A stretch of 64,000 nucleotides of DNA from an uncultured Chthonomonadaceae bacterium. GTDB lineage: Bacteria; Armatimonadota; Chthonomonadetes; Chthonomonadales; Chthonomonadaceae. The position numbers were made by a program, and so were the translations under genes. This document shows positions 1 through 64,000 of this stretch, one piece after another (positions within the stretch are counted from its first letter, which is position 1; each line of letters begins with the position of its first letter). The notes below the pieces were generated by a model that had not been told where the DNA came from, did not search any database, and was given only the letters and a program-made list of their open reading frames with translations. The stretch lies in the NCBI GenBank assembly GCA_963817895.1, contig CAWFQB010000002.1, positions 160,001 through 224,000 of the forward strand, in the 5' to 3' direction.

Positions 1-1
1 G

Positions 2-397
2 ATGATGTTGGCGCGATCAGCGTTTGCCAGTCCGCCCACAACGCCGCAACTCCAACGGTCTCTGCGCGCGGCAGCGCACCCGCAGGTATCGGAATTGCGG
101 CGTAAGATGGCGGGCAAAGGCGCTGGCGTCGCCGAAACTCACGGCATGTACATTCGCGCCCCGGAATGCGTCATCAAAGACATAATCAGCACGAAGATTA
201 CACACCCGCCTGGGAGCAGCGTCACTGGCCTTGTACTCGTGTCCTGCGTGTGGAAGTCAACCGATCAGCGCACGTTTGGAAGCAGAGAAGAAGCGGAAGA
301 TGCGGAACTCACCGAGGAGGAACCCGGAAAACTACGTCTGATGTTCGCCTGGGCAGGAGGGCATTGGGCATACAAGGGCGCGAAGAAAGAGCCATGA
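2..397 (+). CDS. hypothetical protein (probably 5'-truncated by window edge)
   Basis: ORF whose TGA overlaps the next ATG (ATGA at 394-397); no recognisable motif. Confidence 0.35.
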   Translation: MMLARSAFASPPTTPQLQRSLRAAAHPQVSELRRKMAGKGAGVAETHGMYIRAPECVIKDIISTKITHPPGSSVTGLVLVSCVWKSTDQRTFGSREEAEDAELTEEEPGKLRLMFAWAGGHWAYKGAKKEP

Positions 398-630
398 GCG
401 ACCTGTACCGCCCCCGACAACCCGGCGACATTTTGCGCCTGCATGTGCCCGTTGGCGATGTTGAACCCGACAAATATGTTTTGCTGTCCATCGGTGATAG
501 TTGTTGCCTGGCGGTGTTGGGAGAGAACAGTGAAGGCTATCTGTGCGCCACCTCCACGCATATCTGGGTGTCGTTGGCAGATTTGAGTTTGTTTGTCGAA
601 ACTGGCTTGCAAATCGAACCATTGGCGTAG
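394..630 (+). CDS. small hypothetical protein (MSDLYRPRQPGD...)
   Basis: ATGA coupling to upstream ORF; followed by GGAGG RBS of next gene. Confidence 0.5.
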   Translation: MSDLYRPRQPGDILRLHVPVGDVEPDKYVLLSIGDSCCLAVLGENSEGYLCATSTHIWVSLADLSLFVETGLQIEPLA

Positions 631-642
631 GGAGGCATAGGG

Positions 643-1257
643 ATGAAGCCGAAGACCGAATGGCATGTAGAACCCTTGAATGCCCCTATCATCAAACCAC
701 TGCTCTCACGAGAACGCTTGGCATTTCACGAGGCGGGGCACACGGTTGCTGCCGTCGTATGCAAGTTGCAGATCAGTAAACTGATCATTCGGAATGAAAT
801 AGATGCGCGTGGGCCTTCATTGGGAAAGGCTGGATATGGAATTCCCGAATACCAGCGAAAACGAATCGATACCGATGTCGCCTTCTTTCACCGGATGATG
901 AGGCGTATGATTATGGCTTCAATGGCAGGGCGCATCACAGAGGAGTATTGTGCAGACTACAATCCGAACTGCCAGGGGGCGCGAGATGACATTGAAGATC
1001 AGATTCGGTTTGGTCATTTTATCCTCGCTGACCAAGATTGCCAATGGTATCAATTTCCAATGTATGCCGAACTTGAGGAACTACTTGTTGAAATCAAACG
1101 CCGTGCTATCCGTATGGTAAAAACCCACCGGTTCCGACGTGCAGTTGACGCCCTCGCTTTCCAACTAATGACATTCGGTACTGTGGAGGCGGATCAGGCA
1201 TTAGAAATTACATTACAAGCATTGCATGGACGTGAAGGAGAATGCGGTTCTGACTAA
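643..1257 (+). CDS. HExxH metalloprotease-domain protein (peptidase M41/FtsH-protease-like, stand-alone)
   Basis: AFHEAGHTVAA, MAGRITEE and GARDDIE match FtsH-like protease motifs; GGAGG RBS. Confidence 0.7.
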   Translation: MKPKTEWHVEPLNAPIIKPLLSRERLAFHEAGHTVAAVVCKLQISKLIIRNEIDARGPSLGKAGYGIPEYQRKRIDTDVAFFHRMMRRMIMASMAGRITEEYCADYNPNCQGARDDIEDQIRFGHFILADQDCQWYQFPMYAELEELLVEIKRRAIRMVKTHRFRRAVDALAFQLMTFGTVEADQALEITLQALHGREGECGSD

Positions 1258-1321
1258 ATCAGGGAGGATTTTCTAAGGCGAACAGCCAACTCTGAACAGA
1301 CTCGTCGCCAGGAGAATTCTA

Positions 1322-2512
1322 ATGCCGCACCCACGATTCCTGTTGCCCGCTACGCTTCTCGCATCCATCTTCGTCGCCACAGCCGCCCATGCCCAAACAG
1401 GCGGCTACATGGCTTCACGTCCTGACTACCTCGGCTATCTCCGTATCACCCGCACCGGCAACGCCGTGAAGGGTTATCTCCAACAGGTGTATGCCGACAA
1501 CAATCCATCCGGCTATTCCACCCGGCGCGACGATATTATCGGCACGTCCTCAGATGGCACGGTAATGCTCAAAATCAACAGTTTCTTGGGACACGGCACG
1601 CATGAACTGGATGGTGATCTCCGCAATGGGAAACTCTACCTGTCCTACCCCACTGCAAACGGGCAGGTGATGAAGTTGACATTCGCGCCCGTGACCGTGG
1701 ACGGCTGGAACGCTGCGGTGGGACGTTTTCAGCGCCAGCGTACAGTTGTTCAACTACGGCGCGCGGTGAATGCGGCTACGGAACGGCAGCGATGGCACAA
1801 TCAGTTGATACGCGCCCAACTGATCCAGGACTTCACCCGCGCCCATCAAACCCTCAACGAAGCCGCACCTGCCCTCATTAAATGGGAGGAGAAAGTAGAA
1901 CTAGCACAGGCTGCGGTAATGACCACCCAAGCCGCGCAAGAGGCCGCCAAACGCGCCCATGCAGATGCCAAGCAAGCCTACGAGACCAAAAAACAGGACT
2001 ATCAAGCCACCAAAAGTCAGCGCACCGCCGACGAGAATGAGCGGCAATACGCCACCCTTGAACGCGAATACGACCAAGTGGGCAAGGTGTATGACCTCAT
2101 ATCACCGGCCTACGATAAATGGACGAATGCGAAGCAGGCGTTGAGCGAGGCGAAGTCTGCATACAACCAAGACTGGGCAATTTTTCTTCGGGCTGGACAG
2201 CAGGTGGCGCAGGCCCGGCGCGAAATGGGCACACTGGGGCCGCTCCCCATCGAGTTTCATGTCGAAGCCGGAATGAACGCCAGTCCCGCCGCAGACGAAC
2301 TGAACGTCTACCGGCGCTTCATGGATGGGCATACGATGTTGCTCACAACCCTCCCCAAAGACACGCCCTTCACCGTTGCGGTAGCGGACGGCGACTGGTA
2401 CGCTTTGATTCTGAATGATAAGCGGCTGGGCTGGGTGAAGGCTGGTGACGTGAAGGTGATGCGGGGCATCGGCGCACCTTCCCCAACAGGGCGTTCTCCA
2501 CGTCACCAATAA
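1322..2512 (+). CDS. secreted coiled-coil protein with C-terminal SH3-like domain
   Basis: Signal peptide (AHA|Q), Ala/Lys/Gln-rich helical middle, C-terminal GDWY...LGWVK; AGGAG RBS. Confidence 0.65.
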   Translation: MPHPRFLLPATLLASIFVATAAHAQTGGYMASRPDYLGYLRITRTGNAVKGYLQQVYADNNPSGYSTRRDDIIGTSSDGTVMLKINSFLGHGTHELDGDLRNGKLYLSYPTANGQVMKLTFAPVTVDGWNAAVGRFQRQRTVVQLRRAVNAATERQRWHNQLIRAQLIQDFTRAHQTLNEAAPALIKWEEKVELAQAAVMTTQAAQEAAKRAHADAKQAYETKKQDYQATKSQRTADENERQYATLEREYDQVGKVYDLISPAYDKWTNAKQALSEAKSAYNQDWAIFLRAGQQVAQARREMGTLGPLPIEFHVEAGMNASPAADELNVYRRFMDGHTMLLTTLPKDTPFTVAVADGDWYALILNDKRLGWVKAGDVKVMRGIGAPSPTGRSPRHQ

Positions 2513-2866
2513 ACAGGGCAGTCGTAAAAATTTCCACCTGTCCTGTGTCATTCCTCACTCAAGCACAAATATAACTCCATTACCACATACTCACTCCGCC
2601 CTGCGTCCTTTATTCCGTCCGTTCACCCAAGTTCGCCCCGGCTCCCTATTCACCATGAGGGGTCGGAGAAATTTTCGTCGGGCCAAACCCTTGATTATCG
2701 CCAATCCCTCCATGTTGCATAACTGGTGAAACTACCGAACAAGTGTGCAGGTGATTCGTGGGATATAATGATTGTGCGACAAGAGACACGATCTCTCCGG
2801 TCTCGCATTCATCACTATTACGGCGCGGGAAATTTTCCGCGCTGTACACACTCAAAAGGTAAACCA

Positions 2867-3691
2867 TTGGAAACAATAATTCAATCCACGCAATCGCCCA
2901 CAAATCCTATGCTGTTGGCAGATACTTACTTAGACGCCATCAGGAATTTCAAGGACAAAGCCGGAATGGACTGGTACTACAATGACAGCACGAATGATGT
3001 GCTTGCACTACTCTCGCTGGCAGCAGCCATGACCAGCGAACTAGGAAACCTCCTGTGGGCTCTGAAACGCGCAGTATCACCTTGCGACAAAGGCCACGCG
3101 CGGGAATCACATGCAACAACGCAGTGGTCATGGCTAAATGCTGACGTTGAGCGTATGCGGCAGGCCCTTATAGGCAATCGCAGCCTTATCACCGAACTTA
3201 GTGACGCACGCGACAAAGCAAAGTGCATCACAGAAGTTTATGGCAAGGCATCAGCCGGAGACGCGCATAAGGAACGACTAATGATTGAAACCGCAAATCA
3301 AACGATCCAACCGCTACTACCCGCACAGTTGCCAAATTCTTACGTGGAGGCCATCAGTGATTTCAAGGAAAAAGCCGGAATCGAATGGGACTACAGCGAC
3401 AGCACGAATGACGTGCTTGCACTGCTCTCGCTGGCAGCAGCCATGACCAGCGAACTAGGAAACCTCCTGTGGGCTGCACAGCGCACAGCATCGCCTTGTG
3501 ACAAAGGTTATTCTATTGATGCACATGCAACAACACACTGGTCATGGTTACACGCTGACATTGAGCGTTTGCACCATGCAGTTACAGGCAATCGCGGCCT
3601 TGCCAGTGAACTCAGTGACGCACAATGCAGGGCAAAGCGCATCACTGAAGTCTTTGGCACGAGACGAGCGAAAGAAGCGCAGGCGGCCTGA
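2867..3691 (+). CDS. hypothetical protein made of two tandem ~138-aa repeats
   Basis: Internal duplication with 414-bp period; TTG at 2867 follows AAAGGT and aligns with the start of the second repeat. Confidence 0.65.
   Translation: METIIQSTQSPTNPMLLADTYLDAIRNFKDKAGMDWYYNDSTNDVLALLSLAAAMTSELGNLLWALKRAVSPCDKGHARESHATTQWSWLNADVERMRQALIGNRSLITELSDARDKAKCITEVYGKASAGDAHKERLMIETANQTIQPLLPAQLPNSYVEAISDFKEKAGIEWDYSDSTNDVLALLSLAAAMTSELGNLLWAAQRTASPCDKGYSIDAHATTHWSWLHADIERLHHAVTGNRGLASELSDAQCRAKRITEVFGTRRAKEAQAA
2984..3475 (+). repeat. 78-bp near-identical direct repeat (2984-3061 and 3398-3475, 2 mismatches)
   Basis: Direct base comparison. Confidence 0.9.
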
Positions 3692-3702
3692 TTATATATA
3701 AG

Positions 3703-3728
3703 ACACGCGGGGAATTTTCCCCGCGTGT
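3703..3728. terminator. hairpin ACACGCGGGGAA-TT-TTCCCCGCGTGT, likely terminator
   Basis: Perfect 12-bp arms just after the stop at 3691. Confidence 0.55.
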
Positions 3729-4026
3729 GCCACTTATAGACTAATCAGACTCTCGTAATCGGACTCCTGCCTCCAATCGGTGCATCACGGCCCGGCGATT
3801 TTGCGCCAGTGGTGAAAGCCTCCATCCACGACCCTCCACTGCGAAGTTACCATTATACGCCTATAACACGGCCCCATTGAATCAGGTTGCCCACTCCGTT
3901 TGGCTCTCGTGGTCTGCTGTTTGTAATTTTCACACTCCCAAACAACTGGGGCATTGTCTTCTGCTCGTTGTTTTGCAAGCATGGCGTCCTGTTCTGCCTG
4001 CATCCGCTCCATTTCAGGGGATGGAG

Positions 4027-4419
4027 TTAGATACATTGCAGTCGGGCCACACGGTTGAGTGTCTGCCCGAAGTAGTTGCCATCACGTTCTTCGGCTACAC
4101 CTGTATGCAACCCCATACGAACGCGCAGTGAGCCAGTCTCGCCCCACTCCTCATTTAGAAGACGTAAATGGGATTGAACAGCGGCGTTCAAGGCGTCGGG
4201 CGCAGTAGGAAAGGCCGCGCAAAAGGCATCGCCCACCGTCTTGAAGACATAGCCGTTATTATTCTCAATGGCCTGCCGAAGCAATTCATCGTGACGGGCA
4301 AGCGCCTGCTGCATGGCTCCGGGGTAGGCTTCCCAGAGTTTGGTAGAGCCTTCGATGTCGGTAAAAAGAAAGGTGACAGTTCCAGTAGGCAAAGCAGGCA
4401 TGGGCATTCTCCTGTACAA
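4027..4419 (-). pseudogene. truncated class III adenylate/guanylate cyclase domain gene
   Basis: TFLFTDIEGST, KTVGDAF, RVRMGLHTG, NRVARL; stops before the usual GHGGQ motif and downstream domains. Confidence 0.8.
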
Positions 4420-4690
4420 TCAACACCGCATAGTTCGTCAGCACAAGACATTTTCCTGCCTTCAAACCAAATCCGCAGAACATTCATTTTGCCGTCGTGA
4501 AAACCTTCAATGCCTTATTTTGATACAGTTCATGTTTAGTATTAAAATTCCTGGTGTGAAAGGAGCCAGGCGAGATAGGTGGCACTCGCAAAAAGCCAGA
4601 AAAAGAGAATAGACGCCTCTGTTGAACCAGAATATTCCTCGGTTCAATTCGCAACCAGAACAGCATGTTAGTTATTTACTGTTCCTAAAA

Positions 4691-4719
4691 TTGACAAGTT
4701 ACGATTTTAGTTGTATAAT
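4691..4719 (+). promoter_or_regulatory. perfect sigma70 consensus promoter for the recombinase
   Basis: TTGACA (4691-4696), 17 bp, TATAAT (4714-4719); inverted repeat CTAAAAT...ATTTTAG (4685-4710) overlaps -35. Confidence 0.8.
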
Positions 4720-4745
4720 AGTGGAGGCGTTTAGAAGGAAGAATC

Positions 4746-7166
4746 ATGGCTCGAAGGAACCAACAAACTATGCTGGCCCAAGAAGAACCCGATGTTCATA
4801 TTGTCGCAAGAACAGCAGCAAGCGTTGCGTCCAGCACGCGCGACATTCTCACAGTTCAGCAATTTATTGATCTCTGCACACGCTTGCAACCTGTCCGTGC
4901 CGCAGAAGACAAAGACAGCGGCCTGTGTGTGACGGCACTCATTGAATACCTCATAGTCGATGGCGAAGTGATCAAACTATCGCTGATTGACGGTCGTTGG
5001 GCTGCTTTATACGTGCGCGTCAGCGATGATGGGCAGCGCAGCAGCAAATCTGGCAAAGCGGTTGCGGATGGCTTTTCGGAAGATGAGCAACTGGAACGCG
5101 GCGTCCGCTATTTTATCAGCAAAAAGCAAGCGTTCAAGGTTTACTCAGACTGCGGCATCTCTGGCGACTATCCCATTGATGACGACAACCTAATCCGTCG
5201 CCTGCTTCAAGGACGGGCAGCGCGCTATCGCAAAATCTACACCCGCACCCTTCTTGACGAGACCTCCCTGCTGCGCCGTTCGGAAGCAGAGATCGCGTCC
5301 ATGAACGCATACGTAGATGGACAGTGCGCCAAGATTTTACAAAGCAACGTCAGCGAGGAAGAAATTTACACGTCGGATGAGTTGGGTGTGCGGCAGAAAT
5401 TGCGACTTAAGGGAAGGCCACGCAAGCATGTATTCTTCCGGCAGGGCTATTCGCAACTTTGGCAAGACATAGAGCAGGATAAGGTGCATACGATTGCCGC
5501 CAGCGACCGATCCCGCCTCAACCGCGCCGCCGATTTGGAAACCGAATTCCTGCAAAGGATTAGCCAGCATAATGTGCGCCTGCACGGGCTGATTGAGGAC
5601 ATGTCCACACTGGATGTCTCCGATCCACTCCGCAAAGGCACAACCTATCTGCTTGCGTCGGTAAACGAATATCGCTTGGAAGAATTGGCGGGACATTCGT
5701 TCCGCGGCAAAATCCAGGGACTTGCAGATGGAAACACAAGTGGGCGGCTTCCCTGGTGGTTGCAGCGCACAAGAACGGGCAAGGCTGAAATCATTCCCGG
5801 TGCGGACGACATTGCCCGTAAAATGGTAAACCTCTACTTGTCGGGCTTGGGCTACGCGGCTATTGCGACGCGACTGGATAAAGACAATGTGCGAGTGGGC
5901 GGCAAGCGCATCACGAGCCGTCAAGTCGCTTATATGCTCGACAGCGATGCCCTTATTGGTATCCAATGGCAACTTGGTTTGGCATGGTGCATCTTTCCTG
6001 CGCTTTTGGATGAGGAGACGCTGCAAGACTTGCGCTGCAAACGCAACAAACGCGCCCATGCCATTAAGAACTTGCACGAGACAGCACAGTGGGCTGATCA
6101 CCTTTTTACGGGCATCCTGAACTGTTGTTGTGGCGCGCGGCTTATCTATAATGCTCCTCGCAAGAGCGACAAAGAAAAAGGGCGCGGGGGCTATTATCGC
6201 TGCCTCACGCGCAATACGCAGGAGGGAGACGATAGTACGCACGCTTGGATCAACGAAGACACGCTTGATGCCTTTCTTTCGGAGATTCTGCGCCACAACC
6301 CCAACCTGCTCACGGGTGAGTTTGGCAGTGATCTGGGCGATCCGCTTTCCCAAAGTACGGCTCGCCGCAGTCTACTCCAAGAGCAACTGGCCCAGGCAGA
6401 GCGCGGATTTGTGGAACAGGAGAAAGAGGCAAAGATCAAGGCCGAGCAGTTGGCAGTGGGAATGGGCCTTCATGTAGGTGCGCCGGGGTTCAAAGAAGCC
6501 GTGTCTGGAATCGTCAAAGGACTAATGGGCGAGAAACAAGTAGAACTGGACACGCTTCGCCACGAAATTGATGATCTAAGCGGACAGATCAGTGATGACC
6601 GCCGAAAGCGGGAGTTGGCAGCGTCCGTCCAGCGATTGCAGGGATGGGATAATCTGGATAACATAACGCGCAACAGGTTACTCCGCACCATCTTCGAGCG
6701 TATCTCCATCTACCCGATGTCCAGAGGAGGCTATCTCGATATTAAACTGGCAGGCATAGATGTTCACCTACCCCCCGCCAAGATGCGTCGTATGAAAGCG
6801 AAGCAAATTGCGTTGCCGACACCAAAAGAATGGCTCACGGACATGTTGCGGTATGCTGCCGATCCAGAATGGTTGACACACACGGAAATGAAGATGAACT
6901 CCCGCACGATGAGACCATTCAACGCCTTTTTGAAAACGATACGCAATGAGAATTGTCCAATAGGCGGGTTGGCAGCGCGTCTGTGTGCCGATGCAGGCTT
7001 TCCGCAGCGGGTGTATTACAAGCCGCGTGTAGAGGCATATATGCGGCAGCAAGGGGCAAGCGAGGAGGAAGTAGCGCTCCTCAATGAAATGTGGGAGCGC
7101 TATGTAGAGGCTGAACTAAGTCGGAGAGAAGCCAAGCAAGTAGAAGAAAGTACGCCTGCGGATTAA
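4746..7166 (+). CDS. large serine recombinase (integrase)
   Basis: AALYVRVS catalytic motif, YSDCGISG, DRSRLNR, recombinase domain, zinc ribbon FTGILNCCCG...YYRC, coiled coil, RNRLLRTIFERI. Confidence 0.9.
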   Translation: MARRNQQTMLAQEEPDVHIVARTAASVASSTRDILTVQQFIDLCTRLQPVRAAEDKDSGLCVTALIEYLIVDGEVIKLSLIDGRWAALYVRVSDDGQRSSKSGKAVADGFSEDEQLERGVRYFISKKQAFKVYSDCGISGDYPIDDDNLIRRLLQGRAARYRKIYTRTLLDETSLLRRSEAEIASMNAYVDGQCAKILQSNVSEEEIYTSDELGVRQKLRLKGRPRKHVFFRQGYSQLWQDIEQDKVHTIAASDRSRLNRAADLETEFLQRISQHNVRLHGLIEDMSTLDVSDPLRKGTTYLLASVNEYRLEELAGHSFRGKIQGLADGNTSGRLPWWLQRTRTGKAEIIPGADDIARKMVNLYLSGLGYAAIATRLDKDNVRVGGKRITSRQVAYMLDSDALIGIQWQLGLAWCIFPALLDEETLQDLRCKRNKRAHAIKNLHETAQWADHLFTGILNCCCGARLIYNAPRKSDKEKGRGGYYRCLTRNTQEGDDSTHAWINEDTLDAFLSEILRHNPNLLTGEFGSDLGDPLSQSTARRSLLQEQLAQAERGFVEQEKEAKIKAEQLAVGMGLHVGAPGFKEAVSGIVKGLMGEKQVELDTLRHEIDDLSGQISDDRRKRELAASVQRLQGWDNLDNITRNRLLRTIFERISIYPMSRGGYLDIKLAGIDVHLPPAKMRRMKAKQIALPTPKEWLTDMLRYAADPEWLTHTEMKMNSRTMRPFNAFLKTIRNENCPIGGLAARLCADAGFPQRVYYKPRVEAYMRQQGASEEEVALLNEMWERYVEAELSRREAKQVEESTPAD

Positions 7167-7376
7167 CTACCAGACGAACAGCCGTAGCCCATGATAGACG
7201 CTGCGGTGGGCTTCGCTTTCCGGTTGCTGCGCCATCTGTTGCAGGCGATCAACAACCTGCGTGCGAGTCTCCCAAAGAGAAGGATGTACAGCATCTTTTT
7301 GGACTTCGTTCAGATGGTTGGCAAGGTTCTGGTAATCGTCAGCAGTTGGTTGTTTGGCAAAGTGGAACATGCGCAT
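7167..7376 (-). CDS. small hypothetical protein convergent with the recombinase
   Basis: 69 aa, TAGGAG immediately upstream, stop abuts the recombinase stop. Confidence 0.45.
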   Translation of the reverse strand: MRMFHFAKQPTADDYQNLANHLNEVQKDAVHPSLWETRTQVVDRLQQMAQQPESEAHRSVYHGLRLFVW

Positions 7377-7473
7377 CTCCTAAAAGCGATCATTGCAATA
7401 TAGTATACTCTAGCCAAATCGTTCATGCAAGGGAGATGGAAAAGAAATCGTTGTATGTTTGCTTGCTAAAATG

Positions 7474-7647
7474 GATCAGCCCAGTCGAAAGAAATTTTTG
7501 ACTGGGCTGATCTGCGTCTGCCAATTGGCAGACTATTCTCTCTGGATCATTTCTTGTGGGACAAGATATAATATGTCCGTGAATACGTAGAGGCGTGGCA
7601 GAAATATTTCTGCCACGCCTCTACAATTTGTCGGAAGGTCTATCCGA
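7474..7647. repeat. cluster of inverted repeats/palindromes
   Basis: 7474-7512 (13-bp arms), 7516-7533 (18-bp palindrome), 7587-7624 (38-bp perfect palindrome), 7631-7647 small hairpin. Confidence 0.85.
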
Positions 7648-7678
7648 TCTAACAATCAATTTGCTCTCGCTTAAGCCG

Positions 7679-9538
7679 CTATGGGCGAACACCGTTCAGT
7701 TCTCCATCACACCTGTCAACTGCTCGCTGATACCAGCCTCCGACGTTACCACCCGATGCCGCACTTACCGCAGGCGCAGGATTCGCAAATCGATACCACC
7801 CATTGCATGTTGCCTCCTGCTGCTTTGTAGACCTTTGGCTATTGCGTAGCCATGCTAAAAGTCGTTCAAGGGCGACGCAATCCTTTTCTAAATATTCGGC
7901 GATGAGTTTCATTTCGTCGGTTTTGAGGGGTTCTTCCTCCTCGTACGCGGCCCATCCCGCGACTTGTGCCGCCTGCCCCGACATACCATCAGGCCACTCT
8001 ACCTTATAGCGCGGCGCGTATTCCCCCAATGCCTGCGCAATTTCCTTGAGACCGAAGTTCCAGCAACCGGGTAGGCACACCGGCCCTTGTAGAAACACCT
8101 CGCGCAGATCAACGAATGGCAGAGTTTCCAATTGCCATAAGCCGTGTCGTTGGGCGGCCTGCCGCGCTTGCCATACTTCTGCACTGCTGAAATGATACAG
8201 GGCAGCAGTCTTCGATGGATCAAATACTCCTCGCCCACGTAAAAAGGAGAGGAACTTGCGGAGCATTTTGGCCTCAGCCTCGTGCGTTTCTTCTTCCGCC
8301 GTAAAGCGCCTGAAAATCCACTTTCGACCCTCCTTGTATCCGCAGCCGATCATAAAGATCATAGGCGTGCCTGGTAGTAGGGGCCATTCATTAAAGTCCG
8401 GCTTCAACCCCGACATGTACTCCATATCGAGCATTATGGAAACCTCTGCTTTACGCGGCACGAGGTTAGAGGGGATGTCCGACGCTTTGCCGGTTTTGTT
8501 GGCCTTCAACACTGCGCGCAGGCGTTCCGCCAGCGCCGGGTAGATGCCGTCTACATCCTCAAAACGCAGCCGATCAATGTTGCGTGAGAGCAGATCGTCA
8601 ATGCTTGTAAAGCCGTGCAACCGCATTTTGCGGGCGGTCTCCTGGCCTACTCCGGGCAACGTGAGCAAAGAACGAGGTCTCACCTTGTCCCGCAAAATTT
8701 CCTGTTTCGCGTTGTGGAACGGTTCGTCAGATTTATTCATGGGGTTAAGAACCGTTTTTTTGTTTTTGTTTCCCCACGGCAGCCAATTTGCCCCACGCAA
8801 TTTGATGTCCAAGTAGGCATCCCGCAAGTCAGTCAATTCATCGTCCAGGGGTTCATCGATTTTAAGGTTGACATCTACGATAAGGGGTGCATCAATGGTG
8901 TCTCTGGAAATGATGTAGGCGCGGCGGGGCATGTGTCCTTGCAGTTGTCCCAGCATGTAACTGTAAATTCGGGTCTGGGTGGTGGCGTGTTCCAGGTGGT
9001 CTTTCTTCGCCGTTGAATCCAAATTTTGCGAAAACTTGAAATCAATCACAACGTAGTGAGGTGGCTCCTCCACAGTCGGCTTGAGGTGGGGGTAGCGCTT
9101 GTAGAGCCAGGATGTGTGAACGATTCCATCCGCCACCCCGTAAATTTGCTCTGGATACCACCACAGCGCCGCCTGCCAGAGAAACTTTGTTCCTTTTTGA
9201 AGATGCTCAACGGTTTTCTCAAAAGCGTCCTTATTACGCACTTCCCCATTGTGCTGCAACAGGCGCACGGCATGGGGAGCCTCATGGCGGATGTAGGCGG
9301 CTTCAAACTCAGCGCCTAATTTGCTCAGAAATGGTAAGAGACGGTATCTGCCACTGTCTTTATGGTAGCCCTGATTTTGACCGTGTTCGGCGATCCAGAC
9401 GAGTCCTGGATCATTGAAGATGATCGCCCTCCCACGGCTCGCGGAAAACATGTCATCTGAGATACAATCCTGCCCGCCCGTCGCGCGCTCTAATACGTTA
9501 TTTGGTTCCATCGCAAACTCCAAAAAGAAAGTGTGCAA
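7679..9538 (-). CDS. TM0106-family RecB-like nuclease with HhH and RNase H-like C-terminal domain
   Basis: GVADGIV...VIDFK PD-(D/E)xK motif, QTRIY, LPGVG HhH, LDME/VDL/GLK/YLEKDC RNase H-like motifs; start may be 9511. Confidence 0.8.
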   Translation of the reverse strand: MHTFFLEFAMEPNNVLERATGGQDCISDDMFSASRGRAIIFNDPGLVWIAEHGQNQGYHKDSGRYRLLPFLSKLGAEFEAAYIRHEAPHAVRLLQHNGEVRNKDAFEKTVEHLQKGTKFLWQAALWWYPEQIYGVADGIVHTSWLYKRYPHLKPTVEEPPHYVVIDFKFSQNLDSTAKKDHLEHATTQTRIYSYMLGQLQGHMPRRAYIISRDTIDAPLIVDVNLKIDEPLDDELTDLRDAYLDIKLRGANWLPWGNKNKKTVLNPMNKSDEPFHNAKQEILRDKVRPRSLLTLPGVGQETARKMRLHGFTSIDDLLSRNIDRLRFEDVDGIYPALAERLRAVLKANKTGKASDIPSNLVPRKAEVSIMLDMEYMSGLKPDFNEWPLLPGTPMIFMIGCGYKEGRKWIFRRFTAEEETHEAEAKMLRKFLSFLRGRGVFDPSKTAALYHFSSAEVWQARQAAQRHGLWQLETLPFVDLREVFLQGPVCLPGCWNFGLKEIAQALGEYAPRYKVEWPDGMSGQAAQVAGWAAYEEEEPLKTDEMKLIAEYLEKDCVALERLLAWLRNSQRSTKQQEATCNGWYRFANPAPAVSAASGGNVGGWYQRAVDRCDGELNGVRP

Positions 9539-9774
9539 GCGCGTAGATCAGGTTGTGTATGATCTGGGCTTACATACTATCCTTCTAAATCAAGATGGGG
9601 ATGCACCTGGCTTTGGGAAACTCATCTGACATGTTTTTTTACACAATGTCGGCGTCCAGAGATATTCTGAACTCCCGCGTTCCCAGTATCAGGCACTTCC
9701 GTGGCATGGGAGGAACGTGTTCAATTTTATACAAGACAAGTAAGTCCGGTGGGGAACCTTTTTGGCTTTCCGCA

Positions 9775-9783
9775 TGATACTAT
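9775..9783 (+). promoter_or_regulatory. extended -10 (TG-A-TACTAT), probable leaderless start at 9791
   Basis: ATG 7 nt after the -10, no SD. Confidence 0.5.
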
Positions 9784-9790
9784 AAGTACA

Positions 9791-10276
9791 ATGACTTCCC
9801 GGACGCAGAACAACCGAAGATGGATTGGCTGGCTCCTGACGCTTGCAATGGTCGTCTTAGCCTTGCCTTCGGGTGCGTCCTGGCAATGCCTGGATGGAAC
9901 TCCCTGTCCGGCGAACTGCCCCATGCTTCGGGCTTCGAGTTCTCGTACGGCTTCCTGTGCGACTTCATCGGGGAAGCATTGCTCCCTCTGCACGCCTCGT
10001 GCAGCCGCATTGATAACGTCTCCGCATCATGGCTCGGCTATCGCCTGCACGTCACCAAAGTGTGTTGTGCGGGTTTCTGAGCGGCCTGCCTCTACACTAC
10101 AACAGGGTGTTAAATTCCATGTGCCGTTGCTGGCGCTCCCGCCTCCCGCTCCGGTGCAGTTCACGTTCGTTATCAGTGAAACTACGCTCCTGATTTCGTT
10201 CCCCATTCGTCTTTACTTCTACCCACAACGCTTTCTGCGGCCTGCCTCTGGTCGCGCTCCACCTGCTTCCGTATGA
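9791..10276 (+). CDS. Cys-rich leader protein with C-terminal RAPP (DUF2946/CruR-like)
   Basis: N-terminal hydrophobic segment, several Cys clusters, ends SGRAPPASV; first gene of RND operon. Confidence 0.7.
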   Translation: MTSRTQNNRRWIGWLLTLAMVVLALPSGASWQCLDGTPCPANCPMLRASSSRTASCATSSGKHCSLCTPRAAALITSPHHGSAIACTSPKCVVRVSERPASTLQQGVKFHVPLLALPPPAPVQFTFVISETTLLISFPIRLYFYPQRFLRPASGRAPPASV

Positions 10277-10474
10277 CGCCTCTGCCGTGTGGCATAGATG
10301 ATTTGCGTTCGCGCACTTCTATCCGCTCCGGCATATCTGTACGCCTTTCCAAACACCAATTGATGATAAACCTGTCCCACGTTCTTCATGGTGGTCACCT
10401 TTTGTCGCCGTCATGTTGCAGGGACTCTGTCGTCGCACGGCTGATTTCGCGGCTGCGACATCAAGGAACGATTG

Positions 10475-10777
10475 ATGAAATACACCAAGCCGGGCGTCGT
10501 GGCTCTATGCCTGACTCTGACTGGCGCGACTGCTTTTCATGTCTGCGCGCAGACAACACCAAAGAAGTTGGGAGCAAAACAAACGAAGCCTGCGGCGAAG
10601 AAGACGGCGACCGAGGCGAAGAAGACGGCGACCGAGGCGAAATACAGGGCGCACTGTGGCATGATCTACTCCGCCTCCGACGCTAAGAAGTATCACTATG
10701 TCTGCCCGATGGATCATAAGCCCCTAACCAAGATCGCCGCAAACGCGAAGTATGGGGGAACTGTCCCGGTGAAGTAG
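10475..10777 (+). CDS. secreted small heavy-metal-binding protein
   Basis: Signal peptide, Lys-rich linker, HCGM and YVCPMDH motifs. Confidence 0.7.
   Translation: MKYTKPGVVALCLTLTGATAFHVCAQTTPKKLGAKQTKPAAKKTATEAKKTATEAKYRAHCGMIYSASDAKKYHYVCPMDHKPLTKIAANAKYGGTVPVK
10594..10641 (+). repeat. 21-bp in-frame tandem repeat (KKTATEA x2)
   Basis: GGCGAAGAAGACGGCGACCGA twice plus a partial copy. Confidence 0.85.
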
Positions 10778-10806
10778 TAATACCAAGCCGTTCCGCTACG
10801 TGGGAA

Positions 10807-11448
10807 ATGGCTATTTCCCACGTAGCGGAAGCCAATTTTATGGAAGTGAATACCAAAATGTCTCTCTGGCAAACCCTGCAAACGAATACTCACAAACTTG
10901 GCAAGTGCCAACGCTTGCGCATCGGGCCAGGAACCTTGCTTGCCGTTGTGGTGGCGGCAGCGATCCTGTACGGACAGGTCATGCGCCCGCAGCCAACTGC
11001 TGCCGGGACAAGCCAGATCGTGTATGAAGCCGACGCGCAGGGCCATCTGCGCCGGGTCGCCGCGCCCACCATGTCACCCACCACGGTGCCGCCCTTATGG
11101 AAGCCGGAAATCAGTTTTCTGCTAGACCATGACGGTGAACTAAATCTGCGGCTTGATCAGCGCAAACAGATGAACACCTTGAATATGGCGTGGCTGCGTG
11201 AGAAATCAGCATTGGAACAGCAGATCAACCGTGCGGCGACGGATGCCGATACGCTTTTGAAGCAGGCAACGCCGGAACATGGCGCGGCACCAGCGATGGT
11301 CGCCAGCAGTCTGAGCGACTATTCGGCGTTGTCTGCCGAGTACGATCAGCGGCGCGCGGCTTATTGGGCGAAGGCTGCCGGATTGTTGACGCCTACTCAA
11401 CTTCATCAACTCGACAATGTGCGTCCATCGGCAGGGAAACGAAGATGA
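10807..11448 (+). CDS. membrane-anchored helical periplasmic protein (Spy/CpxP-like)
   Basis: One TM segment, helical body, LLTPTQ motif; ATGA overlap with TolC-like gene; start uncertain. Confidence 0.55.
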   Translation: MAISHVAEANFMEVNTKMSLWQTLQTNTHKLGKCQRLRIGPGTLLAVVVAAAILYGQVMRPQPTAAGTSQIVYEADAQGHLRRVAAPTMSPTTVPPLWKPEISFLLDHDGELNLRLDQRKQMNTLNMAWLREKSALEQQINRAATDADTLLKQATPEHGAAPAMVASSLSDYSALSAEYDQRRAAYWAKAAGLLTPTQLHQLDNVRPSAGKRR

Positions 11449-12790
11449 TACGACCTATCAACAAGCCTAAAATGGGGATAATGGTGGCCCTGGCACTCGG
11501 TCTCTCCCTTCCGTTTGGCGGTGAAGCACAGACATTGGGCGCGGAGAGACCTGAAATCAAGGGGCCACTCTCTGTAGCACAGGCGGTGCAAACCGGTCTT
11601 CGGGAGAACCTGATGGTGCGCGCCGCGCAAGCAGACGTTCGGGCCGCCATCGCAGAGACACGAGTAGCGCGCAGTCAGACACGCCCGCAGGTATCGGCAA
11701 ACACCTACCTCTCCTTTGGCGACTCTAATAATATCCTCTACACAGCCGGAAACGTCATGCCTCAGAACTACCTGAGCGTTCCCTCGCAGGGCTTCGCCGA
11801 CCAAAACCTCACGCTCATGGTTCCTATCTACTCTAGTGGACGGCTGGAAAACTCGGTGAAAGCCGCTTCGCAACGGGAGCGCGCCGTCGCTTCCGACGCT
11901 GGCGGCGTTCAGGCGGAAATGGTCTTGCGGATCAAAGACGCCTACTATCGCGCGCTGCTCGCGGCGGAAACCGTCAAGACGGCCCAAACGCGCGTGGATG
12001 CGAGCACGGAACTGGTGAAAACCACCCAGGCGCTTTATGCAGCGGGCAAGGGCCTCGAAGCCTCGGTGCGCCGAGTGGAGGCAGAACTCGCCGATGCGCA
12101 ACGCGCGCTGACAACAGCCCGCAACATCCAGGCCAAAGCCCTGCTTGATCTCAAGGCCGCAATGGGAGTGCGCCTCGACATCGGACATCTCTCTCAGCGA
12201 CGCGCTCACATTTACACCACCGACCGGCGACCTTGCCGCACAACTGACGGATGCCGCAAAAACGCGCCCCGAACTACAAGCGGTGCGGGCGCGCGCAACG
12301 GCAGCCGAGGCGCAGACCCGTTCGGTTCGCGGTTCACAGGGGCCGCAGGTGTATGGCATGGCGATGGCGGACGGTTTCACATCCCACCCACAGGGAACAC
12401 GCGAAGGCTATACGGTGGGCGTTGTCCTCAGCCTGCCCCTGATGGACGGAGGACAGCGCCGCGCCGAAACCGCGCAAGCGCGGGCGCGGCAGGAACGCGC
12501 CGAAGCCGAAGCGCGTGACCTGGAACTGCGCGTTGCGGTGGAGGTGCAGCAGGCATGGCTGGATGTGCAGACGGCGGCAGAAAATTACCGCACCGCCCAG
12601 GCCGCGTTGCAGGCCGCGCAAGCCGCCTATGATGTGACCGCCCTCCGCGTGCAGAACCAGAAGGGCCTGCTTGTCGAGCAGTTGGACGCCCTCGCCGCAC
12701 TGACGCAGGCGCGCGGGAATGTGGCGCAGGCGCTGCTATGACCATTCTCTTGCCGTTGCCCGGTTGCAGCGCGCGGTGGGGAGGCCATGA
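11445..12790 (+). CDS. TolC-family outer membrane efflux protein (2 frameshifts)
   Basis: LSVAQAVQTGL, IKDAYY, RPEL, SLPLMDGG, VQQAW; pieces 11445-, 12145-12741 and a tail ending RAVGRP*. Confidence 0.85.
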
Positions 12791-15192
12791 CTACAATGAT
12801 GAGACAGACCATGAAATCGAGAATACGAAGAAGCCTGCTTTGCATAATGGCTTTCGGGTGGCTCTGGCTCTGTCTGCCATTTGCCGCTTTCGCCGGGCCG
12901 CAGACGCAGGCCGGGCCATACCATGTTGAATTAACGACCGAGACCGGCATGGTTCCTTCTACGGGCCGGGCTAAACTGCTCCTAAAACTCACCGATGCGT
13001 CCAGCAAGCCCGTGCAGGGAGCAACGATCCGGTCGCTTACCAAGATGCCAGGCATGAACATGGGTGAGCGAGAAGAAACCGCCATACCGGTGCCAGAATA
13101 GCCCAGGCGTGTATACCGCCCCCGCGCAATTTGCGATGGAAGGTGGGTACGAGGCGAGCCTGAAAATACAGGGGCCGCAGGGAGCGGCAAATGCTACGGT
13201 TTCTCTCAACACCGGGGAGAATATCGGAACTCTCTCGAACTCCGCAGGCACAGGTTCTCAGGCTGGCAATCGTGGCAGTGGCGTCAGGATTTCACCTGGA
13301 CTTCTGCTGCCCTGGCTGGCAGGAGGAGCCGTTATTCTGTTCATCCTTTATCGTATGCGGCGTACAGGCCAGCGTCTATCTTTGCGGGCTGCGGCGAACC
13401 GTTCCGTTCTCGGCGGGTTGATTCTGCTCGGCCTGATCCTCTGGGGCGCAGTGTACGCCGTGAACCACTTCCGCCGAGCAGGGAGCCATGACGCCCATCG
13501 AGGTGCAGGCAATGGACATGAACCTGCCCGCGCCTGCCGGAACTGCCCCTGTGGAACTGGCAACCGTGGAGAGTGGGCAGATCGAAAGCACAGTTCGGTA
13601 CACGGGACAGGCGGTAGGCTTTGTGGAGCAGGATGTGACGCCACGCATCACCGGCACGATTACGATGTTGAACGTTTATGCGGGCGATCGCGTGAAGCGC
13701 GGGCAACTGTTGGCGCGGCTGGACACCAGCCAATCCGCTCCCCTCGTTGCCAATCAGCGCGCAGGCTTGAACATGGCGCGGCAGGGCGTGGGCGTAGCAC
13801 AAAAAGAGTATCAGCAGGCGATTGCCGCCATCAATGAAGCCCATGCCGAAGTGGGCATGAAAACGGGAGCCGTAGAAAGCGCCCGCGCCGACTTGATCGC
13901 CGCGCAAGAGGAGCGCGCGAACGCACAGGCACAACTGGACGCCGCGCAGAGCATGAATGGGGATGCGAGTGCCCAATTGCAGGCAGCGCAGGCCGATCAG
14001 CAATACTGGCGCGACGAGATCAGCCGTGAAGCATCGCTGCTCAAAGCCGGAGCCGTGACGCAGGAAGAGTACCAGCGCGAGAAAGCGCAGGCGGAGAACG
14101 CAGATGCCAAAGTGCGACAGGCGCAGGCGCGTGTCATGCAGGTACAGGCGCAAATTCGCGGCGCGCAATCTGCGGCACGCAAAGCCGAAGCCATGATCGC
14201 CTCCACCAAATCGAAAGTGGATCAAGCCCAAGCCGAACTGAACTCGCACTATGCCCATGTGCGTTCGACGCAGGCCGCAGCGGATTCTGCGCAGACAAAA
14301 GATTGTGCAGGCCGAAGCAGGGGTACAGCAGGCGCAGGCGACACTTGCAGGCGCGTCGGCAACGCAGGGATACAGCGAAATTCGTTCACAAACGGATGGC
14401 GTGGTCACACAGCGCGTCATCAGTCCCGGCGTTCTGGTCAGTCCCGGTCAAACCATTTTGCGGATTTCACAGATCACGCCCATTCGATTGCAGGCCAATG
14501 TGAGCGAATCTGATTTGTCGAAGGTGCGCGTTGGCAGTCATATTCTGGTCAACAATCAGGATGGAAACATCAAGCCGCTGACGGCACAGATCACCTCGGT
14601 CGCGCCCTCAGTTGATCCGTCCGGGCGTACCGGGGTTGTGGAAGCCATCGTTCCGAACAGGGACAGCCGCTTTTTGCCGGGGCAGTACGTGACGATGGAC
14701 ATTTCCACAGGTCGCAACACGAACACCTTGCGGATACCCACGCGCGCCCTTCGCTACCATGCGGCTCCTTCGGGCGGCGTGATCTCTACGCAGACGACAC
14801 CCTCCGTCTGGGTGGCGGAACCTGTTGCCGGACAGGAAGGCCAGTACACTGTCCACGAGGTGGAGGTGAAGGTGGGATTGAGCGACGAGAAAAGCACGGA
14901 AATCCTCGCCGGCTTGAAAGCCGGGCAGAAGGTGGTTGTCGCAGGGCAGGACTATCTCAAAAACGGCGATACCGTTTCGCCCGTCGAAAGGCAAATCGCC
15001 GCCAGTAATTCATCCTCCCCGGCAGCGATGAACGGAAGCGCGGGAACAAACAGCACACCCACCCCAGGATCGGCAGCCCCGCGCACTCTCTATACCTGCC
15101 TGATGCACCCGGAAGTGGTTCAGGATCATCCCGGCAACTGCCCCAAGTGCGGCATGGCCCTCGTTCCCAAGCGAGCAGGAGGCGCGCGATGA
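12787..15192 (+). CDS. RND periplasmic adaptor with N-terminal YtkA-like domain and C-terminal metal-binding domain (3 frameshifts)
   Basis: MPGMNMG/GVY YtkA-like start, GDRVKRGQLLA lipoyl-like motif, long alpha hairpin, C-terminal YTCLMHPEV...CPKCGM. Confidence 0.85.
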
Positions 15193-18100
15193 AACAACAA
15201 TCTGAAAACAGTACGCCTTCCGCTCCCCATGCTGGCAGGGGACTGAACGCGCTGCACATGATCCATAAGTGGAGCATCGAGCATCCGTATGCCGTGATTG
15301 CCTTCTATGTCGCAATGGTGGGGTTGGCCTGGATGACGGTCAGCCAAACCATGCCGCGCCGGTTCGCGCCCTACGTGGAAAGCCCGATGATCGGCGTCGT
15401 CACGATGATGCCCGGGCTTGTCCGCGCAGGAGATGGAATTGTACGTCAGCAACCCCATCGAGCAGCAGATGGTCAACGTCAAGGGCATTCGCTACGTCCG
15501 CTCCACGTCCCAAAACGGGTTTTCCATCGTTACGCTTGGAATTTCCCTATGGCACGAACATGCAGCGCGCCCTTGTGGACGTGCAATCCCTCCTCAACGT
15601 CACGCAATCGAACCTGCCTGCCACCGGAGCCAACCTCAAGCCGTCCTGGGTCGTGCCGATTGACCCGCTCAACCTCCCGATCCTGACGCTGAGTGTGCGC
15701 GGCGAAGAAAAGCAAGGGTGGGATGCGCTGCGGGTTCGGGAGTTTGCCGACAACACGATCGTCAACCGGCTCAAGGGCGTGGAGAACGTCTACTCCGTCG
15801 TTCCGTTCGGCGGCTATCGGCGGCAGATGCAGGTGATCGTAGACCGGAGCAAACTTGCCGCCTACCGGCTTTCCATTCTGGACGTGAAGAACGCCATTGA
15901 CCGCTTCAACGTCACCCGGCCTGCCGGAACGCTCACGAACGGCGCGCAGGAAGGCATCGTTCGCATAGATACGCGCGCCCGCAGCGCCCAGGACGTGCTG
16001 AACTACCCAATCACCAGTGTTACGACAGGAGCGAGTGCGCCGACCACGAGTCCCGTTGGCGATAGCAGCGGAGGCGGCATGGGCGGGATGGGTGGCGGGG
16101 GAGCGGACACATCTGCTGCGACTGCACCCGTTCGCGCATCGGGGACAGGAGAGACTGCACGTTCGCCGCGTGTCGTCTATGTTCGGGATGTGGCGCGCGT
16201 TGTGGACTCCCACTTCGAGCGGCGCAGCGGCTACCATTATCTCAAGCATGACCCCGGCACAAAGGGCGAAGTGATTCCTTCCATCGAGGTGTCGGTGATT
16301 CAAGACCCCGGCGCGAGTTCCGCGCAGGTCGTGCCTGCGGTGATGAAGGTCGTCAAGCAGTTGGAGGAGGAAAATCCGGGCCTGCACTTTGAGACTTCCT
16401 ACGACAACGCCCACTTCGTCAACATCCTGTTCCACAACGTCTGGGAGGAACTTGCCGTCGCCGTTCTGCTCACCGGCATCGCCGTCCTGTTCTTTCTGGG
16501 CGAATGGCGCGGAACGCTGATCGCAATGGTCACGCTGCCCACGTCTCTGGCTATCGCCGTGCTGCTGATGGTTCCGTTCCACATGACGTTCAACAGCGGC
16601 ACGCTCATCGGCCTGCTGCTCTCGATCGGGCGGCTCGTAGACGACAGCATCATTGACATTCATGCGGTGGAGCGGCACATTCGCATGGGCAAGGACGCCA
16701 AAACCGCGACGATTGACGGCATTGCCGAAGTGCGGGTTGCTGTCATCGCGTCCACGCTGATGATCGTCCTCGCGCTCTCGCCCCTGCTGTTCGCGGGCGG
16801 GCTGACGGAGTTGATGTTCGTGGAGTTGGTGTGGCCCCTGATCTTCGGCCTGCTGGCTTCGATGCTCGTCTCGTTTACCCTCACAGCCCTGCTTTGCGCC
16901 AATCTGCTGCGCCCTGAAAGCGCGCGCGAGGCTGACCGCCGCCATTGGCTACTGCGCTGGCTGTACGTGCTGCTCGACCCATTTCAGACGATGGCTTGAC
17001 CGGCTGGAAAACGGCTACGGGCGCATCATCCGCTGGATGCTCAAACATCGCTTCGCCAACCTTGCCCGCGTTCTTGGCACGCTTATCATCGGCCTGACGT
17101 TTTACTACTTCATCGGCAGTGAAATGATGCCTCTGGCGGATGTGGGGCAGGCGAGCGGCGTTCTGGAAATGGCTCCGGGAACTTCGTATGCCGAAACCGA
17201 GCGCGCCGTGGGGCAGTTGGAGCGGATCATGGCCCGCTATCCCGGAATTGGAAAAAGCCAGCGTGGAGATCGGGGCCGAATCCATGTTCGAGAGTTACAG
17301 CCCCTACTACACCGGCTACCAGATGCCGCAGGTGAACGGCGCGTCCCTGATGCTGACCTTTTCCGACAAGGACACGCGCAAGCGCACGATCTTCCAGATC
17401 ATGGACACTGTCCAGAAGGAAGCACTGCACACCATTCCTGGCATTCGACGCTTGCAGATCAAGGAGATGGGCAGCGACGTGATGGCGACTTCGGCGGCTC
17501 CCGTGCATCTCAACATCTACGGCCCGGACTTGAACGAACTCGACCGCTTGGGGCAGGAGACATTGGCTGTTGCCCGCCAGATGCCGGAGATGTATCAGCC
17601 CGCCACGACCTGGACAGTGGGCCTGCCGGACTTCCAGATCAAGGTTGATCCACAGCGGGCGCAGGAAGTGGGATTGACGCCGGAAAGCATCTCGCAGCAA
17701 GCGTACTATGCCATTGGCGGCGGCCTGACCAACGAGTTCTTCCGTCTGCCCAATCTGCGCCAGAACACCATTCAGGTGCGCTATGAGGAGAAAGACCGGG
17801 CTACGGCGCAGAACCTCGAAAACCTGTATCTTGTCCACACCGGACGGACGACAGATACCGCTGAAATCGGTGGCGAGCATCCAACACCAGAATGCTCCAA
17901 CCGTGATTGAACACGACATGCTCCGGCGCGTCATCGGCATCACAGGCTACTACCGCTCCAACAACCTGCCCTCGATGGACGTGGTGATGAACTTGGTCAC
18001 CAACACGTATGCAGGCAATCCGAAGTTGGGTATTCAGGCCTGTCAACTTCCCTCCCGGCTATGGCATGGTGGCGCGTGGCGACATGCTGGAAATGATGTC

Positions 18101-18725
18101 CGCGTTCCGGCGCATGATGTCGGGGTTGGCGCTCGCGCTCGTGCTGATGTACCTGGTGCTGGTGGTGCAGTTTCGGGGCTTCTTGCAGCCCTTACAGATG
18201 ATTGCCAGTCCTGCCGCTGGAACTGGCGGGCGTGTTCACGGCTCTGTGGCTGGCGCATCAGTCGTTTTCCACTGTATCGCTGCTTGGGCATCATCGTCCT
18301 GACGGGCATGGACATAACGACCGCCGTGCTGCTCATTGACATGGTGATGAAGTACCGGGATCGAGGCGTACCGCGCGATGAAGCCATCGCACAGGCATGT
18401 CCAGAACGACTGCGGCCTATCCTGATGACCGCTGGCATCACCCTCCTGACCATGCTGCCCGTCGCCCTTGCGTCCGAAGACCGGCCTGGATGCCTACCAG
18501 CCGCTTGCCACAGCGGTCGTCGGCGGCCTGATTGTCGGCACGATCCTCAGTCTGTTCGACATCCCGATCACGCATACGCTGGTAGACGATCTGACGCGCT
18601 GGCTCAACAAGACTTTCTTGAACCGGGAGTACCATTGGCCTGTGACAGAAGCGCCGGAGATATTGGAGGGTTCATCGCCGAGCAAAGAAGATGTAGTTCA
18701 ACCGCATCGCGTACCCGAAGGATAA
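15189..18725 (+). CDS. RND efflux permease (AcrB/CusA family; multiple frameshifts)
   Basis: PIEQQM, GRLVDDSII, RLRPILMT, PLATAVVGGL spread over successive ORF pieces. Confidence 0.85.
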
Positions 18726-18746
18726 AATCAACGGTAGCCAATCATC

Positions 18747-18780
18747 CAGATGACGGGCAAGATTTTCTGCCCGTCATCTG
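18747..18780. terminator. hairpin between convergent operons
   Basis: CAGATGACGGGCA / TGCCCGTCATCTG 13-bp arms. Confidence 0.7.
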
Positions 18781-18841
18781 ATTCTGGACAACACATGGAA
18801 CATAGAAAGTGAGGACGAACAACACAATCAAAGTATCAAGA

Positions 18842-18868
18842 AGGAACACACAGTAATAAGATAATTCA
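18842..18868 (+). repeat. 27-bp direct repeat, copy 1 (AGGAACACACAGTAATAAGATAATTCA)
   Basis: Identical to 63239-63265; gapped similarity extends over ~18811-18880. Confidence 0.95.
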
Positions 18869-18959
18869 CTTTCTTTTGGGTGTCAATTCCGAGCATCACG
18901 TTGTGGGATGCAGCCATGCTTTCGCAGTACGCGACTCCAAGCGCATTGCGTGAGAAACA

Positions 18960-21165
18960 CTACGCGGCAAGTAAACTACTCTCCGAACGTCGCAGCATAA
19001 CAGCATTAACAGCGACGATGATAGAGGACGCTGACATCAGAAGCGCGGAGACTTCCGGGCGGAGTGACCAACCCAGCCAGTTATAGAACGCTCCCGCCGC
19101 GACAGGGATTGCCAGTACGTTGTAGACGCTGGCCCATACAAGGTTCTGCTTCATCTTTCTTACGGTGGCCTTCGACAAGATGATGGCATTCAGGATGTCG
19201 AGCGGATCGGACTGCATCAGCACGATCTTTGCCGCTTCGGTCGCCACATCCGTCCCGGCTCCAATGGCGATTCCAATATCAGCCTGCGCCAGCGCCGGTG
19301 CGTCGTTCACGCCGTCGCCGACCATTGCCACGAATTTGCCTTCGGCCTGCAATTTCTTCACGTAGTCGGCTTTGTTCTCCGGCAGCACTTCCGCAAACAC
19401 GCGATCAATGCCGACTTCTTTGGCAACGGCTTCCGCCACAGTCTTGTTGTCCCCACTGACCATTGCAGTTTCAATGCCCAGTTTCTTCAACTCAGTAATC
19501 GCGCGTTTGGCGGACGGCTTGATAGGGTCGGCAACGCCAACAACGGCTGCGGCTTTTCCGTCTACGGCAAGAAGAATCACCGTGCGCCCTGCGGCAAGGA
19601 GGCGATCCAAATGCGTCTGAATAGGCGCGAGGACTACACCTTCGTTGGCAAAGAGCCGGGCATTGCCGACCAACACGCGCCGCCCGTCCACGGTGGCTTT
19701 CAGCCCGTGTCCGACGACGTTTTGGAAATCTGTGACATGCTCCGGTAGCGTCAGGTTGCGGTGCTTGGCTTCATTGAGTATCGCTGCCGCCAGTGGGTGA
19801 CTGGAATTGCGTTCCGCCGCCCCAAGCAGACCGGAGCGCGTCGTCTTCGGAGAAGCCCTCCGCAACGGCAACATCCGTAACGCGCGGCTTGCCTTCGGTG
19901 AGCGTTCCTGTTTTGTCCAGAACGACAGCCGTGATCCGGGACGCGCCTTCGAGCGTTGCTGCGTCTTTGATAAGGATGTGATGCTTCGCGCCCAGTCCCG
20001 TACCCACCGCGACAGCAGTAGGGGTGGCAAGGCCCAGCGCGTCCGGGCAGGCGATTACCACGGCTGAGATGGAGAAGGTAAGTGCCGTCAGGAAGGAGGC
20101 TCCCGCGCCCCACCGCCAGGCTACGAACGTGATGATGCCCGCCCCGACCGCCAACACGACCAAATAGGCTGCGGCTTTGTCTGCGAGACGCTGCCCCGGA
20201 GCCTTCGAGTTCTGCGCCGTTTCGACTAACTTGGCAATTCGGCTGAGGGTCGCGTCCTCGCCCACTGCCGTAGCCTTGTAGGTGACTGCACCTGCGCCGT
20301 TGACGGAGCCGCCAATGAGTTTGTCCCCCGGCTTCTTCTCCACCGGCACGCTTTCGCCGGTGACAAGGGCTTCGTCCACCGCCGTCTCTCCCTCTGTCAC
20401 TTCGCCATCTACGGGAACACGGTCGCCGGGGCGCAGCACGAGGAGATCGCCCTGAACCACTTCCGACGTGGGTATCTCGATCTCCTTGCCGTCCCGATGA
20501 ACGCGGGCTTTCGCAGGCACCAGATCAAAGAGGGCGCGCAGAGCATTGGACGTGCCGCGTCGGGACTTCATTTCCATCCAGTGCCCGAACAGCACGAAGG
20601 TAACGAGCATGGCAGCGGCTTCATAGAACAGGTCCTTGGAGCCAATGACGGTCAGATAAAAGGAAGCAAGATAGGCCGCCAGCACCCCAACGGCGATCAG
20701 CACTGCCATGTCCAGTTTGCGAGAGCGGAGCGCTTGATAGGCTCCGAAAATGAACATCCAGCCGCACCAGAACACCACCGGAGTCGTTAAAGCGAACAGC
20801 GTCCAGGAGCGCGCCTGAAGACGGAATGCCGAAGATGGATACCAAACATGGCTGCCATTGGGGAAAGAAGGACAATCGCAATGGACAACACCAATGCGAC
20901 CCAGAAGCGATTGCGGATGTCGGCTTCCATACTCGCCGCCATCGCCGGGTCGCTCATGTCGTGCGCCATGCCGCCCGGATTGGTGTGCGCCGTGTACTTC
21001 GCCCCGGTTCATTTCCTCGGTGTTCATGGACATGCCATGATGCTCGTTACGGGCCGGGGCGGTATCATCCCGCATACCAGAAATGTGGCTGGAGCCTTCC
21101 ACGGCAGCAGCCTCCGATTTAGGTTCGGCGATTTCGTGAGTAGATTGATGCTGATGCGGAAGCAT
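18960..21165 (-). CDS. heavy-metal (copper-type) P1B ATPase with His/Met-rich N terminus and CPD motif (frameshifted)
   Basis: TGES, IACPDALGLATP, DKTGT, SHPL, GDGVNDAP, YN and MSASS. Confidence 0.9.
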
Positions 21166-21212
21166 GGCATTGCCCTTCAACGGAAATATGCGAATATAGG
21201 ATAGTCTCATAT

Positions 21213-21229
21213 TTCTATTGCTAATAGAA
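21213..21229. promoter_or_regulatory. putative BlaI-family operator TTCTAT-TGCTA-ATAGAA
   Basis: Palindrome upstream of the ATPase; related copies at 24831, 30732, 32386. Confidence 0.65.
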
Positions 21230-21333
21230 TTTCAGAGCGTGAACCTGATAGTAGGAATAAGTTTTGGAGTGGTGCGACGGCCTAATGCTTAGGGGAAGTT
21301 TGCCCTCAAGCATTGCCCGAAAAGCGCGTCGCT

Positions 21334-21543
21334 TTATTGGGTGGGATAACCTGCTTTTTCCAGCCGAGCGCGAATGGCATTATCGTTCAGTTGCGCGTCA
21401 TCATATTCCACGCTCACGTTTTTGCTAGGAACATCCACTTCCACCGTCTGTACACCAGGTAAAGCGCCTAAAGAGCGTTTAATTGCGTTCGCGCAACCTC
21501 CGCAACTGATGTCCGGGGCGTGAGCCTGTAATGTATGGGTCAT
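21334..21543 (-). CDS. copZ: copper chaperone (HMA domain)
   Basis: DISCGGC motif, AGY terminus, AAAGGA RBS. Confidence 0.9.
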   Translation of the reverse strand: MTHTLQAHAPDISCGGCANAIKRSLGALPGVQTVEVDVPSKNVSVEYDDAQLNDNAIRARLEKAGYPTQ

Positions 21544-21643
21544 TTCTATGTATCCTTTCTCTTGCGTATCGCCTGTACTGTGAAAGGGGCAGGCATCTTT
21601 TATGTGCACGACAATGTAAGCCGCGCCGCTTACATGCGCTTCA

Positions 21644-24434
21644 TTATGCTGCTCGCTCAACCTTGTGGACATCAACCTGTCCCATTGTTGCGCGATTGTC
21701 AACAATGGGCTGAACGTTTCTCGAACCGACAGGCGCAAACCCACGCAGGCGCAGGGCGTTGGTTACGACCGAAACGCTGCTCATTGCCATCGCCGCTGAC
21801 GCGATCATCGGTGACAGCAGCCAACCCGTGAGCGGGAACAGAATACCCGCCGCAATCGGAATGCCCAGCGTGTTATAGCCGAAAGCAAAGGCAAGGTTCT
21901 GGCGGATGTTCCGCATCGTCGCCCGCGAGAGTTCGATAGCGTCCGCCACGCCATTGAGGTCGCCACGCATCAGCACTACGTCCGCGGCTTCAATGGCTAC
22001 ATCCGTTCCCGTTCCGATAGCCATGCCGATGTCAGCCTGCGCCAGCGCAGGGGCATCATTGATGCCGTCGCCCACCATTGCTACGACCTGTCCCTCGCCT
22101 TGCAACCGCTTGATCTCCTCCGCCTTGTGTTCGGGCATTACTTCCGGCAGAATGCGATCTATGCCGACCTGTCGAGCTACGGCTTCCGCTGTGCGGCGGT
22201 TGTCGCCCGTAAGCATCACCACCGTTACACCCATCGCTTTCAGGCGCGCAATGGCAGCAGGTGTCGTTGCCTTGATCGGGTCGGCGACAGCGAGTACGCC
22301 TGCAACTTTTCCATTGAGAGCCACAAGCATCGGAGTTTTGCCTTCCCCCGACAGTCTCGCCATTTCCCGCTCGAATGAAGCAGCATCTATGTCGCGCTCA
22401 CGCAACAGCGCGATATTGCCGAGCAGTACGTCGTGACCGCCCACATGGGCCTCCACACCGCGTCCGGCAAGCGCCTGGAATTGTGTAGTCGCCACCAGAT
22501 TTATGTTACGGGCCTGCGCTCCCGCGACAATGGCACTTGCCAGTGGGTGTTCACTGCCGCGCTCGACCGAGGCCGCCAATCGCAGCAGTTCGGTTTCCAG
22601 CACTCCCGGCGCGGTAATCACATCGGTGAGAGCGGGCTTACCTTCAGTGATGGTGCCGGTCTTGTCCAGCACGACGGTGTTCACGCCATGCACGGTTTCC
22701 AGAGCCTCAGCGTCCTTTATCAATACGCCTAATTGCGCGCCTCTGCCAGTTCCTACCATGATCGCCGTTGGCGTTGCTAATCCCAACGCGCACGGACAGG
22801 CGATAATCAGCACGGCGACGAAGGCGAGCAGCGCGTGCAGGAACTTCGGCTCCGGCCCCAGTATGTACCAGCCGACAAAGGTAGCGACCGCGAGCATCAG
22901 GACAACGGGAACGAAGTAGCCGGTGATGACATCGGCGAGCCGCTGGATTGGCGCGCGGCTGCCCTGCGCCTGCTCGACAAGCCGAACGATCTGCGCCAGG
23001 GCGGTGTCGCTGCCAACTCGTTTCGCTTCCATCGTGAACGCGCCGCGCTGATTGAGCGTTGCGCCTGTGACGTTCGCGCCTTCGCTCTTTTCGACGGGCA
23101 GGCTCTCGCCCGTCAGCATACTCTCGTCCACCCAGGAATGCCCGGACACCACCACGCCATCTACGGGTACTTTTTCGCCGGGACGCACCAGGAGGCGGTC
23201 GCCTACATGCACATCGCCAAGAGGCACGTCCACTTCCTGTCCCTCTCGCAAAACACGCGCCGTCTTCGGCTGCAAGCCAATCAGTTTTTCGATGGCGCTT
23301 CCCGTGCTGCGTTTGGCCCGCGCTTCCAGCAAGCGGCCCATGAGGATCAGCGTCACGATCACGGCTGCTGTCTCGAAGTACACTCCTCCATTCACGACCG
23401 CGCGCCGCAAAGAAGCCGGGCGCGACTGTGACCGCAAGGGAGTAGGAGTAGGCAGCAAACGTACCGACAACAATCAGCGTGTTCATGTCACTGGCGCGTT
23501 GCTTGAGAGCGGCCCACGCGCCCCGGAAGAAACCACTCCCGGCCCAGAACAGAACAGGAGTTGTCAAAATCAGTTGCGCCCAGTTCCACCACGGCTGCAT
23601 CGTCCAGCGCATGGGGATCAGCCCAAAGTGTGGCCCCATTCCCATCACCAGCACGGGGAGGGCAAGCGCCAGCGAAATCACAAAACGGCGCATGATTTCC
23701 TGCGCTTCGGTAGGTCTATCAGTCGGCTGTGACGGGGCGCTTCCCGAAGTCTGCCCAAAATGATCCAGTTGTGCCATGCTTGCGTTGTAGCCGGAGTCAT
23801 GCACGGCGGCAATCAAATCTTCCGGTTTCGCATGGTTTGCATCGAACTTGACGGCGGCGCGCTCCGCCAGCAGGTTTACCGTTGCGTCCTGCACACCCGG
23901 CACATTTTTAATCGCCTTTTCAACCCGACCTACGCACGACGCGCAGTGCATCCCCGTAATCGTCAGGTCGCAGCGTTCCATTGCCGGTTGTGTCTCATCA
24001 GCGCGAATGAGAGCAGCGGGCGTATCCATCTTGTCGTTGTTTACAGCGGAGGGCTGCGTTGCCGGGGTGACGATCAGTTGGCCCCGGTACATGTTCATGC
24101 CACAGGCGAACGCATACGTGCCCGGCTTGTCCGGCGTGAACTCTACGATTGTAGTTTGGAAAGCGGGCAGTTCTCGGTTGATCTGGAAGTCGGGGAAGAC
24201 CACACGCTCCGAGCAGCCGGTCGTCTCCTGCCGATCAAACTTCAAGCGCACCGGAATCCCGGCCTGTACCTGAATATGATCCGGCTGATAGGTGCCTTCC
24301 ACTCGAACAGTGATTTCCTGAATTCCGGCCTTTGTCTTGGCGCGCTTTCCTTCTTTCGGCCCGAAGAAAAACCAGGCCAGGAACGCGATTACGCCCGTGC
24401 CGCTTATCAAAACAGCCAATGTATCTGCGGTCAT
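21644..24434 (-). CDS. copA: Cu(I)-translocating P1B-1 ATPase with N-terminal cupredoxin and HMA domains (frameshift ~23400)
   Basis: ACGMNM cupredoxin, GMHCASC, TGES, CPC, DKTGT, SEHP, YN, MAMSS. Confidence 0.92.
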
Positions 24435-24470
24435 CTCTCACCTTGCTCTTTCACACAGTCCAGCAGGGAA

Positions 24471-24752
24471 CTACTTTGCAAACTTGTAGATCAAGTCCAT
24501 CATCTCCTGATAGGTTTTTTCGGCTTTATCCTCGTCGCCATCCCGCAACGCATCGGTTACGCAGTGCTGCAAGTGGTTGCGCATCAGGATTTTGCCCACG
24601 CTCCGCAGGGCTTCATGGACGGCAGAAACCTGGTTCATTACGTCCACGCAATAGGTATCCTCCTCTACCATCCGCTTGATGCCTTTCACCTGCCCCTCAA
24701 TGCGGTTCAGGCGGCGTAGCACATCCTCTTTCGGCTCGTTTTGAATTGCCAT
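24471..24752 (-). CDS. csoR: CsoR copper-sensing repressor
   Basis: RLNRIEGQVKGI, YCVDV, HLQHC (C-H-C ligands). Confidence 0.92.
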   Translation of the reverse strand: MAIQNEPKEDVLRRLNRIEGQVKGIKRMVEEDTYCVDVMNQVSAVHEALRSVGKILMRNHLQHCVTDALRDGDEDKAEKTYQEMMDLIYKFAK

Positions 24753-24766
24753 ATTCCCTCCGGCGC

Positions 24767-24787
24767 ATATACCCCCGGAGGGTATAT
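24767..24787. promoter_or_regulatory. CsoR operator ATATACCC-CCGGA-GGGTATAT
   Basis: GC-centred palindrome directly upstream of csoR. Confidence 0.8.
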
Positions 24788-24830
24788 ACCAACTTAATAG
24801 ACGCATGGCAGTAGGGTGAAGTTCCCATAT

Positions 24831-24847
24831 TTCTATTGCCAGTCGAA
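24831..24847. promoter_or_regulatory. putative BlaI-family operator TTCTAT-TGCCA-GTCGAA
   Basis: Shares CATATTTCTATTGC with the 21213 site. Confidence 0.55.
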
Positions 24848-24987
24848 CTACTTTCTAATCTTGTTCTATTTTGTTTGTATGCCTCTGTGGAAAGCGGCAT
24901 GTAAGCCCCATCAAGGAAAAAGGATAAGGATTAAGGAATGGCTTGTCACCGAAGCGTCTTGTAGCCCGCCTTCTTAATGTACTGTAC

Positions 24988-25031
24988 ACAAGGACGCCGG
25001 GGTGGGAAATTTCCCACCCCGGCGTCCTTGT
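24988..25031. terminator. 44-bp perfect palindrome at the end of the periplasmic copper operon
   Basis: ACAAGGACGCCGGGGTGGGAAA/TTTCCCACCCCGGCGTCCTTGT with no spacer. Confidence 0.65.
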
Positions 25032-25052
25032 TCATTCCGTGCTAAACTGTCC

Positions 25053-25349
25053 CTACATCTTCTCGTACTTGCCCATTTTCGCGTTCTTCACGTATTTGGC
25101 AGGGGCTTTGTCGAATTTCGGCTTGCACATGGGGCAGCAGAAGTAGTACGTCTTGCCCTTGTACGCGCTGTGGCCCACGGCGGCCTTCACAGACGCGATC
25201 TTTTCACCTGTGACAGGACAAATCAACGCGGCCTTTGTCGCCTTTGTGTTCGTTTTGGCGGGTTTAGGAGTTTTGTCCTGGTACGGGTTGGCAAACGCCG
25301 CGCCCGCGATTACGGTCAATGCGGACATTGTGAGAATCCAGTGTTTCAT
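25053..25349 (-). CDS. secreted YHS-domain protein
   Basis: Signal peptide, CPVTG...YKGKTYYFCCPMCKPKF. Confidence 0.85.
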   Translation of the reverse strand: MKHWILTMSALTVIAGAAFANPYQDKTPKPAKTNTKATKAALICPVTGEKIASVKAAVGHSAYKGKTYYFCCPMCKPKFDKAPAKYVKNAKMGKYEKM

Positions 25350-25490
25350 ATTTCATCCTTTCGAGACGTTTTCGCCTCTTACTGTCAATAGAACGGCTTA
25401 TGCAGTTCGTCGTGACATTGTTTTCCCATCGTGTACGGCGCGAATGGAATCGATTTCCACCCGCGCCGCAGGTTCACAATGTTTGTGCAA

Positions 25491-26819
25491 TCACTTCGGC
25501 ACGTTGAAGTCGAGCGCTTTGGTGAACGGCTTCTGCTTGGGCGGCGTGACGGTGATGGTGACGCGCCACGGGCCTTTCATGCTGAACGTGACTTCGGACA
25601 GGTAATGACCGGACTTGTCTTCTTTCGTCTTCGGGCGCGTCACGCCCATGTCCATGCTGGTCATTTCCACGGCAGCCGTCACCTTCGCGCCGGTCACCGG
25701 CTTTCCGGCAGGATCAAGCACCGTCACGTCCAGCATGTTCTTGCCGACCTTGAGGGACTTGACGGGAGTGTTGACCATGACTTGATAGCCAGGCGTTTGC
25801 GTGGGAGCCGTTTTGTCTCCTGCGGGCTTTGCCGTATCAGTCGCCTTTGGGGTTTCCGTCCCTTTTGCAGCCGACTTGTCATCTGTCGCAGCCGTTTTTG
25901 CAGGGGCCTTGTCGTCCACCGCCGTTTTCACGGGTGTAGGTAAGGTCGCTGTAGGTGCTGGCACATCCGGTTTTTGCGGAGCGTTGTCGGGCTTCGGGTT
26001 GTTCTGTGCTGTCATATCCGGCATCTTTTCACCGGGTGCGGTGGAAGGGGCACCCTTCTTATCCGGCATCGCCATGCCCGCCATTCCAGAACGGGAAGTA
26101 TCCTGTGCAGTCGGCATCTTCCACTTGGTTTTGCCGTCTACGCTGAAGTCAAGCGTGGATTGAACGGCGTTCTTCTTGTCCGCCTTGCCGTCATTCATCA
26201 ATGTGACTCGCCACGGCCCCTTCATGCTAAAATTGACGGGGACAGAGTAATGACCGTCCTTGCCTTCCACAGCCTTCGGGCGTTCAGTTCCCATATCCAT
26301 GCTGGTCATAGCGACCGTCGCCATGAGTTTCAAGCCCGGCACAGGTTTGCCGCCCGCATCAGTCACAAGGACATCCAGCATGTTGTCGCCAACGGCGGGT
26401 GGGTTCTGTGCCAGAGTAACGGTGATGGGTAAGCCCTGATTCTGCCCCATCGCCATGCCCTTGATATTCTTCATGCCCTTCATGTTCTTGGCATCCATCT
26501 TCATGCCGGGCCGCATGGGGGCCATCTTCATGTGTTCCATGCCGGAACCGCCCACCATCATCAGGGTCATCATCTCCGCCATATCGGAGTCTTTGCCGAA
26601 ACCGAGCATATCGTCCCAGTTTTCATCACCTTTGACGGTCACGATGCCTGCCTCTTTGATGCGCGACATTTCCTGCATCGCGCCTTTGTAGACACGATCC
26701 TTCTTGGTAGCGGCTCCGCCCGCGACCTCCTGCGCGCCCGCGAAGGCGACGAGCAGGGTCATGCCAAGCGCCACTGCTGTCGCGCTCCGTATGGTTCTGT
26801 GTTTGTTTCGCGTATTCAT
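25491..26819 (-). CDS. secreted Met-rich protein with two YtkA/FixH-like domains
   Basis: Signal peptide, Met-rich segment, repeated MTSMDMG...GHY...FSMKGPWRV units. Confidence 0.8.
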   Translation of the reverse strand: MNTRNKHRTIRSATAVALGMTLLVAFAGAQEVAGGAATKKDRVYKGAMQEMSRIKEAGIVTVKGDENWDDMLGFGKDSDMAEMMTLMMVGGSGMEHMKMAPMRPGMKMDAKNMKGMKNIKGMAMGQNQGLPITVTLAQNPPAVGDNMLDVLVTDAGGKPVPGLKLMATVAMTSMDMGTERPKAVEGKDGHYSVPVNFSMKGPWRVTLMNDGKADKKNAVQSTLDFSVDGKTKWKMPTAQDTSRSGMAGMAMPDKKGAPSTAPGEKMPDMTAQNNPKPDNAPQKPDVPAPTATLPTPVKTAVDDKAPAKTAATDDKSAAKGTETPKATDTAKPAGDKTAPTQTPGYQVMVNTPVKSLKVGKNMLDVTVLDPAGKPVTGAKVTAAVEMTSMDMGVTRPKTKEDKSGHYLSEVTFSMKGPWRVTITVTPPKQKPFTKALDFNVPK

Positions 26820-26856
26820 GGTTCTCTCGCTTTCACGCCATACCGGTTTAGTCAGA

Positions 26857-28086
26857 CTAATCCGGTATGTACTGGTGCTGCAAGTTCAGCAGGGAGCGGC
26901 GCGGCCCCAAATGCTTGTTGAACGTGTTGTTGAAGTTGAAGACAAAGCCAATTTGTACAGAGTGTTCGTCTTTCACACCGCTGTACGCGCTCGCATAGGC
27001 CGACTGCCGGTTTTGGTACTGATACTGCACCACCACATCGAAGCCGCTGCCCAAGCGTTTTACGCCCGTGAGAGCCAGGCCGAAGGTGTTGCCATCACGT
27101 ACCTTGTCGTAGGACTTATAGCCCGCCGTGAGGGACACCTGATAGCCGGGAACTCCGAACGGGCTGTGCAGATAACGCAGCGAAACTGCTGCCGTGTTGC
27201 CGTCTCCGCGAAAGGTGTCTGTCACGCTGCCGAAGGCGCGCGTGTCGTTGCCAAACGCATAGTAATCCTGAACGCGCAGGTCAATCCGGTCTACGGGATC
27301 GGGAGCGATATTGTAAACCAAACCGCCATAAACCACGTTCGACGCGCCGCCTTCTCCCCTGCCAAGCGATCTGCGCTCAAAACCTGCGCCCCACAGCGGA
27401 ACCTTTTTCAGTGTTTCCAACGCGGCAAGTTCCTGATACTGGTAGGCGATGCCATAGGAATTGATGCCTGCCTGTCCGACCGTTGATGACGTAGACGTAA
27501 TCAGGTTTTGGGCATGGAAGTTCAACGATGAGCGCAGGTTGCCATGTAGCACAACGGTCGCCTGGTTGGTGTAACGATGCTCCTGCACATTGTTGCCGTT
27601 GGAAAACGGGTCGAGGACGTTGACAAATTCGTTCAGATCGTCCCCGCGTACCGTTGGGAAATCCACCAGCCGCGTCCCCGTATCCGTGCGCCCGATGTAG
27701 GCTTCGAGTTTGTTGGTCTGGTAGTTCAGATACAACTGGTGCAGGAACGCATCTGTACCACTCGGCGCACGGTTCGATTCGGTTGAGGTCAGCCCAACCA
27801 CGAAACTACCGATACCGCCCTTACGCGCCAGCCGCTCCGAAACGCCCAGCAGCAGGGCCGAGTCAGACAGATTGATGCGGCTGCTGCTGGAGCGCGCGCC
27901 GCTGGGCAGCGTGATACGCGGCGAATGGTATTCCAGCGTGCCGATGCCCGTGCCATCCAATTCGATTTGCGGCGAGATGCTTGGCTGCTCCGGGATGGGT
28001 GTCTGCTGCGCCTGTCCCTGCGCCATTCCGGGGAGGAGCGCGGCGGCGAGGGCCAGCAGCGTTACTCCGGGTCGATTCGTCTTCAA
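26857..28086 (-). CDS. outer-membrane beta-barrel (porin-like) protein
   Basis: Signal peptide, alternating aromatic beta strands, AGGAG RBS. Confidence 0.65.
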   Translation of the reverse strand: MKTNRPGVTLLALAAALLPGMAQGQAQQTPIPEQPSISPQIELDGTGIGTLEYHSPRITLPSGARSSSSRINLSDSALLLGVSERLARKGGIGSFVVGLTSTESNRAPSGTDAFLHQLYLNYQTNKLEAYIGRTDTGTRLVDFPTVRGDDLNEFVNVLDPFSNGNNVQEHRYTNQATVVLHGNLRSSLNFHAQNLITSTSSTVGQAGINSYGIAYQYQELAALETLKKVPLWGAGFERRSLGRGEGGASNVVYGGLVYNIAPDPVDRIDLRVQDYYAFGNDTRAFGSVTDTFRGDGNTAAVSLRYLHSPFGVPGYQVSLTAGYKSYDKVRDGNTFGLALTGVKRLGSGFDVVVQYQYQNRQSAYASAYSGVKDEHSVQIGFVFNFNNTFNKHLGPRRSLLNLQHQYIPD

Positions 28087-28146
28087 TCCCTGTTCTCCTT
28101 ATTGTTTGCCATCTTGCCTGTTGATATGGTTTGGTTCACGACCGAC

Positions 28147-29466
28147 TTACGAGTCCGTCGCAATCACTTCTTTGAACTTGAAGCCCGCTTCTTCGGCGTC
28201 CTCGTACATCAGCATCGTCATCATGCCGCCCGGCGACATGCCATTGTTCATCAGGCTAATGTCGCTGTGGTCGTGGAAGTGCCAGCCGCCCGGATTGGTT
28301 CCCTGCACAATGATGTCCGCCGTGCTGCCCGGAAAAACCGGCACGGTGTTCATGCGAACAGGCGACGCGAGTGGCGAACCATCCTGGCACACATGCCAAA
28401 AGTCGTGTCCGTGCAGGTGCATGTTGTGGAGAAGGATGCCCGCATTGATGAGCCGGATGCGGATGTTTTCGCCGCGCTTAATGTGCATGTGTTCCGTCAT
28501 GGGGTAGGGCCTGCCGTTGATGAGGAAAAAGTTCGGCTCAATCCGCATTGCCGGGCCGGTACGCGCGCGGTGATAGGGGGGCGTCCAGCCGCTTTTGACG
28601 GCCTTAACAAAGGTTTCTTTATCCTTAAACCAGCCCATCATGTTGCCATTCATCTTCGCCATGAGTTTCGAGGAGCCATTCATGGCATCCATCGTCACGC
28701 CCATCGTCAGCATTTCGTTCATCTGTTCGCGCAAAAAGTCCGTATCCACCTCGCTCAAGACAAGGGTGTACTCGCGGTCATACGGAAACGTTTTCTGCAC
28801 AATATCCGGTTCCGCAGGCTCAATGATGAGCGAACCGTATAGTCCGGCCTGGATGTGCATGTTGGTCATATTGTGGCAGTGGTAAAAGTGCGTCCCCGCA
28901 GGCTGCGCTTTCCACAGGTATGTGAACTTCTGCCCGTAACCGACCGGATACTGCGTCCCCAACGGTACACCATCCATTTCACAGGGAACGTAGATGCCGT
29001 GCCAATGGATGGTGTGGAAGTCATGGGTCTTGTTTGACAGGTTGACCTTGACCCAATCGCCTTCTTTCACACGGATTTCCGGGCCGGGCAACGTTTTGTT
29101 GAACGTATAGAAGTGGTGTTCTTCCAGCGGCAGTATCTCGATCTTCTCGACCGTCACCTCAATGTTAAACTCGTGTATTTTGTCACCCGGCTTGGGCATG
29201 TCGCGCGGGTTCCACTTGGGCGCAGTCTCGTTGATAATCAACTGCGAGGGCCAGCCATTATGCTGTGTGTTTTCCACCGGTACAGCGGTCGTGTCGGTTT
29301 TAGGCGCGGCTGGATTGACGACCGTTCCTTGTGCCTGCGCGGGCTGCGCGTCCAATCCCGCTCCTATTCCAAACGCGCCTGCGATTCCCGCCAGCCGGGA
29401 CAGGAATTTGCGGCGTCCTACCTGCTTTGTACCTTCCGGCTTTGTATATTCGGTTTTGGTGTCCAT
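28147..29466 (-). CDS. Tat-exported two-domain multicopper oxidase
   Basis: RRKFL; HTIHWHG, HCH...H...L, HNMHLHGH, HDH. Confidence 0.9.
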   Translation of the reverse strand: MDTKTEYTKPEGTKQVGRRKFLSRLAGIAGAFGIGAGLDAQPAQAQGTVVNPAAPKTDTTAVPVENTQHNGWPSQLIINETAPKWNPRDMPKPGDKIHEFNIEVTVEKIEILPLEEHHFYTFNKTLPGPEIRVKEGDWVKVNLSNKTHDFHTIHWHGIYVPCEMDGVPLGTQYPVGYGQKFTYLWKAQPAGTHFYHCHNMTNMHIQAGLYGSLIIEPAEPDIVQKTFPYDREYTLVLSEVDTDFLREQMNEMLTMGVTMDAMNGSSKLMAKMNGNMMGWFKDKETFVKAVKSGWTPPYHRARTGPAMRIEPNFFLINGRPYPMTEHMHIKRGENIRIRLINAGILLHNMHLHGHDFWHVCQDGSPLASPVRMNTVPVFPGSTADIIVQGTNPGGWHFHDHSDISLMNNGMSPGGMMTMLMYEDAEEAGFKFKEVIATDS

Positions 29467-29527
29467 CGTTGTATCCTTATGGCACGGCGGGAAAAGCATT
29501 TCCCGCCGTGCCAACTATGAACCGATG

Positions 29528-30181
29528 CTACTTCGCGTCTTTGCTCGGCGCTTCGGTCGCCTTCTTTTGCTGGGCGTCCTTGATGCGCGCGTCAAGGCCG
29601 TTCAGGTACTTGTCCGGGTTCTTGTCGAACTGCGGTTTGCACCCGTCGCAGCAGAAGTAGTACCGCGTGTCCTTGTAGTCACTGTAATCGGGGGCTTTGG
29701 CGTAAGCCTCCACGATCTCATTGCTCACCGGGCAGAACAAAACTTCCTTCTTGGGTACAGCCGCGTACTTCTTCGGCTCTTGGTCAAAGGTCTTTTTTTC
29801 ATCTTCTTTGGCAAAGAAATAGCGGACGCCGTTGTAGTCGCTATGCACGGTTGCCTTATCCGCTTCGAGGCGTTTGGTCGTGACAGGATCGAACATCGCC
29901 GTGCCGAGCACTTTGCCTTTGTTCTTGTCGTCCTTGAGGAACTTGGCCTGGTCTTTGTCGAACTGCGGCTTGCAGCCCTCGCAGCAGAAGTAATACCGCA
30001 CACCTTTGTAGTCCGAGGGCTGCGTGTCCTTTGTTACTTTGGCAATCGGGTTGTGCAGCACGGGACAGGTAAAGGAACCGGTGTCCTCAGCGCGAACGAC
30101 AGAAACAGGGAACAGTACGGCGGCGCAGGCGAGAGCCGCAAGAAAAGTGCGCCGAGACGCGCGAATGGTCTGGGAAAACAT
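29528..30181 (-). CDS. secreted protein with three YHS-like domains
   Basis: RRTFL signal; three C/DPV...DY.G/D.RY.F repeats. Confidence 0.85.
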   Translation of the reverse strand: MFSQTIRASRRTFLAALACAAVLFPVSVVRAEDTGSFTCPVLHNPIAKVTKDTQPSDYKGVRYYFCCEGCKPQFDKDQAKFLKDDKNKGKVLGTAMFDPVTTKRLEADKATVHSDYNGVRYFFAKEDEKKTFDQEPKKYAAVPKKEVLFCPVSNEIVEAYAKAPDYSDYKDTRYYFCCDGCKPQFDKNPDKYLNGLDARIKDAQQKKATEAPSKDAK

Positions 30182-30250
30182 GGATACATACCTTTCTTCG
30201 AGTTGATGTGACGCTAGATTAAGGCTACCATCAGGCAGCCGGAGTCAGAC

Positions 30251-30689
30251 TCATCCCTGGAAAGGTGGGGCGCGAGGCGAGGAGGAAGAACGCGAAACGC
30301 TTTGCGCAGTTTCGTCTGCGTCGGCAATAAGAATATCACGACGCGCTACGGCTGGCGCACAAATGCTTGGAGTAGAGACGAGAATAGCCGGAAAGGACAC
30401 AACGACGATGAGTCTGCGGCGTGGGTACGCGCTCAGGCGCAGGGTTGACGGCACAGGAACAGTCGTTCCTATGGCAACTGTCAGAGTGAGCCGCGTTGTG
30501 TGCCATACCAAAGCGGGCAGCATGGCAGGCGCAAGTTACGGTATGGGCGGCGCAACACGCGCGCGGCATGGGAGCGGCTTGCCCCATGTCCTTGCAGGCG
30601 GCGACAGCAGGCGCGCAGGTCGCAAGCGTTGGGAACGCCAGGATCAGCAAAACCGCCAGATGCCAGATTATGCGTCGCGTCGTGTGCAT
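30251..30689 (-). CDS. Cys/His-rich leader protein with C-terminal RAPP (frameshift ~30430)
   Basis: Signal-like N terminus with CC/CAC/CSC in one frame; PRAPPFQG* in the other. Confidence 0.65.
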
Positions 30690-30731
30690 AGTATTCGGTA
30701 CGAGACTTAAAAGATGGATGTCACTAAATTA

Positions 30732-30748
30732 TTCTACCATAAGTAGAA
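30732..30748. promoter_or_regulatory. putative BlaI-family operator TTCTAC-CATAA-GTAGAA overlapping an extended -10
   Basis: Perfect 6-bp arms; minus strand reads TGGTAGAAT. Confidence 0.7.
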
Positions 30749-30810
30749 GTTCTCTGATGTGAAATTTTCCACTCTTTCCACTCCGAGCGAATGTTTTACC
30801 CTTTTACACG

Positions 30811-31894
30811 TTAGCGTAGCGTCCGCGCAACGGCTTCCAGGCTGCAATGCGCGGTACAAAGCGCCTGCGGTGTCAGGAGCAAGGCCAATCCCACGATAGT
30901 GAGAACTGCGGTGATGGCCCAATGCCAAAGCCGCATGGGAAAAGGTTCGATTGGAGGTGTAACTGCCTGCTCCGCATACGCCAGTAGGCGCTCTACGCGC
31001 TTGTGGGGCGAACACGCGGATTCCTCTGCAAACCCCAATATCACTGTAGGCAGCGGGTTGGCTTGAACAGACGCGCCTTGAACGCGCAAAATCGCCGACG
31101 CAAGCGCTAGGGGATTACGCGTGTGGGCTGTCGTTGCCGCATCGCACGCCAGTTCGGTCTCCTCGCGCCAATGCCGAGAGAGCAGCCGCAAGGGGCGCAA
31201 ATAGAAGAATATACAGTTGAATAAGCCGATCAACAACGTGCGCCATACATCGCGGGCACGGATAATGGTTTATCTCATGCAGCAACACTGCTGCCAGTTC
31301 TTCGTCCGTAGCAGCGCTGACCAGTTCCGTGGAGAGGACACAACGGACGTGACGGATGCCTAACAAACAGGAGCGTGCCATTGGAATATCGGCCTCGAAG
31401 AATTCCAGAGGCTCGTAGTTGCTGCCAACACGAACGTGGTCTAGCGCCGCCGCTAATTTCGGCGACGGAAGTTTCAGGAAGGGACGCAGTTCTCGTTCCA
31501 GCGAAAGGGTAGCGGCAAGCAAGCGAAGGCCAGAAACGATGCCCCATGCCAACAATATCCACGCGGCCCCCTGAATCATCAGCCCGGCAATAATAGGTAT
31601 TTTTCCCTCCGGCACGGTGAGGAAGTGTGCGATGTCAGCACAGTAAACGCTGTGATGTTCCCGACTCGGCACATGGCTGTGGCGGAGGAACGCGCCACCT
31701 ACGGTAAGAACGCCCGCAGCCGTAGGAGGCAGCACAAGGGCTAAGAATAATGCTCCTCGCAGCCCGTGCTTGGACGCTCCAACGCGTATCTTTGAAACAA
31801 AGGTGATGACAAGCCATGCTGCCGTGTAGAATACAGCGCTCAACGCCAGGAAGAACACGGCGCTGACAAGCAAGAGAGCATAATTAACTACCAT
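30811..31894 (-). CDS. M56-family (BlaR1-like) membrane metallopeptidase (frameshift ~31262)
   Basis: TM segments, ELAAVLLHEINH, ETELACD, LASAI; adjacent to BlaI homolog. Confidence 0.85.
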
Positions 31895-32330
31895 CAGGCT
31901 CCTCCTTTGCTTTGCGGCGTTGCAGTTCCTCCACGCGCCGGGCCAGTTCCGCCAGGTCTGCCCCTTCCTCTGCGGTCTGGGAAAAGTAGGTCGCTACCGC
32001 CTTCGGGAAACGTGCGATAAGATTGTCGAGTACACCGGAAACGATCCTTGCCTCCAATTCCGGTTCGGTCACGACGGCGAAATAACGGTATGCTTTGCCT
32101 TCCTTCTCCCGGCGAACGATGTCCTTGTTCAGCAAGCGATCCAACGTCGTCAGAACCGTAGTTAAAGCAATCGCCTGCTCCTTGTCCAATGTCTGTTGCA
32201 GGTCGGCGGCAAGACAACCGGACTCGCCACAGCCCCAGACTTCCTGCATGATGGCTGTCTCTAACTCACCGAGCGGCCCGCCCACGCCAGTACGTTCCGG
32301 TCGAAATCTTTGCCGTGCTTTGTTGGTCAC
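31884..32330 (-). CDS. BlaI/MecI/CopY-family repressor
   Basis: LGELETAIMQEVW, TTVLTTLDRLLNK, KAYRY; GGAGGA RBS before GTG. Confidence 0.92.
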   Translation of the reverse strand: MTNKARQRFRPERTGVGGPLGELETAIMQEVWGCGESGCLAADLQQTLDKEQAIALTTVLTTLDRLLNKDIVRREKEGKAYRYFAVVTEPELEARIVSGVLDNLIARFPKAVATYFSQTAEEGADLAELARRVEELQRRKAKEEPDGS

Positions 32331-32385
32331 TTGCTCCTCCGTTTTCTCTTGATACAATCTCTATACCAAGTTTACCACAGGTGAG

Positions 32386-32402
32386 TTCTATCGCCAATAG
32401 AA
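32386..32402. promoter_or_regulatory. putative BlaI autoregulatory operator TTCTAT-CGCCA-ATAGAA
   Basis: Palindrome between the BlaI-like gene and the divergent gene. Confidence 0.7.
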
Positions 32403-32499
32403 AGATTTGGCTGGATTCAAGTATAATGATGCCCAGATGGTCTCGAAAAGTTATTTTGCCGCAATGCTGTGGACGCGGAGGCGGCAACAAGGAGAAATT

Positions 32500-33630
32500 A
32501 TGCGGTTCAAATACCTATGCGCTTTGTTCACCCTTTCAGCAGTTCTGGGGCTTGCGACTTCCAGGCAAGCAACGGCTCAGAGTTCCACGGTAGTTCCGGT
32601 CATTCCGACTGGCGCGCTGACCGAAGCACGGGAGCCACAAGTCGCCGTTAGCGCAACGGGCAAAGTGTTCGTGACGTATGGGGTGAAGAACGCCCTTTAC
32701 TGCTCGGTGTCGGGCGACGGAGGCCATAAATATGCTCCGCCCATCAAGGTTGGTGAAGCGGGCGCACTGGCGCTCGGTATGCGTCGGGGGCCGCGCATTG
32801 CAGTCACCAACAAAGCCGTGGTCATCTCTGCCGTTTATGGTGGACAGGGTGCGGGGCATGACGGCGACCTGCTGGCATGGCGGTCGCAGGATGGCGGCAA
32901 GACCTGGCAAGGGCCGTCCAAAGTAAATGACGTTCCTGGTGCGGCGCGCGAGGGACTACACGCGATGGCAGCCTCGCCCAAAGGCGTACTCACCTGCGCG
33001 TGGCTCGACCTCCGAACGAAGGGAACGAAGATTTATGCTTCTTCTTCGCAGGATGGGGGAGCGACGTGGGGTACGAACAAACTCGTCTATCAGTCCCCGG
33101 ATGAAACCGTGTGTGAATGCTGCCACCCATCCGTTGCCTACGACGCGCAAGGGCGGCTCTATATCATGTGGCGCAACTGGCTTGGCGGTTCGCGCGATAT
33201 GTACCTGACGCGCTCCGATGACAGTGGCAAGACCTTCGCATCCGCTCAGAAACTCGGCGTTGGAACCTGGCCTTTGAACGCCTGCCCAATGGATGGCGGC
33301 GCGGTTTCTGTTGCCAATGGATCGGTGACGACGTTCTGGCAGAGGAACCGCAAAATGTTTGAGTGCGCGCCAGGAGGCGAAGAACACGTTATTGGGGACG
33401 GAGTGCAGGGTTGGATTGCCGCTGGCACATCGGGCGCGTACCATGTCTGGTTAGAACGGCGCGGGGGTACGCTTATGGCTCAGATGCCTGCCAAACACGC
33501 CCTGATGTTGGCCCCTTCCGCTGACGACCCGGTTGTCGCATCTGCACCAGATGGTAAAGGGCTGATTGTGGCTGTCTGGAAGACGACGAAAGAGGGTGCA
33601 TCCAGTATTCTAAGCAGTGTCTTGCCGTAG
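32500..33630 (+). CDS. secreted BNR/Asp-box (sialidase-fold) protein
   Basis: Signal peptide; repeated SxDGGxTW; CECCHP and CPMDGG motifs. Confidence 0.85.
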   Translation: MRFKYLCALFTLSAVLGLATSRQATAQSSTVVPVIPTGALTEAREPQVAVSATGKVFVTYGVKNALYCSVSGDGGHKYAPPIKVGEAGALALGMRRGPRIAVTNKAVVISAVYGGQGAGHDGDLLAWRSQDGGKTWQGPSKVNDVPGAAREGLHAMAASPKGVLTCAWLDLRTKGTKIYASSSQDGGATWGTNKLVYQSPDETVCECCHPSVAYDAQGRLYIMWRNWLGGSRDMYLTRSDDSGKTFASAQKLGVGTWPLNACPMDGGAVSVANGSVTTFWQRNRKMFECAPGGEEHVIGDGVQGWIAAGTSGAYHVWLERRGGTLMAQMPAKHALMLAPSADDPVVASAPDGKGLIVAVWKTTKEGASSILSSVLP

Positions 33631-33651
33631 CACTCTCTACAAGGGCAGTGT

Positions 33652-33693
33652 AAATGCCTGTGCCAGCCGAAGTTTGGGCTGGCACAGGCATTT
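33652..33693. terminator. bidirectional terminator-like hairpin
   Basis: 17-bp arms AAATGCCTGTGCCAGCC between convergent genes. Confidence 0.7.
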
Positions 33694-33903
33694 GTTCATC
33701 AGGATACTTTCTGCGAGACGTATACCAGCCCATCAACCCAACCATCCGTAGATTTCAGCACGATACAGCGTTCGTCCGAAGAAGAACAAACCGAACAGCA
33801 ATGATAGCCCGAATAGAATACGCGCACTGTACTCGTCCTACTTCTTACCGCCTAGTGCGTCGATCTCCAACCATCATTCAAAGGACATCATATTTGCGTG
33901 GTT

Positions 33904-34944
33904 TCAGCGCCAGTCCAAGCCATACATGCCAGTAGGCGAACCGCCTGCCACTTCTATGCGTACCTGCCCCGTTCCATCGGCGTTCATCATCCAGACGTAT
34001 GAGCCAGAGTAAAATGAACTTTCATCTACGGAACCACGATTGGACGCAAAGGCAATTTTGGTTCCGTCCGGGCTAAATACAGGTAGGTGATCCGTTGAGG
34101 GCGCTGTGGTAAGTTGCTGTTGGTGTGAGCCATCCGCATCCATTACCCATATATGAAAATCCGACGTGTAGACAATGCGCTTTCCATCCGGGCTGTAATT
34201 GGCTTCCCATTGATTGCCTGTGGTTGTTAGCGTTCGTTGTCCCGTACCATCTATGTTCATCACGACAATATGTGAAGTCGAGGTCGTCGCGCCTAGCACA
34301 TGTAGTGACTGAAGGCAAAGGATATGTTTTCCATCTGGGCTATAAACGGGCTTTGATCCTCCTTTATCACCCTTCACAATGAGCCGCAAATCCGTGCCAT
34401 CTACTTTGATGGAAGATATGTCATTGACCCCGCTGCCCCCCGCAAATAGGAGCCGAGACCCATCCGGGCTAAATGAGGGCTGACCAGCAAAGAGACCTGG
34501 TAACACAGCGCCACCTCTTTTCGGAATACTGCCATCCGCATTGATGAGGTCAATGCTTAATATGCCCGAACCAGAGTCAAAAGCAATTTGGCTGCCATCA
34601 GGACTGAAGCGGGTATCTGCGGCACTGCCACTATTTGGGCCGCTGACAACCTGAACAAGATTGCTGCCATTGGGGTTGACGGTGTAAATGCCCTGTTTGG
34701 GTGGATCAATGGCGACAAATACCAACCGGTTGGGGCCAGTCACACGAACGGGAGGAGTAACCACATTGTTACCTCCCCCACATCCGTACAGATTTAGAAA
34801 GGCCATTGTGAGGAACACCCAAAACCCCTGTGAACGGAACACTGCAAAGCGTCTAAAAGCGTAGAGTTGAAGTGACAAAGCACAATCTCCTAACGGGAAA
34901 TGGTCGGAAGGGGCTACCAATAATAAGACGCGAACTGCTGGCAT
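33904..34944 (-). CDS. TolB-like PD40 beta-propeller lipoprotein
   Basis: Repeated P.FSPDG..I.F units; LYGC lipobox; start uncertain. Confidence 0.85.
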   Translation of the reverse strand: MPAVRVLLLVAPSDHFPLGDCALSLQLYAFRRFAVFRSQGFWVFLTMAFLNLYGCGGGNNVVTPPVRVTGPNRLVFVAIDPPKQGIYTVNPNGSNLVQVVSGPNSGSAADTRFSPDGSQIAFDSGSGILSIDLINADGSIPKRGGAVLPGLFAGQPSFSPDGSRLLFAGGSGVNDISSIKVDGTDLRLIVKGDKGGSKPVYSPDGKHILCLQSLHVLGATTSTSHIVVMNIDGTGQRTLTTTGNQWEANYSPDGKRIVYTSDFHIWVMDADGSHQQQLTTAPSTDHLPVFSPDGTKIAFASNRGSVDESSFYSGSYVWMMNADGTGQVRIEVAGGSPTGMYGLDWR

Positions 34945-35057
34945 TTTAGTGCGTTGAGAAGCAGAAAGCCTGAAAGAGAGTCATACTACGACCGCACCTG
35001 GTCAGGTTGAAAAGACGCGGGAACGCTCATGGTATAAGCACCTAGTATGGTACCAAT

Positions 35058-36371
35058 TTATTTGAATGTTACCTGTGCTGCAACGCTATTGGCTTCCTGA
35101 TTGAGAGACAGACTCCAGCCGTTGGCAACCACAATAGCCTTGCAGATTGCCAGCCCCAAGCCATTGCCGCCCGTGTCTGAATTGCGCGAAGAGTCCGGGC
35201 GATAGAACGGCTCGAACAGTTTGTCTTCATTCCATTCGGGCAAAGGCAGGCATTCATTGAAAATGGTCAGCCGCGTCTCCTCTGGAAGAACCTGGATACA
35301 AACCTGGACTTCGCTACCTGGCACAGCGTATTTGACAGCGTTCTCCAATAGGTTACGAAGCAGAATATCCAGATGCGAGGCTATTTCCTGAATCCAAACA
35401 GTTTCGGATGGGCAAATCATAAAGCGCAGACCGCGCGATGTGGCAAGCGGCGCAAACTCCTCTGTCCACCCAGCGCAGGCTTCCCCTAGTTTCACGGCCT
35501 GTTTCTCACGAACTGGCGTTGCTTCCAACTGGTTCAACAGTAGCAGCGCTTGTACGAGCGAGGTCAGCCGCTCACTCTGTAAGTGGGCTTCCGCCAGAGC
35601 AATCCGGTAATCCTCCGCCTTGCGTTCGCGCATCAAGGCCAACTCCAGATAACCCTTAAGCGTTTGCAAGGGCGTTCGTAGTTCATGGGAAGCCGCCGCA
35701 TAAAAGCGTTCCCGCGCCGAAATTGCGCCGGAGAGCCGTCCTAGCAGCGCATTCAGCGTCCCTACAAGATGCACAATCTCTGTATCCTGTGATGGAGCGT
35801 TGAGATGAATACGCAAGTTATCCGTCGAAGCAGCGTCCGCCTGCATCGAAAGTCCATAGATCGGCGAAAGCGTCCGACCAACAAGCATCCATACTCCGAA
35901 TGTCGCTCCCAGAAATAATGCCAGACACAGCGCAATCAGCATAAGCGCCTGCGCCCGTAGCGTGTTTTCTGTCTTTTGCCAGTGGTAGCCCAGAACCGCC
36001 GTCTTGCTTCCCAGGGCAACCGTTTGAATACGCCACTCTTGCGGATCGGGGCGAGGCCAAGTGGGAACCTTGCCCGGCGTTTTTAGCGTCATGCCTCCCT
36101 GTGCATCCACTATCACCAGCGCAAGGTTTTGCTGTGTCAGTTCGTCCGGCTCGTCCGACCACCCGGCTTTGCCTTGTTCCTGCCGCGTCTCGGAGTATTC
36201 TCCCCGCATCTTATCGGCAGCGGTTTGCAGCGCGGCGTCTGCGCTTCGCTCCGCCGTATGGCGGGCAAACCACAGAATGAAACCGCCGAAGATCAGGATC
36301 AGGGCGGCGAAGGCACAGGCGAAAGCCGCTGTCATGCGGGAGCGCAGCGATCTAAGTTTCATGGTGGGCAT
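35058..36371 (-). CDS. sensor histidine kinase (HAMP-HisKA-HATPase)
   Basis: ASHELRTPL, NLLENAVKY, FEPFYR, GNGLGLAI. Confidence 0.92.
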   Translation of the reverse strand: MPTMKLRSLRSRMTAAFACAFAALILIFGGFILWFARHTAERSADAALQTAADKMRGEYSETRQEQGKAGWSDEPDELTQQNLALVIVDAQGGMTLKTPGKVPTWPRPDPQEWRIQTVALGSKTAVLGYHWQKTENTLRAQALMLIALCLALFLGATFGVWMLVGRTLSPIYGLSMQADAASTDNLRIHLNAPSQDTEIVHLVGTLNALLGRLSGAISARERFYAAASHELRTPLQTLKGYLELALMRERKAEDYRIALAEAHLQSERLTSLVQALLLLNQLEATPVREKQAVKLGEACAGWTEEFAPLATSRGLRFMICPSETVWIQEIASHLDILLRNLLENAVKYAVPGSEVQVCIQVLPEETRLTIFNECLPLPEWNEDKLFEPFYRPDSSRNSDTGGNGLGLAICKAIVVANGWSLSLNQEANSVAAQVTFK

Positions 36372-37029
36372 CCAGGCAAAAGCCCACCCCCCGCACCGTG
36401 CGAATCAGGGCGGGGGAGTGGTTGCGGTCTATCTTGCCGCGAAGGTAGCCGATATACACATCCAAAACGTTGTCATTGCCGTCAAAGTCATACTGCCAGA
36501 CGTGTTCCATAATCATGGAGCGCGTCAGCACACGCCCGGCATTTCGCATCAGATATTCCAGCAGCGCGTACTCGGTAGCCGAAAGGGAGATTGTCTTGCC
36601 GTTGCGCGATGCTCGCCGCGCCGCAGGATCAAGCGTCAGGTCGGCAACGCGCAGCACAGCGGGGGTGGAAACGCCCCGCCGCATCAGGGCGCGCATCCGG
36701 GCCAGCAGTTCCCGGATTGCTACGGGTTTGACGATGTAATCATCCGCGCCGCTGTCCAGACCCTCTACCTTGTTATCTACCGCGTCGCGCGCCGTAATTA
36801 TCAACACGGGCGACAGAATACGGGCGGCGCGAAGGCGACGGCAGACTTCCAGCCCGTCCAAGCCCGGCAGCATGATGTCCAGCAGTATCAGATCGAACTC
36901 GAAACTTTGCGCCAGTTCCAGCGCGGCAGAACCGTTGTGTTCCACCTGCGTGACGTACCCGGCTTCGCTAACCGCCTGTTGCAGCAGTCGCGCCAGGCTT
37001 TTATCATCTTCCACAATCAGAACATTCAT
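36352..37029 (-). CDS. OmpR-family response regulator
   Basis: LIVEDD, LLDIMLP, GADDYIVKP, IRTVRGVG. Confidence 0.95.
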   Translation of the reverse strand: MNVLIVEDDKSLARLLQQAVSEAGYVTQVEHNGSAALELAQSFEFDLILLDIMLPGLDGLEVCRRLRAARILSPVLIITARDAVDNKVEGLDSGADDYIVKPVAIRELLARMRALMRRGVSTPAVLRVADLTLDPAARRASRNGKTISLSATEYALLEYLMRNAGRVLTRSMIMEHVWQYDFDGNDNVLDVYIGYLRGKIDRNHSPALIRTVRGVGFCLDAHHET

Positions 37030-37100
37030 GTCGGTTTCCCGCAAAAGAAGCAGGCGAGCCGTTTGCCTCGCCTGCCTGTCGCACTGTCGGGTGCAGAGGG

Positions 37101-37526
37101 TTACGGCTTTTCGGGCTTCTCGCCCTTCTCCTCCGCTCCTGCGCTTGCGCTGACTTTGCCGCCAGTGGCTTTCGTCAACATGTCCTTCATCTCCTTCGCC
37201 TCATCCTCCGGCGTGACGGTTTCCACAGCGCCCACCTTGCCCGTCATCGGGTCAATCTCCACCTCTTTGATGGTTTTGCCCAACACGATCATCACGCCGT
37301 ACACCCACTTGCCCTCATCGAACTCGAAATTGGCTTGCAGCGGGCGACCGACGACCTTGCCTTCCGCAATCTTGATCGCTTCCACCGGAGTAATCTTGCA
37401 CTTGGGTTGCGGCGTCGCGCTTCCCTTCTGCTGCGCCTGTGCCGCCAGCAACCCCGTTCCTCCGGCGAGAACCGTCATCACGCCAAGCGTGGCGTAAAGC
37501 GCTGTCTTCATTCGTTTTGTTTGCAT
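37101..37526 (-). CDS. secreted PepSY-domain protein
   Basis: ITPVEAIKIA...VYGV...VEIDPMTGKV. Confidence 0.8.
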   Translation of the reverse strand: MQTKRMKTALYATLGVMTVLAGGTGLLAAQAQQKGSATPQPKCKITPVEAIKIAEGKVVGRPLQANFEFDEGKWVYGVMIVLGKTIKEVEIDPMTGKVGAVETVTPEDEAKEMKDMLTKATGGKVSASAGAEEKGEKPEKP

Positions 37527-37619
37527 TTCGGCTCCTGTCTTCCCTGGGTTTGTTTAGCCCGCCCTGCGCGAACTTGAAACCAGTATACAGGGCCACCTTG
37601 AAACGAGCCTAAGTTCTAT

Positions 37620-37645
37620 CTGAGAGTTTCCTGAGAAGACTGAGA
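37620..37645. promoter_or_regulatory. CTGAGA direct repeats, candidate response-regulator binding site
   Basis: Three CTGAGA copies (37620, 37631, 37640) between divergent PepSY genes. Confidence 0.45.
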
Positions 37646-37749
37646 AAACTCTCAATCTGTTCACAAGCAGGGTTCAGATTGAAGGCGTACACTGTGACTG
37701 TCGGCGCAACTACGCGCCGATACACCTATCCCTTCGAGGAGAAAAGAAC

Positions 37750-38211
37750 ATGACGAAGCGTTTCAACCTTCTCTCGCTGTCAGCGGCGTGCGGCGCGGTT
37801 TTGGCGGTCACTACCGTCTATGCGCTTGCCAATGCCCCAAAAGCAGTGCCCGACACGGCCCATGCTGCCGTTTCCAAAACCGTTTCCGCTTTCAGCAAAA
37901 CGTTTTCTCCGACCAGCAACAAGAGCGACGGCGATGGCGAGGAGAACGACGAGAAAGACGCGCCCAATCCCACCAGTGCGAAAGTCACCCCGGCACAAGC
38001 AACGGCGGCAGCCCTTGCCGCGCATCCGGGCGGCAAAGTCACCGACACGCCCGAACTTGAAAATGAGAATGGCGTTGCCGTCTACGGCTTAGACATCACA
38101 GTAGCAGACGGCAAGAAGTATGACGTGAAGGTGGACGCCAACACGGGCAAAGTCCTCACATCCGAAGCCGACAACGACGGCGAGCAGAACGACGGGCCGG
38201 ACAGCAAATAG
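37750..38211 (+). CDS. secreted PepSY-domain protein
   Basis: VTPAQATAAAL...VYGL...VKVDANTGKVL. Confidence 0.85.
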   Translation: MTKRFNLLSLSAACGAVLAVTTVYALANAPKAVPDTAHAAVSKTVSAFSKTFSPTSNKSDGDGEENDEKDAPNPTSAKVTPAQATAAALAAHPGGKVTDTPELENENGVAVYGLDITVADGKKYDVKVDANTGKVLTSEADNDGEQNDGPDSK

Positions 38212-38286
38212 TTTCCGGGGGTCGCTGTTCGGGCAGATGCCATCCGCGACTGCCCGAACAGCAAACCGGCGAACAGGGAGAAAGTT

Positions 38287-39072
38287 ATGTTACCGAAAGC
38301 AAACGCGATAGGCCGGGAGATGCTGAACAAAGTGCCGGAAGTCACGCTCTACTTCTGGATTATCAAGGTGTTATGCACTACCGTAGGCGAAACGGCGGCA
38401 GACTCCCTGAACGCCAAACTGCATCTTGGCTTGACCAACACCACCTATATCATGGGCAGCCTCCTGCTCATCACGCTGTTTTTCCAGTTCAGGGCGCGGA
38501 AATACGTTCCCGGCATCTACTGGCTTGCCGTTGTCCTGCTGAGTGTCGTCGGTACGCTCATCACCGATAACCTGACAGACCACTTCAAAGTGTCTCTGGT
38601 GACGACTACCGTGATTTTTAGTGTCGCGCTGGCAGCGACCTTTGCAGCGTGGTACGCGAAAGAGAAAACGCTTTCGATCCATTCCATTTGCACCACCCGG
38701 CGCGAGGGCTTCTACTGGCTGGCGATCCTGTTCACCTTCGCCCTGGGTACGGCGGCGGGCGATCTGGTGGCGGAGAAGTTCGCCCTCGGCTATCTGGTAT
38801 CGCTGCTCCTGTTCGGGGGCATGATTGCGGTCGTGGCGGTCGCTTACTTCCGCTTCAAATTGAACAGCATCCTGGCGTTCTGGATGGCCTACATCCTGAC
38901 CCGTCCGCTTGGCGCGTCGCTTGGCGATTACCTGTCGCAGCCGCATAACTTAGGCGGTCTGAGCCTCGGCACAATGGGAACCAGCGTTCTCTTTCTTGCA
39001 GCGATCCTGAGCCTTGTCATCTTCCTTGCCTTGACAAGACGGGATGTGTCTGGCGTGAAGGCCACCGCGTAA
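38287..39072 (+). CDS. COG4705/DUF347 membrane protein
   Basis: KVPEVTLYFWIIK..TT.GET..D, FALGTAAGD, LTRPLGA. Confidence 0.85.
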   Translation: MLPKANAIGREMLNKVPEVTLYFWIIKVLCTTVGETAADSLNAKLHLGLTNTTYIMGSLLLITLFFQFRARKYVPGIYWLAVVLLSVVGTLITDNLTDHFKVSLVTTTVIFSVALAATFAAWYAKEKTLSIHSICTTRREGFYWLAILFTFALGTAAGDLVAEKFALGYLVSLLLFGGMIAVVAVAYFRFKLNSILAFWMAYILTRPLGASLGDYLSQPHNLGGLSLGTMGTSVLFLAAILSLVIFLALTRRDVSGVKATA

Positions 39073-39197
39073 CGGGGCGCAACAACCTCTGTCAACCCGT
39101 CCGCTCCGTTCGCCATATACAAGAGACGGAGAAAACGATAGGGTAAATCAGGGTTGGAAAAGGAATCGCTTTGCCCCGTATTCAACAAGGAACCGCT

Positions 39198-39944
39198 ATG
39201 AACACAAGCAAAGTCGCCCAGGTGACGCTTTATTTCTGGATTATGAAAATCTGTGCGACCACATTGGGCGAAACGGCGGGCGACCTGCTTTCCATGACGC
39301 TCAATGTCGGCTACGCCGTGAGTTCCGCCATTCTGATCGGCTTGTTTCTGGTGACGCTGACGGCGCAACTCGCCTCGAAAAAGTTTCACCCGTTCCTCTA
39401 TTGGGCGGTGATTCTCGCCACCAGCACCGCCGGTACAACCATGTCGGATTACATGGATCGCACATTGGGACTTGGCTACGCCAAAGGCTCCCTGATCCTC
39501 ATTTGCTGCCTGGTGGCGGTGCTGTCCGCGTGGCGTTACAGTGAAAAGACGCTTTCCGTTGACAACATCCACACCACCAAAGCAGAATTGTTTTACTGGA
39601 TAGCGATCCTGTTTTCCAATACGCTCGGAACCGCCGCCGGAGATTACCTTGCTGATAGTTCCGGCCTGGGCTTCTTGGGAGGAGCCGCGCTGATCGGCGG
39701 ACTACTGGTATTGATTACCCTTGCCGCCTTTTTCACTCGCATCAATCGCATCCTGCTCTTTTGGCTCGCCTTTGTGCTGACCCGTCCCTTCGGGGCAACG
39801 TTCGGCGACCTGCTCACGAAGCCGGTTCCAAAAGGCGGGTTGGGCTTCGGAACGATTGGGTCTTCTGTGATCCTTGCCGCCTTGCTCGTGGGGTTTGTCC
39901 TCTACACGAGCATCAAAGATAAACAAGCGGGCCGGTCGCACTAA
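39198..39944 (+). CDS. COG4705/DUF347 membrane protein (paralog)
   Basis: KVAQVTLYFWIMK, NTLGTAAGD, LTRPFGA. Confidence 0.85.
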   Translation: MNTSKVAQVTLYFWIMKICATTLGETAGDLLSMTLNVGYAVSSAILIGLFLVTLTAQLASKKFHPFLYWAVILATSTAGTTMSDYMDRTLGLGYAKGSLILICCLVAVLSAWRYSEKTLSVDNIHTTKAELFYWIAILFSNTLGTAAGDYLADSSGLGFLGGAALIGGLLVLITLAAFFTRINRILLFWLAFVLTRPFGATFGDLLTKPVPKGGLGFGTIGSSVILAALLVGFVLYTSIKDKQAGRSH

Positions 39945-40032
39945 AGGAGCCGCCGTCTTAGCGCCTCATGCGTTACACAATTTCAATACGTGACAAGCAG
40001 GCACTTCCTTGCCTGTCGGAGAGTTTATATCC

Positions 40033-40614
40033 ATGTTTTTATGTCGCCTGCTTGCTTCGACTGTCCTACTCGTTACTTGTGCTGCCAGCGTTGCGCTCTG
40101 TCCTGTGCAAGCGCGCGCGGACGAACCTGTAAATCGCCAAGCCTGGCATTTCATGTCAAATATGGGCAACATCCTTTATCTTGCCGCAGGGGTGGGTGTG
40201 CCGCTCATCGAGGACGGAAGAAAGGGGCGTACTCATGCCCTGCGCTCTGCGGATACTCTGCTAACCAGTGTACTGCTCTCGGAAGGGATGAAAGGCTTGT
40301 TTCAGGAGAAGCGCCCCGACAGTAACGCGCACGACAGTTTCCCAAGCGGTCACGCCACCGCCGCGTTTTCCGTGGCTGCCCTTGAAAGCGGCTTACATCC
40401 GCGTCAGGCTCCCTATTGGTATGCAGGGGCGACTTTGATTGCGGCGTCGCGTGTCGGGCTGCATCGGCATACGGTAGGCGATGTTCTGGCAGGAGCCGCA
40501 TTGGGGTATGGCGTCACCCGGCTGGAACTTTCCACCCGGCGCGGCCTGCTTCTCTCGCCATTCATCCGGCCTGAACAACACGCCTACGGACTTACCCTGT
40601 CCAAGTCGTTCTGA
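40033..40614 (+). CDS. PAP2-family phosphatase
   Basis: K-x6-RP, SFPSGH, SR-x5-H-x3-D. Confidence 0.9.
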   Translation: MFLCRLLASTVLLVTCAASVALCPVQARADEPVNRQAWHFMSNMGNILYLAAGVGVPLIEDGRKGRTHALRSADTLLTSVLLSEGMKGLFQEKRPDSNAHDSFPSGHATAAFSVAALESGLHPRQAPYWYAGATLIAASRVGLHRHTVGDVLAGAALGYGVTRLELSTRRGLLLSPFIRPEQHAYGLTLSKSF

Positions 40615-40640
40615 CCTTGTTGCAGCATACCCTGCCTACG

Positions 40641-41417
40641 TTAGGTGAGCCAGCCGTAAACTTCGGCGCGGTAGAGCGTCCTGCCCAGGAAAAACAGCCC
40701 GAAAAGAAGCAGGAACCAGCCAAAGGCGAGACGGGACTGTTTTTGGTTCAGCGCCAGTCCTAACCGTGCGCCCACATAGGTTGAGGGGATGACGCCCAGG
40801 CTAAGACGCAGGGCCAGCGACCATTCTACATGATGCAGCCGCCAATGTACCCACGTTCCGGGCACCGCCAGCAATGCGACCGCCACGAGGGACGTTCCCG
40901 CCGCTTCCTACGCGCCCATCGAGAATAGAAGCATATACGCGGGGACGAGTAGAAAGCCGCCTCCATTGGCAAGCAGGCCCGATAGGAAGCCCACGCCCGC
41001 GCCGACAGTCACGAGCGCCAGGGGCGCGATCTCCTGCCTCTCCTTTCGTTCAGGGGCTACCGGGGCCAAGCGCAGCAACCGGACGCCAACGGCAGCCACG
41101 AATAGCCCGGTCAGGATCATCAGGAGCCGACCGGGAACATTTTGCGTAAGGTACGAACCCGCGACGACGGCAGGAACGCCGCCGATGGCTGTCCAGAGAA
41201 CCGCCCGCAGGTTGACGAGGCCGCGCTTCCAGTAGGTGAAGCCTCCGACTAGAGCCGTCGGAAGCGTCACCGGAAGCGGCGTACCAAGCGCGATCAAGCG
41301 AGGAACGTCAAGGAGCCGTAGGATTGGCGTTGCTACGCTGCTGCCTCCCACACCGAAAATGCCGGAGAGAAATCCCAGCAACGCGCCCACAGCAATCATC
41401 GTGAAACGGTATTCCAT
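40641..41417 (-). CDS. TauE/SafE (TSUP) transporter (frameshift ~40905)
   Basis: GFLSGIFGVGG and GFLSGLLANGGG repeats. Confidence 0.85.
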
Positions 41418-41452
41418 TCCTTGCCCTCTGGGTAAGTTCGCCTCCCATGCGT

Positions 41453-41848
41453 TCAGATGCGGGCGCTGTCAATAAGATACCAGATGATGAGCAGTCCCAT
41501 TAACACAACAATCGCAGCAAAAGTGAGTACAAGCCCTCCCGACGCCACGTACCGATGTTCACGGATTTGCCCTTGTACTGGTAGAAAGTGGCGGGCCGAC
41601 AGTACAACGGTCAGAAGGCCAATGATCGTGAACAGCAGCCCGATGTTGGAAGCATGGACAATGCCGCGCGAGGGCGGCGTGAGCGCATTTGGCGGGAACA
41701 GGTAGCGTAGTTTGGCAATCACCACGCCGAACCCCATTGTGGCAATACCCGTTCGCAGCCATGCCAGATACGTTCGTTCGTTGGCAAGATGGTCGCGTAC
41801 ACGCTCATCGTCTTGGGAGTGTTCCACGCTTAACTCCTCTTTCATCAT
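41453..41848 (-). CDS. DUF202 (YidH-like) membrane protein
   Basis: RDHLANERTYLAWLRT. Confidence 0.9.
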   Translation of the reverse strand: MMKEELSVEHSQDDERVRDHLANERTYLAWLRTGIATMGFGVVIAKLRYLFPPNALTPPSRGIVHASNIGLLFTIIGLLTVVLSARHFLPVQGQIREHRYVASGGLVLTFAAIVVLMGLLIIWYLIDSARI

Positions 41849-42763
41849 CTACGCGGTTCTGGAAATTGCGTTGTTGCCCACGGCTATGAAATCCCATAGG
41901 GCCGACGCAACTCCGATGAGAGGGCGATCACGCCGCCGTGCCAGGTAGAAGTTTCGCGTTTGCCGCAGTCGCTCATCTGGTATAGGGCATAGTAACCCTG
42001 CTTCTTCTTCTAATCTCGTTGCCCAAGAGGACAGAACTGCCAGCCCTAACCCTGCGGCAACCGATCCCTTGATAGCCTCTGTGCTTGGCATTGCAACCAC
42101 ACGCCGAAACGCTGCCAGGAGCGGCCCCAACAATCCCTCTGCGCCTGCGCGGGTGCTTGCTCCCGGTTCGCGTAGAAAAAGCGTTCGTGTCCGCAAATCG
42201 TGTTCCTGAACAAAAGTTTGTTCCAATAGCGAGTTACCCCTAGTCACCACGAGGCGCAATTCATCCGAAGCCACGGGAACACGCAAGATGTCGGCATCCT
42301 CTTGCGCCTCGCCAACGACGGCAAGCGAGATGCGGTAGTCATGCAGCCAAGTGAGAACCTGCGCGCTATCAGCAATCATTATGTCCGGCTCTACGTTCGG
42401 GTAACGGTCACAAAAGCGGCGCAGCACACCGGGAAGCCAATAGACGCCCGGCGTACTGGACGCGGCAATCTTCACCTTACCTTCAATCTTGTCCTGAACA
42501 GAGACAACGGCGACGCGAGCATCTTCCAGCAGGCCAAAGACACGGTTCGCGTACTCGCTCAACATCTGTCCCGCAGGCGTCAGGCGCATTCCGCGGGGAG
42601 TACGCTCAAACAGCATCACCTGGTATCCGGCTTCCAGCGCACGCAACTGTGATGAAACCGCAGGCTGGCTCACGCACAACATTTTTGCGGCCTTCGTAAT
42701 ACTGCCCCACAAAACGATCTGACGAAAGACATGGAGTGGATAGAGATTGAAGGCGTTATCCAT
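41849..42763 (-). CDS. LysR-family regulator (CysL-like)
   Basis: SITKAA.L.VSQPAVS HTH; REPGASTR, STEAIKGSVAAGLG. Confidence 0.92.
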   Translation of the reverse strand: MDNAFNLYPLHVFRQIVLWGSITKAAKMLCVSQPAVSSQLRALEAGYQVMLFERTPRGMRLTPAGQMLSEYANRVFGLLEDARVAVVSVQDKIEGKVKIAASSTPGVYWLPGVLRRFCDRYPNVEPDIMIADSAQVLTWLHDYRISLAVVGEAQEDADILRVPVASDELRLVVTRGNSLLEQTFVQEHDLRTRTLFLREPGASTRAGAEGLLGPLLAAFRRVVAMPSTEAIKGSVAAGLGLAVLSSWATRLEEEAGLLCPIPDERLRQTRNFYLARRRDRPLIGVASALWDFIAVGNNAISRTA

Positions 42764-42867
42764 AAGCGGAACCTTATGTCCCTCCTTACGCAATATGACG
42801 TTGACTTATTCCTCTTACCCCTGTATGCTTCCTCCTACAAGACCTAATCTGCTGAAAGGAAAGCAAC

Positions 42868-43602
42868 ATGGGAGAAGGAAGCGTATTGCGGGAGAGTGTG
42901 CGGATGGCGTATTCTGCCATTGCAGAACATCCTGAAGCGGCGACTCCGTTTCCAACCGGGCGGGAGTTGGCGTTGAACCTGGGGTATCCATCTGATCTCC
43001 TCAATACGCTTCCATCCGTTGCGGTGGATGCTTTCTGCGGGGTCTCCAATGTTCCGTTGTTCGCTGACATTCCTGTGCGTGCAACTGTCCTCGACCTGGG
43101 ATGTGGCGCGGGACTAGACACCCTAATTACTGGACGCCGGACAGGAAAAGGAGGTAAGGTAATTGGAATTGATTTCAGCGTGACCATGTTGGCGCGGGCA
43201 CGGCAAGCGACTGACGAAGCCGGAGCCGATAACGTGGGGTTGCTACTGTCGAGCGCGGAGAGCCTGCCGCTCGAAAGTGACAGCATAGATGTGGCGCTGG
43301 TCAACGGCATCTTCAACCTGAATCCGGCACGCGAACGCATCTTCGGCGAATTGGCGCGCGTTCTGCGAACAGGTGGAGCAGTATATGTTGCCGAACTGAT
43401 ACTGAACGAATCTGCGCCTGAAGCGCAAATGCTGGGCGCAACGGAGTGGTTCTCCTGAATTGCCGGTGCAAAGGAAAGCGGCGCTTTCCTCGACGAGTTT
43501 CAGACGGCAGGATTTCACGAGGTTGTTCTGCTGCGCGCCTTCCGCAACATCCGCGCTCGTAATCCCCATGTATTCGTAGCAGAAGTGATGGCCCGAAAGT
43601 AA
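42868..43602 (+). CDS. ArsM-like SAM-dependent methyltransferase, probable selenoprotein (UGA at 43456-43458)
   Basis: FCGVSN, VLDLGCGAGLD; WFS-TGA-IAGA continues in frame through AGF to ARK-TAA (244 aa). Confidence 0.8.
43472..43490 (+). promoter_or_regulatory. candidate bacterial SECIS hairpin
   Basis: AGGAAAGC-GGC-GCTTTCCT, starting 13 nt after the UGA, G-led apical loop. Confidence 0.65.
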
Positions 43603-43631
43603 GAACGGGGACGGGTTAATCCCCGCAGGAG

Positions 43632-44639
43632 ATGATGATGAAGCATGATAACTTGTCTCGACGGCAACTGCTGTGCGCCGCTACGCTTGGAACAGCCAGC
43701 GTCGTTAGTCTTGGGGCTATCGAAATCGCAGAGGCCGCGCGTGTTGGGAAAACGCCACCCATGACGACCGAGGAAATGGCGGCAGTAGATGCGGCAATGG
43801 GAAAGAAGGGCAACTATGTCGAAGCGCAGGCGACTTACACAACACCGCTTCCCCGCAACGACTTGAAAATGACCGTCAAGGGCGAGAGCGTTCCCATCCC
43901 GCTCGGCTTCGGCGGGTGGGTGTCGGTGAAGAAGACACTGGATGGCAAATCCAGTGTCCTGATGAGCGACACCGTTCTGCTGCAAGAGGAAGTTAATCCG
44001 CTCATGTCCGCTGCCCATGAGAACGGTCTGGAAGTGAGCGCAGTTCACAACCACTTTTTCTATGAGGAGCCGCGCATCTTCTATATGCACGTTCACGGCA
44101 TGGGGAATGCGGCAGACCTCATCAGCAGGTATGCTGCCGCCATTAAGACCACCAAACTGTTCCCCGGCAATCAGCCTCCTGCCGGATCGCCGCCCGCGCG
44201 CATGGGCAGCGAACGATTTGACGTTCCGGCTATGGATGAGATCGTGAAGTATAAAGCCGCTGTCAATGGCCCTACCATCAAGTACACGGTAGGACGCGCT
44301 GACCTGAACGTGATCGCTATGGGCGCGGACATTACCGCCGCCATCGGTCTGAACTCTTGGGCTGCCTTTGCCGGAGACAAAGACAACGCGCATGTGGCGG
44401 GTGACATTGCCATGCTCGAACCCGAAGTCAACCCCGTTATCATGGCGCTCCACAAACATAACTTGGATGTGGTTGCCGTACATAACCACATGATCGGCGA
44501 GCAGCCGCGCATGATGTTCCTCCACTACTATGGCAGCGGCCCGGCAATGACGCTGGCGCAGGGCTTTCGGGCGGCACTAGACGAACTCGGCAAGCACGGC
44601 AAAACCCTAAACATGAAGCCAATGAAGATGGAGCGGTAG
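43632..44639 (+). CDS. Tat-exported protein with two DUF1259 (LppY/LpqO-like) domains
   Basis: SRRQLL; two EVNP...AVHNH...EPR..Y/F.H repeats. Confidence 0.85.
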   Translation: MMMKHDNLSRRQLLCAATLGTASVVSLGAIEIAEAARVGKTPPMTTEEMAAVDAAMGKKGNYVEAQATYTTPLPRNDLKMTVKGESVPIPLGFGGWVSVKKTLDGKSSVLMSDTVLLQEEVNPLMSAAHENGLEVSAVHNHFFYEEPRIFYMHVHGMGNAADLISRYAAAIKTTKLFPGNQPPAGSPPARMGSERFDVPAMDEIVKYKAAVNGPTIKYTVGRADLNVIAMGADITAAIGLNSWAAFAGDKDNAHVAGDIAMLEPEVNPVIMALHKHNLDVVAVHNHMIGEQPRMMFLHYYGSGPAMTLAQGFRAALDELGKHGKTLNMKPMKMER

Positions 44640-44654
44640 CCCTTTTGAATTTTC

Positions 44655-44695
44655 GTGCCATCGAAGGCGAAATTATATTTCGCCTTCGATGGCAC
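44655..44695. terminator. hairpin with 19-bp perfect arms
   Basis: GTGCCATCGAAGGCGAAAT-TAT-ATTTCGCCTTCGATGGCAC. Confidence 0.7.
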
Positions 44696-44770
44696 AACTT
44701 ACTCGTAATTTGATACACCTACTTGCGTGGAGCGGAAATTTCTGCTCGACGCATTATTTTTGTACACCCC

Positions 44771-44802
44771 TTGACTCTGGAACCAATTCCATAGTTTATA
44801 CT
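44771..44802 (+). promoter_or_regulatory. MerR-type promoter/operator
   Basis: TTGACT, 20 bp, TATACT with dyad ACTCTGGAA-CCAA-TTCCATAGT. Confidence 0.85.
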
Positions 44803-44808
44803 AACGCC

Positions 44809-45252
44809 ATGAAACACGCACATACGAAACAAACCACCTTGCGCTCCGGGGAACTGGCACGAGTGGCAGGCGTCAGCACCGACACACTGCGCCATTACGA
44901 GCGCAAAGGATTGCTCGCTCCGGCACGAGCCGCTAATGGTTACCGTGAACACCCTCAAGCAGCACTGGATCGCGTTCTGCTGATACGTCGGGCGCTCGCT
45001 GTTGGCTTTGGATTAGATGACTTGGCGCGTATACTCCAAACACGCGATCAGGGCGGTATGCCATGCCGCGAGGTGAGGACACTTGCCGTTACAAAACTGG
45101 ATGCAGTGGAAGCGCAAATCATAGAGTTGATCCGGCTGCGTGACGATCTGCGAGAGATGGTACACGACTGGGATGTAAAATTGGCAGAAACGCCCGTAGG
45201 AGAACGCGCGCGCCTACTGGAAACGCTGGTTTCCCAAAATTGGACGACATAG
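44809..45252 (+). CDS. MerR-family regulator
   Basis: GELARVAGVSTDTLRHYERKGLL, NGYR, GFGLDDL. Confidence 0.92.
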   Translation: MKHAHTKQTTLRSGELARVAGVSTDTLRHYERKGLLAPARAANGYREHPQAALDRVLLIRRALAVGFGLDDLARILQTRDQGGMPCREVRTLAVTKLDAVEAQIIELIRLRDDLREMVHDWDVKLAETPVGERARLLETLVSQNWTT

Positions 45253-45267
45253 AAAGGGAAGGGGAAA

Positions 45268-45990
45268 ATGAAGAAATCGGTTAAGGACAACGCTTTACGG
45301 ATTCTAACTGTGCTGCTGGTCAGTTCGTCTGGTGGAGTATGCGCCCAAGCCGCCTCTGGAATGGATACGGGCCACATGGAGCGAATGCGCCATGAGAAAA
45401 GCCACGACATGGATACAATTCATCAGATGTTCAACTACACCGCCAAGATCAAAAGAACTGTGAAGAAAACACCAACTGGCATGGAAACCGCCACAGAGTC
45501 CAATAATCCAAAGGTAGCGGCGATGATTCAGGAACACGTTCTGGCGATGCGGACGCGCATGAAGAATCACCAGCCGATCCGCGCCTGGGACGAATTGTTC
45601 GCCACACTTTTCAAGAACGCCGACAAGGTGAAGTTCGAGATCATCAAAACACAGAAGGGAGTCAGGATTGCCGAAACGTCGGATGATCCTTATACAGTGA
45701 AGATTATCCGTGCCCACGCCCATGCGGTTTCCGACTTCATCAAAGAGGGCATGACGGGAATGGCGAAAGCGCATCCGGCTCCGGCGAAAGTGGAAGCGAC
45801 GGCAAAGGTCGTGCCCGCCGCATTCCTCGGCAAAGGGGATGGCGTCACCACTTGCCCAGTGACAGGGGAACCGGTGGACAGGAATATCAAGGCTGAGATC
45901 AACGGGCGAACTGTCTATTTCTGCTGCGCCAGTTGCAAAGGTATTGTACAAAATAAGCCGACGCAGTACCTCAAGCCGAAGTCGCCATGA
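45268..45990 (+). CDS. secreted His/Met-containing protein with C-terminal YHS domain
   Basis: Signal peptide; CPVTG...VYFCCASC. Confidence 0.75.
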   Translation: MKKSVKDNALRILTVLLVSSSGGVCAQAASGMDTGHMERMRHEKSHDMDTIHQMFNYTAKIKRTVKKTPTGMETATESNNPKVAAMIQEHVLAMRTRMKNHQPIRAWDELFATLFKNADKVKFEIIKTQKGVRIAETSDDPYTVKIIRAHAHAVSDFIKEGMTGMAKAHPAPAKVEATAKVVPAAFLGKGDGVTTCPVTGEPVDRNIKAEINGRTVYFCCASCKGIVQNKPTQYLKPKSP

Positions 45991-46029
45991 AACTTATATT
46001 TGCGTGACGTACTCATTGCCGCATATAAA

Positions 46030-46704
46030 TTAACCTGTGTCTGTTGTTCCAGGTTGCGAACAGCACTTGTTGCAGCACTCCCCGGAGATGGCTTCCTTTC
46101 CTTCCTTGATAAGGAACGGAATGAGGACAAGCGCCGCTACAAAGTTGAGCCACCACCATCCGAATAACCGGGTTGCTGCCAATCCCCCCATGAGAACGAG
46201 GGATAGATACCCGCAGGTAATCGCCTCCATAGCATCTGCGCGAAGCGCACGGGAATTCAAGCGCGCCGCAACCTTCAACTTGAATCCCGCCAGTATGGGC
46301 ATTCCAATCTTTGCGACCAGACCGATCAAGATACCCCAGGCGCTTTCGTGGGTATCGGTCACCCGATGCGCGAAGAACAGGCCGTAGGCGGAATTCAGAA
46401 CGACGTAGGCGGCGAGTATATAGAGCGTATAGCCGACCATCCGAGATGCTCGCCGCTCAACCGCCTCCACAGTCGCTTCATTCGCACGTCCTGATGCCTC
46501 AATTTGCAACCGCCAGAGCAGCACGCCCGCGCTGAACAACTCCACCACACTATCAATACCGAAGGCTTCAAGCAGCAGGCTATGGGAGGCGTGACCCAGC
46601 CACAGCGAGGCTGCGCCTTCAATGGTCATCCAAACGAGTGTAAGGTAGGTAAGTGCCAGGGCCAGCCTCACATCCGCGGCGCGGTTGTTAGCAGGGTTGT
46701 TCAT
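46030..46704 (-). CDS. short CDF-like cation transporter
   Basis: SLLLEAFGIDS..E, SRALRADA; TM domain only, Cys-rich tail. Confidence 0.8.
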   Translation of the reverse strand: MNNPANNRAADVRLALALTYLTLVWMTIEGAASLWLGHASHSLLLEAFGIDSVVELFSAGVLLWRLQIEASGRANEATVEAVERRASRMVGYTLYILAAYVVLNSAYGLFFAHRVTDTHESAWGILIGLVAKIGMPILAGFKLKVAARLNSRALRADAMEAITCGYLSLVLMGGLAATRLFGWWWLNFVAALVLIPFLIKEGKEAISGECCNKCCSQPGTTDTG

Positions 46705-46811
46705 ACTCTATCCTTCCTTCCATTTGCCAATCAGTTCCTTCGCAAGACCTAATTCCTCTTTAGAGGCTAAGGTGAGGGTACTGCGCTTGATACGTGTCGT
46801 CGGCTGTCGGG

Positions 46812-47750
46812 TTAAAGGAAAACTATCGTCGGCAATGCGCCATGCTCCTCCTGCTGATGTTTTTCCTCCGCCTGAAATGGTTCCGTGTGCAGGGTTATGA
46901 CGCTGTTAGGCAGAGCCTCGCGCACTCGCTGCTCTAACTGCTCGGTCAGTTCGTGGGCCTGCAACAGCGTGAGGTTGTCATCCATTAGGACATGGGCATC
47001 CACATGACGCACCGAACCTGCCTTGCGCGTCCGTAATTTGTGATAAGCCAGCACGTTTGTGTCGGCATCGAACACCTGCCGTATCGTTTCTATTTCCTTT
47101 TGCGGTAACTGCCTGTCAACAAGTGTACCGAACGCCTCACGCGCCACTTCCCATGCACCGTGGACAATCACGAGCGCCACCACCAACGCCAGCACGGAAT
47201 CGAAGAAGGCCAACCCCGTCACCCTCACCAGCACAAGGCCGATGAGAACGCCAATAGCGGTGTAGATGTCATTGCGGTGATCTTGGGCATCGGCGCGCAA
47301 TGCCTGTGAGTTTGTTTGCTCGGCGACCCGTTTGACATAGCGCGCGATGAAGATATTGACGATGGCGGATACGACCATGATGCCTATACCCCAATCCACA
47401 CGCGCAGGCGCGGCATGATGGACGAGGTGCTGAACAGCCTCATAGATGATGTAGGCGGCAACCCCGAACAGCAGGAGGGCCTGCACAAACGCGGACATGC
47501 TCTCCATTTTGCCATGTCCATACGGATGTGTTTCATCAGGAGGACGATCTGCAACGCGCACAGCGACCAGAGCAAGGCTGGATGCCATCAGGTCACTGGC
47601 GGAATGTGCGCCTTCGGAAATCACGCTCACGCTGCCGGAAAGCAGGCCGATTGCCAACTTGATAACCGTCAGTGCCAGGTTTGAGACTAGGGACACGCGG
47701 GCGGCGGCAAGTTTCTCCTGCTGCGCTTGCGAAACAGGATTGGTCTGCAT
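46812..47750 (-). CDS. CDF transporter (FieF-like)
   Basis: HSASD, HPYGHGKME, DHRND, C-terminal dimerisation domain. Confidence 0.9.
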   Translation of the reverse strand: MQTNPVSQAQQEKLAAARVSLVSNLALTVIKLAIGLLSGSVSVISEGAHSASDLMASSLALVAVRVADRPPDETHPYGHGKMESMSAFVQALLLFGVAAYIIYEAVQHLVHHAAPARVDWGIGIMVVSAIVNIFIARYVKRVAEQTNSQALRADAQDHRNDIYTAIGVLIGLVLVRVTGLAFFDSVLALVVALVIVHGAWEVAREAFGTLVDRQLPQKEIETIRQVFDADTNVLAYHKLRTRKAGSVRHVDAHVLMDDNLTLLQAHELTEQLEQRVREALPNSVITLHTEPFQAEEKHQQEEHGALPTIVFL

Positions 47751-48785
47751 CAAGGTTTTTCTCCCACGGGTGCGGCTTCGCCGCAAAACAATGGGTTCTT
47801 CTCGTGAGCCACGCATTCGCCCTGTAACTCCGGCTGAATTGTCGCGTGTGCGATACCGAAGTCATGGGCCAGGAGTTCACAAAGATCGTGAACAATTTTA
47901 CCGCAATCCGTCATTTTGCAGAGGTCAGGGACAACCACATGGCATGAGAGATAGTTCATGCCGTCCGTTACTGTCCAGGTGTGCAGGTCGTGTACCGCCA
48001 GAACATTGGGAACGCTCCGCATGGCCTCGACCATTTTGTTTGTGTCCAGGTTCCTGGGTGTGCCTTCCAGCAGAACGTCCGTTGCGTCCCGCACAATCCC
48101 CCACGACGAATACAGAATAAACAGCGCGATCAGCACCGAAACGGTGGGGTCGGCATAGAGCCATCCCGTCTTTTTAACCACAAACCCGGCGATGAGAACT
48201 GCTAGGGAGGAGAGCGCATCCCCCGCCATGTGAATAAACGCCGCGCGCATGTTCATGCTTTCCTTCGCGCCGCCTTGCAGCAGATAGGCAATGACTGTAT
48301 TCATCACGAGCGCGATTGCGGCGACCCACAGCATCAATGTGCCATTGACCTTTTCCGGTGTGCGGAACAGTTGATAGGCTTCCACGAGGATGAAGACGGC
48401 GATCAGAATGAGCGTCACCGCATTGAACAGCGCCGTGAGGATACCAACCCGGTGATAGCCATACGTCTTTTTGGCGTTGGCAGGCTTCTTGGCAATCCAG
48501 ACGGCGTAGGCTGCCAATCCCAGAGCCAGGGCGTCGCTCAGGTTGTGGCCTGCATCCGAAATGAGAGCCAGCGAGTTAGCAACGCGCCCAGCGATGAACT
48601 CTCCGATGACGAAGACAACTGTTATCCCCATTGAAATCCAGAGCATGGGGCCATGCGTCGCGCCATGTACATGGCCCGTACCGCCATGATCGTGTTCATG
48701 GCCTGCATGGTTGTAATCATCCCCCTGACTATTAGGCTCCTCATGGCCTGAGTGTTCATCGTGCGAAAGTGACGATTTCGGACAT
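47750..48785 (-). CDS. CDF transporter (CzcD/ZitB-like) with His-rich N terminus (frameshift near start)
   Basis: SDAGHNLSD, TYGYHR, HMAGD, HDLHTW, HATIQ; AGGAG before ATG at 48785. Confidence 0.88.
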
Positions 48786-48805
48786 TCTGCTTTCTCCTGT
48801 AATAG

Positions 48806-50074
48806 TTAAAGTTGTTCATCCTGCTCGCCCTGTGCGCTCTGAGGCTGGAATGTTGCCTTTTCCATTGTTCCTATTACATTCCGAGCAGCAACAACGGCAA
48901 CGCCGACAGACACGATGCCCGCCAGTAGGTAGGGCACTTCGGGCCTCCAATCGAACAGCACACCGCCCAGCAGAGGACCGACGAGGAAACCGAGCGAGCG
49001 CGTGGATTGCAGCAGGCCGAACATCTCGCCCTGACGCGGTTGGGGCGTGGCCTCGCTGCATAAGGTGTTGAGCGTTGGGTTAGCGCAGGCTGTGCCAATG
49101 GCAAACAGGGTACTGGCTCCAAAAAGCGCGAACAGGTTGGGCATGAACGGCATGAGGGCCAACCCGACGCCTTGCAGCAGATAGGAAAGGCGCAACAGCA
49201 GGGATGGCGCGATACGATGCGAAATCTTGTCCAGTAATACGCCCTGAACAACAACGTTCAGAAGCGCCTCATACCCGAAGATCAAGCCAAACTCTTTCGG
49301 GCCATATCCCAACTTGTGCCGGATCAGGCGTCCGAACGTTCCTTCCAGACAGGCCAGCACAAAGAACGCAAGCGCCGCCACGACAAATAAAGGCCGGAGG
49401 GAAGGCGTGTCGCGCAGCAGGGATAGGTCGAAGAACTTCTGGCGCGGCTTCACTTTGCTCTCTGAGCGCGCGTCACGCGGAACACTCAACCAAATCCACA
49501 AGGCTCCAAGCGCCGACGCGCTTGCCGCCACTCCGCCCACCAGAACATTACTCCCCTGCGCCGCCAGCCATCCGCCAAGCGCGGGGCCGAGGATCAGACC
49601 CCCTGTCGTCGCCGCTCCCATGCGCCCCATTGCCGCCGCACGGTTCGGTTCGTCCGTCGCGTCGGCAAGGTACGCCTGCGCCACCACGACGTTCGCGCCG
49701 CCAAACCCTGCCAGAATACGGCTCGCCAGCACCCACCCGATGCCGTGTGCGAGCGCGTAAACCAGCATGGAACCAGCCGACAACACACCACACACGATAA
49801 GAATGGGCTTGCGGCCTATGCGGTCGCTCAACTGTCCCCACGCAGGCGAACAGAGCATCTGAACCAGAAAGTAGGCCGTAAATACGCCGCCAATCTGCCA
49901 GCCCCGCGCCCCGAACGCTTCCAGCCGCGTCTGCACATCCGGCAGCAGCATCCCGAAGCCCGCGAGATCGAGGAAGATGGCAAATAGGAGAGGCCACTCA
50001 TGGCGAGGAACCCATCCTGATGACATAAGCGGGTGCGCTTGGGGTTGAGCATTGACGTGTACAACGTGCTTCAT
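48806..50074 (-). CDS. MFS transporter (TetA/DHA1-like)
   Basis: GQLSDRIGRK motif A, GPALGG. Confidence 0.9.
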   Translation of the reverse strand: MKHVVHVNAQPQAHPLMSSGWVPRHEWPLLFAIFLDLAGFGMLLPDVQTRLEAFGARGWQIGGVFTAYFLVQMLCSPAWGQLSDRIGRKPILIVCGVLSAGSMLVYALAHGIGWVLASRILAGFGGANVVVAQAYLADATDEPNRAAAMGRMGAATTGGLILGPALGGWLAAQGSNVLVGGVAASASALGALWIWLSVPRDARSESKVKPRQKFFDLSLLRDTPSLRPLFVVAALAFFVLACLEGTFGRLIRHKLGYGPKEFGLIFGYEALLNVVVQGVLLDKISHRIAPSLLLRLSYLLQGVGLALMPFMPNLFALFGASTLFAIGTACANPTLNTLCSEATPQPRQGEMFGLLQSTRSLGFLVGPLLGGVLFDWRPEVPYLLAGIVSVGVAVVAARNVIGTMEKATFQPQSAQGEQDEQL

Positions 50075-50340
50075 ACTTCTATTTGCCCGCTTCGACAGTA
50101 ACAGTAGACAAACTGTTGTGTGACTCCGAATGGTGTATGGTGTACCTCATGGGTATGCTCGACCAGTTGAAAGGACGCGCTGACTTCACTCGGAGGCTTT
50201 GTCGCGTAAACATTTTCCCAATGGGTTTTTGTGTGCATTGTTCTGTTATCCTCTCAAAATGCCCGAAAGTCGTATGAGAACAGAAACCTTCCTAGCATAA
50301 GTAGTCACACCGTCAATACCTAATCAGATAGTTTCGTCGT

Positions 50341-50378
50341 CATCGCTTGTCACTTCATTGCTTGTCACTTCATTGCTT
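50341..50378 (+). repeat. 15-bp tandem repeat, ~2.5 copies
   Basis: CAT(C/T)GCTTGTCACTT repeated in an intergenic region. Confidence 0.75.
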
Positions 50379-50413
50379 AAAGGTCTGGCCCCTTATTCTC
50401 ATTCTTCAAGACG

Positions 50414-51752
50414 TTATGCTGCCGGGCAGAGTTGGACGACCACACCGCCAAACGAGCGCACATGATTACGCAGCACCGTTTCCACGTCCTGCGTAATCAT
50501 GTGCGCTTCCTGCATGGAGAGACCCGGATCAACATCAATATGCAGATCAGCGAAAACCTTATGCCCCACCCACCGCGGCGCGAGCCTGATGGACGCCCCG
50601 CACACCGGCAACATACAAGGGGGTGCGTTCAATGTTGCTGAGGATTTCCGGCTCTATCCCATCCACCATGCGGTTGAAAACGGCTAACGTCGCGTCTTTG
50701 ACGATAAAGAGAATGGCAATCGTGATGAGAATGCCGATGAGTGGATCAATGATGGGATACCCGGCCCAAACGCCAACCACGCCCAACAGCACGGCGAGGC
50801 TTGTAAAGCCATCCACGCGCGCATGTTGACCGTCAGCAATCAGCGCCGCCGATTCGATTTCCCGGCCCACCTTGAGCCGAAGTACGGCAACGGCTTCGTT
50901 GCCGATGAAGCCCACGAGCGCCGCGACCGCGACCCAACCGAGGTGCGTAATTGGCTGGGGGTGAATAATCTTCATCACCAATTCATAGGCGGCGATGCAG
51001 GCCGAAAAGAAGATGACGCCGACAATCGCTACGCCCGCCACGTCTTCGGTTTTGCCATACCCATAGGTAAAGTGACGAGAGACGCCGCGCCGTGTGAGCG
51101 CAAACGCGATCCAGAGCGGAATACTGGTAGTCGCGTCCCCGAAGTTATGAATGGTATCCGCCAGGAGCGCGACCGACCCGGAGAGAAACACTATCGCCAC
51201 TTGAATGAGCGAAGTCACGAGCAGGATCACGAGCGTAATTTTAAGCGCCCAAATACCCCGCGCATTGCTTTCCATCGTCTCATCTATCTTATCCTCAATG
51301 CTGTGGGAGTGACCGAACGTGCCGCGCAGCCAGCCAAGAATTCCCCTGCCGTGTTCATGCCCTCCGGGGCCGTGCGCGTGACCGTGGCCTTCCTCAGTGA
51401 ACTCTGTTTCATAGGTGCGCGGAATGCCCGCTTGCGGAAGCGTGAGGCTTACGCGGAACTCATGCGGCTCCGGTATGTCCGAGGTAGAGCGTAGATAACC
51501 CGGTTCCGGGATGAACTCGAAGACCTGCTTTGCCCCGTCAGGCCGAACGGTTTCAATGGTGACAGCCGAACTTGTGACCGGAGGACAAGGCAGTTTTTCC
51601 GAGTTGAAGAAGTACAGTCGGAAATGCGGCGGAACTCCTGTTTCAAAGACGCTGATTTCCACAAAGCCGTTTTCGGTTTGTATCCGTGTCCCGCCATGCG
51701 GGGCGGCCTCGTTTTTGCTTTCGTTCATATCGTGCCTAACTTTCCCGGTCAC
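50414..51752 (-). CDS. CDF transporter with N-terminal soluble and His-rich domain (Co/Ni-type; frameshift ~50590)
   Basis: VFETGVPP...PEPHEF, HGHAHG, HNFGD, HARVD. Confidence 0.85.
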
Positions 51753-52027
51753 TTCAAATAAGCCTTGATAACATCTATGATTTCTTCGACCGCTTCAGCC
51801 TGTTCCGCTGTGGGAGGCCGTTCCGGGTCAACAACGTGCAGCCGAATATGCCCCTCCATCACTTCTGCCATCAGGCCGTTAATGGCCCCACGACAGGCGG
51901 CAATGCTTTGCAGGATTTGCGCCGGGTCTTTCTCTTGGTCGAGCGCCTTTTCAACTCCTTCCATCTGCCCCCGAATGCGGCGCACCCGGTCGAGGAGTTT
52001 CTTTTTGTCTCGAATGGTATGGCTCAT
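51749..52027 (-). CDS. RcnR/FrmR/DmeR-type metal-sensing repressor
   Basis: MSHTIRDKKKLLDRVRRIRGQ, IAACRGAINGLM, HIRLH. Confidence 0.9.
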   Translation of the reverse strand: MSHTIRDKKKLLDRVRRIRGQMEGVEKALDQEKDPAQILQSIAACRGAINGLMAEVMEGHIRLHVVDPERPPTAEQAEAVEEIIDVIKAYLK

Positions 52028-52063
52028 GTTGTCACCTTCCCGATATTTCGCTTGTTCTCGCGC

Positions 52064-52089
52064 GTATACTATACCCCATTAGAGTATAC
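52064..52089. promoter_or_regulatory. RcnR/FrmR-type operator
   Basis: GTATACT-ATACCCCATTAG-AGTATAC inverted repeat around a C tract. Confidence 0.7.
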
Positions 52090-52299
52090 CGACGACGAAA
52101 ATGTTTCCTCATTATGGCAGCGGGCGGAGTACCTTAAAAGCACGTTCGCGCGTGACTTCCTCAAAGCCGCATGACCTGTTGGCGGAATATCAGACCGGGC
52201 GGCTGAGGAACGACATTGACAACAAGTTCCATTCATAGGCAGCAAGCCTTCGCCAACTTTTCGGATATGTGTACAAAGATTCATTTCCGAAGGTTCGGC

Positions 52300-52483
52300 T
52301 TAGATCAGCGTGTCGGGAATCATAATTTCCAGTTTGGTCTTGACGATCTGCTCATAGCGTCCGGGATGGACGCTGACAGCGCACCTCGGAAAGCGTAATG
52401 CCCGGCAGCCCTTCGATCTCATGCAGCGCGTTCAGAACGTTATCCAGCATGAACGGCTGAATGATGGCTTTGACTTCCTTCAT
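52300..52483 (-). pseudogene. truncated P-II-family protein downstream of czcA (absent from ORF track)
   Basis: MKEVKAIIQPFMLDNVLNAL...GITLSEV / VKTKLEIMIPDTLI*; one frameshift, C-terminal GDGKIF part missing. Confidence 0.7.
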
Positions 52484-52536
52484 CGGTGTTCTTCGCACAG
52501 ACCCAGGCGAGAATATTCCTCGCCTGGGTCTGCAAG

Positions 52537-55637
<3,101 letters not shown>

Positions 55638-55640
55638 GGC

Positions 55641-57427
55641 TCAGTCATCCCCTTTCAGTTTGTCTTTGTTGGCTTCGCTTTTCAGGACAAACATGCCTTC
55701 CGTGACAACGCGCTCACCGGCTTTGAGGCTTCCGATGATTTCCGCCTGTGTATCGGTGACGCGCCCAACCTGCACCTTGCGTCGCTCGTACTTGCCATTC
55801 TCCTCCACGTACACGAACCTGTCCGCGCCATCTTCTTCCAGGGCGGAGACCGGCACGGTGAGGGCGTTCGTGCGCGTACCAACGCCGAGCGTGACGCGGG
55901 CGAACATCTCCGGGCGAAGCAGCCCGCTGCGGTTTTCGACCAAACACCGCACAGCAAGCGCGCGGGTCTTTTCGTCTACCCGGCCTGCAATGCTCTGCAC
56001 TGTTCCGGGGAAGTGCTGCTTGGGATAGGCCGGAACCGTCACCTCCACAGGCTGCCCCACCCGGATGCGCGCAACGCTCGCTTCGGCAACATTGGCGTTG
56101 ACCGTTACGGTGTTCAGGTTCTCGATGACAAGAAGGGCCGTCGTGCGCTCCACAGCCTCGCCGGTTGTTGCGGCGCGCTCCGTAACAACCCCGCTGATAG
56201 GAGCCGAAACGGTGATCAGACCGCCATTTCCCTCCGTATGCCCACTTCCTTCCAGGGCGTAAAGATTGGTGCGGGCGGTTCGCAACGTATCTTCCGCGCC
56301 TCGCAAAGTGGTTCGGGCCGCCTGCTCGCCTTTTTGTGCGCGGCGAACGTCCTGCTGTGCCCGCAGCACTCCCTGTCGGGCTTTCTGCACCTCGCCCTGC
56401 GCGGCGCGCACGTCGGCTTCTGCGGTCTGCACTTCGCGCGCGTTCAGCAAACCGCCCTGAAAAACGGTCTGTTCGCGTTGCAGCGCTTGTTTGGCAATGG
56501 CGACACGCTCCTGAATCCGGTTCACCGTGATCTGGTTCTGTTTTTGTTCCAGTTGTGCCGCTTCGTAATCGTTGCGCGACACCAATTCTTCTTTGAACAG
56601 CCGCTCGGTGCGCTGCAACTGCGCCGCGCGGGTTTGCAGTTGCGCTTGCGCCTGTTGTAGTTCGGATTGGGCAGCGGTCACCTCGGTCTGAGCGGCTTGT
56701 AGCGGGACTTGTGAGAAGGCTCCCGCCTGAGCCAGTTTACGCTGGCGCTGCAACACGGTTTCCGCGCTGGCTTGCCGGGTGCGCGCCTGCTCCACTTCGC
56801 CCTGCGCCTGCTGGACGCTTGCTTGGTACTGTGATACCTCCGCCTGCGCGGTTTGTATCCCGGAGCGCGCCTGCTGTATGCCGGATTCGGCCTGGCGCAC
56901 GGCAGCATGGGCCTGTGCCACCTCATAACTATCCAGAACGACGAGCGGCTGTCCGGCGCGCACCGTATCGCCAAGATTGACCAGCAGGCGCATCACCTTG
57001 CCGGGCGTGGGCGGCGTAATCTTCGCGCCCCGATTGGGACTGAGTTCGACGGTGCCGGGAACGGTCAGCCCTTCGCCGATGGACGCAAGACGCGCTGCCA
57101 CCACGCGAATGCCAGCAGTTTTGGCGGCTTCCTCGCTCAAGGAAATGGAGCCGGAAGCGTCGCTTTCTGCTTTGGCTTCTTTGGGTGCGTCCTGAGCCGG
57201 GCTTGTGGCGGCGGGGGCGATGGATGAAGGCGCGGCATTACAAACGACGTAGCCACAACGCCGAGCAGAATGCCGCCAATGATAAGCGGCAAGCCCGATT
57301 TGCGCGGTGAGGCGGCCTGGCGCCTGCCAGAGATCGGAACACTTGCCGCAGTCCCATGCGTGGTTCTAGGTACAGGTGGCGGTATATGTTCGGTTGTGTT
57401 GTGTGTGGTTTCGGGCAAAGGATTCAT
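55641..57427 (-). CDS. czcB: heavy-metal RND periplasmic adaptor (frameshift ~57150)
   Basis: GDTVRAGQ, SAPISGVV, LRPEMFA. Confidence 0.85.
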
Positions 57428-57429
57428 GT

Positions 57430-58699
57430 TTACCTCCGGGGCGCGGGCAGCAACGAAGCAGGAACCGCACCCGCCGCGCGCTCCAACTCGGCGCGCGCCT
57501 GGGCCTGGTTTGCCAGAGCGTTGATGTAGTCGGTTTGCACGGCGCGATATGTGCGCTGCGCTTCCAAAATGGTGAGGACGCTGGTTCCCGCCGCGCCTTC
57601 CTGAAACGCCCTGCGGCTGCCTTCCAGCAGGCGGCGTGACTGGTCGAGGATGCCCTGTTGGTAGTTCAGCGCCACGGTTTGAGCTGCGCGCAGGCGGGCA
57701 ATGGCCTGAGTCACTTCCTGCTGCACCTGGTTCTGGGTTGCGGTAATGCGGTCCGTCTGCGCGCGGGCAGATTCTTCGGCCTGGCGGATGCGGTTGCGGC
57801 GATTGCCGTAGTCAAAGATGGGCAGCGAAATGCCTAGTCCCACGCCGAAGCCGTTGCCCGTGTCGCCGCTCGGCGTCCCTCGTACCAGGCTGCCGAAGCG
57901 GATTTGGGGCGCGAGGTCAGGGCGGCCCTCGGCACGGGCAAGGCGCGCTTCCTGCAAGAAGGTGTCGCGGCTGGCAGTCACACTGGCAATCTCGGCCCGG
58001 TTTTGCAAGGACTGCTGCACAAGAGCCGCATCAGTGAGCGTTTCCGTAGCCGAAGGCAGTGGGGTGAGCGGGCCAATGGGAGTGTCTGCGGGTCTTCCCA
58101 AGAAGGTGTTCAGAGCAGAAATTGCAGCCGTCACCTGGGCATCTGCAAGGGTCACCTGCTGCTGCGCGCGCCCCACTTCAATGCCGGTCTGTGCCAGATC
58201 AATGCCGGGCCGCCTGCCCGCCTTCCACTAGGAGGCGCGTCACGCGGTCGAACTCCTGCGCGTTTTTCAGCACCTCCTGCGCCAGGGTTTGCAGTTCCCG
58301 CGCCTGTTCCAGTTGGTAGTAGGCGGACTTGGTAGCCGACACGAGACCCCGCAGTTCAACAACCGCCTCGGCCTGGGTGACGCGCAACTGCGCCCCGGCA
58401 ACGCCTGTGCGCGCGGAGCGAGTTCCATTGAGTTCCAATGGCTGGGACAACAACAGTTCGTCGCCGGAACCGGAAATACTTGTCAGTCCTGGCGCGAAGA
58501 TGAAGTTGGGGTTGGTAAGCGCGCGTGCCGAACGGACGCCAGACTGTCCCGCCACGACATCTCGCGTGGCAGCCGACAGGCGTGGGTTGTTCTTGACCGC
58601 CAGCGTCACCGCATCGTCTGCGGTGAGGGGCGGGGATATGGTCTGTGCCGTGATAACACCCGGCACAAGCAAAAGCAAACAGGGAAGAATGAAACGCAC
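57430..58699 (-). CDS. czcC: TolC-family outer membrane factor (frameshift ~58200)
   Basis: NNPRL, LSQPLEL, SLPIFD, LEAQRT. Confidence 0.85.
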
Positions 58700-58800
58700 G
58701 AAATCCTCCTGACAGACCCGATGGGCCGGATGTCAGGCAGGCGTAAAGAAGGAATGGCACAATGCGCTGACGAACCCGGCTCGAAAATAAATTGGGTAGG

Positions 58801-59244
58801 TCAGGCGATAGGAGGAGCGCGTAGGGAAAGATTGCGGAAATTCAGAGGAGCGCGAGGCGGGCCGCGTGTCTCAATGTGAAGGAGAACAGTCTCGGATGCA
58901 GGCGGGGCCGCATACGTGATGGTGGGCAGAACAGGGAGAATGGCAATCGCAAGCGAGGGAACGATATGGGAAGGCACTGCGGCATCATGTGAGGTCGCCG
59001 CTTTGACGTTCAACGTACATTTACAGCCAGCGCCACACCCATCTGCTTTGCGGGCGTTGGTGGTATTCGTGGAGCGTACACGGCATTTTAAATCTTGCTG
59101 ACGGATAGGAGCCTGACAGCAACAAACAGCGGCAGTGCTGCATACGCGCCCGTCGCAAATCCAAGCCATTGCCTCCCCACTTGATAACAGCGAGGTTAGC
59201 AAAATCAGGCAGGCCAGTATTCGGGTGAAGATGTTTCGTACCAT
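58801..59244 (-). CDS. Cys-rich leader protein ending RGPP...RAPP
   Basis: Signal-like N terminus, WICDGRVC/CCC/CGAGCKC, ETRGPPRAP...LRAPPIA*; first gene of czcCBA operon. Confidence 0.72.
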   Translation of the reverse strand: MVRNIFTRILACLILLTSLLSSGEAMAWICDGRVCSTAAVCCCQAPIRQQDLKCRVRSTNTTNARKADGCGAGCKCTLNVKAATSHDAAVPSHIVPSLAIAILPVLPTITYAAPPASETVLLHIETRGPPRAPLNFRNLSLRAPPIA

Positions 59245-59251
59245 CCTGAGC

Positions 59252-59260
59252 ATTATACCA
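59252..59260 (-). promoter_or_regulatory. extended -10 TGGTATAAT, probable leaderless start at 59244
   Basis: ATG 7 nt downstream of TATAAT. Confidence 0.6.
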
Positions 59261-59315
59261 CAATATTATGACACATCAAAGAATATCGGTTTCATTTAGC
59301 AAGACTGATGAGGAG

Positions 59316-60563
59316 TTATGGGATTGGTAGTTGGAAATCTCTAGCCTCAAGCAATAGTTGGGCAATAGTATCCATTTCCTTCTCAGCAGCGACATGCCAG
59401 GGCGTCATTTGCCAGGGATCAAGCAACATTGCGGCAGACATGTCTTGTTGCAGTATCGCCTTTAGTCTTTCCACATCACCATCCAGTACGGCTCGAAACA
59501 CCGGTATGGCACGCCGCGACGCAGTTGTAAGCGAACGCACTATTGGAGATGATATGGCTTCCTGGTAGGTGATGGCGTCCCCATGAGCCAAATCCTTGAG
59601 GGCCAACTCCAATGGTGTACTTCCATTGGAATCTCGTGCTGAGATGTCAGCGCCCGCTGTGAGCAAAATGTCAATGATTTGCTCCCGCCGCTTGATGCGT
59701 TCATCCTCATCCGACTTGTCGCCACCAATTGGTGGCACCCCCAAATCAACGCCATACCATTTTCCATTATCCCAGCCAATGTTTGAGGCAGCCAAGTGCA
59801 ACGGTGCGCGCGATAGACTATCCTGAGCATTAACCCACGCACCTGCATCAATCAATGCCTGAACAGTTGACGGACTATAACTAAGTGCCGCATTATGCAA
59901 CGGAGTTTCTTCAAAGAAGCATCTAGCCGCGAGATTGGCTCCATATCCAATCAAACATTCTACAATCTCCGAATGGCCTGTTGTTGCTGCCAGGCTAAGA
60001 GCAGTCTTGTAACCCTGCTTGGTTTGCTCAGTGCGCGCACCCATCTCAAGGAGGACGCGCACCACTTCTACTCGTTTGTTAAAAATCGCGACCAGAAGCG
60101 GTGTCGGATAAACACTATCATTGGCTACGGAATTGACCAACTCAGGTTGTTGTTGAAGCAGTTGTCTAAGGATTTCGACTTTACCCAACCCTGCGGCTTG
60201 ATATACGGCCTCGATCTCTCTTTGTTGACGTGCCGCAGTCTCTCTTATAGTCCGCATCTGTGTGGATGCCGCTTCTTCTGCGCCTGCTAGGACGCCCGTT
60301 ATTTCTGTGTTGCCATGATACACTCTAGCCCAATACCAGGGGGCATATCCACGTCTATCGCAGGCGTACACATCTGCTCCTCTCGATAATAGTAATCTTG
60401 CTATATCCGCGTGTCCGCCTGCCGCTGCCCAATGGAGTGCTGTCCAACCGTCGTTTCCGGGCCGATTGAGGCATTCAGCATCTTCAATCAGCAGGCGCTC
60501 CACTTCCGCCACGTCGCCCTGCTCGGCTGCACGATAGATAGTCTTCTCGTCAAATATACCCAT
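59316..60563 (-). CDS. ankyrin-repeat protein
   Basis: GWTALHWAA, TPLHNAA, APLHLAA, LL..GAD repeats; GGAGG RBS. Confidence 0.92.
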   Translation of the reverse strand: MGIFDEKTIYRAAEQGDVAEVERLLIEDAECLNRPGNDGWTALHWAAAGGHADIARLLLSRGADVYACDRRGYAPWYWARVYHGNTEITGVLAGAEEAASTQMRTIRETAARQQREIEAVYQAAGLGKVEILRQLLQQQPELVNSVANDSVYPTPLLVAIFNKRVEVVRVLLEMGARTEQTKQGYKTALSLAATTGHSEIVECLIGYGANLAARCFFEETPLHNAALSYSPSTVQALIDAGAWVNAQDSLSRAPLHLAASNIGWDNGKWYGVDLGVPPIGGDKSDEDERIKRREQIIDILLTAGADISARDSNGSTPLELALKDLAHGDAITYQEAISSPIVRSLTTASRRAIPVFRAVLDGDVERLKAILQQDMSAAMLLDPWQMTPWHVAAEKEMDTIAQLLLEARDFQLPIP

Positions 60564-60694
60564 GCCTCTCCTCCAATACCGGTCGTCGTGAAGCAAACAT
60601 TTTCACTTAAAAATATACCATGTTTTCACTTGTAAACCTATTGAGGACTACAAACTTGCGATAATGGTACACTCCCTTTGAATGGATTGTGCTA

Positions 60695-60979
60695 ATGCCG
60701 CGTGGTGCTCCCAGATTACGTGCAGGTGATGGAAAAAAGAACCAAGTGGGTTTGCGTGTGCGGCAACGCCGGGTGGAACTGCAACTCACTCAAGACGCCG
60801 TAAGCGCACATTTGGCGACGGCAACCGATGGAGAGTGGAGCCCCACTTTGCAAGAGATACTACACATCGAAAATGGCAGCCGTATCGTATCCGATGTTGA
60901 AGTGGTTGCTCTGGCACGCGCATTAGAGTGTGATGCGTGCTGGCTCCTGGTAGGGAATAGAGATGAGACAAACGCTTGA
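60695..60979 (+). CDS. XRE-family HTH regulator
   Basis: VGLRVRQRR..LQLTQ, IENGSR, LARAL. Confidence 0.85.
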   Translation: MPRGAPRLRAGDGKKNQVGLRVRQRRVELQLTQDAVSAHLATATDGEWSPTLQEILHIENGSRIVSDVEVVALARALECDACWLLVGNRDETNA

Positions 60980-61021
60980 TTGCCCGTATGAAATGTTTTT
61001 CATACGGGCAATCAAGCGTTT
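60970..61021. terminator. hairpin with 24-bp perfect arms overlapping the XRE stop
   Basis: AAACGCTTGATTGCCCGTATGAAA-TGTT-TTTCATACGGGCAATCAAGCGTTT. Confidence 0.65.
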
Positions 61022-61233
61022 AATGAAGTATTAACCACCTTAAACTTGCCGCTCCTGCTCGAAGCAAATTATTTTCTCTATTTAATCGATTGCAAAATCC
61101 ATTATGGAAAGCGACATTCCACATTGTTGATCCACTTTCACAGGTGTACTTACTGGTTTCCACAGCATCCTTACGGGATTTTGCAACGAGCAGGTAATCC
61201 TACGATGAGGCCGAGGTTGGCACGAGCCGAAGA

Positions 61234-63261
61234 TTGATTTACCTCATATTTTTGAGGCCAATTACAATCTCATCTCTAGGAAATATGTCGATGAACATGT
61301 CCGCCGAATTTGATCAGAACATCTTTACCTGCCACACCATGCCGCTCGCGGGCTATCTTGAATCAGAAGGCTACGCGGAGATCGCTCCTAAAAAGAAGGT
61401 AAACGCTGCTGACTATGAGCGTTTGGTGCCGACGACAACCACCATCGCACGCGCAATGTTTTCAGCGCTTCCTCAGCGGGATAGGTGGGGGCGGCAGGTA
61501 CAGGGAAGGACAGGAGGGCAGTGGGTGACAGAGGTTAGAGGCCAATGGTATCCGGCGCGCAATGGCTCAAAGCGTCCCGGCAAATCCCTGACGGCTCACG
61601 ACCTTCTGCGCTCCCTTGCCCGCCCCAACGTGTTTGCGTTCGGGCGCACCGATGCCCATGTTGAGGAAGTTGAGTTTCCTCGGTTCCGGGCTGAGGAGTT
61701 TCACACTACCTCTGTGGACTGTCTTTGTCTCGATGTGGATATGGATTTTGCCTGGGAGCGGCAGGATGCTGGAATGATACATCACGAGATCGCCCGTGAG
61801 CATGAGATCGCTCGCGCGCTTGGTCTGTTCTATCGCGTTTTCAGGACAGGGAGCAGAGGGCATCAGGTGGTAATACCGCTCCCTGCCGCTATTGATCGTA
61901 GTGTTGCGACATGGCTGTTGTATGGGTTCGTGAGTCTTCTCGAACAGTATCATCTGCGGGACACGGCAGAGAATAGTAACCATCTGCTTGCCAAAGCCGA
62001 TGTCTCTAATCTGGAAAAGATCATTCGAATCGCCGGAGGAAGACACATCAGGACGGGCAGGCTTGCCCTATGGATTGATCCCGGCACGGGACACCTGCAT
62101 GACCTGGCGCAACAAAGCGAGTTGATGCGCCGAGGGTATCAGCATCCGGGAAATGGGGCATTCGCGCGCGAGGATTATATTGAGGCCGCCGAGGAAATTG
62201 CGGCTTATCTTGAGTCTCAGATGGTGTTTCGTCACGAATGTCCTAAGATGCCTTTTCGCACAAACATGTTCCATGTGGTAGTGAAAGCGTTACCGACCAA
62301 TCTACTCGTTGAACGCTTCTTGGCTGCACAGGACGAATGGGGGCTATCTGCGACCTCAGCGCGTTTGTCAAAGGTGAGTACGCCCAAAGTTGACACCACC
62401 CATGTGGAAAACCAAACGGACGCCAGTGAATGGCAGTCGGCACCGGAGGGCATACAACAATGGGCAACCCGTGTTTGGGCCATGCAGTGGGGTGAAGGAA
62501 CATTTTGGTCTTGGGTAAATGAGGGAGGAGAGCGGGCCATCACTGCCGCCAAAGTTTTATTCGGCGATCAGGCGCTCAGAAAACTGATCGAGCGCACGTA
62601 TGCTGCGCCGCATGTTACGCCGGAGGAACCGAACGAATGGCGCAGGGTTATCAATGCGCTTTACCATCGGCATGAAATGTTGGGATATAAAGCGCGGCTG
62701 AATCCCAACACCGTGTTTGGACATCTTTCGGATGAGGATGTAGCGTTGATTCCGATGATAACGGACGCGCTAAATACGCATAAAAAAATCCAAACGCGCA
62801 ACCGGGAGGACATCGAACACATCATCTACATCTTGCTGCTGGCGTTCAAGCAGTCTGTCGAAGGCTATATTGATCTTTCACAGGAGGCTATCCGAGATTC
62901 CATCCGTACCCGATGGCCTGATGCTGACGTGGATGTTTCCACAATTTGGCGACACCTGCGCCGTCTCAAAGAGGGCGACTCCGCTTGCGGCTTTTCCCTT
63001 TTACAATCAATCCGTGTGGATCGTTCAGGGCAAAACTATGCGGCACGGTACCGGCCTGGCGCAGACCTGCGCAAAACACCGTTCGGCGCGACACTGCCTG
63101 TTGACGCTTGCGAGGATGCTCCAGAGCGTACGTCTGGCCCATTAGAGATGGAGGTTATATCTCGTGTCACAGGCAAAATCGAAACCGTTGATCTCTCTCC
63201 TAAACAAAGAGGACGCAAACCAACGCAACAATATCAAGAGGAACACACAGTAATAAGATAA
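61234..63261 (+). CDS. putative replication protein: AEP primase-like domain plus C-terminal HTH
   Basis: LCLDVD (DxD), TGSRGHQV, IRIAGGRH; LSQEAI...VSTIWRHLRRL; start more likely 61285-61297. Confidence 0.65.
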   Translation: MIYLIFLRPITISSLGNMSMNMSAEFDQNIFTCHTMPLAGYLESEGYAEIAPKKKVNAADYERLVPTTTTIARAMFSALPQRDRWGRQVQGRTGGQWVTEVRGQWYPARNGSKRPGKSLTAHDLLRSLARPNVFAFGRTDAHVEEVEFPRFRAEEFHTTSVDCLCLDVDMDFAWERQDAGMIHHEIAREHEIARALGLFYRVFRTGSRGHQVVIPLPAAIDRSVATWLLYGFVSLLEQYHLRDTAENSNHLLAKADVSNLEKIIRIAGGRHIRTGRLALWIDPGTGHLHDLAQQSELMRRGYQHPGNGAFAREDYIEAAEEIAAYLESQMVFRHECPKMPFRTNMFHVVVKALPTNLLVERFLAAQDEWGLSATSARLSKVSTPKVDTTHVENQTDASEWQSAPEGIQQWATRVWAMQWGEGTFWSWVNEGGERAITAAKVLFGDQALRKLIERTYAAPHVTPEEPNEWRRVINALYHRHEMLGYKARLNPNTVFGHLSDEDVALIPMITDALNTHKKIQTRNREDIEHIIYILLLAFKQSVEGYIDLSQEAIRDSIRTRWPDADVDVSTIWRHLRRLKEGDSACGFSLLQSIRVDRSGQNYAARYRPGADLRKTPFGATLPVDACEDAPERTSGPLEMEVISRVTGKIETVDLSPKQRGRKPTQQYQEEHTVIR

Positions 63262-63265
63262 TTCA
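63239..63265 (+). repeat. 27-bp direct repeat, copy 2, overlapping the rep stop codon
   Basis: Identical to 18842-18868. Confidence 0.95.
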
Positions 63266-63514
63266 GTTTTTAGGGATGAACACATCCAGGCATCGAGCCA
63301 CGAGTTGGAGGCCAGACAATGCCGACACTCCTATGGTTGCTCCTCCCATTTTGATGGAGAGCCATTATTTCGGGGGAAGGCCAGTATACAACGTAATCGC
63401 CGTCGAGTATACCATACGCCAATGTGCCACAACCATTGCAGCCTCTCTCGTGAATGAGAGGGAGTTCGCCCGCTCTCTAACCCTGCGTGTGCGATTGGCA
63501 GATGACAGCCATGT

Positions 63515-64000
63515 TCAGGATTTGCCTGACGCATCAATTGGGAATGTGACAACAACACGCCCACCACCCCGATCTCGATTCTCGTACACGACATCCCCGC
63601 ACAAGTCCCATCGCGCCGTGCTGTCAATGAGTTCCAAGCCTGTATTTGCGGCTTTGCGTGGGTCGAAGCCAGCAGGGAAGCCGTCGCCATCGTCGCATAC
63701 TTCCAGACGCGCGGTGCCTCCCTCAACCTCAAGGGTAATCTCCACTTCTCCCTTTGCGTGTTTGATGGCATTGCTGACGCACTCGCTGACCAGCAGGGAT
63801 AGCGCGGTGGCTTTCTGCACGGAAAGTGGTATGTCCGCGATGTCGGCTTTGATACGCCTGTCACCGCTTGTTGCCTGCAACATGGGGATCAGGTGTTGCA
63901 GAACGTCTTCGGCGCTGACAATGGAGGTGCTGGCATCCCGCTTTGCCTGCTGCGTCAGCAAGTCATGGATCGTGGCGAGCGAGCGGATGTGCTGCTTGAT
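63515..64000 (-). CDS. HisKA_2/HWE-type histidine kinase, C-terminal part (runs off window)
   Basis: IHDLL, ECVSNAIKHA, DDGDGFP, TGLEL. Confidence 0.85.
   Translation of the reverse strand: MKQHIRSLATIHDLLTQQAKRDASTSIVSAEDVLQHLIPMLQATSGDRRIKADIADIPLSVQKATALSLLVSECVSNAIKHAKGEVEITLEVEGGTARLEVCDDGDGFPAGFDPRKAANTGLELIDSTARWDLCGDVVYENRDRGGGRVVVTFPIDASGKS

Follow-up and report, generated by a model that had tools for sequence, protein, structure and literature searches.

Closest described systems

Metal sensing by the nascent chain of leaders of this kind has been shown experimentally only for CruR and CutF, both DUF2946 proteins of Proteobacteria, with opposite signs of the copper response. As described in PMC9426467, CruR (Bp2923 of Bordetella pertussis) possesses an export signal, a RAPP motif three residues from its end and a fixed spacing between Cys and RAPP, and downstream expression is abolished in its RAPP mutants. 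According to PMC12992588 it arrests in vitro when Pro codons occupy the P site and the A site, and RSPP is partly permissive. CutF of Rhodobacter capsulatus is reported as a Sec-exported protein with a C-terminal Pro-rich stalling motif that acts in cis as the copper sensor of a detoxification gene; the mechanism given for it comprises an SD-masking stem-loop and EF-P dependence at a PPP motif (bioRxiv 10.1101/2025.02.05.636593).

CutF-like leaders in front of RND efflux genes are a class already in print. In the survey of PMC9973294 the proteins retained were shorter than 150 aa, with PP in the last 15 residues, a signal peptide and a same-strand downstream gene within 1000 nt. RND efflux operons are named there as the commonest predicted target of CutF-like leaders, the commonest downstream neighbours of these proteins (which include SilD, CusD, CopL and CzcI) being the OEP, MFP and RND genes of Cus/Czc/Sil-type systems; the word 'Armatimonadetes' does not occur in its main text. 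In the literature consulted on RAPP/CutF-like leaders there was no RND-linked leader with an experimental test, and a search on Armatimonadota and RAPP or arrest peptides gave, among the papers listed, no link between the phylum and RAPP peptides.

RAPP is also the core of ApdA and ApdP, which monitor Sec/YidC and precede secDF or yidC as described in PMC7897499 and PMC10951233, and of the uORFs collected in PMC12992588. The metal-linked groups given in the latter comprise TonB receptors, YcnI, PCuAC and PepSY, and the word 'efflux' is absent from its main text.

The leader gene and its product

The window, that is, the whole stretch of 64,000 nucleotides that was analysed, is a metal-resistance island. 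The gene described here, leader 1 (P0001), lies on the forward strand at 9791..10276, stop codon included, with its ATG at 9791 and its TGA at 10274-10276, and encodes 161 amino acids. It has 33 homologues of 39-100% identity (alignments A1 and A3), and the Met encoded at 9791 is the first residue in 19 of the 35 rows of A1. An earlier, sequence-only reading had placed the start at 9775; the ATG found there runs into a stop after three codons, and the conserved protein begins at 9791.

Residues 1-29 (9791..9877, +) read as a signal-peptide-like N terminus that is conserved in the family, with an n-region containing R4, R9 and R10, the h-region WLLTLAMVVLAL, and PSGA preceding SWQC; a cleavage site for the signal peptide is presumed from the sequence. 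AlphaFold2 (AF2) placed a helix at residues 3-24 (block pLDDT 72-91), which bears out the hydrophobic N terminus claimed earlier. A role as anti-sigma factor was rejected, because only about 8 residues, as read from the sequence, would be cytoplasmic.

The Cys clusters noticed previously fall in a Cys/Met-rich module, SWQCLDGTPCPANCPM..., at residues 31-95 (9881..10075, +), a putative periplasmic sensor of metal or thiol state. It comprises W31, C33, G36, C39, C43, M45, C64-x-x-C67, C86 and C91, and in 175 full-length members the retention of Cys was 174 for C33, 173 for C39, 166 for C67 and 171 for C91. The C-x3-C-x-M motif suggests soft-metal ligation. Strands 29-33 and 91-95 were paired by AF2 with low confidence.

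The module is followed by a linker with PLLALPPP and a variable stretch (10076..10216, +), which fixes the length from C91 to RAPP, and by the conserved arrest-type segment FYPQRFLRPASGRAPP (10217..10264, +), whose RAPP codons occupy 10253-10264. The GRAPP described as terminal by the sequence-only reading is present at 10250-10264 and is not strictly terminal, since the three-codon tail ASV and the TGA stop come after it (10265..10276, +). As a whole the protein shows no globular fold in AF2 (pLDDT 61, pTM 0.32), the C-terminal 60 residues being coil.

Family, motif and spacing

In a set of 1.84 billion proteins the family of leader 1 has 147 cluster representatives, and Pfam offers no model for it; its named records are all from Chthonomonadales, its members are mostly 150-170 aa long, and a search of NCBIfam gave no match for any of the leaders of the window. 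All 35 aligned homologues keep RAPP unchanged, a conservation which, judged from the alignment, is beyond chance. Of the 147 representatives, 135 carry the pattern R-[A/G/S]-P-P no more than 10 residues away from the C terminus, and the 12 lacking it are mostly fragments; its distance to the C-terminal end was 3 in 75 representatives, 4 in 29 and 2 in 13. At the nucleotide level, 47 loci have a tail of 2-5 aa after RAPP (3 aa in 31 of them) and show synonymous variation at all four RAPP codons, from which selection on the peptide is evident. By its R-A/G-P-P core close to the C terminus, which is kept as a peptide sequence, the family fits the RAPP class on sequence grounds. It resembles ApdA, ApdP and the uORFs of PMC12992588, as these are described, in that such a core belongs to a small secreted or membrane protein whose gene precedes the regulated one, and RGPP and RSPP variants occur in it as among known RAPP/RGPP peptides; the Sec/YidC monitoring of ApdA and ApdP sets these two apart.

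The distance from the last conserved Cys (C91) to R155 has a median of 61 residues and lies between 56 and 65 in 167 of 168 full-length members, whereas the interval between C33 and C91 ranges over 41-86 residues. The corresponding spacing of CruR and CutF, from a CXXC or CxxxC to RAPP, is given as 45 residues and holds to within 1-2; in the leader 1 family the pair C64-x-x-C67 stands at a median of 82 residues from R155, so that this CXXC does not lie about 45 residues before RAPP. CruR has one CXXC as its sensor part in the published description, in contrast to the multi-Cys/Met module of leader 1, and the phyla differ, Proteobacteria for CruR and Armatimonadota for leader 1. What leader 1 shares with the CruR/CutF pattern is an export signal at the N terminus and a RAPP lying about three residues short of the C-terminal end and, with CruR as described, the first place in a metal operon and a constant interval between a Cys motif and RAPP. 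With CutF as described it has in common a Pro-rich C-terminal motif and, through the surveyed CutF-like proteins, an OEP/MFP/RND context, though RAPP takes the place of PPP.

Membership of the leaders in DUF2946 (PF11162) was rejected, the gathering score of the Pfam HMM (23.7 bits) not being reached. The HMM comparison proposed earlier matched none of the three leaders of the window at E<=1 (leader 2 being represented by its paralogue) and one of 35 family members at E=0.69, and hhalign of the leader 1 family (A3) against a DUF2946-like family of the same genome (A4) gave a probability of 7%. Function is thus transferred by analogy only. The proposal that CruR/CutF logic operates at an efflux operon stands as regards architecture; kinship with DUF2946 and the hairpin around the next SD find no support. 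The family may be regarded as an independent sequence solution to the CruR/CutF architecture with a different and very sharp 61-residue 'ruler', useful for testing whether the sensor is brought to the exit of the Sec channel by the Cys-to-RAPP distance, and it supplies natural RAPP, RGPP, RSPP and tandem-motif variants. Such genes escape annotation pipelines, being unnamed or given wrong starts, and a survey filter of <150 aa would drop them as well (PMC9973294): leader 1 has the PP, the signal peptide and the same-strand downstream gene asked for there, while its 161 aa exceed a length cut-off that is operational, not biological.

Likeness to the leader in the ESM Atlas (143-153 of 256 features common) was also seen for unnamed clusters of Bacteroidota and Verrucomicrobiota, and is to be taken as a lead only.

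Promoter and start of the mRNA

In a profile of 44 non-redundant loci anchored at the ATG, the information peaked at -38..-35 (G25, G24, A23, A27 of 44) and again at -13/-12 (T26/A27 of 44), and G[GA]AAC began at -42..-33 in 25 of the 44. In leader 1 the corresponding elements are a -35-like GGAAC at 9753..9757 (+) and the -10-like region TGATACTATAAG at 9775..9786 (+), which ends 4 nt ahead of the ATG and leaves no SD. GGAAC is a mark of ECF promoters, and the spacing GGAAC-N16/17-(C/T)GATA(T/C)-N10-ATG is readable in many related loci. Because this promoter keeps a fixed distance from the ATG, the leaderless mRNA put forward by the earlier reading is supported, and the 5' UTR would measure about 0-5 nt. 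The family would thus unite an arrest peptide with a leaderless mRNA and a promoter of alternative-sigma type. Leaders of other families in the same genome instead carry TGnTAnAAT some 40 nt upstream, one of them also with an SD. A strict pattern (GGAACYT-N14-16-CGATA) had 4 matches in the own genome, none of them at leaders; among the 61 matches of a looser pattern, which are mostly noise, all three members of the family appear, as does one ECF sigma gene. An ECF sigma encoded at G000:C4:795466 is a candidate for reading the GGAAC-N17-CGATA promoters.

Downstream operon and spacer RNA

The stop of leader 1 is separated from the next ATG (10475) by 198 nt, in agreement with the spacer of about 200 nt noted before; that of CruR is given as 162 nt, both being long. 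The genes that follow on the forward strand are an exported small protein of 100 aa (...YHYVCPMDHKPL..., 10475..10777) and a 213-aa ORF (10807..11448), both without family match, an outer-membrane efflux protein (OEP; 11445..12787; Pfam OEP) in three frames and collinear with the intact 450-aa protein of a related locus (L005), a frame-broken membrane-fusion protein (MFP; 12787..15192; YtkA-like, HlyD_D23 and HMBD domains) and an RND pump (15138..18781; ACR_tran) with at least 4 frame breaks. At the frame junction of the membrane-fusion gene (14291) a contig of run X3 is one base shorter.

A stable hairpin (10284..10334, +; -20.9 kcal/mol), absent from the earlier account, starts 8 nt past the stop. 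In 40 of 43 loci the first 70 nt past the stop had a more stable fold than their shuffles (mean z -1.42; leader 1 z -2.64), the shuffles for this comparison and for SD accessibility being mononucleotide-preserving only. The front edge of a ribosome stalled at RAPP would lie at about 10275, short of the hairpin at 10284, therefore no simple structural switch is readable. Behind the hairpin lies a weakly structured stretch with C over G (10335..10395, +; C 17, G 10 of 61), a candidate Rho loading region. C exceeds G in 39 of 44 family spacers (mean +0.075, as compared with -0.007 over 900 crude control gaps taken from this genome), kin loci that are not independent, so that the significance is overstated, and the skew extends to the leader ORF itself (+0.084). 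CGCCT recurred in 29 of the 44 spacers against a background of 11.1, and ACGCCTG in 7 against 0.6; neither could be matched to a promoter or structure in these spacers. No intrinsic terminator was found in 9400-11000.

The output of the arrest may be protection from Rho-dependent termination or polarity in this C-rich spacer, which is compatible with the Rho-dependent output described for CruR. An output of the CruR/TnaC type would call for C-rich, G-poor RNA of little structure beside the stall site. The C-over-G spacers and the presence of a rho gene in the genome fit, yet a stable hairpin stands directly after the stop; Rho is put forward tentatively, as the likeliest of the outputs but with the odds somewhat against it. 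A less likely output of the same sensor, and on balance an improbable one, is translational, as in SecM or CutF, the stalled or queued ribosomes remodelling the spacer RNA and freeing the next SD. This is the mechanism described for CutF (PMC9973294; bioRxiv 10.1101/2025.02.05.636593), and besides the hairpin past the stop in most loci it finds some support in an SD that is largely paired at leader 3 (P unpaired 0.04 vs 0.17 in shuffles) and at L005, L019 and L069. Against it, the two repeats reported earlier around the next start (10432..10477, +) are present, GTCGCA at 10432 with TGCGAC at 10454 and ATCAA at 10460 with TTGAT at 10472 around GGAACGA, but the second, around the SD-like AAGGA (10463-10467) near the ATG at 10475, was rejected as a masking hairpin: at -0.7 kcal/mol it is negligible, and its loop keeps the SD unpaired. 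The SD after leader 1 is more open than in shuffles (P unpaired 0.51 vs 0.35), as it is across 36 loci (0.35 vs 0.28), with values under the shuffle mean in 10 of the 36 and in the lowest tenth in 1, and the region 10250-10500 as a whole folds no better than shuffles (z -0.49). SD sequestration is consequently unsupported as a rule of the family, and masking of the SecM/CutF type is not seen at leader 1.

Signal and proposed mechanism

The search of related loci used A2, the closer subset of A1 (22 of 35 rows). In 22 of the 32 loci scanned the leader gene is first and same-strand OEP/MFP/RND genes lie downstream; the claim that the leader heads a metal operon is upheld by these and by the OEP/MFP/RND genes behind leaders 1 and 3. 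The remaining 10 loci lack RND components downstream (redoxin clusters in 4, other genes or too short a stretch in 6), therefore the signal may be thiol or redox in nature and not metal.

The peptide might thus monitor the periplasm for oxidative folding, thiol stress or the capacity of Sec export, and disulfides formed within the eight-Cys module would supply the pull that ends the stall. The eight Cys are conserved, a redoxin/thioredoxin-type protein is encoded by the main downstream gene in 4 of the 32 loci, and L009 and L013 combine Trx/redoxin with efflux genes; among described peptides, a RAPP peptide with a Cys pair precedes a thioredoxin-domain gene (PMC12992588), and ApdA and ApdP monitor secretion (PMC7897499, PMC10951233). 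This reading is nevertheless considered improbable, since heavy-metal RND systems, with HMBD/YtkA metal domains in their partner proteins, make up 22 of the 32 contexts, the whole window is a metal-resistance island and C-x3-C-x-M suggests soft-metal ligation. That the product is instead an ordinary accessory of the efflux system of CusF/CzcI type, a stable metal-binding protein in the periplasm or anchored to the membrane, with RAPP in a structural or sorting role, is very improbable: CzcI-type small proteins without a Pro motif do occur upstream of czcCBA and are thought to be metal-sensing regulators (PMC9973294), 161 aa is long for a leader peptide and a real metal site could lie in the Cys-rich module, but RAPP and RGPP are among the most avoided proteome tetrapeptides according to PMC12992588 while the motif is invariant here 2-5 residues from the stop, the C-terminal 60 residues have no predicted fold and the fixed 61-residue spacing has no obvious meaning in a mature protein.

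The explanation preferred, with a probability of roughly 0.6, is that leader 1 is a cis-acting regulatory leader gene and encodes a secreted sensor that works as a nascent chain, in the manner of CruR and CutF. It is probably a metal-sensing arrest leader, a lineage-specific version of the CruR/CutF-like sensors. Its mRNA would begin at the ATG or a few bases from it, from the ECF-like promoter, and the signal peptide would lead the nascent chain into the Sec channel. Peptide-bond formation would then stall at R155-A156-P157-P158 with the first Pro codon in the P site and the second in the A site, as described for other RAPP peptides (PMC12992588); stalling at this motif is considered likely. 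At the stall the linker of about 61 residues would have just put the whole Cys/Met module on the periplasmic side, where binding of a thiophilic metal (Cu/Ag, perhaps Zn/Cd), as against folding or oxidation of the module, would set the pull on the chain and hence the duration of the stall; metal as the signal is slightly favoured. A long stall near the stop codon would permit expression of the downstream OEP/MFP/RND genes, and after a short one the ribosome would terminate and leave. The regulated genes encode an efflux pump and not a TonB-dependent importer as described for CruR, which makes a metal response of opposite sign probable; in CruR copper relieves the arrest, and with a precedent of opposite sign the direction for leader 1 is not inferable from it. 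The chances that metal switches expression on are judged to be even.

Other leaders in the window and the genome

All three RAPP leaders reported earlier for the window were recovered. Leader 2 (30251..30689, reverse strand) belongs to a different family, with a signal, a Cys/His-rich part and the end ...SPRAPPFQG*, and heads a YHS/multicopper-oxidase operon. It is frameshifted over two frames in the assembly; an intact paralogue (P0174) lies at G000:C14:747161, and a word-index search for homologues of the latter gave none. Leader 3 (58801..59253, reverse strand), with AWICDGRVC...RGPP...RAPPIA*, heads the second OEP/MFP/RND operon; it has 22% identity to leader 1 and is placed in its family by the profile (E 6.3e-13).

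It is tempting to speculate that there exists a Pfam-less, Chthonomonadales-centred family of RAPP sensors independent of DUF2946, transcribed leaderless from an ECF-sigma-type promoter, in which an eight-Cys/Met module some 61 residues from the peptidyl-transferase centre reads periplasmic soft metals or thiol state and gates heavy-metal RND efflux through Rho-dependent polarity, with a subfamily, including leader 3, that carries tandem stalling motifs, and that, with two further unrelated RAPP/RGPP leader families of the genome (at least seven such genes), nascent-chain arrest would be the chief means by which metal homeostasis is controlled post-transcriptionally in the lineage; taken as a whole this picture is unlikely to hold in every part.

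Among the public runs listed for the locus there was none of RNA. Exact matches to the window over 10111-10261 and 10132-10337 were present in short contigs of two other public runs, and these contigs take in the RAPP and the stop of leader 1.

The leader gene and its conservation

Leader 1 is an intact ORF of 161 codons on the plus strand (9791-10276). As read from the sequence, its N terminus carries positive charge followed by a hydrophobic stretch of 15 residues and PSGA/SWQC. W31, C33, G36, C39, C43, M45, C64, C67, C86 and C91 form a Cys/Met-rich module, PLLALPPP lies in a Pro-rich linker, and the C-terminal end is FYPQRFLRPASGRAPP-ASV-stop, with the RAPP (R155-P158) encoded at 10253-10264 (+). 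The sequence-only reading had described a terminal GRAPP; the RAPP does stand near the end, but the ASV tail still precedes the stop. The spacer that it put at about 200 nt measures 198 nt, up to the next ATG at 10475 (+), which has an SD-like AAGGA at 10463 (+). Contigs from two other public runs matched the window exactly over the RAPP region. The AF2 model of leader 1 (pLDDT 61, pTM 0.32) begins with a helix predicted with confidence, weakly pairs strand 29-33 with 91-95 and is coil for the rest. Such a picture would suit a nascent-chain sensor more than it would a folded domain, but so weak a model is little proof.

Counted in all six frames of the genome, RAPP near ORF ends showed no general enrichment (23 ORFs, compared with 58 for AAPP and 64 for RPAP), and the case for leader 1 therefore depends on conservation. 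A word-index search returned 33 homologues of about 160 aa and 39-100% identity, and RAPP was present without exception in the 35 aligned family sequences. Searching 1.84 billion cluster representatives with a profile gave 147 matches. In 135 of them R-[A/G/S]-P-P lies no more than 10 residues from the C terminus (RAPP 110, RSPP 17, RGPP 8); the other 12 are mostly fragments, with one unrelated protein of 1161 aa. The motif lies 3 residues from the end in 75 representatives, 4 in 29 and 2 in 13. Across 47 loci the RAPP codons show synonymous changes (3 Arg, 4 Ala and 4 Pro codons) at constant residues, which points to selection on the peptide. When 175 full-length members were aligned with hmmalign, C33 was retained in 174, C39 in 173, C67 in 166 and C91 in 171; the gap from C91 to R155 was 56-65 residues (median 61) in 167 of 168 members, and the C33-C91 distance varied from 41 to 86. 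Judged by these sequences, leader 1 and its family are real and strongly constrained, in the manner expected of a RAPP arrest leader.

Relation to CruR and CutF

The copper-sensing leader CruR (PMC9426467) defines DUF2946 by an export signal, a CXXC, a RAPP three residues from the end and a CXXC-RAPP spacing of 45 residues that varies by no more than 1-2; downstream expression requires the RAPP, and copper triggers Rho-dependent termination (intergenic region, 162 bp). Another study (PMC12992588) demonstrated CruR arrest in vitro, the P and A sites being occupied by the two Pro codons, and described RSPP as partly permissive and RGPP as equal to RAPP in arrest strength. For CutF, two reports (PMC9973294; bioRxiv 10.1101/2025.02.05.636593) describe a stall that is prolonged by copper and opens an SD-masking stem-loop, the first also listing OEP/RND genes as the commonest downstream neighbours of 5,334 surveyed 'CutF-like' proteins. 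The kind of leader is already known, its association with RND efflux included.

The leader-1 family resembles CruR and CutF in architecture but does not belong to DUF2946. The sequence-only reading had compared the leader with DUF2946 proteins and named the HMM as a check; membership was not upheld: the window leaders had no Pfam match at E<=1, and one of 35 family members reached E=0.69. NCBIfam gave no match for the leader-1 family, and hhalign assigned a probability of 7% to its relation with A4, the DUF2946-like family represented in the same genome, which has the layout CAFC-43 residues-RAPP and PF11162 in one member. The family is undescribed and apparently an independent version; its sensor module, ruler, promoter type and tandem-motif subfamily are its own.

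Predicted promoter and mRNA start

When 44 non-redundant upstream regions were aligned on the ATG, information peaked at -38 to -35 (GGAA) and at -13/-12 (TA), and G[GA]AAC started between -42 and -33 in 25 regions. Many family loci have GGAAC-N16/17-(C/T)GATA(T/C)-N10-ATG and no SD. The fixed distance from promoter to start codon argues for a leader mRNA that is probably leaderless or nearly so, in agreement with the leaderless start suggested earlier. The other RAPP leader families of the genome have TGnTAnAAT about 40 nt upstream, so that the GGAAC type is not the housekeeping pattern; we take it to resemble ECF-sigma promoters. A loose scan of the genome gave 61 matches, mostly noise, including all three family members of the genome and one ECF sigma gene (177 aa, Sigma70_r2 and r4_2, minus strand, G000:C4:795466; L082:3437-3967 in locus coordinates). 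Its own promoter, GAAAC-N17-CGATAT-N7-ATG without an SD, has the geometry found at the leaders, and its product may be an autoregulated sigma factor that serves the leader/RND promoters. The 64-kb window itself contains no ECF sigma gene.

Distribution and genomic context

All named family records are from Chthonomonadaceae or Chthonomonadales MAGs. A match occurred in 41 of 401 genomes of the phylum (26/32 in the window's own family, 9/20 in a sister family, 5 elsewhere), and the window's genome has three members: leader 1, leader 3 and C1:1505799. In the literature searched, a single paper mentions both 'Armatimonad' and 'arrest peptide', and its subject is unrelated.

Downstream of leader 1 are a gene for an exported protein of 100 aa, an ORF of 213 aa and genes for the OEP, MFP (Pfam: YtkA-like, HlyD_D23, HMBD) and RND components of heavy-metal efflux. 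Downstream same-strand ORFs were scanned with Pfam in 32 related loci (sets of 10 and 22, the latter limited at each locus to the two or three leading ORFs that reach 80 aa), leaving out L074, a near-duplicate of L069, and the metagenome loci L014-L032. OEP, MFP or RND genes were found in 22 loci, the MFPs usually with HMBD or YtkA metal domains; four loci had a redoxin-type cluster instead, and six had other genes or too short a stretch. The genes upstream of family leaders are unrelated or divergent, which makes the leader the first gene of its operon. At L010, L047, L050, L060 and L013 the leader precedes a redoxin (AhpC/TSA-type) gene rather than RND genes, often accompanied by a MetA-like outer-membrane protein; such contexts hint at a possible thiol/redox side of the signal.

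Across its full length the window is an island of metal-resistance genes: it carries a serine recombinase, P-type ATPases, a multicopper oxidase, MerR and CDF transporters. The metal gene cluster is directly preceded by the large serine recombinase (4746-7166) and, on the minus strand, an RNase_H/HHH protein (7679-9538), an arrangement which suggests that the metal-resistance region of about 50 kb is an integrated mobile island.

Many window genes are broken by frameshifts (11445-18781, 52568-58176 and 30336-30535). Both sides of each break are 74-93% identical to intact relatives; the OEP and MFP genes have two breaks each and the RND gene at least four, several junctions lie at short homopolymers, and a short-read contig from run X3 has one base fewer at 14291, the exact MFP junction. 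The genome is in 14 contigs, yet its completeness is only 81%. The breaks look like long-read indel error rather than pseudogenisation.

Proposed mechanism and the spacer

The nascent leader would enter the Sec channel by co-translational export, and the ribosome would stop at the RAPP with 157 residues made. C91 would then stand 66 residues away from the peptidyl-transferase centre, a distance that roughly spans exit tunnel and Sec channel together; PMC9973294 argues likewise for 45 residues. Whether the Cys/Met module binds metal or folds oxidatively would set the pull on the chain and hence the length of the stall, and a long stall near the stop would maintain downstream expression. With an efflux pump downstream it would make sense for metal to prolong the stall, as in CutF; the sign in CruR is opposite.

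A SecM/CutF-type switch at the SD is not supported as a family rule, the SD of the next gene being, averaged over 36 loci, unpaired more often than in shuffles (0.35 vs 0.28; under the shuffle mean in 10 loci), where shuffles preserved mononucleotides only and the loci are kin. Such a switch may hold for leader 3 (0.04 vs 0.17; leader 1, 0.51 vs 0.35). The hairpin read around the next SD is negligible, folding at -0.7 kcal/mol with the SD in the loop; region 10250-10500 gave z -0.49, and no intrinsic terminator was found in the leader-1 region. Against the same mononucleotide shuffles, the first 70 nt past the stop folded better in 40 of 43 related loci (mean z -1.42; leader 1, -21.6 kcal/mol, z -2.64). 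Of 44 related loci, 39 have more C than G in the first 100 nt of the spacer (mean +0.075, compared with -0.007 for a crude set of 900 co-directional gaps from the same genome), but the leader ORF itself is also C-rich (+0.084). The genome has a rho gene. If the P site is at 10259-10261, the toeprint geometry of PMC12992588 would put the ribosome's front edge at about 10275, just short of the hairpin at 10284. On this basis a CruR/TnaC-like effect on Rho-dependent polarity is the favoured output of leader 1, with low confidence.

Some words recur in the spacers: CGCCT in 29 of 44 (11.1 in background windows), ACGCCTG in 7 (0.6), and CACGTCT/CACATCTG-like words, for example at 10338-10346 and 58730-58745 (-); they could not be assigned to a promoter or fold. 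In L005, the closest named relative, the spacer is 304 nt, only its first ~75 nt resembling the window's, and a long inverted repeat at L005:6640-6780 (…GGGGTAGCCGGGGATTAAAAATCCCCGGCAGG … CCTGCCGGGGATTTTTAATCCCCGGCTACCCC…) looks like an inserted palindromic element.

Other RAPP leaders

The three RAPP leaders first noticed in the window were all recovered, each heading a metal-related operon. The two further ORFs have RAPP 2-3 codons ahead of the stop: leader 3 (59253-58801, minus strand) is first in a second OEP/MFP/RND operon, and leader 2 (30689-30251, minus strand) in a YHS-protein/multicopper-oxidase operon. Leader 2 is spread over two frames in the assembly, and its paralogue P0174 is intact (G000:C14:747161-747601). 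Both have a signal peptide, CKD..CC..CAC..C..C and the end SPRAPP(F/L)QG; this is a second RAPP leader family, unrelated to that of leader 1, with no Pfam or NCBIfam match and no homologue by word-index search. Two DUF2946-like leaders lie outside the window on minus strands (G000:C1:729323-729748 and G000:C14:633615-634145). One reads HCAFC-43 residues-RAPPIV and scored 21.5-21.6 bits against a cut-off of 23.7, PF11162 being present in a 78%-identical homologue; the second has the form HCMAC…RGPPTV. Altogether the genome has at least seven RAPP/RGPP leaders in three families.

A tandem-motif subfamily (window 58801-58880, minus strand; loci L018-L025, L046 and L047) has two stalling-type motifs 14-20 residues apart, e.g. 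…SSRAPPDQVVIRLSSPRAPPVWLI-stop. In leader 3 the order is RGPP then RAPP, and two motifs occur within the last 45 residues in 19 of the 135 motif-bearing representatives.

What the first reader, a model, noticed from the sequence alone, without database searches (positions are those of the whole stretch)
18811..63275. 27-bp identical direct repeat 44.4 kb apart, one copy on the rep stop codon
Seen: AGGAACACACAGTAATAAGATAATTCA at 18842-18868 (intergenic) and 63239-63265; similarity extends to ~65 bp with frame-breaking gaps, so conservation appears to be at DNA level. Established: ColE2-type Reps (AEP primase plus HTH) use a ~30-bp origin directly downstream of rep and prime with ppApGpA; this core contains AGA. 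Inference: a Rep origin present twice, or att-like ends of a nested 44-kb module, recording stepwise accretion and possibly allowing excision or amplification of the cargo.
Basis: partly seen in the sequence, partly recalled or inferred. Interest (0 to 1): 0.8.

Follow-up and report, generated by a model that had tools for sequence, protein, structure and literature searches.

The report
Duplicated primase-gene end site in island
A short DNA site on the stop codon of a primase-like replication gene occurs a second time 44 kb upstream as the stub of a lost gene copy, so a metal-resistance block looks like a small replicon that recombined into a larger genomic island.

Summary
The 27-mer is exact at 18842-18868 and 63239-65, and the second copy spans the stop codon of a 656-675-aa ORF. 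It is not a dispersed repeat: a ~110-bp profile finds three copies in the 7.5-Mb genome, two on the stop codons of paralogous "rep" genes (contigs C2 and C4) and one orphan. The orphan still carries a decayed rep C-terminal coding stub.

Rep matches no Pfam, NCBIfam or PHROG model. Its predicted fold is an AEP prim-pol domain plus a winged helix, so "AEP plus HTH" holds, but membership of the ColE2 family is not shown.

In a second Rep subfamily an invariant 12-mer lies 5-47 nt after the rep stop in 6 of 6 loci. The 18-mer containing it is single-copy in the 5 of those genomes where it matched. This favours a Rep cis-site, probably an origin, over an att repeat.

The whole window lies inside a ~101-kb island inserted in comM beside a large serine recombinase. 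The 44.4-kb block contains rep, one site and metal-resistance cargo, and no recombinase.

Best reading (0.5): a Rep origin-like site was duplicated when two rep-site modules recombined. Excision today is untested; no usable reads were available.

The parts
18842..18868 (+). Copy A of the 27-bp core (orphan, no rep gene beside it)
   Evidence: Exact match. It is among the 11 most AT-rich 25-mer clusters of the window.
18800..18900 (+). Extended site A: a decayed stub of the rep 3' coding end (about 18811-18864, with a 1-nt indel and an in-frame stop) plus about 35 nt of site-like downstream sequence
   Evidence: Alignments to copies B and C. The nhmmer hit is C2:178801-178910, E 1e-26.
63239..63265 (+). 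Copy B of the 27-bp core, spanning the rep stop codon (TAA 63259-63261)
63199..63307 (+). Extended site B. The homology to the C4 paralogous module ends at 63270.
   Evidence: nhmmer. The C2/C4 blastn block is 59348-63270 at 87.5% identity.
61234..63261 (+). rep: an AEP prim-pol domain plus a winged-helix domain, with a conserved RGR tail. The longest ORF is 675 aa; the database form of 656 aa would start at 61291.
   Evidence: No family model matches.
60689..60979 (+). Xre-type HTH gene upstream of rep, part of the conserved 3.9-kb module
   Evidence: Pfam HTH_19, HTH_31 and HTH_3. Conserved on C4.
59316..60596 (-). Ankyrin-repeat gene at the left edge of the conserved module; homology to C4 starts at 59348
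60970..61021 (.). Perfect palindrome with 24-bp arms over the HTH stop codon. It is an alternative origin or terminator candidate.
   Evidence: It is 96% complementary in the C4 copy.
18869..59315 (.). Cargo between the repeats: P-type ATPases, a multicopper oxidase, YHS, CDF, RND and MFS transporters, MerR and LysR regulators, a methyltransferase and others. No recombinase is present.
   Evidence: Pfam scan. Six-frame searches for PF00589, PF07508, PF00239 and PF00665 find nothing in C2:178842-223265.
63384..63521 (+). imuB gene fragment just right of copy B; on C4 the intact-length homolog lies upstream of the rep module
   Evidence: blastn to C4:68889-69026. Pfam IMS_C on the C4 ORF.
15269..18781 (+). 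Broken RND (AcrB/CzcA-like) gene ending 30 nt before the rep stub
   Evidence: Pfam ACR_tran in three frames. There are 5 single-base insertions within 1 kb compared with the G002 ortholog.
18960..21210 (-). P-type ATPase gene in two frames, convergent on copy A

Best explanation
The 27-mer is the conserved core of a cis-acting site of about 60-100 bp that belongs to an orphan-family initiator, Rep (AEP prim-pol domain, winged helix and a basic RGR tail). The site sits on or just after the rep stop codon. I infer that it is Rep's binding and priming site: the winged helix and tail bind it, the AT-rich core melts, the AEP domain primes, and a host polymerase extends. This is the ColE2-like layout. 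It would let the rep-bearing DNA, whether an ancestral plasmid or the excised island, replicate.

Copy A is the last ~17 codons plus site of a second rep-site module whose gene has been lost. Two modules in direct orientation are what a Campbell-type recombination would leave. Here that means a 44.4-kb metal-resistance Rep replicon (one site, cargo, ankyrin-HTH-rep) joining a resident rep-site module inside a ~101-kb comM island. The perfect core between flanks of about 63% identity reflects either a crossover within the core or continued selection for binding by the same Rep.

Shown: the anatomy, the copy number, the fold and the family-wide position of the site. Inferred: the origin function, the recombination history and any present activity.
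For: 1. The genome has only three copies. Two lie on the stop codons of the two rep paralogs and one is an orphan.
2. Conservation is at DNA level. The C4 copy has a 2-bp indel that changes the last residues (EEHTQ* against EEHTVIR*), yet the DNA is kept.
3. The 87.5% C2/C4 homology block of 3.9 kb ends 5 bp after the core.
4. Rep has an AEP fold (Z 13.8, 194 residues aligned to 7nqd; RepB' Z 7.9), a winged helix (Z 6-7.8 to Fur, PerR and Cdc6 winged helices) and invariant motif I-III residues.
5. In a second subfamily (Reps 33-52% identical to one another apart from one 83% pair, and 27-33% to ours) the 12-mer GGTGTAACGGTT lies 5-47 nt after the rep stop in 6 of 6 loci. The 18-mer at 2 or fewer mismatches matched in 5 of those 6 genomes, once each, beside rep. 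The sixth (G112/L026) gave only 3-mismatch hits on other contigs.
6. The left flank of copy A still reads as a rep tail, GR..YQE.
7. A 27-nt exact run is unlikely under uniform decay (P 1.4e-4).
8. The core is one of the 11 most AT-rich spots in the window.
9. In ColE2 and RepA-PFP replicons the origin lies in or just after the 3' end of rep (PMC5304414, passages read). ColE2 Rep is an AEP that binds its origin and primes (PMC4538821, passages read).
Against: 1. There is no functional data.
2. The two closest homolog loci for which DNA could be fetched (L009 and L022/L007, 41-45% identical) show no convincing motif at the stop.
3. An HMM of the subfamily-2 motif does not retrieve copies A, B or C in this genome, so the resemblance between the two motifs is by eye only.
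4. A perfect 52-bp palindrome and a structured leader upstream of rep are alternative origin candidates.
5. AGA is not conserved; the C4 copy reads AGG.
6. The locus lies in a 758-kb contig, not on a plasmid.
7. Rep could instead be a conflict-system AEP. The nearest Atlas clusters are AEP-TOTE, and the top structural hit is a CRISPR-associated prim-pol.
8. The right flanks of A, B and C are about equally diverged from one another, so a chimeric junction is not demonstrated.
Confidence: 0.5

Rival explanations
1. The repeats are attL/attR-type junctions made by a site-specific recombinase acting in trans, for example the second large serine recombinase at 4746-7166. On this reading the site is an attachment site and not Rep's origin, and the 44.4-kb block is a nested integrative element that can still excise.
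For: An identical core with diverging flanks on both sides is the classic att pattern. The block has rep at its extreme right end and carries accessory cargo. Chromosomal bacterial AEP genes are nearly always in integrated elements bounded by att direct repeats (PMC5862659, passages read). One homolog locus has a large serine recombinase divergent from rep.
Against: The block contains no tyrosine, serine or rve recombinase. The C4 island carries the same module with only one site copy. In the 5 subfamily-2 genomes where the 18-mer matched at 2 or fewer mismatches, it is single-copy. Large serine recombinases usually leave a core of only a few bp, as at the comM junction here. The left flank of copy A is a rep pseudo-tail and not an unrelated target. 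The window recombinase is only 23% identical to the one beside the rep homolog.
Confidence: 0.15
2. Copy A is an inert relic. A second rep gene decayed and was mostly deleted. The exact 27-mer is a leftover of gene conversion or chance and has no present function.
For: The neighbourhood is decaying. The RND gene has 5 frameshifts per kb and the ATPase is split. The flanks of copy A are only about 60-67% identical to copy B.
Against: A 27-nt perfect run inside flanks of about 63% identity has P of about 1e-4 under uniform decay. Gene conversion limited to exactly the conserved core would itself call for an explanation.
Confidence: 0.2
3. The site is a gene-expression element of rep, such as a terminator, a 3' UTR signal or an antisense promoter, and is not a replication or recombination site.
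For: A sigma-70-like promoter match reads leftward from copy A (TTGACA-17-TATCTT). By eye, a similar arrangement exists in the C4 copy.
Against: No terminator-like hairpin lies at either copy on the + strand. The promoter-like match is absent from copy B, the copy beside the intact gene. An orphan copy without a gene would then have no role.
Confidence: 0.05
4. The repeat is an assembly artefact.
For: The assembly scores only 81% complete in 14 contigs and has many frameshifted genes.
Against: A 27-bp repeat is too short to mislead a long-read assembly. Both copies have long unique flanks. The diverged flanks and the independent C4 copy argue that the sequence is real.
Confidence: 0.02

Closest known systems
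ColE2/ColE3 (class C theta) replicons and the related RepA-PFP replicons of Pseudomonas
   Same: The initiator is an AEP-type primase with a DNA-binding domain. A small origin lies in or immediately after the 3' end of rep, and that origin is itself an incompatibility determinant (PMC5304414 and PMC4538821, passages read). Here too a conserved site sits on the rep stop codon.
   Different: Rep here is 650-675 aa, against up to 437 aa quoted for RepA-PFP. It matches no Rep, primase or PriCT Pfam model, and distant relatives lean weakly toward LigD_Prim-Pol. The locus is in a chromosomal island of a bacterium in the same phylum as genomes whose records are titled Armatimonadaceae. The AGA priming triplet is not conserved. 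Priming and binding are untested.
RSF1010 RepB' primase with its ssiA/ssiB recognition sites
   Same: It is an AEP primase that recognises specific DNA sites present twice on one replicon (PMC4538821, passages read). It is also a structural match (3h25, Z 7.9).
   Different: RepB' acts with a separate helicase and a separate initiator, and its sites are hairpins in inverted orientation (recalled). Here there is a single large protein and direct repeats 44 kb apart.
Integrated mobile elements carrying PrimPol-type AEPs, bounded by att direct repeats (Kazlauskas et al. 2018, PMC5862659)
   Same: An AEP gene sits inside an integrated element. The whole window lies in a ~101-kb island that splits comM and has a large serine recombinase at its edge.
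   Different: The 27-bp repeat is not the boundary of that island. It is internal, overlaps the AEP gene's own stop codon, and has no recombinase between its copies.

Membership tests
AEP (archaeo-eukaryotic primase / Prim-Pol) superfamily | AEP catalytic fold | tested here: met
   AF2 model with mean pLDDT 74.8. Foldseek top 13 hits at E<=6e-4 are all Prim-Pol or LigD-pol. VIA-align Z 13.8, rmsd 3.3, 194 residues aligned to 7nqd_A.
AEP (archaeo-eukaryotic primase / Prim-Pol) superfamily | Motifs I (hhhDhD), II (sxH) and III (hD), as defined in PMC5862659 | tested here: met
   LDVDMD with D148 and D150, GRGHQ with H191, and D237 are invariant in 10 of 10 aligned homologs.
AEP (archaeo-eukaryotic primase / Prim-Pol) superfamily | Sequence match to a curated AEP model | tested here: inconclusive
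   None of the 10 close homologs hits any model at E<=10. Among 57 more distant relatives, 16 hit PF21686 LigD_Prim-Pol at E<=0.01, but only 1 exceeds the curated cut-off.
ColE2-type Rep/ori replicon | Rep sequence belongs to the ColE2 Rep family (primase plus PriCT plus HTH) | tested here: not met
   No Pfam, NCBIfam or PHROG match. The profile search against PDB sequences gave nothing. A winged helix is present by fold only.
ColE2-type Rep/ori replicon | Small conserved origin in or directly after the 3' end of rep | tested here: inconclusive
   A conserved site lies at the stop codon in both paralogs, and a positional analogue occurs in 6 of 6 subfamily-2 loci. Origin activity was not tested.
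ColE2-type Rep/ori replicon | Rep-made primer (AGA) at a fixed origin position, with DNA polymerase I dependence | not testable with these tools
   AGA is present in copies A and B but reads AGG in copy C.
ColE2-type Rep/ori replicon | Autonomous plasmid | tested here: not met
   The locus lies at 221-223 kb of a 758-kb contig, inside an island that splits comM.
att sites of an integrative element | Direct repeats bounding the element | tested here: met
   Exact 27-bp repeats 44,397 bp apart.
att sites of an integrative element | Cognate recombinase inside or beside the element | tested here: not met
   Nothing in C2:178842-223265 for PF00589, PF07508, PF00239 or PF00665, and nothing in the Pfam scan of its ORFs.
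att sites of an integrative element | Empty site in a relative, or a circular junction | tested here: inconclusive
   The same-genus genomes G001 and G002 lack rep and the site, and show no synteny across the block. No usable reads exist.
Large-serine-recombinase island in comM (context of the window) | Target gene split into two halves that abut in an intact ortholog, with the recombinase at one junction | tested here: met
   The comM halves lie at C2..157314 and C2:258318.. and abut, with a 13-bp alignment overlap, on the intact G001 gene. The recombinase is at C2:157382-159274.

The most novel reading that the evidence does not exclude
A previously undescribed initiator family (AEP prim-pol, winged helix and basic tail; 106 representatives among 1.84 billion; no curated model) has its origin fixed on or just after its own stop codon. 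In this genome a complete 44.4-kb Rep replicon carrying metal-resistance genes sits Campbell-integrated inside a 101-kb comM island. Recombination between the two 27-bp origin cores could release it as a self-replicating plasmid, a plasmid parked inside an island.
Probability: 0.25. Interest if true: 0.6.

Novelty: new variant of a known kind. Interest (0 to 1): 0.42.

Why it matters
If the site is Rep's origin, this defines a new and rare family of primase-type initiators. It comes with a recognisable cis-site rule, namely to look at the stop codon, and could be used to build vectors for a phylum that lacks genetic tools. It would also give a concrete example of how resistance cargo is added to genomic islands: whole small replicons recombine at their origins. 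If the site is not an origin, the finding is an ordinary recombination scar.

Tried and rejected
1. Read evidence for a 63265->18869 junction. Only one public run holds a small share (0.07) of the words, as short contigs, and none covers either copy. Nothing can be said either way.
2. Near-identical DNA in plasmids: none for the rep region, and only short ATPase matches for the copy A region.
3. Viral contigs: no rep relative and no motif.
4. Rfam and tRNA scans of the window found nothing.
5. Local-alignment test of the 27-mer against distant loci. The top hit falls at the rep stop only for L009 with the C4 query, by a small margin (20 against 16), so it is not convincing.
6. An HMM of the subfamily-2 motif against this genome does not rank copies A, B or C in its top 25.
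7. A second 3-mismatch hit 13 kb from the G284 site has no flank similarity and is chance.
8. Test for a chimeric (attP/attB-like) pattern in the right flanks. A, B and C are about equally diverged, so the result is uninformative.
9. No empty site or synteny was found in the same-genus genomes.
10. No consistent internal dyad or iteron is shared by the three copies.
11. The primary ColE2 origin papers could not be read because they are not held. The ColE2 origin sequence was therefore not compared.
12. A literature search for the 12-mer returned only an unrelated paper.


Full report
OBSERVATION. The 27-mer is exact at 18842-18868 and 63239-63265 on the + strand, and none of 100 shuffles produced a match. 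The second copy contains the TAA (63259-63261) that ends the ORF 61234-63261. blastn extends the similarity to 65 columns at 84.6%. A global alignment gives 32/48 identical columns on the left of the exact run and 26/44 on the right. With that flank identity, a perfect run of 27 or more has P = 1.4e-4. Copy A lies in the 178-bp spacer between a broken RND pump gene (ending 18781) and a convergent P-type ATPase gene (ending 18960).

COPY NUMBER. The window is C2:160001-224000 of a 7.48-Mb assembly with 14 contigs. At up to 3 mismatches the 27-mer occurs only twice in the genome. A profile of about 110 bp finds exactly three copies with E<1e-24: copy A, copy B, and copy C at C4:87446-87552. A Hamming scan agrees. 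Copy C sits on the stop codon of a rep paralog that is 86% identical in protein. So the motif is not a dispersed repeat, and two of its three copies are tied to rep stop codons.

WHAT REP IS. The protein has no Pfam, NCBIfam or PHROG match, and this holds even at E<=10 for all 10 close homologs. A profile search against PDB sequences gave nothing. An AlphaFold model built from the 10-sequence alignment has mean pLDDT 74.8.
- Foldseek's best matches are Prim-Pol domains: CAPP, LigD polymerase and Prim-PolC, with RepB' further down.
- VIA-align gives Z 13.8 (rmsd 3.3, 194 residues) to 7nqd for residues 50-306.
- It also finds a second domain at residues ~480-600 that matches winged helices of Fur, PerR and Cdc6 at Z 6-7.8. 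That level is only moderately above background, by the tool's own note.
- AEP motifs I, II and III are invariant in the alignment (motif definitions from PMC5862659, passages read).
- An R-G-R near the C-terminus is also invariant in the 10 homologs. Calling it AT-hook-like is my inference.

The family is rare. There are 10 hits among 5.8 billion clustered proteins and 106 representatives at E<=0.001 among 1.84 billion. It occurs in 3 of 101 relatives and 14 of 401 genomes of the phylum. Of 57 distant members scanned, 16 touch PF21686 LigD_Prim-Pol at E<=0.01, and only one exceeds the cut-off. None matches a Rep or PriCT model. The Atlas's nearest clusters are AEP-TOTE/HTH_36 and RepB_primase; this is a lead only. 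So 'AEP plus DNA-binding domain' is supported, and 'ColE2-type' family membership is not.

THE SITE TRAVELS WITH REP. C2 and C4 share a 3.9-kb block, window 59348-63270 (ankyrin gene on the minus strand, Xre-type HTH gene, rep), at 87.5% identity. The block stops 5 bp after the core. Its left edge is a ragged break inside the ankyrin gene. Copy C differs from copy B by one substitution and a 2-bp insertion. The insertion shifts the frame of the last codons, so the conservation is in the DNA and not in the peptide. The three copies also share a weak similarity of 25-35 nt downstream. The core is among the 11 most AT-rich 25-mer clusters of the window.

FAMILY-WIDE TEST.
- The loci closest to ours whose DNA could be fetched (L009; L007=L022; 41-45% identical) show no convincing motif.
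- A second subfamily does. It comprises L012, L023, L024, L025, L026 and L027. Its Reps are 33-52% identical to one another, apart from one pair at 83%, and 27-33% to ours. All 6 of 6 loci carry the invariant 12-mer GGTGTAACGGTT 5-47 nt after the rep stop.
- The 18-mer around it, at 2 or fewer mismatches, matched in five of those genomes, once each and beside rep. The sixth (G112/L026) gave only 3-mismatch hits on other contigs. Hits with 3 mismatches are as frequent as for the control pattern. One nearby 3-mismatch hit has no flank similarity.
- By eye the L027 site (ACAGTAAT..TAAGGT..TTCAG) resembles our core. However, an HMM of the subfamily-2 site does not rank copies A, B or C among its top 25 hits in this genome. 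I therefore claim positional analogy only, not sequence homology.

A DNA element that is far better conserved than its protein, fixed just after the stop, and single-copy in chromosomes fits a Rep recognition site better than a duplicated att core.

COPY A IS A REP STUB. Left of the core, copy A aligns to the last ~17 codons of rep. One frame still reads GR..YQE, against RGRKPTQQYQEE in Rep, with a stop and a 1-nt indel (read directly from the sequence). The stub begins about 30 nt after the RND gene. A 9-kb RND module is conserved in a same-genus genome, and that homology ends at window 18659. So a second rep-site module once lay here, and all but its last ~100 bp has been lost.

CONTEXT. comM is split. 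Its 5' part is at C2:156392-157357 and its 3' part at C2:258272-259045. The two halves abut on the intact ortholog of a same-genus genome, with the junction at GGACGA|ACTGCC. A large serine recombinase at C2:157382-159274 lies about 70 bp inside the left junction. The whole window is therefore inside an island of about 101 kb.

The 44.4-kb block between the repeats holds metal-resistance cargo, ankyrin-HTH-rep and one site. It holds no recombinase.

Right of copy B lie 113 unique bp and then an imuB fragment and a PAS histidine kinase. On C4 their homologs lie upstream of the rep module, in the order imuB::IS, dnaE2, kinases, further genes, ankyrin-HTH-rep-site. This is a circular permutation of the C2 order.

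That pattern, and the fact that the block is exactly 'one site plus cargo plus rep', is what integration of circular Rep replicons at their sites would leave. This history is inference. The right flanks of the three copies are about equally diverged and do not prove a chimeric junction. C4 has no second copy.

COMPARISON WITH THE KNOWN. In ColE2 and RepA-PFP replicons the origin lies in or right after the 3' end of rep, and it is an incompatibility determinant. The Rep is an AEP that binds the origin, unwinds it and makes a short primer (PMC5304414 and PMC4538821, passages read). The layout here is the same. The protein family, its size, the host phylum and the chromosomal setting differ, and the AGA argument fails for copy C. 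Chromosomal AEP genes are typically in integrated elements with att repeats (PMC5862659, passages read). Here the island's own junctions are at comM, not at the 27-mer.

ALTERNATIVES AND LIMITS.
- A perfect palindrome with 24-bp arms lies on the HTH stop codon, and nested inverted repeats lie in the rep leader. Both are conserved on C4 and could be the real origin or a control element.
- No terminator-like hairpin lies at the site.
- The read-based test failed for lack of data.
- The primary ColE2 origin papers were not held, so no sequence comparison with the ColE2 origin was made.

VERDICT. The repeat is most likely the origin-like cis-site of a new AEP/winged-helix initiator family, duplicated by recombination between two rep-site modules nested in a comM island. 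It is of moderate interest: a new variant of a known kind, with function untested.

Noticed in passing
G000:C2:156392-157357 and C2:258272-259045 (outside the window; the window lies between them): comM (Mg-chelatase-like) is split by an insertion of about 101 kb. A large serine recombinase (C2:157382-159274, minus strand) lies about 70 bp inside the left junction. The junction in the intact ortholog reads GGACGA|ACTGCC.
   Followed up: yes
window 60970-61021; also 61054-61068/61180-61194 and 61090-61108/61168-61186: A perfect palindrome with 24-bp arms lies on the HTH gene's stop codon, and nested long-range inverted repeats lie in the rep leader. The palindrome and the 61054-61068/61180-61194 pair recur in the C4 paralog. 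They could be a control RNA, a terminator or an alternative origin.
   Followed up: partly
loci L012, L023, L024, L025, L026, L027 (5-47 nt after the rep stop): The invariant 12-mer GGTGTAACGGTT follows the stop codon of Rep homologs that are only 33-52% identical to each other. The 18-mer containing it is single-copy in the five genomes where it matched at 2 or fewer mismatches.
   Followed up: yes
window 15269-18781, 18960-21210, 40641-41417, 52568-55600: Many metal-resistance genes are in pieces: two RND pumps, a P-type ATPase and a TauE exporter. The first RND gene has 5 single-base insertions within 1 kb compared with a same-genus ortholog. Whether this is real decay or assembly indel error is open; the genome scores 81% complete in 14 contigs.
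   Followed up: partly
window 63384-63521; C4:66436-72811: An imuB fragment lies beside copy B. On C4 there is an imuB (interrupted by an IS with an rve transposase) and dnaE2 mutagenesis cassette next to homologous kinases.
   Followed up: partly
window 4746-7166: A second large serine recombinase (806 aa, with a weak C-terminal YozE_SAM_like match) sits in a ~3-kb block that is 80% identical to a same-genus genome lacking rep. Its att sites were not sought.
   Followed up: no
C2:232961-245000 and C4:87826-106517: The two paralogous islands carry different defence cargo: type I R-M and a Piwi-domain protein on C2; DUF499, NucS-like and SNF2/NOV_C proteins on C4. The C4 island ends near a tyrosine integrase (C4:118853-119971).
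   Followed up: no
window 42868-43458: A methyltransferase ORF (Methyltransf_31/25/11). I did not examine it.
   Followed up: no

Follow-up and report, generated by a model that had tools for sequence, protein, structure and literature searches.

The gene at positions 42868-43602 (+ strand) of the window, as the whole analysed stretch of 64,000 nucleotides is called here, is with a probability of about 0.92 an intact selenoprotein gene, which encodes a SAM methyltransferase of the ArsM/AS3MT fold and in which the codon UGA197 is decoded as selenocysteine (Sec). This reading is built on the observed structure of the gene, the Sec/Cys pairing at one column among its relatives, a conserved SECIS hairpin, the Sec machinery of the genome, and the fold of the product; what we infer is actual Sec insertion in the source strain, the substrate, and the regulation of the gene.

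Coding Frame and Product

Under genetic code table 11 the ORF starts at ATG 42868 and ends as ...ATEWFS at TGA 43456-43458 (ORF 42868-43458), and gene callers end the methyltransferase at codon 196. Past this TGA the frame stays open for 47 sense codons (IAGAKESGAFLDEFQTAGF...ARK) up to TAA 43600-43602, and the full CDS including the Sec codon comprises 244 codons plus TAA, as indicated by the frame itself, by family matches, and by orthologues. The first-pass annotation, made from the letters alone, had described an ORF stopping after WFS and a frame continuing for 47 sense codons to TAA 43602, and re-reading of the sequence agrees with it. Translation with TGA read as U continues via IAGAKESGAFLDEFQTAGFHEVVLLRAFRNIRARNPHVFVAEVMARK and gives a single-domain protein of 244 aa with one Sec, U197. 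Upstream a Shine-Dalgarno-like AAAGGAAAG (42855-42863, + strand) was read from the sequence, the AGGA of which ends 7 nt before ATG 42868, and it probably acts as the Shine-Dalgarno site of the gene. A scan of the whole window for further in-frame TGA read-throughs yielded just frameshift junctions, adjacent genes, and non-coding frames, as judged by eye.

The UGA Codon and Its Cysteine Counterparts

The UGA codon read as Sec (43456-43458, + strand; U197), which is placed by the Sec/Cys pairing and by the alignment to 4fr0 in the column of CmArsM Cys224, is TGA in 13 of 13 orthologous loci with 55-65% identity. When all tblastn matches covering this column were counted, which took in matches in related genomes and 80 loci fetched from named public genomes, 25 TGA codons, 64 TGC/TGT codons, and 5 codons for another residue were obtained. 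This is the in-frame UGA/Cys pairing that is looked for in a bacterial selenoprotein gene, and it bears out the earlier proposal that the UGA occupies a conserved Cys position, the TGC/TGT codons belonging to the more distant relatives. In 61 related genomes 46 places match the protein, and exactly one in-frame TGA is found in 10 of these, including all 5 places with at least 62% identity; in a sample of 401 genomes from the phylum a single TGA is present in each of the five matches with 61-100% identity, and a sixth match, at 37%, has none. The surrounding motif also follows the branches, being WF[STA]-U-IAGAKE in the branch of the window's protein, W.G-U-IAGAL in the paralogous Sec branch, and.[WY].GC[VI]AGAL in ordinary ArsMs. 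The statement of the first-pass annotation that ArsM has its Cys in W..CIAGA followed by AGF is matched by W..C[IV]AGA...AGF, which was found in the Cys-type relatives.

The same codon could be a genuine stop, in which case the enzyme is the 196-residue form known from databases and the downstream frame is untranslated. Such a form is indeed what gene callers give in 114 of the best 120 relatives from a large protein collection, which stop at the U197 column with 77-80% query coverage, while 3 read W and 3 read C at this column, W being what a TGA would give under code 4. Against termination, every orthologue shows protein-level conservation of the 47 downstream codons (IAGAKE.GAFL..F..AGF), and in the true Cys forms P0006, P0007, and P0015 (53-56% identity by search; 55, 54, and 52% in alignment A1) this region runs on unbroken from the upstream part. 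Moreover, a confident structural model places its last helix and two strands in these 47 residues, and a 196-residue product is left without the equivalent of CmArsM Cys224. On this balance termination at the UGA is considered very improbable.

Even less credit is given to the idea that the TGA arose through faulty sequencing or assembly, or that a Cys codon has recently mutated to a stop, the gene then encoding an ordinary Cys enzyme or being a fresh pseudogene. TGA is one base away from TGC and TGT, and the assembly is error-prone; however, its visible errors are indels and not substitutions, the TGA is present in all 13 orthologues and is followed by a conserved SECIS, and 43456-43458 is likewise unchanged in contigs (43414-43564 and 43447-43597) of two further public runs, which come from different studies, so that the TGA of the first reading recurs in other data. 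The cover by public runs consists of short contigs of four runs with small parts of the stretch (shares 0.05-0.12), and the positions 42904-42971 and 43176-43413 are uncovered. The probability of an error or a fresh mutation is thus regarded as negligible, and decoding of UGA197 as Sec is retained as the preferred reading.

SECIS Hairpin

The bacterial SECIS hairpin, recognized by its fold and its conservation, is located at 43472-43490 (+ strand). Its arms AGGAAAGC (43472-43479) and GCTTTCCT (43483-43490) form 8 Watson-Crick pairs with no mismatch and enclose the loop GGC (43480-43482); the hairpin starts 13 nt and the loop 21 nt past the TGA, and the minimum free energy (MFE) of the hairpin alone is -9.2 kcal/mol. 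The 8-bp stem with a GGC loop 13 nt after the UGA had been described in the first reading exactly as it stands in the sequence. According to a published figure legend, bacterial SECIS elements have a loop of 3-9 nt, a stem of 4-16 bp, a G in loop positions 1-2, a UGA-to-loop distance of 16-37 nt, and an MFE of -7.5 kcal/mol or lower (PMC13188914, Fig. 2 legend), and the 3-nt GGC loop, the 8 bp, the 21 nt, and the -9.2 kcal/mol all lie within these limits.

The chance rate of such structures is given by 17 of the 1,969 TGA triplets of the window (both strands) that precede a comparable hairpin, defined as a perfect 8-bp stem with a loop of 3-9 nt, a G in loop positions 1-2, and a loop start 16-37 nt downstream. 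The 81 nt that surround the hairpin fold with no greater stability than their shuffled versions (z = 0.27; 118 of 200 shuffles were as good or better), and the hairpin therefore counts as evidence because it is conserved and not because of its folding energy. In an alignment of 60 nt from the TGA of the 13 orthologues all 13 loci retain the 8-bp stem; 98.1% of cells are paired versus 45-67% when the 3' arm is slid, and two stem pairs show compensatory changes (AU in nine, GC in two, and GU in two loci at one pair; GC in nine and AU in four loci at the other). Together with the agreement with the published limits, these data substantiate the SECIS-like character that had been proposed for the hairpin. 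As the stem lies within codons of conserved residues, part of its conservation belongs to the protein level. In the paralogous Sec branches, where other residues are encoded, a different stem of 7-8 bp with a G-led 3-nt loop is found in the same place, and in one public-run contig the stem has G-U in place of a G-C pair, owing to a synonymous C>T at 43488. Finally, the fold of the 45 nt after the codon has a mean of -15.8 in Sec loci (n=25) versus -11.8 in Cys loci (n=64; Mann-Whitney p = 0.0004), with overlapping distributions and relatives that are not independent, and this greater stability in the Sec loci lends weak support to the SECIS.

Selenocysteine Machinery and Assembly Quality

The genome contains a tRNA-Sec (63.9 bits at a cut-off of 47; designated by ARAGORN as SeC with the anticodon tca), selA (517.7 bits), and selD (364.2 bits; locus L018, G000:C3:161301-162242, - strand), and the tRNA-Sec, SelA, and SelD that are looked for in a Sec-decoding host are accordingly all present. 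The selD gene is itself a selenoprotein gene, since it has one in-frame TGA (GAGUAGK, Sec at U31) in the UxxK motif of Sec-type SelD and is otherwise intact. The selB gene was found at G000:C14:204962-206852, where it is spread over at least four reading frames in pieces of 222.5, 86.5, and 29.1 bits, all under the cut-off of 242.25. The host Sec machinery on which the first-pass annotation had made the enzyme dependent is thus confirmed for tRNA-Sec, selA, and the Sec-containing selD, while selB was found yet is broken by frameshifts in this assembly.

If the breaks in selB are real, Sec insertion is impossible in the strain, and the methyltransferase would be a selenoprotein by descent that is silent here, selB being a true pseudogene and the product a 196-residue fragment without the active-site loop. 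The spread of selB over at least four frames with no piece above the cut-off is what this explanation has in its favour. It has to be set against the fact that unrelated genes of the window, namely those of RND pumps, P-type ATPases, and a TauE/SafE permease, are split by frameshifts in the same way and that the genome is 81% complete on 14 contigs, which fits assembly indels; in addition, selD requires Sec at U31 and is intact in all other respects, selA and tRNA-Sec are intact, and the methyltransferase frame and its hairpin are free of decay. Because of the likewise split window genes and the state of the genome the breaks in selB are taken as assembly indels, which is the main remaining doubt about the preferred reading, and a silent gene is regarded as unlikely. 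The frameshifts in general likely represent frequent indel errors of a long-read assembly and not mass pseudogenisation; the first reading took the remaining apparent errors for indels, which accords with the many frameshift-split genes of the window and with selB. Split long genes of the window are seen at 15269-18778, 18963-23473, 40644-41417, and 52571-54167, each as 2-4 overlapping ORFs in differing frames. Among the public runs checked for the methyltransferase gene no RNA run is listed, which says nothing either way on its expression.

Protein Family, Fold, and Active Site

In the Pfam search generic SAM-methyltransferase domains alone were detected in the protein (Methyltransf_31/25/11), and no NCBIfam model reached its cut-off, all matches being far below it: NF041537 scored 171.1 (cut-off 510), NF047649 168.1 (460), NF041536 155.1 (575), and NF008823 152.9 (263). 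The AlphaFold2 model, obtained with a 36-row alignment, has a mean pLDDT of 92.8 and a pTM of 0.91, with lower values (68-73) only in residues 181-200, which form the U197 loop, and its top 12 PDB matches in Foldseek are ArsM/AS3MT structures (TMq 0.65-0.76, E about 1e-15). When the sequence is aligned with CmArsM (4fr0), chain position 224 is matched by U197 and position 174 by G147 (VNGIFNL), and the protein thus has the SAM-binding methyltransferase domain with the ArsM fold as well as a Cys/Sec residue at CmArsM 224.

The partner cysteines are a different matter. A phylogenomic study of ArsM describes Cys72, Cys174, and Cys224 of CmArsM as integral to arsenite binding and counted a protein as ArsM only when it had three or more of the cysteines 44, 72, 174, and 224 (PMC5552862). 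In the window's protein Gly147 takes the place of Cys174 and is invariant in 11 rows of alignment A1 and in 13 of 13 orthologous loci; Cys is lacking throughout residues 1-56, and Cys44 has no equivalent; and many orthologues have S, T, A, or V instead of Cys57, which is located two residues before the CmArsM 72 column. With Sec at 224, Gly at 174, and no Cys44, the protein falls short of the three-of-four rule, and because it has Gly in place of Cys174 and lacks the N-terminal Cys it is designated here as ArsM-like and not as a canonical arsenite methylase. The family assignment of the first-pass annotation is therefore upheld in the fold and in the Sec at the Cys224 position, but does not reach as far as a strict ArsM, since the partner cysteines are missing and the NF008823 score is well short of its cut-off. 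As Gly is invariant at the Cys174 position, no Cys occurs in the Cys44 region, and Cys57 is variable, Sec197 is the sole chalcogen residue conserved in the branch.

In a rapid maximum-likelihood tree with 88 rows, which was restricted to matches spanning residues 75-215 and excluded shorter ones (e.g., L049, L054, L070, L071, and L096), the window's protein belongs to an all-Sec clade of 12 (SH-aLRT 99). This clade is placed outside a grouping of 56 rows (SH-aLRT 90, drawn unresolved inside) which holds every canonical Cys147 row. Sec is present in 21 of the 28 tree rows with Gly147 versus 1 of the 56 with Cys147, but since the sample is biased by the fetching patterns and the related sequences are not independent, the association of Gly147 with Sec is a lead and not a statistic.

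Proposed Mechanism

In the proposed mechanism SelB with Sec-tRNA(Sec) would recognise the hairpin 43472-43490 within the CDS as the ribosome meets UGA197, and Sec would be inserted in the manner established for bacteria. Sec197 is predicted to be carried on a flexible loop, in the place where Cys224 of CmArsM helps to hold As(III) beside the methyl group of SAM; its selenolate would bind a soft metalloid or chalcogen substrate, to which the SAM methyl would then be transferred. As the partner thiols are gone, binding of the substrate would depend mainly on a single selenolate, and the three-thiolate binding and the disulfide relay of classical ArsM would be unavailable. Most likely, to judge from the residues left at the active site, a soft metalloid or chalcogen is held by the single Sec ligand and methylated. 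With the canonical arsenite-binding cysteines missing, the nature of this substrate can only be guessed, and the odds appear roughly even between arsenicals (arsenite or methylarsenite) and a different element, for example selenium or tellurium.

A bolder version, which is possible though doubtful, describes the branch not as arsenite methylases but as "one-selenol" methyltransferases that have discarded the multi-cysteine arsenite site, hold the substrate through a single Se-X bond, and methylate, for example, selenide, telluride, or another soft element as detoxification, their genes being switched on by a co-inherited selenium-responsive LysR. If this were true, loss of the Cys174 partner together with Sec use would mark a change of mechanism and not drift.

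Gene Neighbourhood and Mobility

Directly upstream of the methyltransferase gene and divergent from it is a gene of a LysR-family regulator (41852-42793, - strand; Pfam HTH_1 and LysR_substrate), the best NCBIfam match of which is NF040786, the selenium metabolism-associated LysR (204.4 bits, under the cut-off of 250). The divergent LysR-methyltransferase pair is also present in the orthologous loci L023 and L040, where the LysRs are 49% and 54% identical, and the LysR of L046 is more distant (30%). The LysR at 41852-42793 probably regulates the methyltransferase gene. After it, on the same strand, genes of a DUF202 (YidH-like) protein and of the TauE/SafE permease are observed (40644-41848, - strand), which could represent an anion exporter set under the same LysR; the small ORFs that follow the LysR in L023 and L040 gave no Pfam match.

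On the downstream side, a gene at 43632-44639 (+ strand) starts 29 nt past the methyltransferase stop; its 335-aa product contains two DUF1259 domains and, at the N-terminus, a twin-arginine-like signal (SRRQLL). This gene may be co-transcribed with the methyltransferase and was not seen beside any orthologue. Further on, the gene at 45268-45987 (+ strand) encodes a secreted-looking protein of 240 aa with the end ...CPVTGEPV...GRTVYFCCASCKG, a TRASH/YHS-like metal-binding tail, for which no Pfam or NCBIfam match was obtained at the thresholds used. Metal-resistance genes are dense at 9700-23500 and 46000-58200, with two Cus-type OEP/HlyD/RND sets and at least two P-type ATPases with an HMA domain; the metal-resistance content also includes a multicopper oxidase (28150-29514), a YHS-domain protein (29531-30181), a MerR-family regulator (44689-45249), and four genes of the cation-diffusion-facilitator (CDF) family (46033-51752).

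The flanks of the orthologues vary by locus, save for the LysR (in the window, L023, L040, and L046) and a tandem Sec-methyltransferase paralogue (in L022, L023, and G034:C224); the orthologues in L046 and L047 adjoin Cus-type efflux parts, and twelve small flanking ORFs had no Pfam match. Side-by-side pairs of Sec ArsM-like genes were observed in L022 (1501-3008), L023 (691-2229), G034:C224:9289-10767, and L050 (2701-4707), each pair consisting of one gene of the WFS-U-IAGAKE branch and one of the WTG-U-IAGAL branch with its own hairpin in each gene, and the window's genome has the WFS-U-IAGAKE form only.

Orthologues were obtained from five genomes of the window's own phylum and from records titled as Pseudomonadota, Acidobacteriota, Chloroflexota, Planctomycetota, Rokuibacteriota, and a "delta proteobacterium", with at least six named phyla or classes represented. 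In two genomes of the same genus the gene was not found, the better match there being a canonical ArsM with 34% identity, and with these genomes the region 9.7-18.7 kb of the window is syntenic and the region 30-64 kb has scattered matches. Absence in the genus, the variable region, and the wide spread of orthologues would fit an accessory, horizontally exchanged gene. The mobile island suggested by the first-pass annotation is a stronger claim, and of it only the variability of the region and the absence in the same genus could be demonstrated: all tyrosine-integrase (PF00589) and rve (PF00665) matches of the genome are outside the window (0 within C2:160001-224000), the Pfam scan of 68 window ORFs gave no match to a mobility family, and the GC content of the window (56.4%) is ordinary for the genome (56.85%, sd 1.3% in 20-kb windows). 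For these reasons mobility is not supported.

Significance

The annotation value of these data is that a widespread branch is almost always listed in databases as "arsenite methyltransferase" or "SAM-dependent methyltransferase" of 196-200 residues without the active-site residue, as is the case for the 114 truncated entries among the best 120 relatives. Selenoproteome counts will overlook this branch, and counts of arsM genes used as a proxy of arsenic methylation may take in proteins of the branch, which have no arsenite-binding cysteines. Also, the branch could serve as a test case for the benefit of Sec as the only ligand in a metalloid methyltransferase.

Comparison with Known Selenoproteins and ArsM Enzymes

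An "arsenite methyltransferase" (PRK11873/NF008823, motif UxxG, WP_011987699.1) is included among the experimentally verified selenoproteins in two reviews, the tables of which both cite Fomenko et al. 2007 (Science 315:387) for the Sec arsenite methyltransferase (PMC9312934, PMC13188914). In the GOS survey of 2008 there were 8 Sec-type arsenite methyltransferase sequences (PMC2398784), and fused ArsM-type double and triple selenoproteins date from 2025, with models attributed to Haft & Tolstoy 2025 (PMC13188914); in the main text of the BSepDB paper methyltransferases are unmentioned (PMC13326102). An ArsM-type selenoprotein has therefore been in print since 2007, and the high novelty implied by the first reading is not sustained.

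The classical Sec arsenite methyltransferase, represented here by the locus L076 of Clostridium senegalense, is like the window's protein an ArsM-fold SAM methyltransferase with Sec in the same column, the motif UxxG (U-I-A-G in the window's protein), and a SECIS just downstream. However, the remaining cysteines are preserved in the classical form (L076 shows LGCGN and also a Cys at the 147 column), whereas the window's protein has Gly147 and no N-terminal Cys. The top-scoring models for the window's protein, NF041537 (ArsM/AhpD), NF047649 (methyltransferase/UXPK-star double selenoprotein), and NF041536 (ArsM/DUF2284), match in the methyltransferase part only and share the UxxG motif with it; unlike these fused selenoproteins the window's protein ends at residue 244 without a second domain or tail and stays below their cut-offs. 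The locus L052 has a methyltransferase domain with Gly at the 147 column, followed by a long C-terminal extension, and from its sequence appears to be of the DUF2284 fusion type.

The Cys-type enzymes, namely CmArsM (4fr0/6cx6), CrArsM (5evj), and human AS3MT (8xt7), share with the window's protein the fold, the SAM-binding motif, and the position of the active-site residue, but the identity is 24-25%, their length is 377-383 residues versus 244, and the C-terminal domain of CmArsM is absent in the window's protein. In comparison with CmArsM, Cys224 is replaced by Sec, Cys174 by Gly, and Cys44 by nothing. In summary, the window's gene is an unannotated addition to the known ArsM-type selenoproteins, and its branch is set apart by the single-domain form, the loss of the partner cysteines, scores that reach no curated cut-off, and routine truncation in databases.

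Follow-up and report, generated by a model that had tools for sequence, protein, structure and literature searches.

A conserved cysteine-rich leader protein with paired RGPP and RAPP motifs precedes a czcCBA-like operon in an uncultured Chthonomonadaceae bacterium

Results

We analysed a 64,000-nucleotide window of contig CAWFQB010000002.1, from an uncultured Chthonomonadaceae bacterium. All positions refer to this window. The gene described here, leader #3, is encoded on the minus strand (58801..59253) and ends with a stop codon at 58803..58801. Translation from the ATG at 59253 would yield 150 amino acids. A second ATG on the same strand, at 59244, is the likelier start. It gives a product of 147 amino acids, beginning MVRN, and marks the position where the family profile alignment begins. 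A sigma-70-like promoter is located here (59252..59279, minus strand). This comprises TTGATG (59279..59274), TG (59260..59259) and TATAAT (59257..59252), with a 16 nt spacer and 10 of 12 matches to consensus. The scan for promoters was unremarkable by itself; 1 site was found compared to a mean of 0.8 in 50 shuffles. The TATAAT sequence ends 8 nt ahead of the ATG at 59244 and no Shine-Dalgarno (SD) sequence precedes this ATG. Hence, the leaderless start proposed by the original prediction is plausible. The transcript is predicted to begin at approximately 59245, at or adjoining the ATG. The encoded protein is 99% identical to a protein of an independent data set (P0001).

The next gene on the same strand begins 101 nt downstream, with the arrangement AGGAGG-5-GTG. 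It encodes an OEP, or czcC-like, outer-membrane factor (57430..58699, minus strand) split between two frames, 58199..58699 (166 amino acids) and 57430..58176 (248 amino acids). These match PF02321 at 2.8e-11 and 3.4e-22. A membrane-fusion (czcB-like) gene follows (55641..57427, minus strand), with the N-terminal anchor (57137..57427) and body (55641..57140) in different frames. The third gene encodes a CusA/CzcA-family RND pump (52568..55637, minus strand) in at least 6 reading frames. NCBIfam assigns the pump only to the joint CusA/CzcA family. In Czc-type pumps, the proton relay of TMH4 has the signature D-F-G...D-G-A; the Cus-type equivalent is A-x-G...D-A-A. For the TMH4 segment found here, the match to ZneA (E=7.5e-33) is closer than that to CusA (E=4e-24), while the periplasmic fragment does not discriminate between them (2e-49 vs 5.2e-49). 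On the basis of TMH4, the pump fits a Czc-like, divalent-cation type. No protein-localisation factor is among these downstream genes. No intrinsic-terminator-like site was found in the 101-nt intergenic region, and an Rfam scan of 58500..59400 returned 0 matches at E<=1. Frame breaks occur once in czcC, once in czcB and leave czcA in at least 6 frames over 3.1 kb. Splits also affect leader #2 and the island's other genes for RND, OEP and P-type ATPase proteins. Hence, this genome may no longer have functional pump genes, or its assembly may contain errors.

Leader #3 starts with a predicted signal peptide (residues 1-30; 59164..59253, minus strand). The putative cleavage site follows ILACLILLTSLLSSGEAMA and precedes a tryptophan, W31. 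Both the A-x-A site and the tryptophan are conserved in an alignment of 50 sequences. The N-terminus is hydrophobic and AlphaFold2 (AF2) places a helix at residues 3-24. Residues 31-83 form a Cys-rich, putatively exported domain (59005..59163, minus strand) that we propose to be the metal-sensing part. This body reads AW-ICDGRVC-STAAVCCC...C...C..GC.C. Across the 50 sequences, at 26-47% identity, nine cysteines, W31 and G35 are invariant (W31, C33, G35, C38, C44, C45, C46, C77 and C79) or nearly so (C57 and C73). The AF2 model consists of the signal helix, a small confident domain (pLDDT 80-93 over residues 31-60) and a ~65-residue tail devoid of secondary structure. Foldseek comparison of the model with the PDB gave 18 matches at E<=10, with 0 of the 18 at E<=0.001.

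Both motifs that had been noticed near the C-terminus are in place. RGPP occupies residues 130-133 (58855..58866, minus strand; codons CGC GGC CCG CCU) and lies 15 residues ahead of RAPP. The latter corresponds to residues 145-148 of 150 (58810..58821, minus strand; CGC GCU CCU CCU) and is followed by Ile, Ala and the stop codon. By analogy with described arrest peptides (PMC10987492, PMC12992588), a ribosome is predicted to arrest at RAPP when Pro147 occupies the P site and Pro148 the A site. Among stop-to-stop frames of at least 25 amino acids, only 7 in the window have R[AG]P[PG] in the last 15 residues. Exact RAPP occurs in 3 of these 7, which are the three leaders. Both RAPP prolines of leader #3 are encoded by CCU, a codon accounting for just 19% of the 339 Pro codons in 15 intact genes.

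A profile search with leader #3 identified 159 cluster representatives at E<=0.001 (clusters at 50% identity). Among the 150 representatives listed, 141 have R[AG]PP within the last 60 residues. In 106 of the 150, the last motif is exactly 6 residues from the C-terminal end. Two R[AG]PP motifs occur in 118 of the 150; their spacing is exactly 15 residues in 105 of these 118, and the upstream motif is RGPP in 114. The pattern W.C..G..C is present in 144 of the 150. The listed proteins range from 79 to 242 amino acids, include no fused forms and are named "hypothetical protein" or unnamed. The conservation of the motifs across the 159 representatives indicates that those of leader #3 are not due to chance. 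Leader #3 is thus a real, conserved gene and is built like an exported RAPP-type arrest peptide, as originally suggested.

Leader #3 matched no Pfam family at E<=0.01 and 0 of 50 family members matched DUF2946 at E<=1. Pfam gave nothing for leaders #1, #2 or #3, and NCBIfam gave nothing for leaders #1 and #3. A tblastn search of 72,556 plasmids with leader #3 found no match at E<=1. The Cys-rich body had been likened to that of leader #1 (9701..10276, plus strand), which contains SWQCLDGTPC. This likeness is detectable by profile alone; leader #1 matches the leader #3 family HMM at E=2.7e-6 while pairwise BLASTP found no similarity between the two. We also scanned genome contigs for relatives, using only the subfamily patterns W[IVM]CDGRVC and ST[AT][AD]VCCC[QV]. 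The sole resulting locus was spurious. Here, the match was in no open reading frame and fell just past an unrelated gene of 768 amino acids. In the ESM Atlas, the 30 clusters nearest to leader #3 share no Pfam family. The best three, with a score of 0.95, are named "Secreted protein" or "hypothetical protein", with Bacteroidota the commonest phylum. DUF6769 and DUF8199 appear at a score of 0.93 and serve as leads only.

We examined the RNA between the RAPP codons and czcC for structure. Four segments are relevant, all on the minus strand. Segment a (58800..58822), a putative anti-SD and anti-start element, lies in the last leader codons and the stop codon. Segment b (58758..58782) contains GUCAG, pairs with 58743..58723 and would be a decoy for segment c. 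Segments c and d form a local hairpin (58708..58741) in which CCTGACA (58737..58731) and TGTCAGG (58714..58708) flank a 16-nt loop (58730..58715). In folding, this is lengthened by pairing of CCU (58741..58739) with AGG (58707..58705). Segment d (58694..58713) is the czcC initiation region, with AGGAGG at 58710..58705 and GTG at 58699..58697. The original prediction was that the hairpin occludes the SD sequence. The stem does overlap AGGAGG and has a free energy of -21.0 kcal/mol in isolation. However, the predicted ground state is a different, nested structure, with a:d formed around b:c. The b:c stem, at -22.3 kcal/mol in isolation, is near-isoenergetic with c:d. There are two predicted structures that shield the SD sequence and only one, the long-range a:d pairing, is within the footprint of a ribosome held at RAPP.

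Folding of the region 58860..58680 gives z=-2.9, a stability reached by 0 of 200 shuffles. In the minimum free energy (MFE) structure, the SD sequence and GUG of czcC find their partners in the L-R-A-P-P-I-A-stop codons, of which 16 bases take part. The pairs join 58822..58817 with 58699..58694, 58813..58810 with 58707..58704, and 58805..58800 with 58713..58708. The a:d duplex has a free energy of -21.0 kcal/mol; when the start region was shuffled 2000 times, 4 shuffles did as well. Of 9139 27-nt segments on the same strand of the window, 330 (3.6%) pair with segment a as well or better. Among 82,944 synonymous recodings, just 0.85% equal the pairing of the native codons, or 1.3% after weighting for codon usage. 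We considered whether such pairing is common to the leaders and rejected this, since leaders #1 and #2 fail both the shuffle and synonymous tests. For leader #2, pairing between RAPP codons and the start was equalled by 614 of 2000 shuffles, with a synonymous rank of 0.16-0.20. The corresponding values for leader #1 were 1419 of 2000 and 0.31-0.39. The MFE structure of leader #2 places CCUUUC opposite GAAAGG.

Constrained folding was used to mimic bound ribosomes. In free RNA, the czcC SD sequence has a P(unpaired) of 0.008. This rises to 0.06 if the RAPP footprint is blocked and to 0.11 with a terminating ribosome. Blocking the RGPP footprint leaves the value at 0.008. At equilibrium, with segment a blocked, the SD sequence mostly refolds into c:d and opening it costs 6-9 kcal/mol. 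Hence, a switch would work only if b:c were kinetically trapped or the 30S subunit assisted.

Discussion

We propose that leader #3, as the opening cistron of a czcCBA-like operon, encodes a cis-acting, exported, metal-sensing arrest peptide. This would be functionally similar to CutF and CruR, with a stall at RAPP uncovering the czcC start. We give this reading, which draws on analogy with those systems, an even chance of being right. Briefly, transcription would start at the gene's own promoter and probably give a leaderless mRNA, and the signal peptide would take the nascent chain through Sec. Once Pro147 and Pro148 reach the P and A sites, respectively, peptide-bond formation would stall. 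At this point, ~65 residues would be buried in the ribosome and translocon and so the nine-Cys domain (residues 31-83) would be just out in the periplasm. The ribosome held at RAPP would occupy roughly 58827..58800. Since this region is predicted to pair with the czcC SD sequence and GUG in free mRNA, the stall would uncover the start. Meanwhile, decoy b would keep hold of segment c. The duration of arrest would be set by the state of the domain, either metal-loaded or folded/oxidised. Because the target is an efflux pump, metal is expected to prolong arrest, following the logic of CutF, and turn czcCBA on.

The tandem motifs could be two independent arrest sites. Their rigid spacing (105 of 118 proteins) fits a single composite module at least equally well. 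Segment a is out of reach of a ribosome held at RGPP. We consider RGPP likelier to be one half of a composite arrest module, in contact with the tunnel, than to be a second switch in its own right.

The predicted RNA switch recalls attenuation of the ermC/cat type. In those systems there are four RNA segments, and a ribosome on segment 1 switches the partner of segment 4, which bears the SD sequence. Leader #3 is similar in having near-isoenergetic alternatives, b:c and c:d. The ground states differ; ermC/cat leaders form 1:2 plus 3:4 while that of leader #3 is predicted to be nested, with a:b pairing of only ~5 bp by eye. In addition, the ermC/cat trigger is an antibiotic in the tunnel. For leader #3, it would be periplasmic metal.

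Other explanations must be weighed. One follows the original view of the hairpin; a ribosome arrested at RGPP or RAPP would melt the CCTGACA/TGTCAGG stem directly and free AGGAGG. The hairpin is real, stable (-21.0 kcal/mol) and sits over the SD sequence, and CutF is described to open an SD-shielding stem-loop (PMC9973294). However, the base of the hairpin (58741) is ~60 nt past the front edge (~58800) of a ribosome at RAPP, and ~105 nt away for RGPP. Hence, the RAPP-held ribosome cannot melt the hairpin directly. Furthermore, in constrained folds, blocking the RAPP region makes the hairpin form, not melt. We regard direct melting as very improbable. Control could instead be transcriptional, as for CruR. 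Here, stalled ribosomes would shield the C-rich, G-poor 3' tract of the leader from Rho. Release of arrest would expose the tract, Rho would stop transcription before czcC, and a second ribosome at RGPP would widen the shield. The C/G ratio is 2.07-3.67 in 78-nt windows from 58980 to 58783 (for example, 33 C vs 9 G from 58860), and the intergenic region, as noted, has no intrinsic-terminator-like site. The C-richness is partly a consequence of Pro, Ala, Leu and Ser codons, and the action of Rho leaves the codon-level complementarity to the SD sequence and GUG unexplained. Although we think this explanation unlikely, it is compatible with translational control and the two are not exclusive.

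Leader #3 might also act in trans. It could be a stable periplasmic metal-binding protein, CzcI-like or chaperone-like, with RAPP and RGPP only slowing translation for export or folding and the RNA structures fixing a constitutive ratio. The gene does occupy the position of czcI, upstream of czcC. CzcI is described as a periplasmic quencher of CzcCBA, and czcI2 as leaderless (PMC10127602). The small domain is modelled confidently and has nine conserved cysteines, yet no PDB fold matches it at E<=0.001. Against a role in trans, the position of the motif 6 residues from the end, the rigid spacing of 15 and the unstructured tail are traits of arrest peptides that a folded effector would not require, and ordinary proteins are reported to strongly avoid RAPP-like motifs (PMC12992588). 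We find this improbable. Finally, the unit could be a relic in which the leader is intact, the pump operon has decayed and nothing is regulated. The frame breaks described above, in the operon and in leader #2 and further genes of the island, are in line with decay. However, breaks occur across many of the island's long genes, as assembly indel errors would give, and the leader is nearly identical to a protein from an independent data set. There is little chance, in our view, that the unit is a relic. This would in any case concern the state of this copy and not the nature of the element.

The nearest precedents for a cis-acting arrest peptide are CutF and CruR. CutF of Rhodobacter capsulatus (cutFOG) resembles the proposed picture of leader #3; it is described as small, Sec-exported and encoded first in a metal operon, and it carries a Cys motif for metal and, at its C-terminus, a proline motif for stalling. 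Copper-dependent stalling of CutF opens an SD-shielding stem-loop (PMC9973294; bioRxiv 10.1101/2025.02.05.636593), as predicted for the ribosome stalled on leader #3, and metal prolongs the stall to turn the operon on. CutF differs in being DUF2946-like, with CxxxC and a PPP run; leader #3 has no DUF2946 match, nine cysteines and RAPP plus RGPP. Moreover, the described CutF target is a multicopper oxidase. That of leader #3 is an RND efflux operon, and the predicted anti-SD element is inside the arrest codons. CruR (Bp2923) of Bordetella pertussis resembles leader #3 in having RAPP a few codons before the stop codon, a conserved Cys motif, a place at the head of a metal operon and a long intergenic region. 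Regulation by CruR needs the RAPP motif, and in vitro work demonstrated arrest with proline in both the P and the A site (PMC9426467; PMC12992588). Unlike leader #3, CruR is described with DUF2946, a single RAPP and an uptake receptor as target. Copper relieves the arrest of CruR and leads to Rho termination; the efflux target of leader #3 needs the opposite sign.

Peptides such as ApdA/ApdP, SecM and those of 'RQH' uORFs share R-A/G-P-P near the C-terminus, small size, a localisation signal and a position upstream of the regulated gene. In ApdA/ApdP-type arrest, the third motif residue is reported in the P site (PMC10987492, PMC10951233). These peptides watch Sec/YidC activity and regulate secA, secDF or yidC, whereas leader #3 precedes OEP, MFP and RND genes. 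Leader #3 shares its position with CzcI and CzcI2 of Cupriavidus metallidurans, small periplasmic proteins encoded directly upstream of czcC, with czcI2 leaderless (PMC10127602). CzcI is described to lack a C-terminal proline motif (PMC9973294) and to act on pump activity rather than by arrest.

The original prediction placed arrest-peptide control of a Czc-type system beyond the known copper cases. The locus indeed heads a heavy-metal RND operon and TMH4 is Czc-like, but an arrangement of this sort is not new in kind according to PMC9973294 and PMC12992588. Ozturk et al. (2023; PMC9973294) sorted CutF-like proteins into 29 clusters, with OEP/RND genes (CusC/CzcC/SilC) the commonest downstream neighbours. 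CzcI, upstream of czcCBA, is named there and grouped with CutF-like proteins. By the filter used in that work, leader #3 is itself CutF-like, with 147 amino acids (150 from 59253, which is borderline), PP at 147-148 and a 101-nt spacer. Fujiwara et al. (2025) describe small secreted proteins with RAPP or RGPP ahead of metal genes, and report that the two motifs are the most robust arrest cores (PMC12992588). Among described RAPP-type arrest peptides, we found no fixed RGPP-x11-RAPP tandem in the literature searched.

More tentatively, leader #3 may represent a widespread, unannotated family of exported nine-Cys sensors, with at least 159 clusters at 50% identity. Its module, E-x-R-G-P-P / 11 residues / S-L-R-A-P-P-x-A-stop, could be a two-point ribosome lock. 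Here, RAPP would be at the peptidyl-transferase centre and RGPP, judging by its distance from the active site, deeper in the tunnel. Alternatively, the module could be a two-ribosome brake that keeps a trailing ribosome off the stalled one. Such sensors would link thiophilic divalent metals of the periplasm (Zn/Cd/Co) to a Czc-type pump. The arrest codons of this copy would also serve as the anti-SD and anti-start element, on an mRNA that is itself leaderless, and a single physical event would then both arrest the ribosome and unmask the start. Taken as a whole, this extended reading is possible but doubtful.

Metal-sensing arrest peptides are a recent idea, based on two copper systems, CutF and CruR, from one protein family. 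The locus adds a distinct conserved sequence family, set apart from DUF2946 by Pfam search, ahead of an RND pump of the divalent-cation type. It also has an unusually rigid double motif and arrest codons predicted to pair with the start of the next gene. We regard the family as new in sequence, although it belongs to a kind of metal sensor described before; in reaching beyond copper, it is only partly new. If our interpretation is true, nascent-chain sensing of periplasmic metals arose more than once and the mechanism reaches Zn/Cd/Co efflux. RAPP and RGPP could also be combined with a constant spacing, a point of relevance to how RAPP arrest is tuned by upstream contacts in the tunnel. It would also provide an annotation rule for ~160 clusters of "hypothetical proteins".

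Leader #3 belongs to a conserved protein family

Leader #3 is a 150-residue open reading frame (58801..59253, minus strand), MLRMVRNIFTRILACLILLTSLLSSGEAMA-WICDGRVCSTAAVCCC...CGAGCKC...ETRGPPRAPLNFRNLSLRAPPIA-stop. Both motifs anticipated near its end are present: RGPP at residues 130-133 (58866..58855) and RAPP at residues 145-148 (58821..58810), ahead of the stop codon (58803..58801). The original prediction also proposed a leaderless start. This is plausible at the second ATG (59244) because a sigma-70-like site (TTGATG-16-TATAAT with TG before it, 10/12 matches; 59279..59252, minus strand) stops 8 nt short of it, no Shine-Dalgarno (SD) sequence was found before it and the family profile alignment begins precisely at its Met. 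By itself the promoter match carries little weight, since the scan gave 1 site and shuffled sequences gave 0.8 on average. The known gene czcI2 is leaderless (PMC10127602).

A word-indexed search identified four close relatives (45-99% identity), all retaining WxCDGRVCST..VCCC, ETRGPP and SLRAPPxA-stop. The profile built from these relatives was searched against 1.84 billion cluster representatives and matched 159 proteins of 79-242 aa at E<=0.001 (101 at <=1e-10). Among the 150 matches listed, 144 contain W.C..G..C and 141 have R[AG]PP within the last 60 residues; the remaining nine include shorter, apparently truncated sequences (106-137 aa). RAPP is the final motif of 113 proteins and RGPP of 28, and in 106 the final motif begins exactly 6 residues from the end. 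Two motifs occur in 118, the upstream one being RGPP in 114. In these 118, the two motifs are 15 residues apart in 105 cases, 14 in four and 16 in nine. Such rigid spacing argues that RGPP and RAPP would act jointly, as a composite module in one tunnel or in successive ribosomes.

Family proteins P0043, P0050, P0055, P0057, P0067, P0073, P0074, P0091, P0095 and P0147 form a sub-group with RGPP-x11-RGPP. Here, in place of RAPP-x-A-stop, the second RGPP has 8-10 more residues after it, often ending ...IG[ST]. Hence, motif-to-stop distance is not universal in the family.

In an alignment of 50 members (26-47% identity to the query), W31, C33, G35, C38, C44-46, C77, C79, R130, R145, P147 and P148 are invariant. 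Positions C57, C73, P107, G131, P132, P133, L144 and A146 are nearly so. AlphaFold2, run from the family alignment, gave a mean pLDDT of 75.5. It predicts a signal helix at residues 3-24 and a small beta-rich domain (residues 28-84; pLDDT 80-93 across residues 31-60), with no secondary structure from residue 85 onward. Comparison of this model with the PDB returned no resembling structure. No member matched a Pfam family (DUF2946 matched 0/50 at E<=1), leader #3 had no NCBIfam match, and source names were "hypothetical protein" or blank wherever seen. Judged by this conservation, leader #3 is a real gene.

Leader #3 precedes a Czc-like operon in a metal-resistance island

Downstream, on the same strand, is a czcCBA-like operon that is frame-broken in this copy. 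The OEP-family (czcC-like) gene occupies two frames (58199..58699 and 57430..58176), as does the membrane-fusion gene (57137..57427 and 55641..57140), and the CusA/CzcA-family RND gene occupies at least six (52568..55637). The pump TMH4 segment is nearer ZneA (E=7.5e-33) than CusA (E=4e-24), so "Czc-type" seems a reasonable label; a periplasmic fragment did not discriminate between the two.

A metal-resistance island extends from ~10 kb to 59 kb of the window. Besides a second RND operon, it carries four CDF genes and genes for two P-type ATPases, a multicopper oxidase, a YHS protein and regulators resembling MerR and CsoR. Positions 44626..52567 are a dense metal-gene block: a MerR-family regulator (about 44800..45249), four CDF (Cation_efflux) genes (46030..46704, 46812..47816, 47750..48646 and 50559..51752), an MFS transporter and a CsoR/RcnR-type repressor (51749..52078). 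A small ORF just after the RND gene (52352..52567) has no Pfam match at E<=1e-5. The flanks (1..9600 and 59300..64000) have a GC content of 0.51-0.55, against up to 0.64 in the island core. They contain genes without Pfam matches, an RNase_H_2/HhH protein (7679..9538), a 675-aa ORF (61234..63261) and an ankyrin-repeat protein (59316..60596), which ends ~35 nt upstream of the leader #3 -35 hexamer. These differences in GC and gene content suggest that the metal genes are a horizontally acquired island.

Between ~11000 and 58700, frame breaks affect many long island genes, including both RND pumps, both OEPs, the MFP and both P-type ATPases (18960..21210 and 21644..24434). Flanking genes at 4746..7166, 7679..9538, 59316..60596 and 61234..63261 are intact, and so are several island genes, including the multicopper oxidase, CDFs and MFS. 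Indel-prone assembly and gene decay cannot be told apart here from sequence alone.

Two other small ORFs in the window end in RAPP. Leader #1 (9701..10276, plus strand), which ends ...GRAPPASV-stop, carries a signal peptide and SWQCLDGTPC but no RGPP. The predicted likeness of its Cys-rich WxC..G body to leader #3 held up, as leader #1 is a distant family member (HMM E=2.7e-6). It heads the other RND operon, which comprises small ORFs (10472..11448), a split OEP (11364..12741), an HMBD-domain MFP that ends at 15192 and a three-piece RND gene (15269..18781). From leader #1 it is 200 nt to the next start codon, which lies in its own small hairpin (CAUCAA/UUGAUG). Leader #2 (30251..30689, minus strand) is split by a frame break: one frame (30336..30689) encodes the signal peptide and a Cys/His-rich part, and another (30251..30523) encodes the tail, which ends PRAPPFQG-stop. 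A triple-YHS protein (29528..30181) and the multicopper oxidase (28147..29514) follow, a layout like CutF/cutO. Adjoining it upstream (30811..32360, minus strand) are a BlaI-type repressor (Penicillinase_R; 31887..32360) and two ORFs without Pfam matches (31115..31894 and 30811..31236), which may be the repressor's membrane partner.

RAPP codons are predicted to pair with the czcC start region

The expected CCTGACA/TGTCAGG stem is present (58737..58731/58714..58708, minus strand). It overlaps the AGGAGG SD (58710..58705), 5 nt ahead of the OEP gene GTG (58699). RNA from 58860 to 58680 folds at -47.7 kcal/mol (z=-2.9), matched by 0/200 shuffles. The minimum free energy (MFE) structure differs from this local hairpin: the end of leader #3 pairs with the czcC start region. 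Thus, 58822-17 (A CGC GC) pairs with 58699-94 (GUGCGU), 58813-10 (U CCU) with 58707-04 (AGGA) and 58805-00 (CC UGA C) with 58713-08 (GUCAGG). We call the RAPP-to-stop codons segment a and the SD/GTG region segment d. Inside the a:d helix is an inner stem, b:c (58782-58758 with 58743-58723), so that the local hairpin is c:d. The a:d duplex (-21.0 kcal/mol) is equalled by 4/2000 start-region shuffles and 330/9139 other 27-nt segments of the strand. Across all 82,944 synonymous recodings of L-R-A-P-P-I-A-stop, 0.85% (1.3% codon-usage-weighted) pair equally well. The RAPP prolines are CCU CCU; across 15 intact genes, 19% of the 339 Pro codons are CCU. Pairing tests on leaders #2 and #1 were not significant: in leader #2, CCU-UUC codons lie opposite the GAAAGG SD in the MFE, not above chance. 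An Rfam search of the leader #3 region found no family match.

A ribosome protects about -12 to +15 nt of mRNA. From this general size, the footprint with Pro147 in the P site would be 58827..58800, exactly segment a. In silico, the SD unpaired probability rose from 0.008 in free RNA to 0.06 when this footprint was blocked and to 0.11 with a terminating ribosome; with a block at RGPP it stayed at 0.008. Opening the SD with segment a blocked costs 6-9 kcal/mol, varying with flanks. Because the SD then mostly refolds into c:d (-21.0 kcal/mol), near-equal in energy to b:c (-22.3 kcal/mol), the model is a four-segment switch. Arrest would take away the a:d lock, and openness of d would then depend on persistence of b:c.

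Models for regulation by leader #3

Known systems offer precedents. The CutF mechanism was shown by Ozturk et al. 2023 (PMC9973294), in whose account CutF-like proteins are followed most often by RND-system OEP genes (CusC/CzcC/SilC). RAPP and RGPP are robust arrest cores (Fujiwara et al. 2024, 2025; PMC10987492, PMC12992588), and small secreted proteins encoded ahead of metal genes carry them at the C-terminus; the 2025 article (PMC12992588) does not use the word "efflux" in its main text. Our literature searches found nothing joining RAPP, "translation arrest" and "RND efflux", and no title on a tandem RAPP/RGPP motif. Nor did they find a description of the leader #3 family or a fixed RGPP-x11-RAPP module, which File S1 and Fig. 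S6 of PMC9973294 or the appendices of PMC12992588 could contain.

From anatomy and precedent, the likeliest reading, at even odds, is that leader #3 encodes an exported arrest peptide that acts in cis and senses metal. The nine-Cys domain would reach the periplasm via Sec as the ribosome arrives at RAPP (C79 to Pro147 is about 65 residues). Arrest there would expose the czcC SD and GUG, for a duration set by the state of the Cys domain. Metal would prolong arrest, as reported for CutF, a sensible sign for an efflux pump.

The main rival, though improbable, is shielding from Rho, and it is compatible with arrest and unmasking. CruR requires both its own RAPP motif and Rho (Roy et al. 2022; PMC9426467). 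In leader #3, the final ~200 nt are rich in C and poor in G (C/G 2.07-3.67 in 78-nt windows), as would be expected where Rho loads. This tract spans 58783..58980 (minus strand), and its 78-nt window from 58860 has 33 C and 9 G. Somewhat less probable is a trans-acting periplasmic protein like CzcI, which is encoded upstream of czcCBA and is CutF-like but without the proline motif (Ozturk et al. 2023; PMC9973294). We consider it very unlikely that leader #3 is a relic within a decayed operon. Equally hard to credit is direct melting of c:d by the arrested ribosome. This hairpin starts ~60 nt past the front edge of a RAPP-stalled ribosome, which therefore cannot melt it directly. The features originally described are confirmed, and the arrest control then envisaged is partly supported: a conserved arrest-type gene does precede a Czc-like pump, but a stalled ribosome opening the local hairpin does not fit.

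The leader #3 sequence family is new, and the proposed regulator is a novel double-motif form of a known kind, with a Czc-like target and a predicted anti-SD inside the arrest codons.
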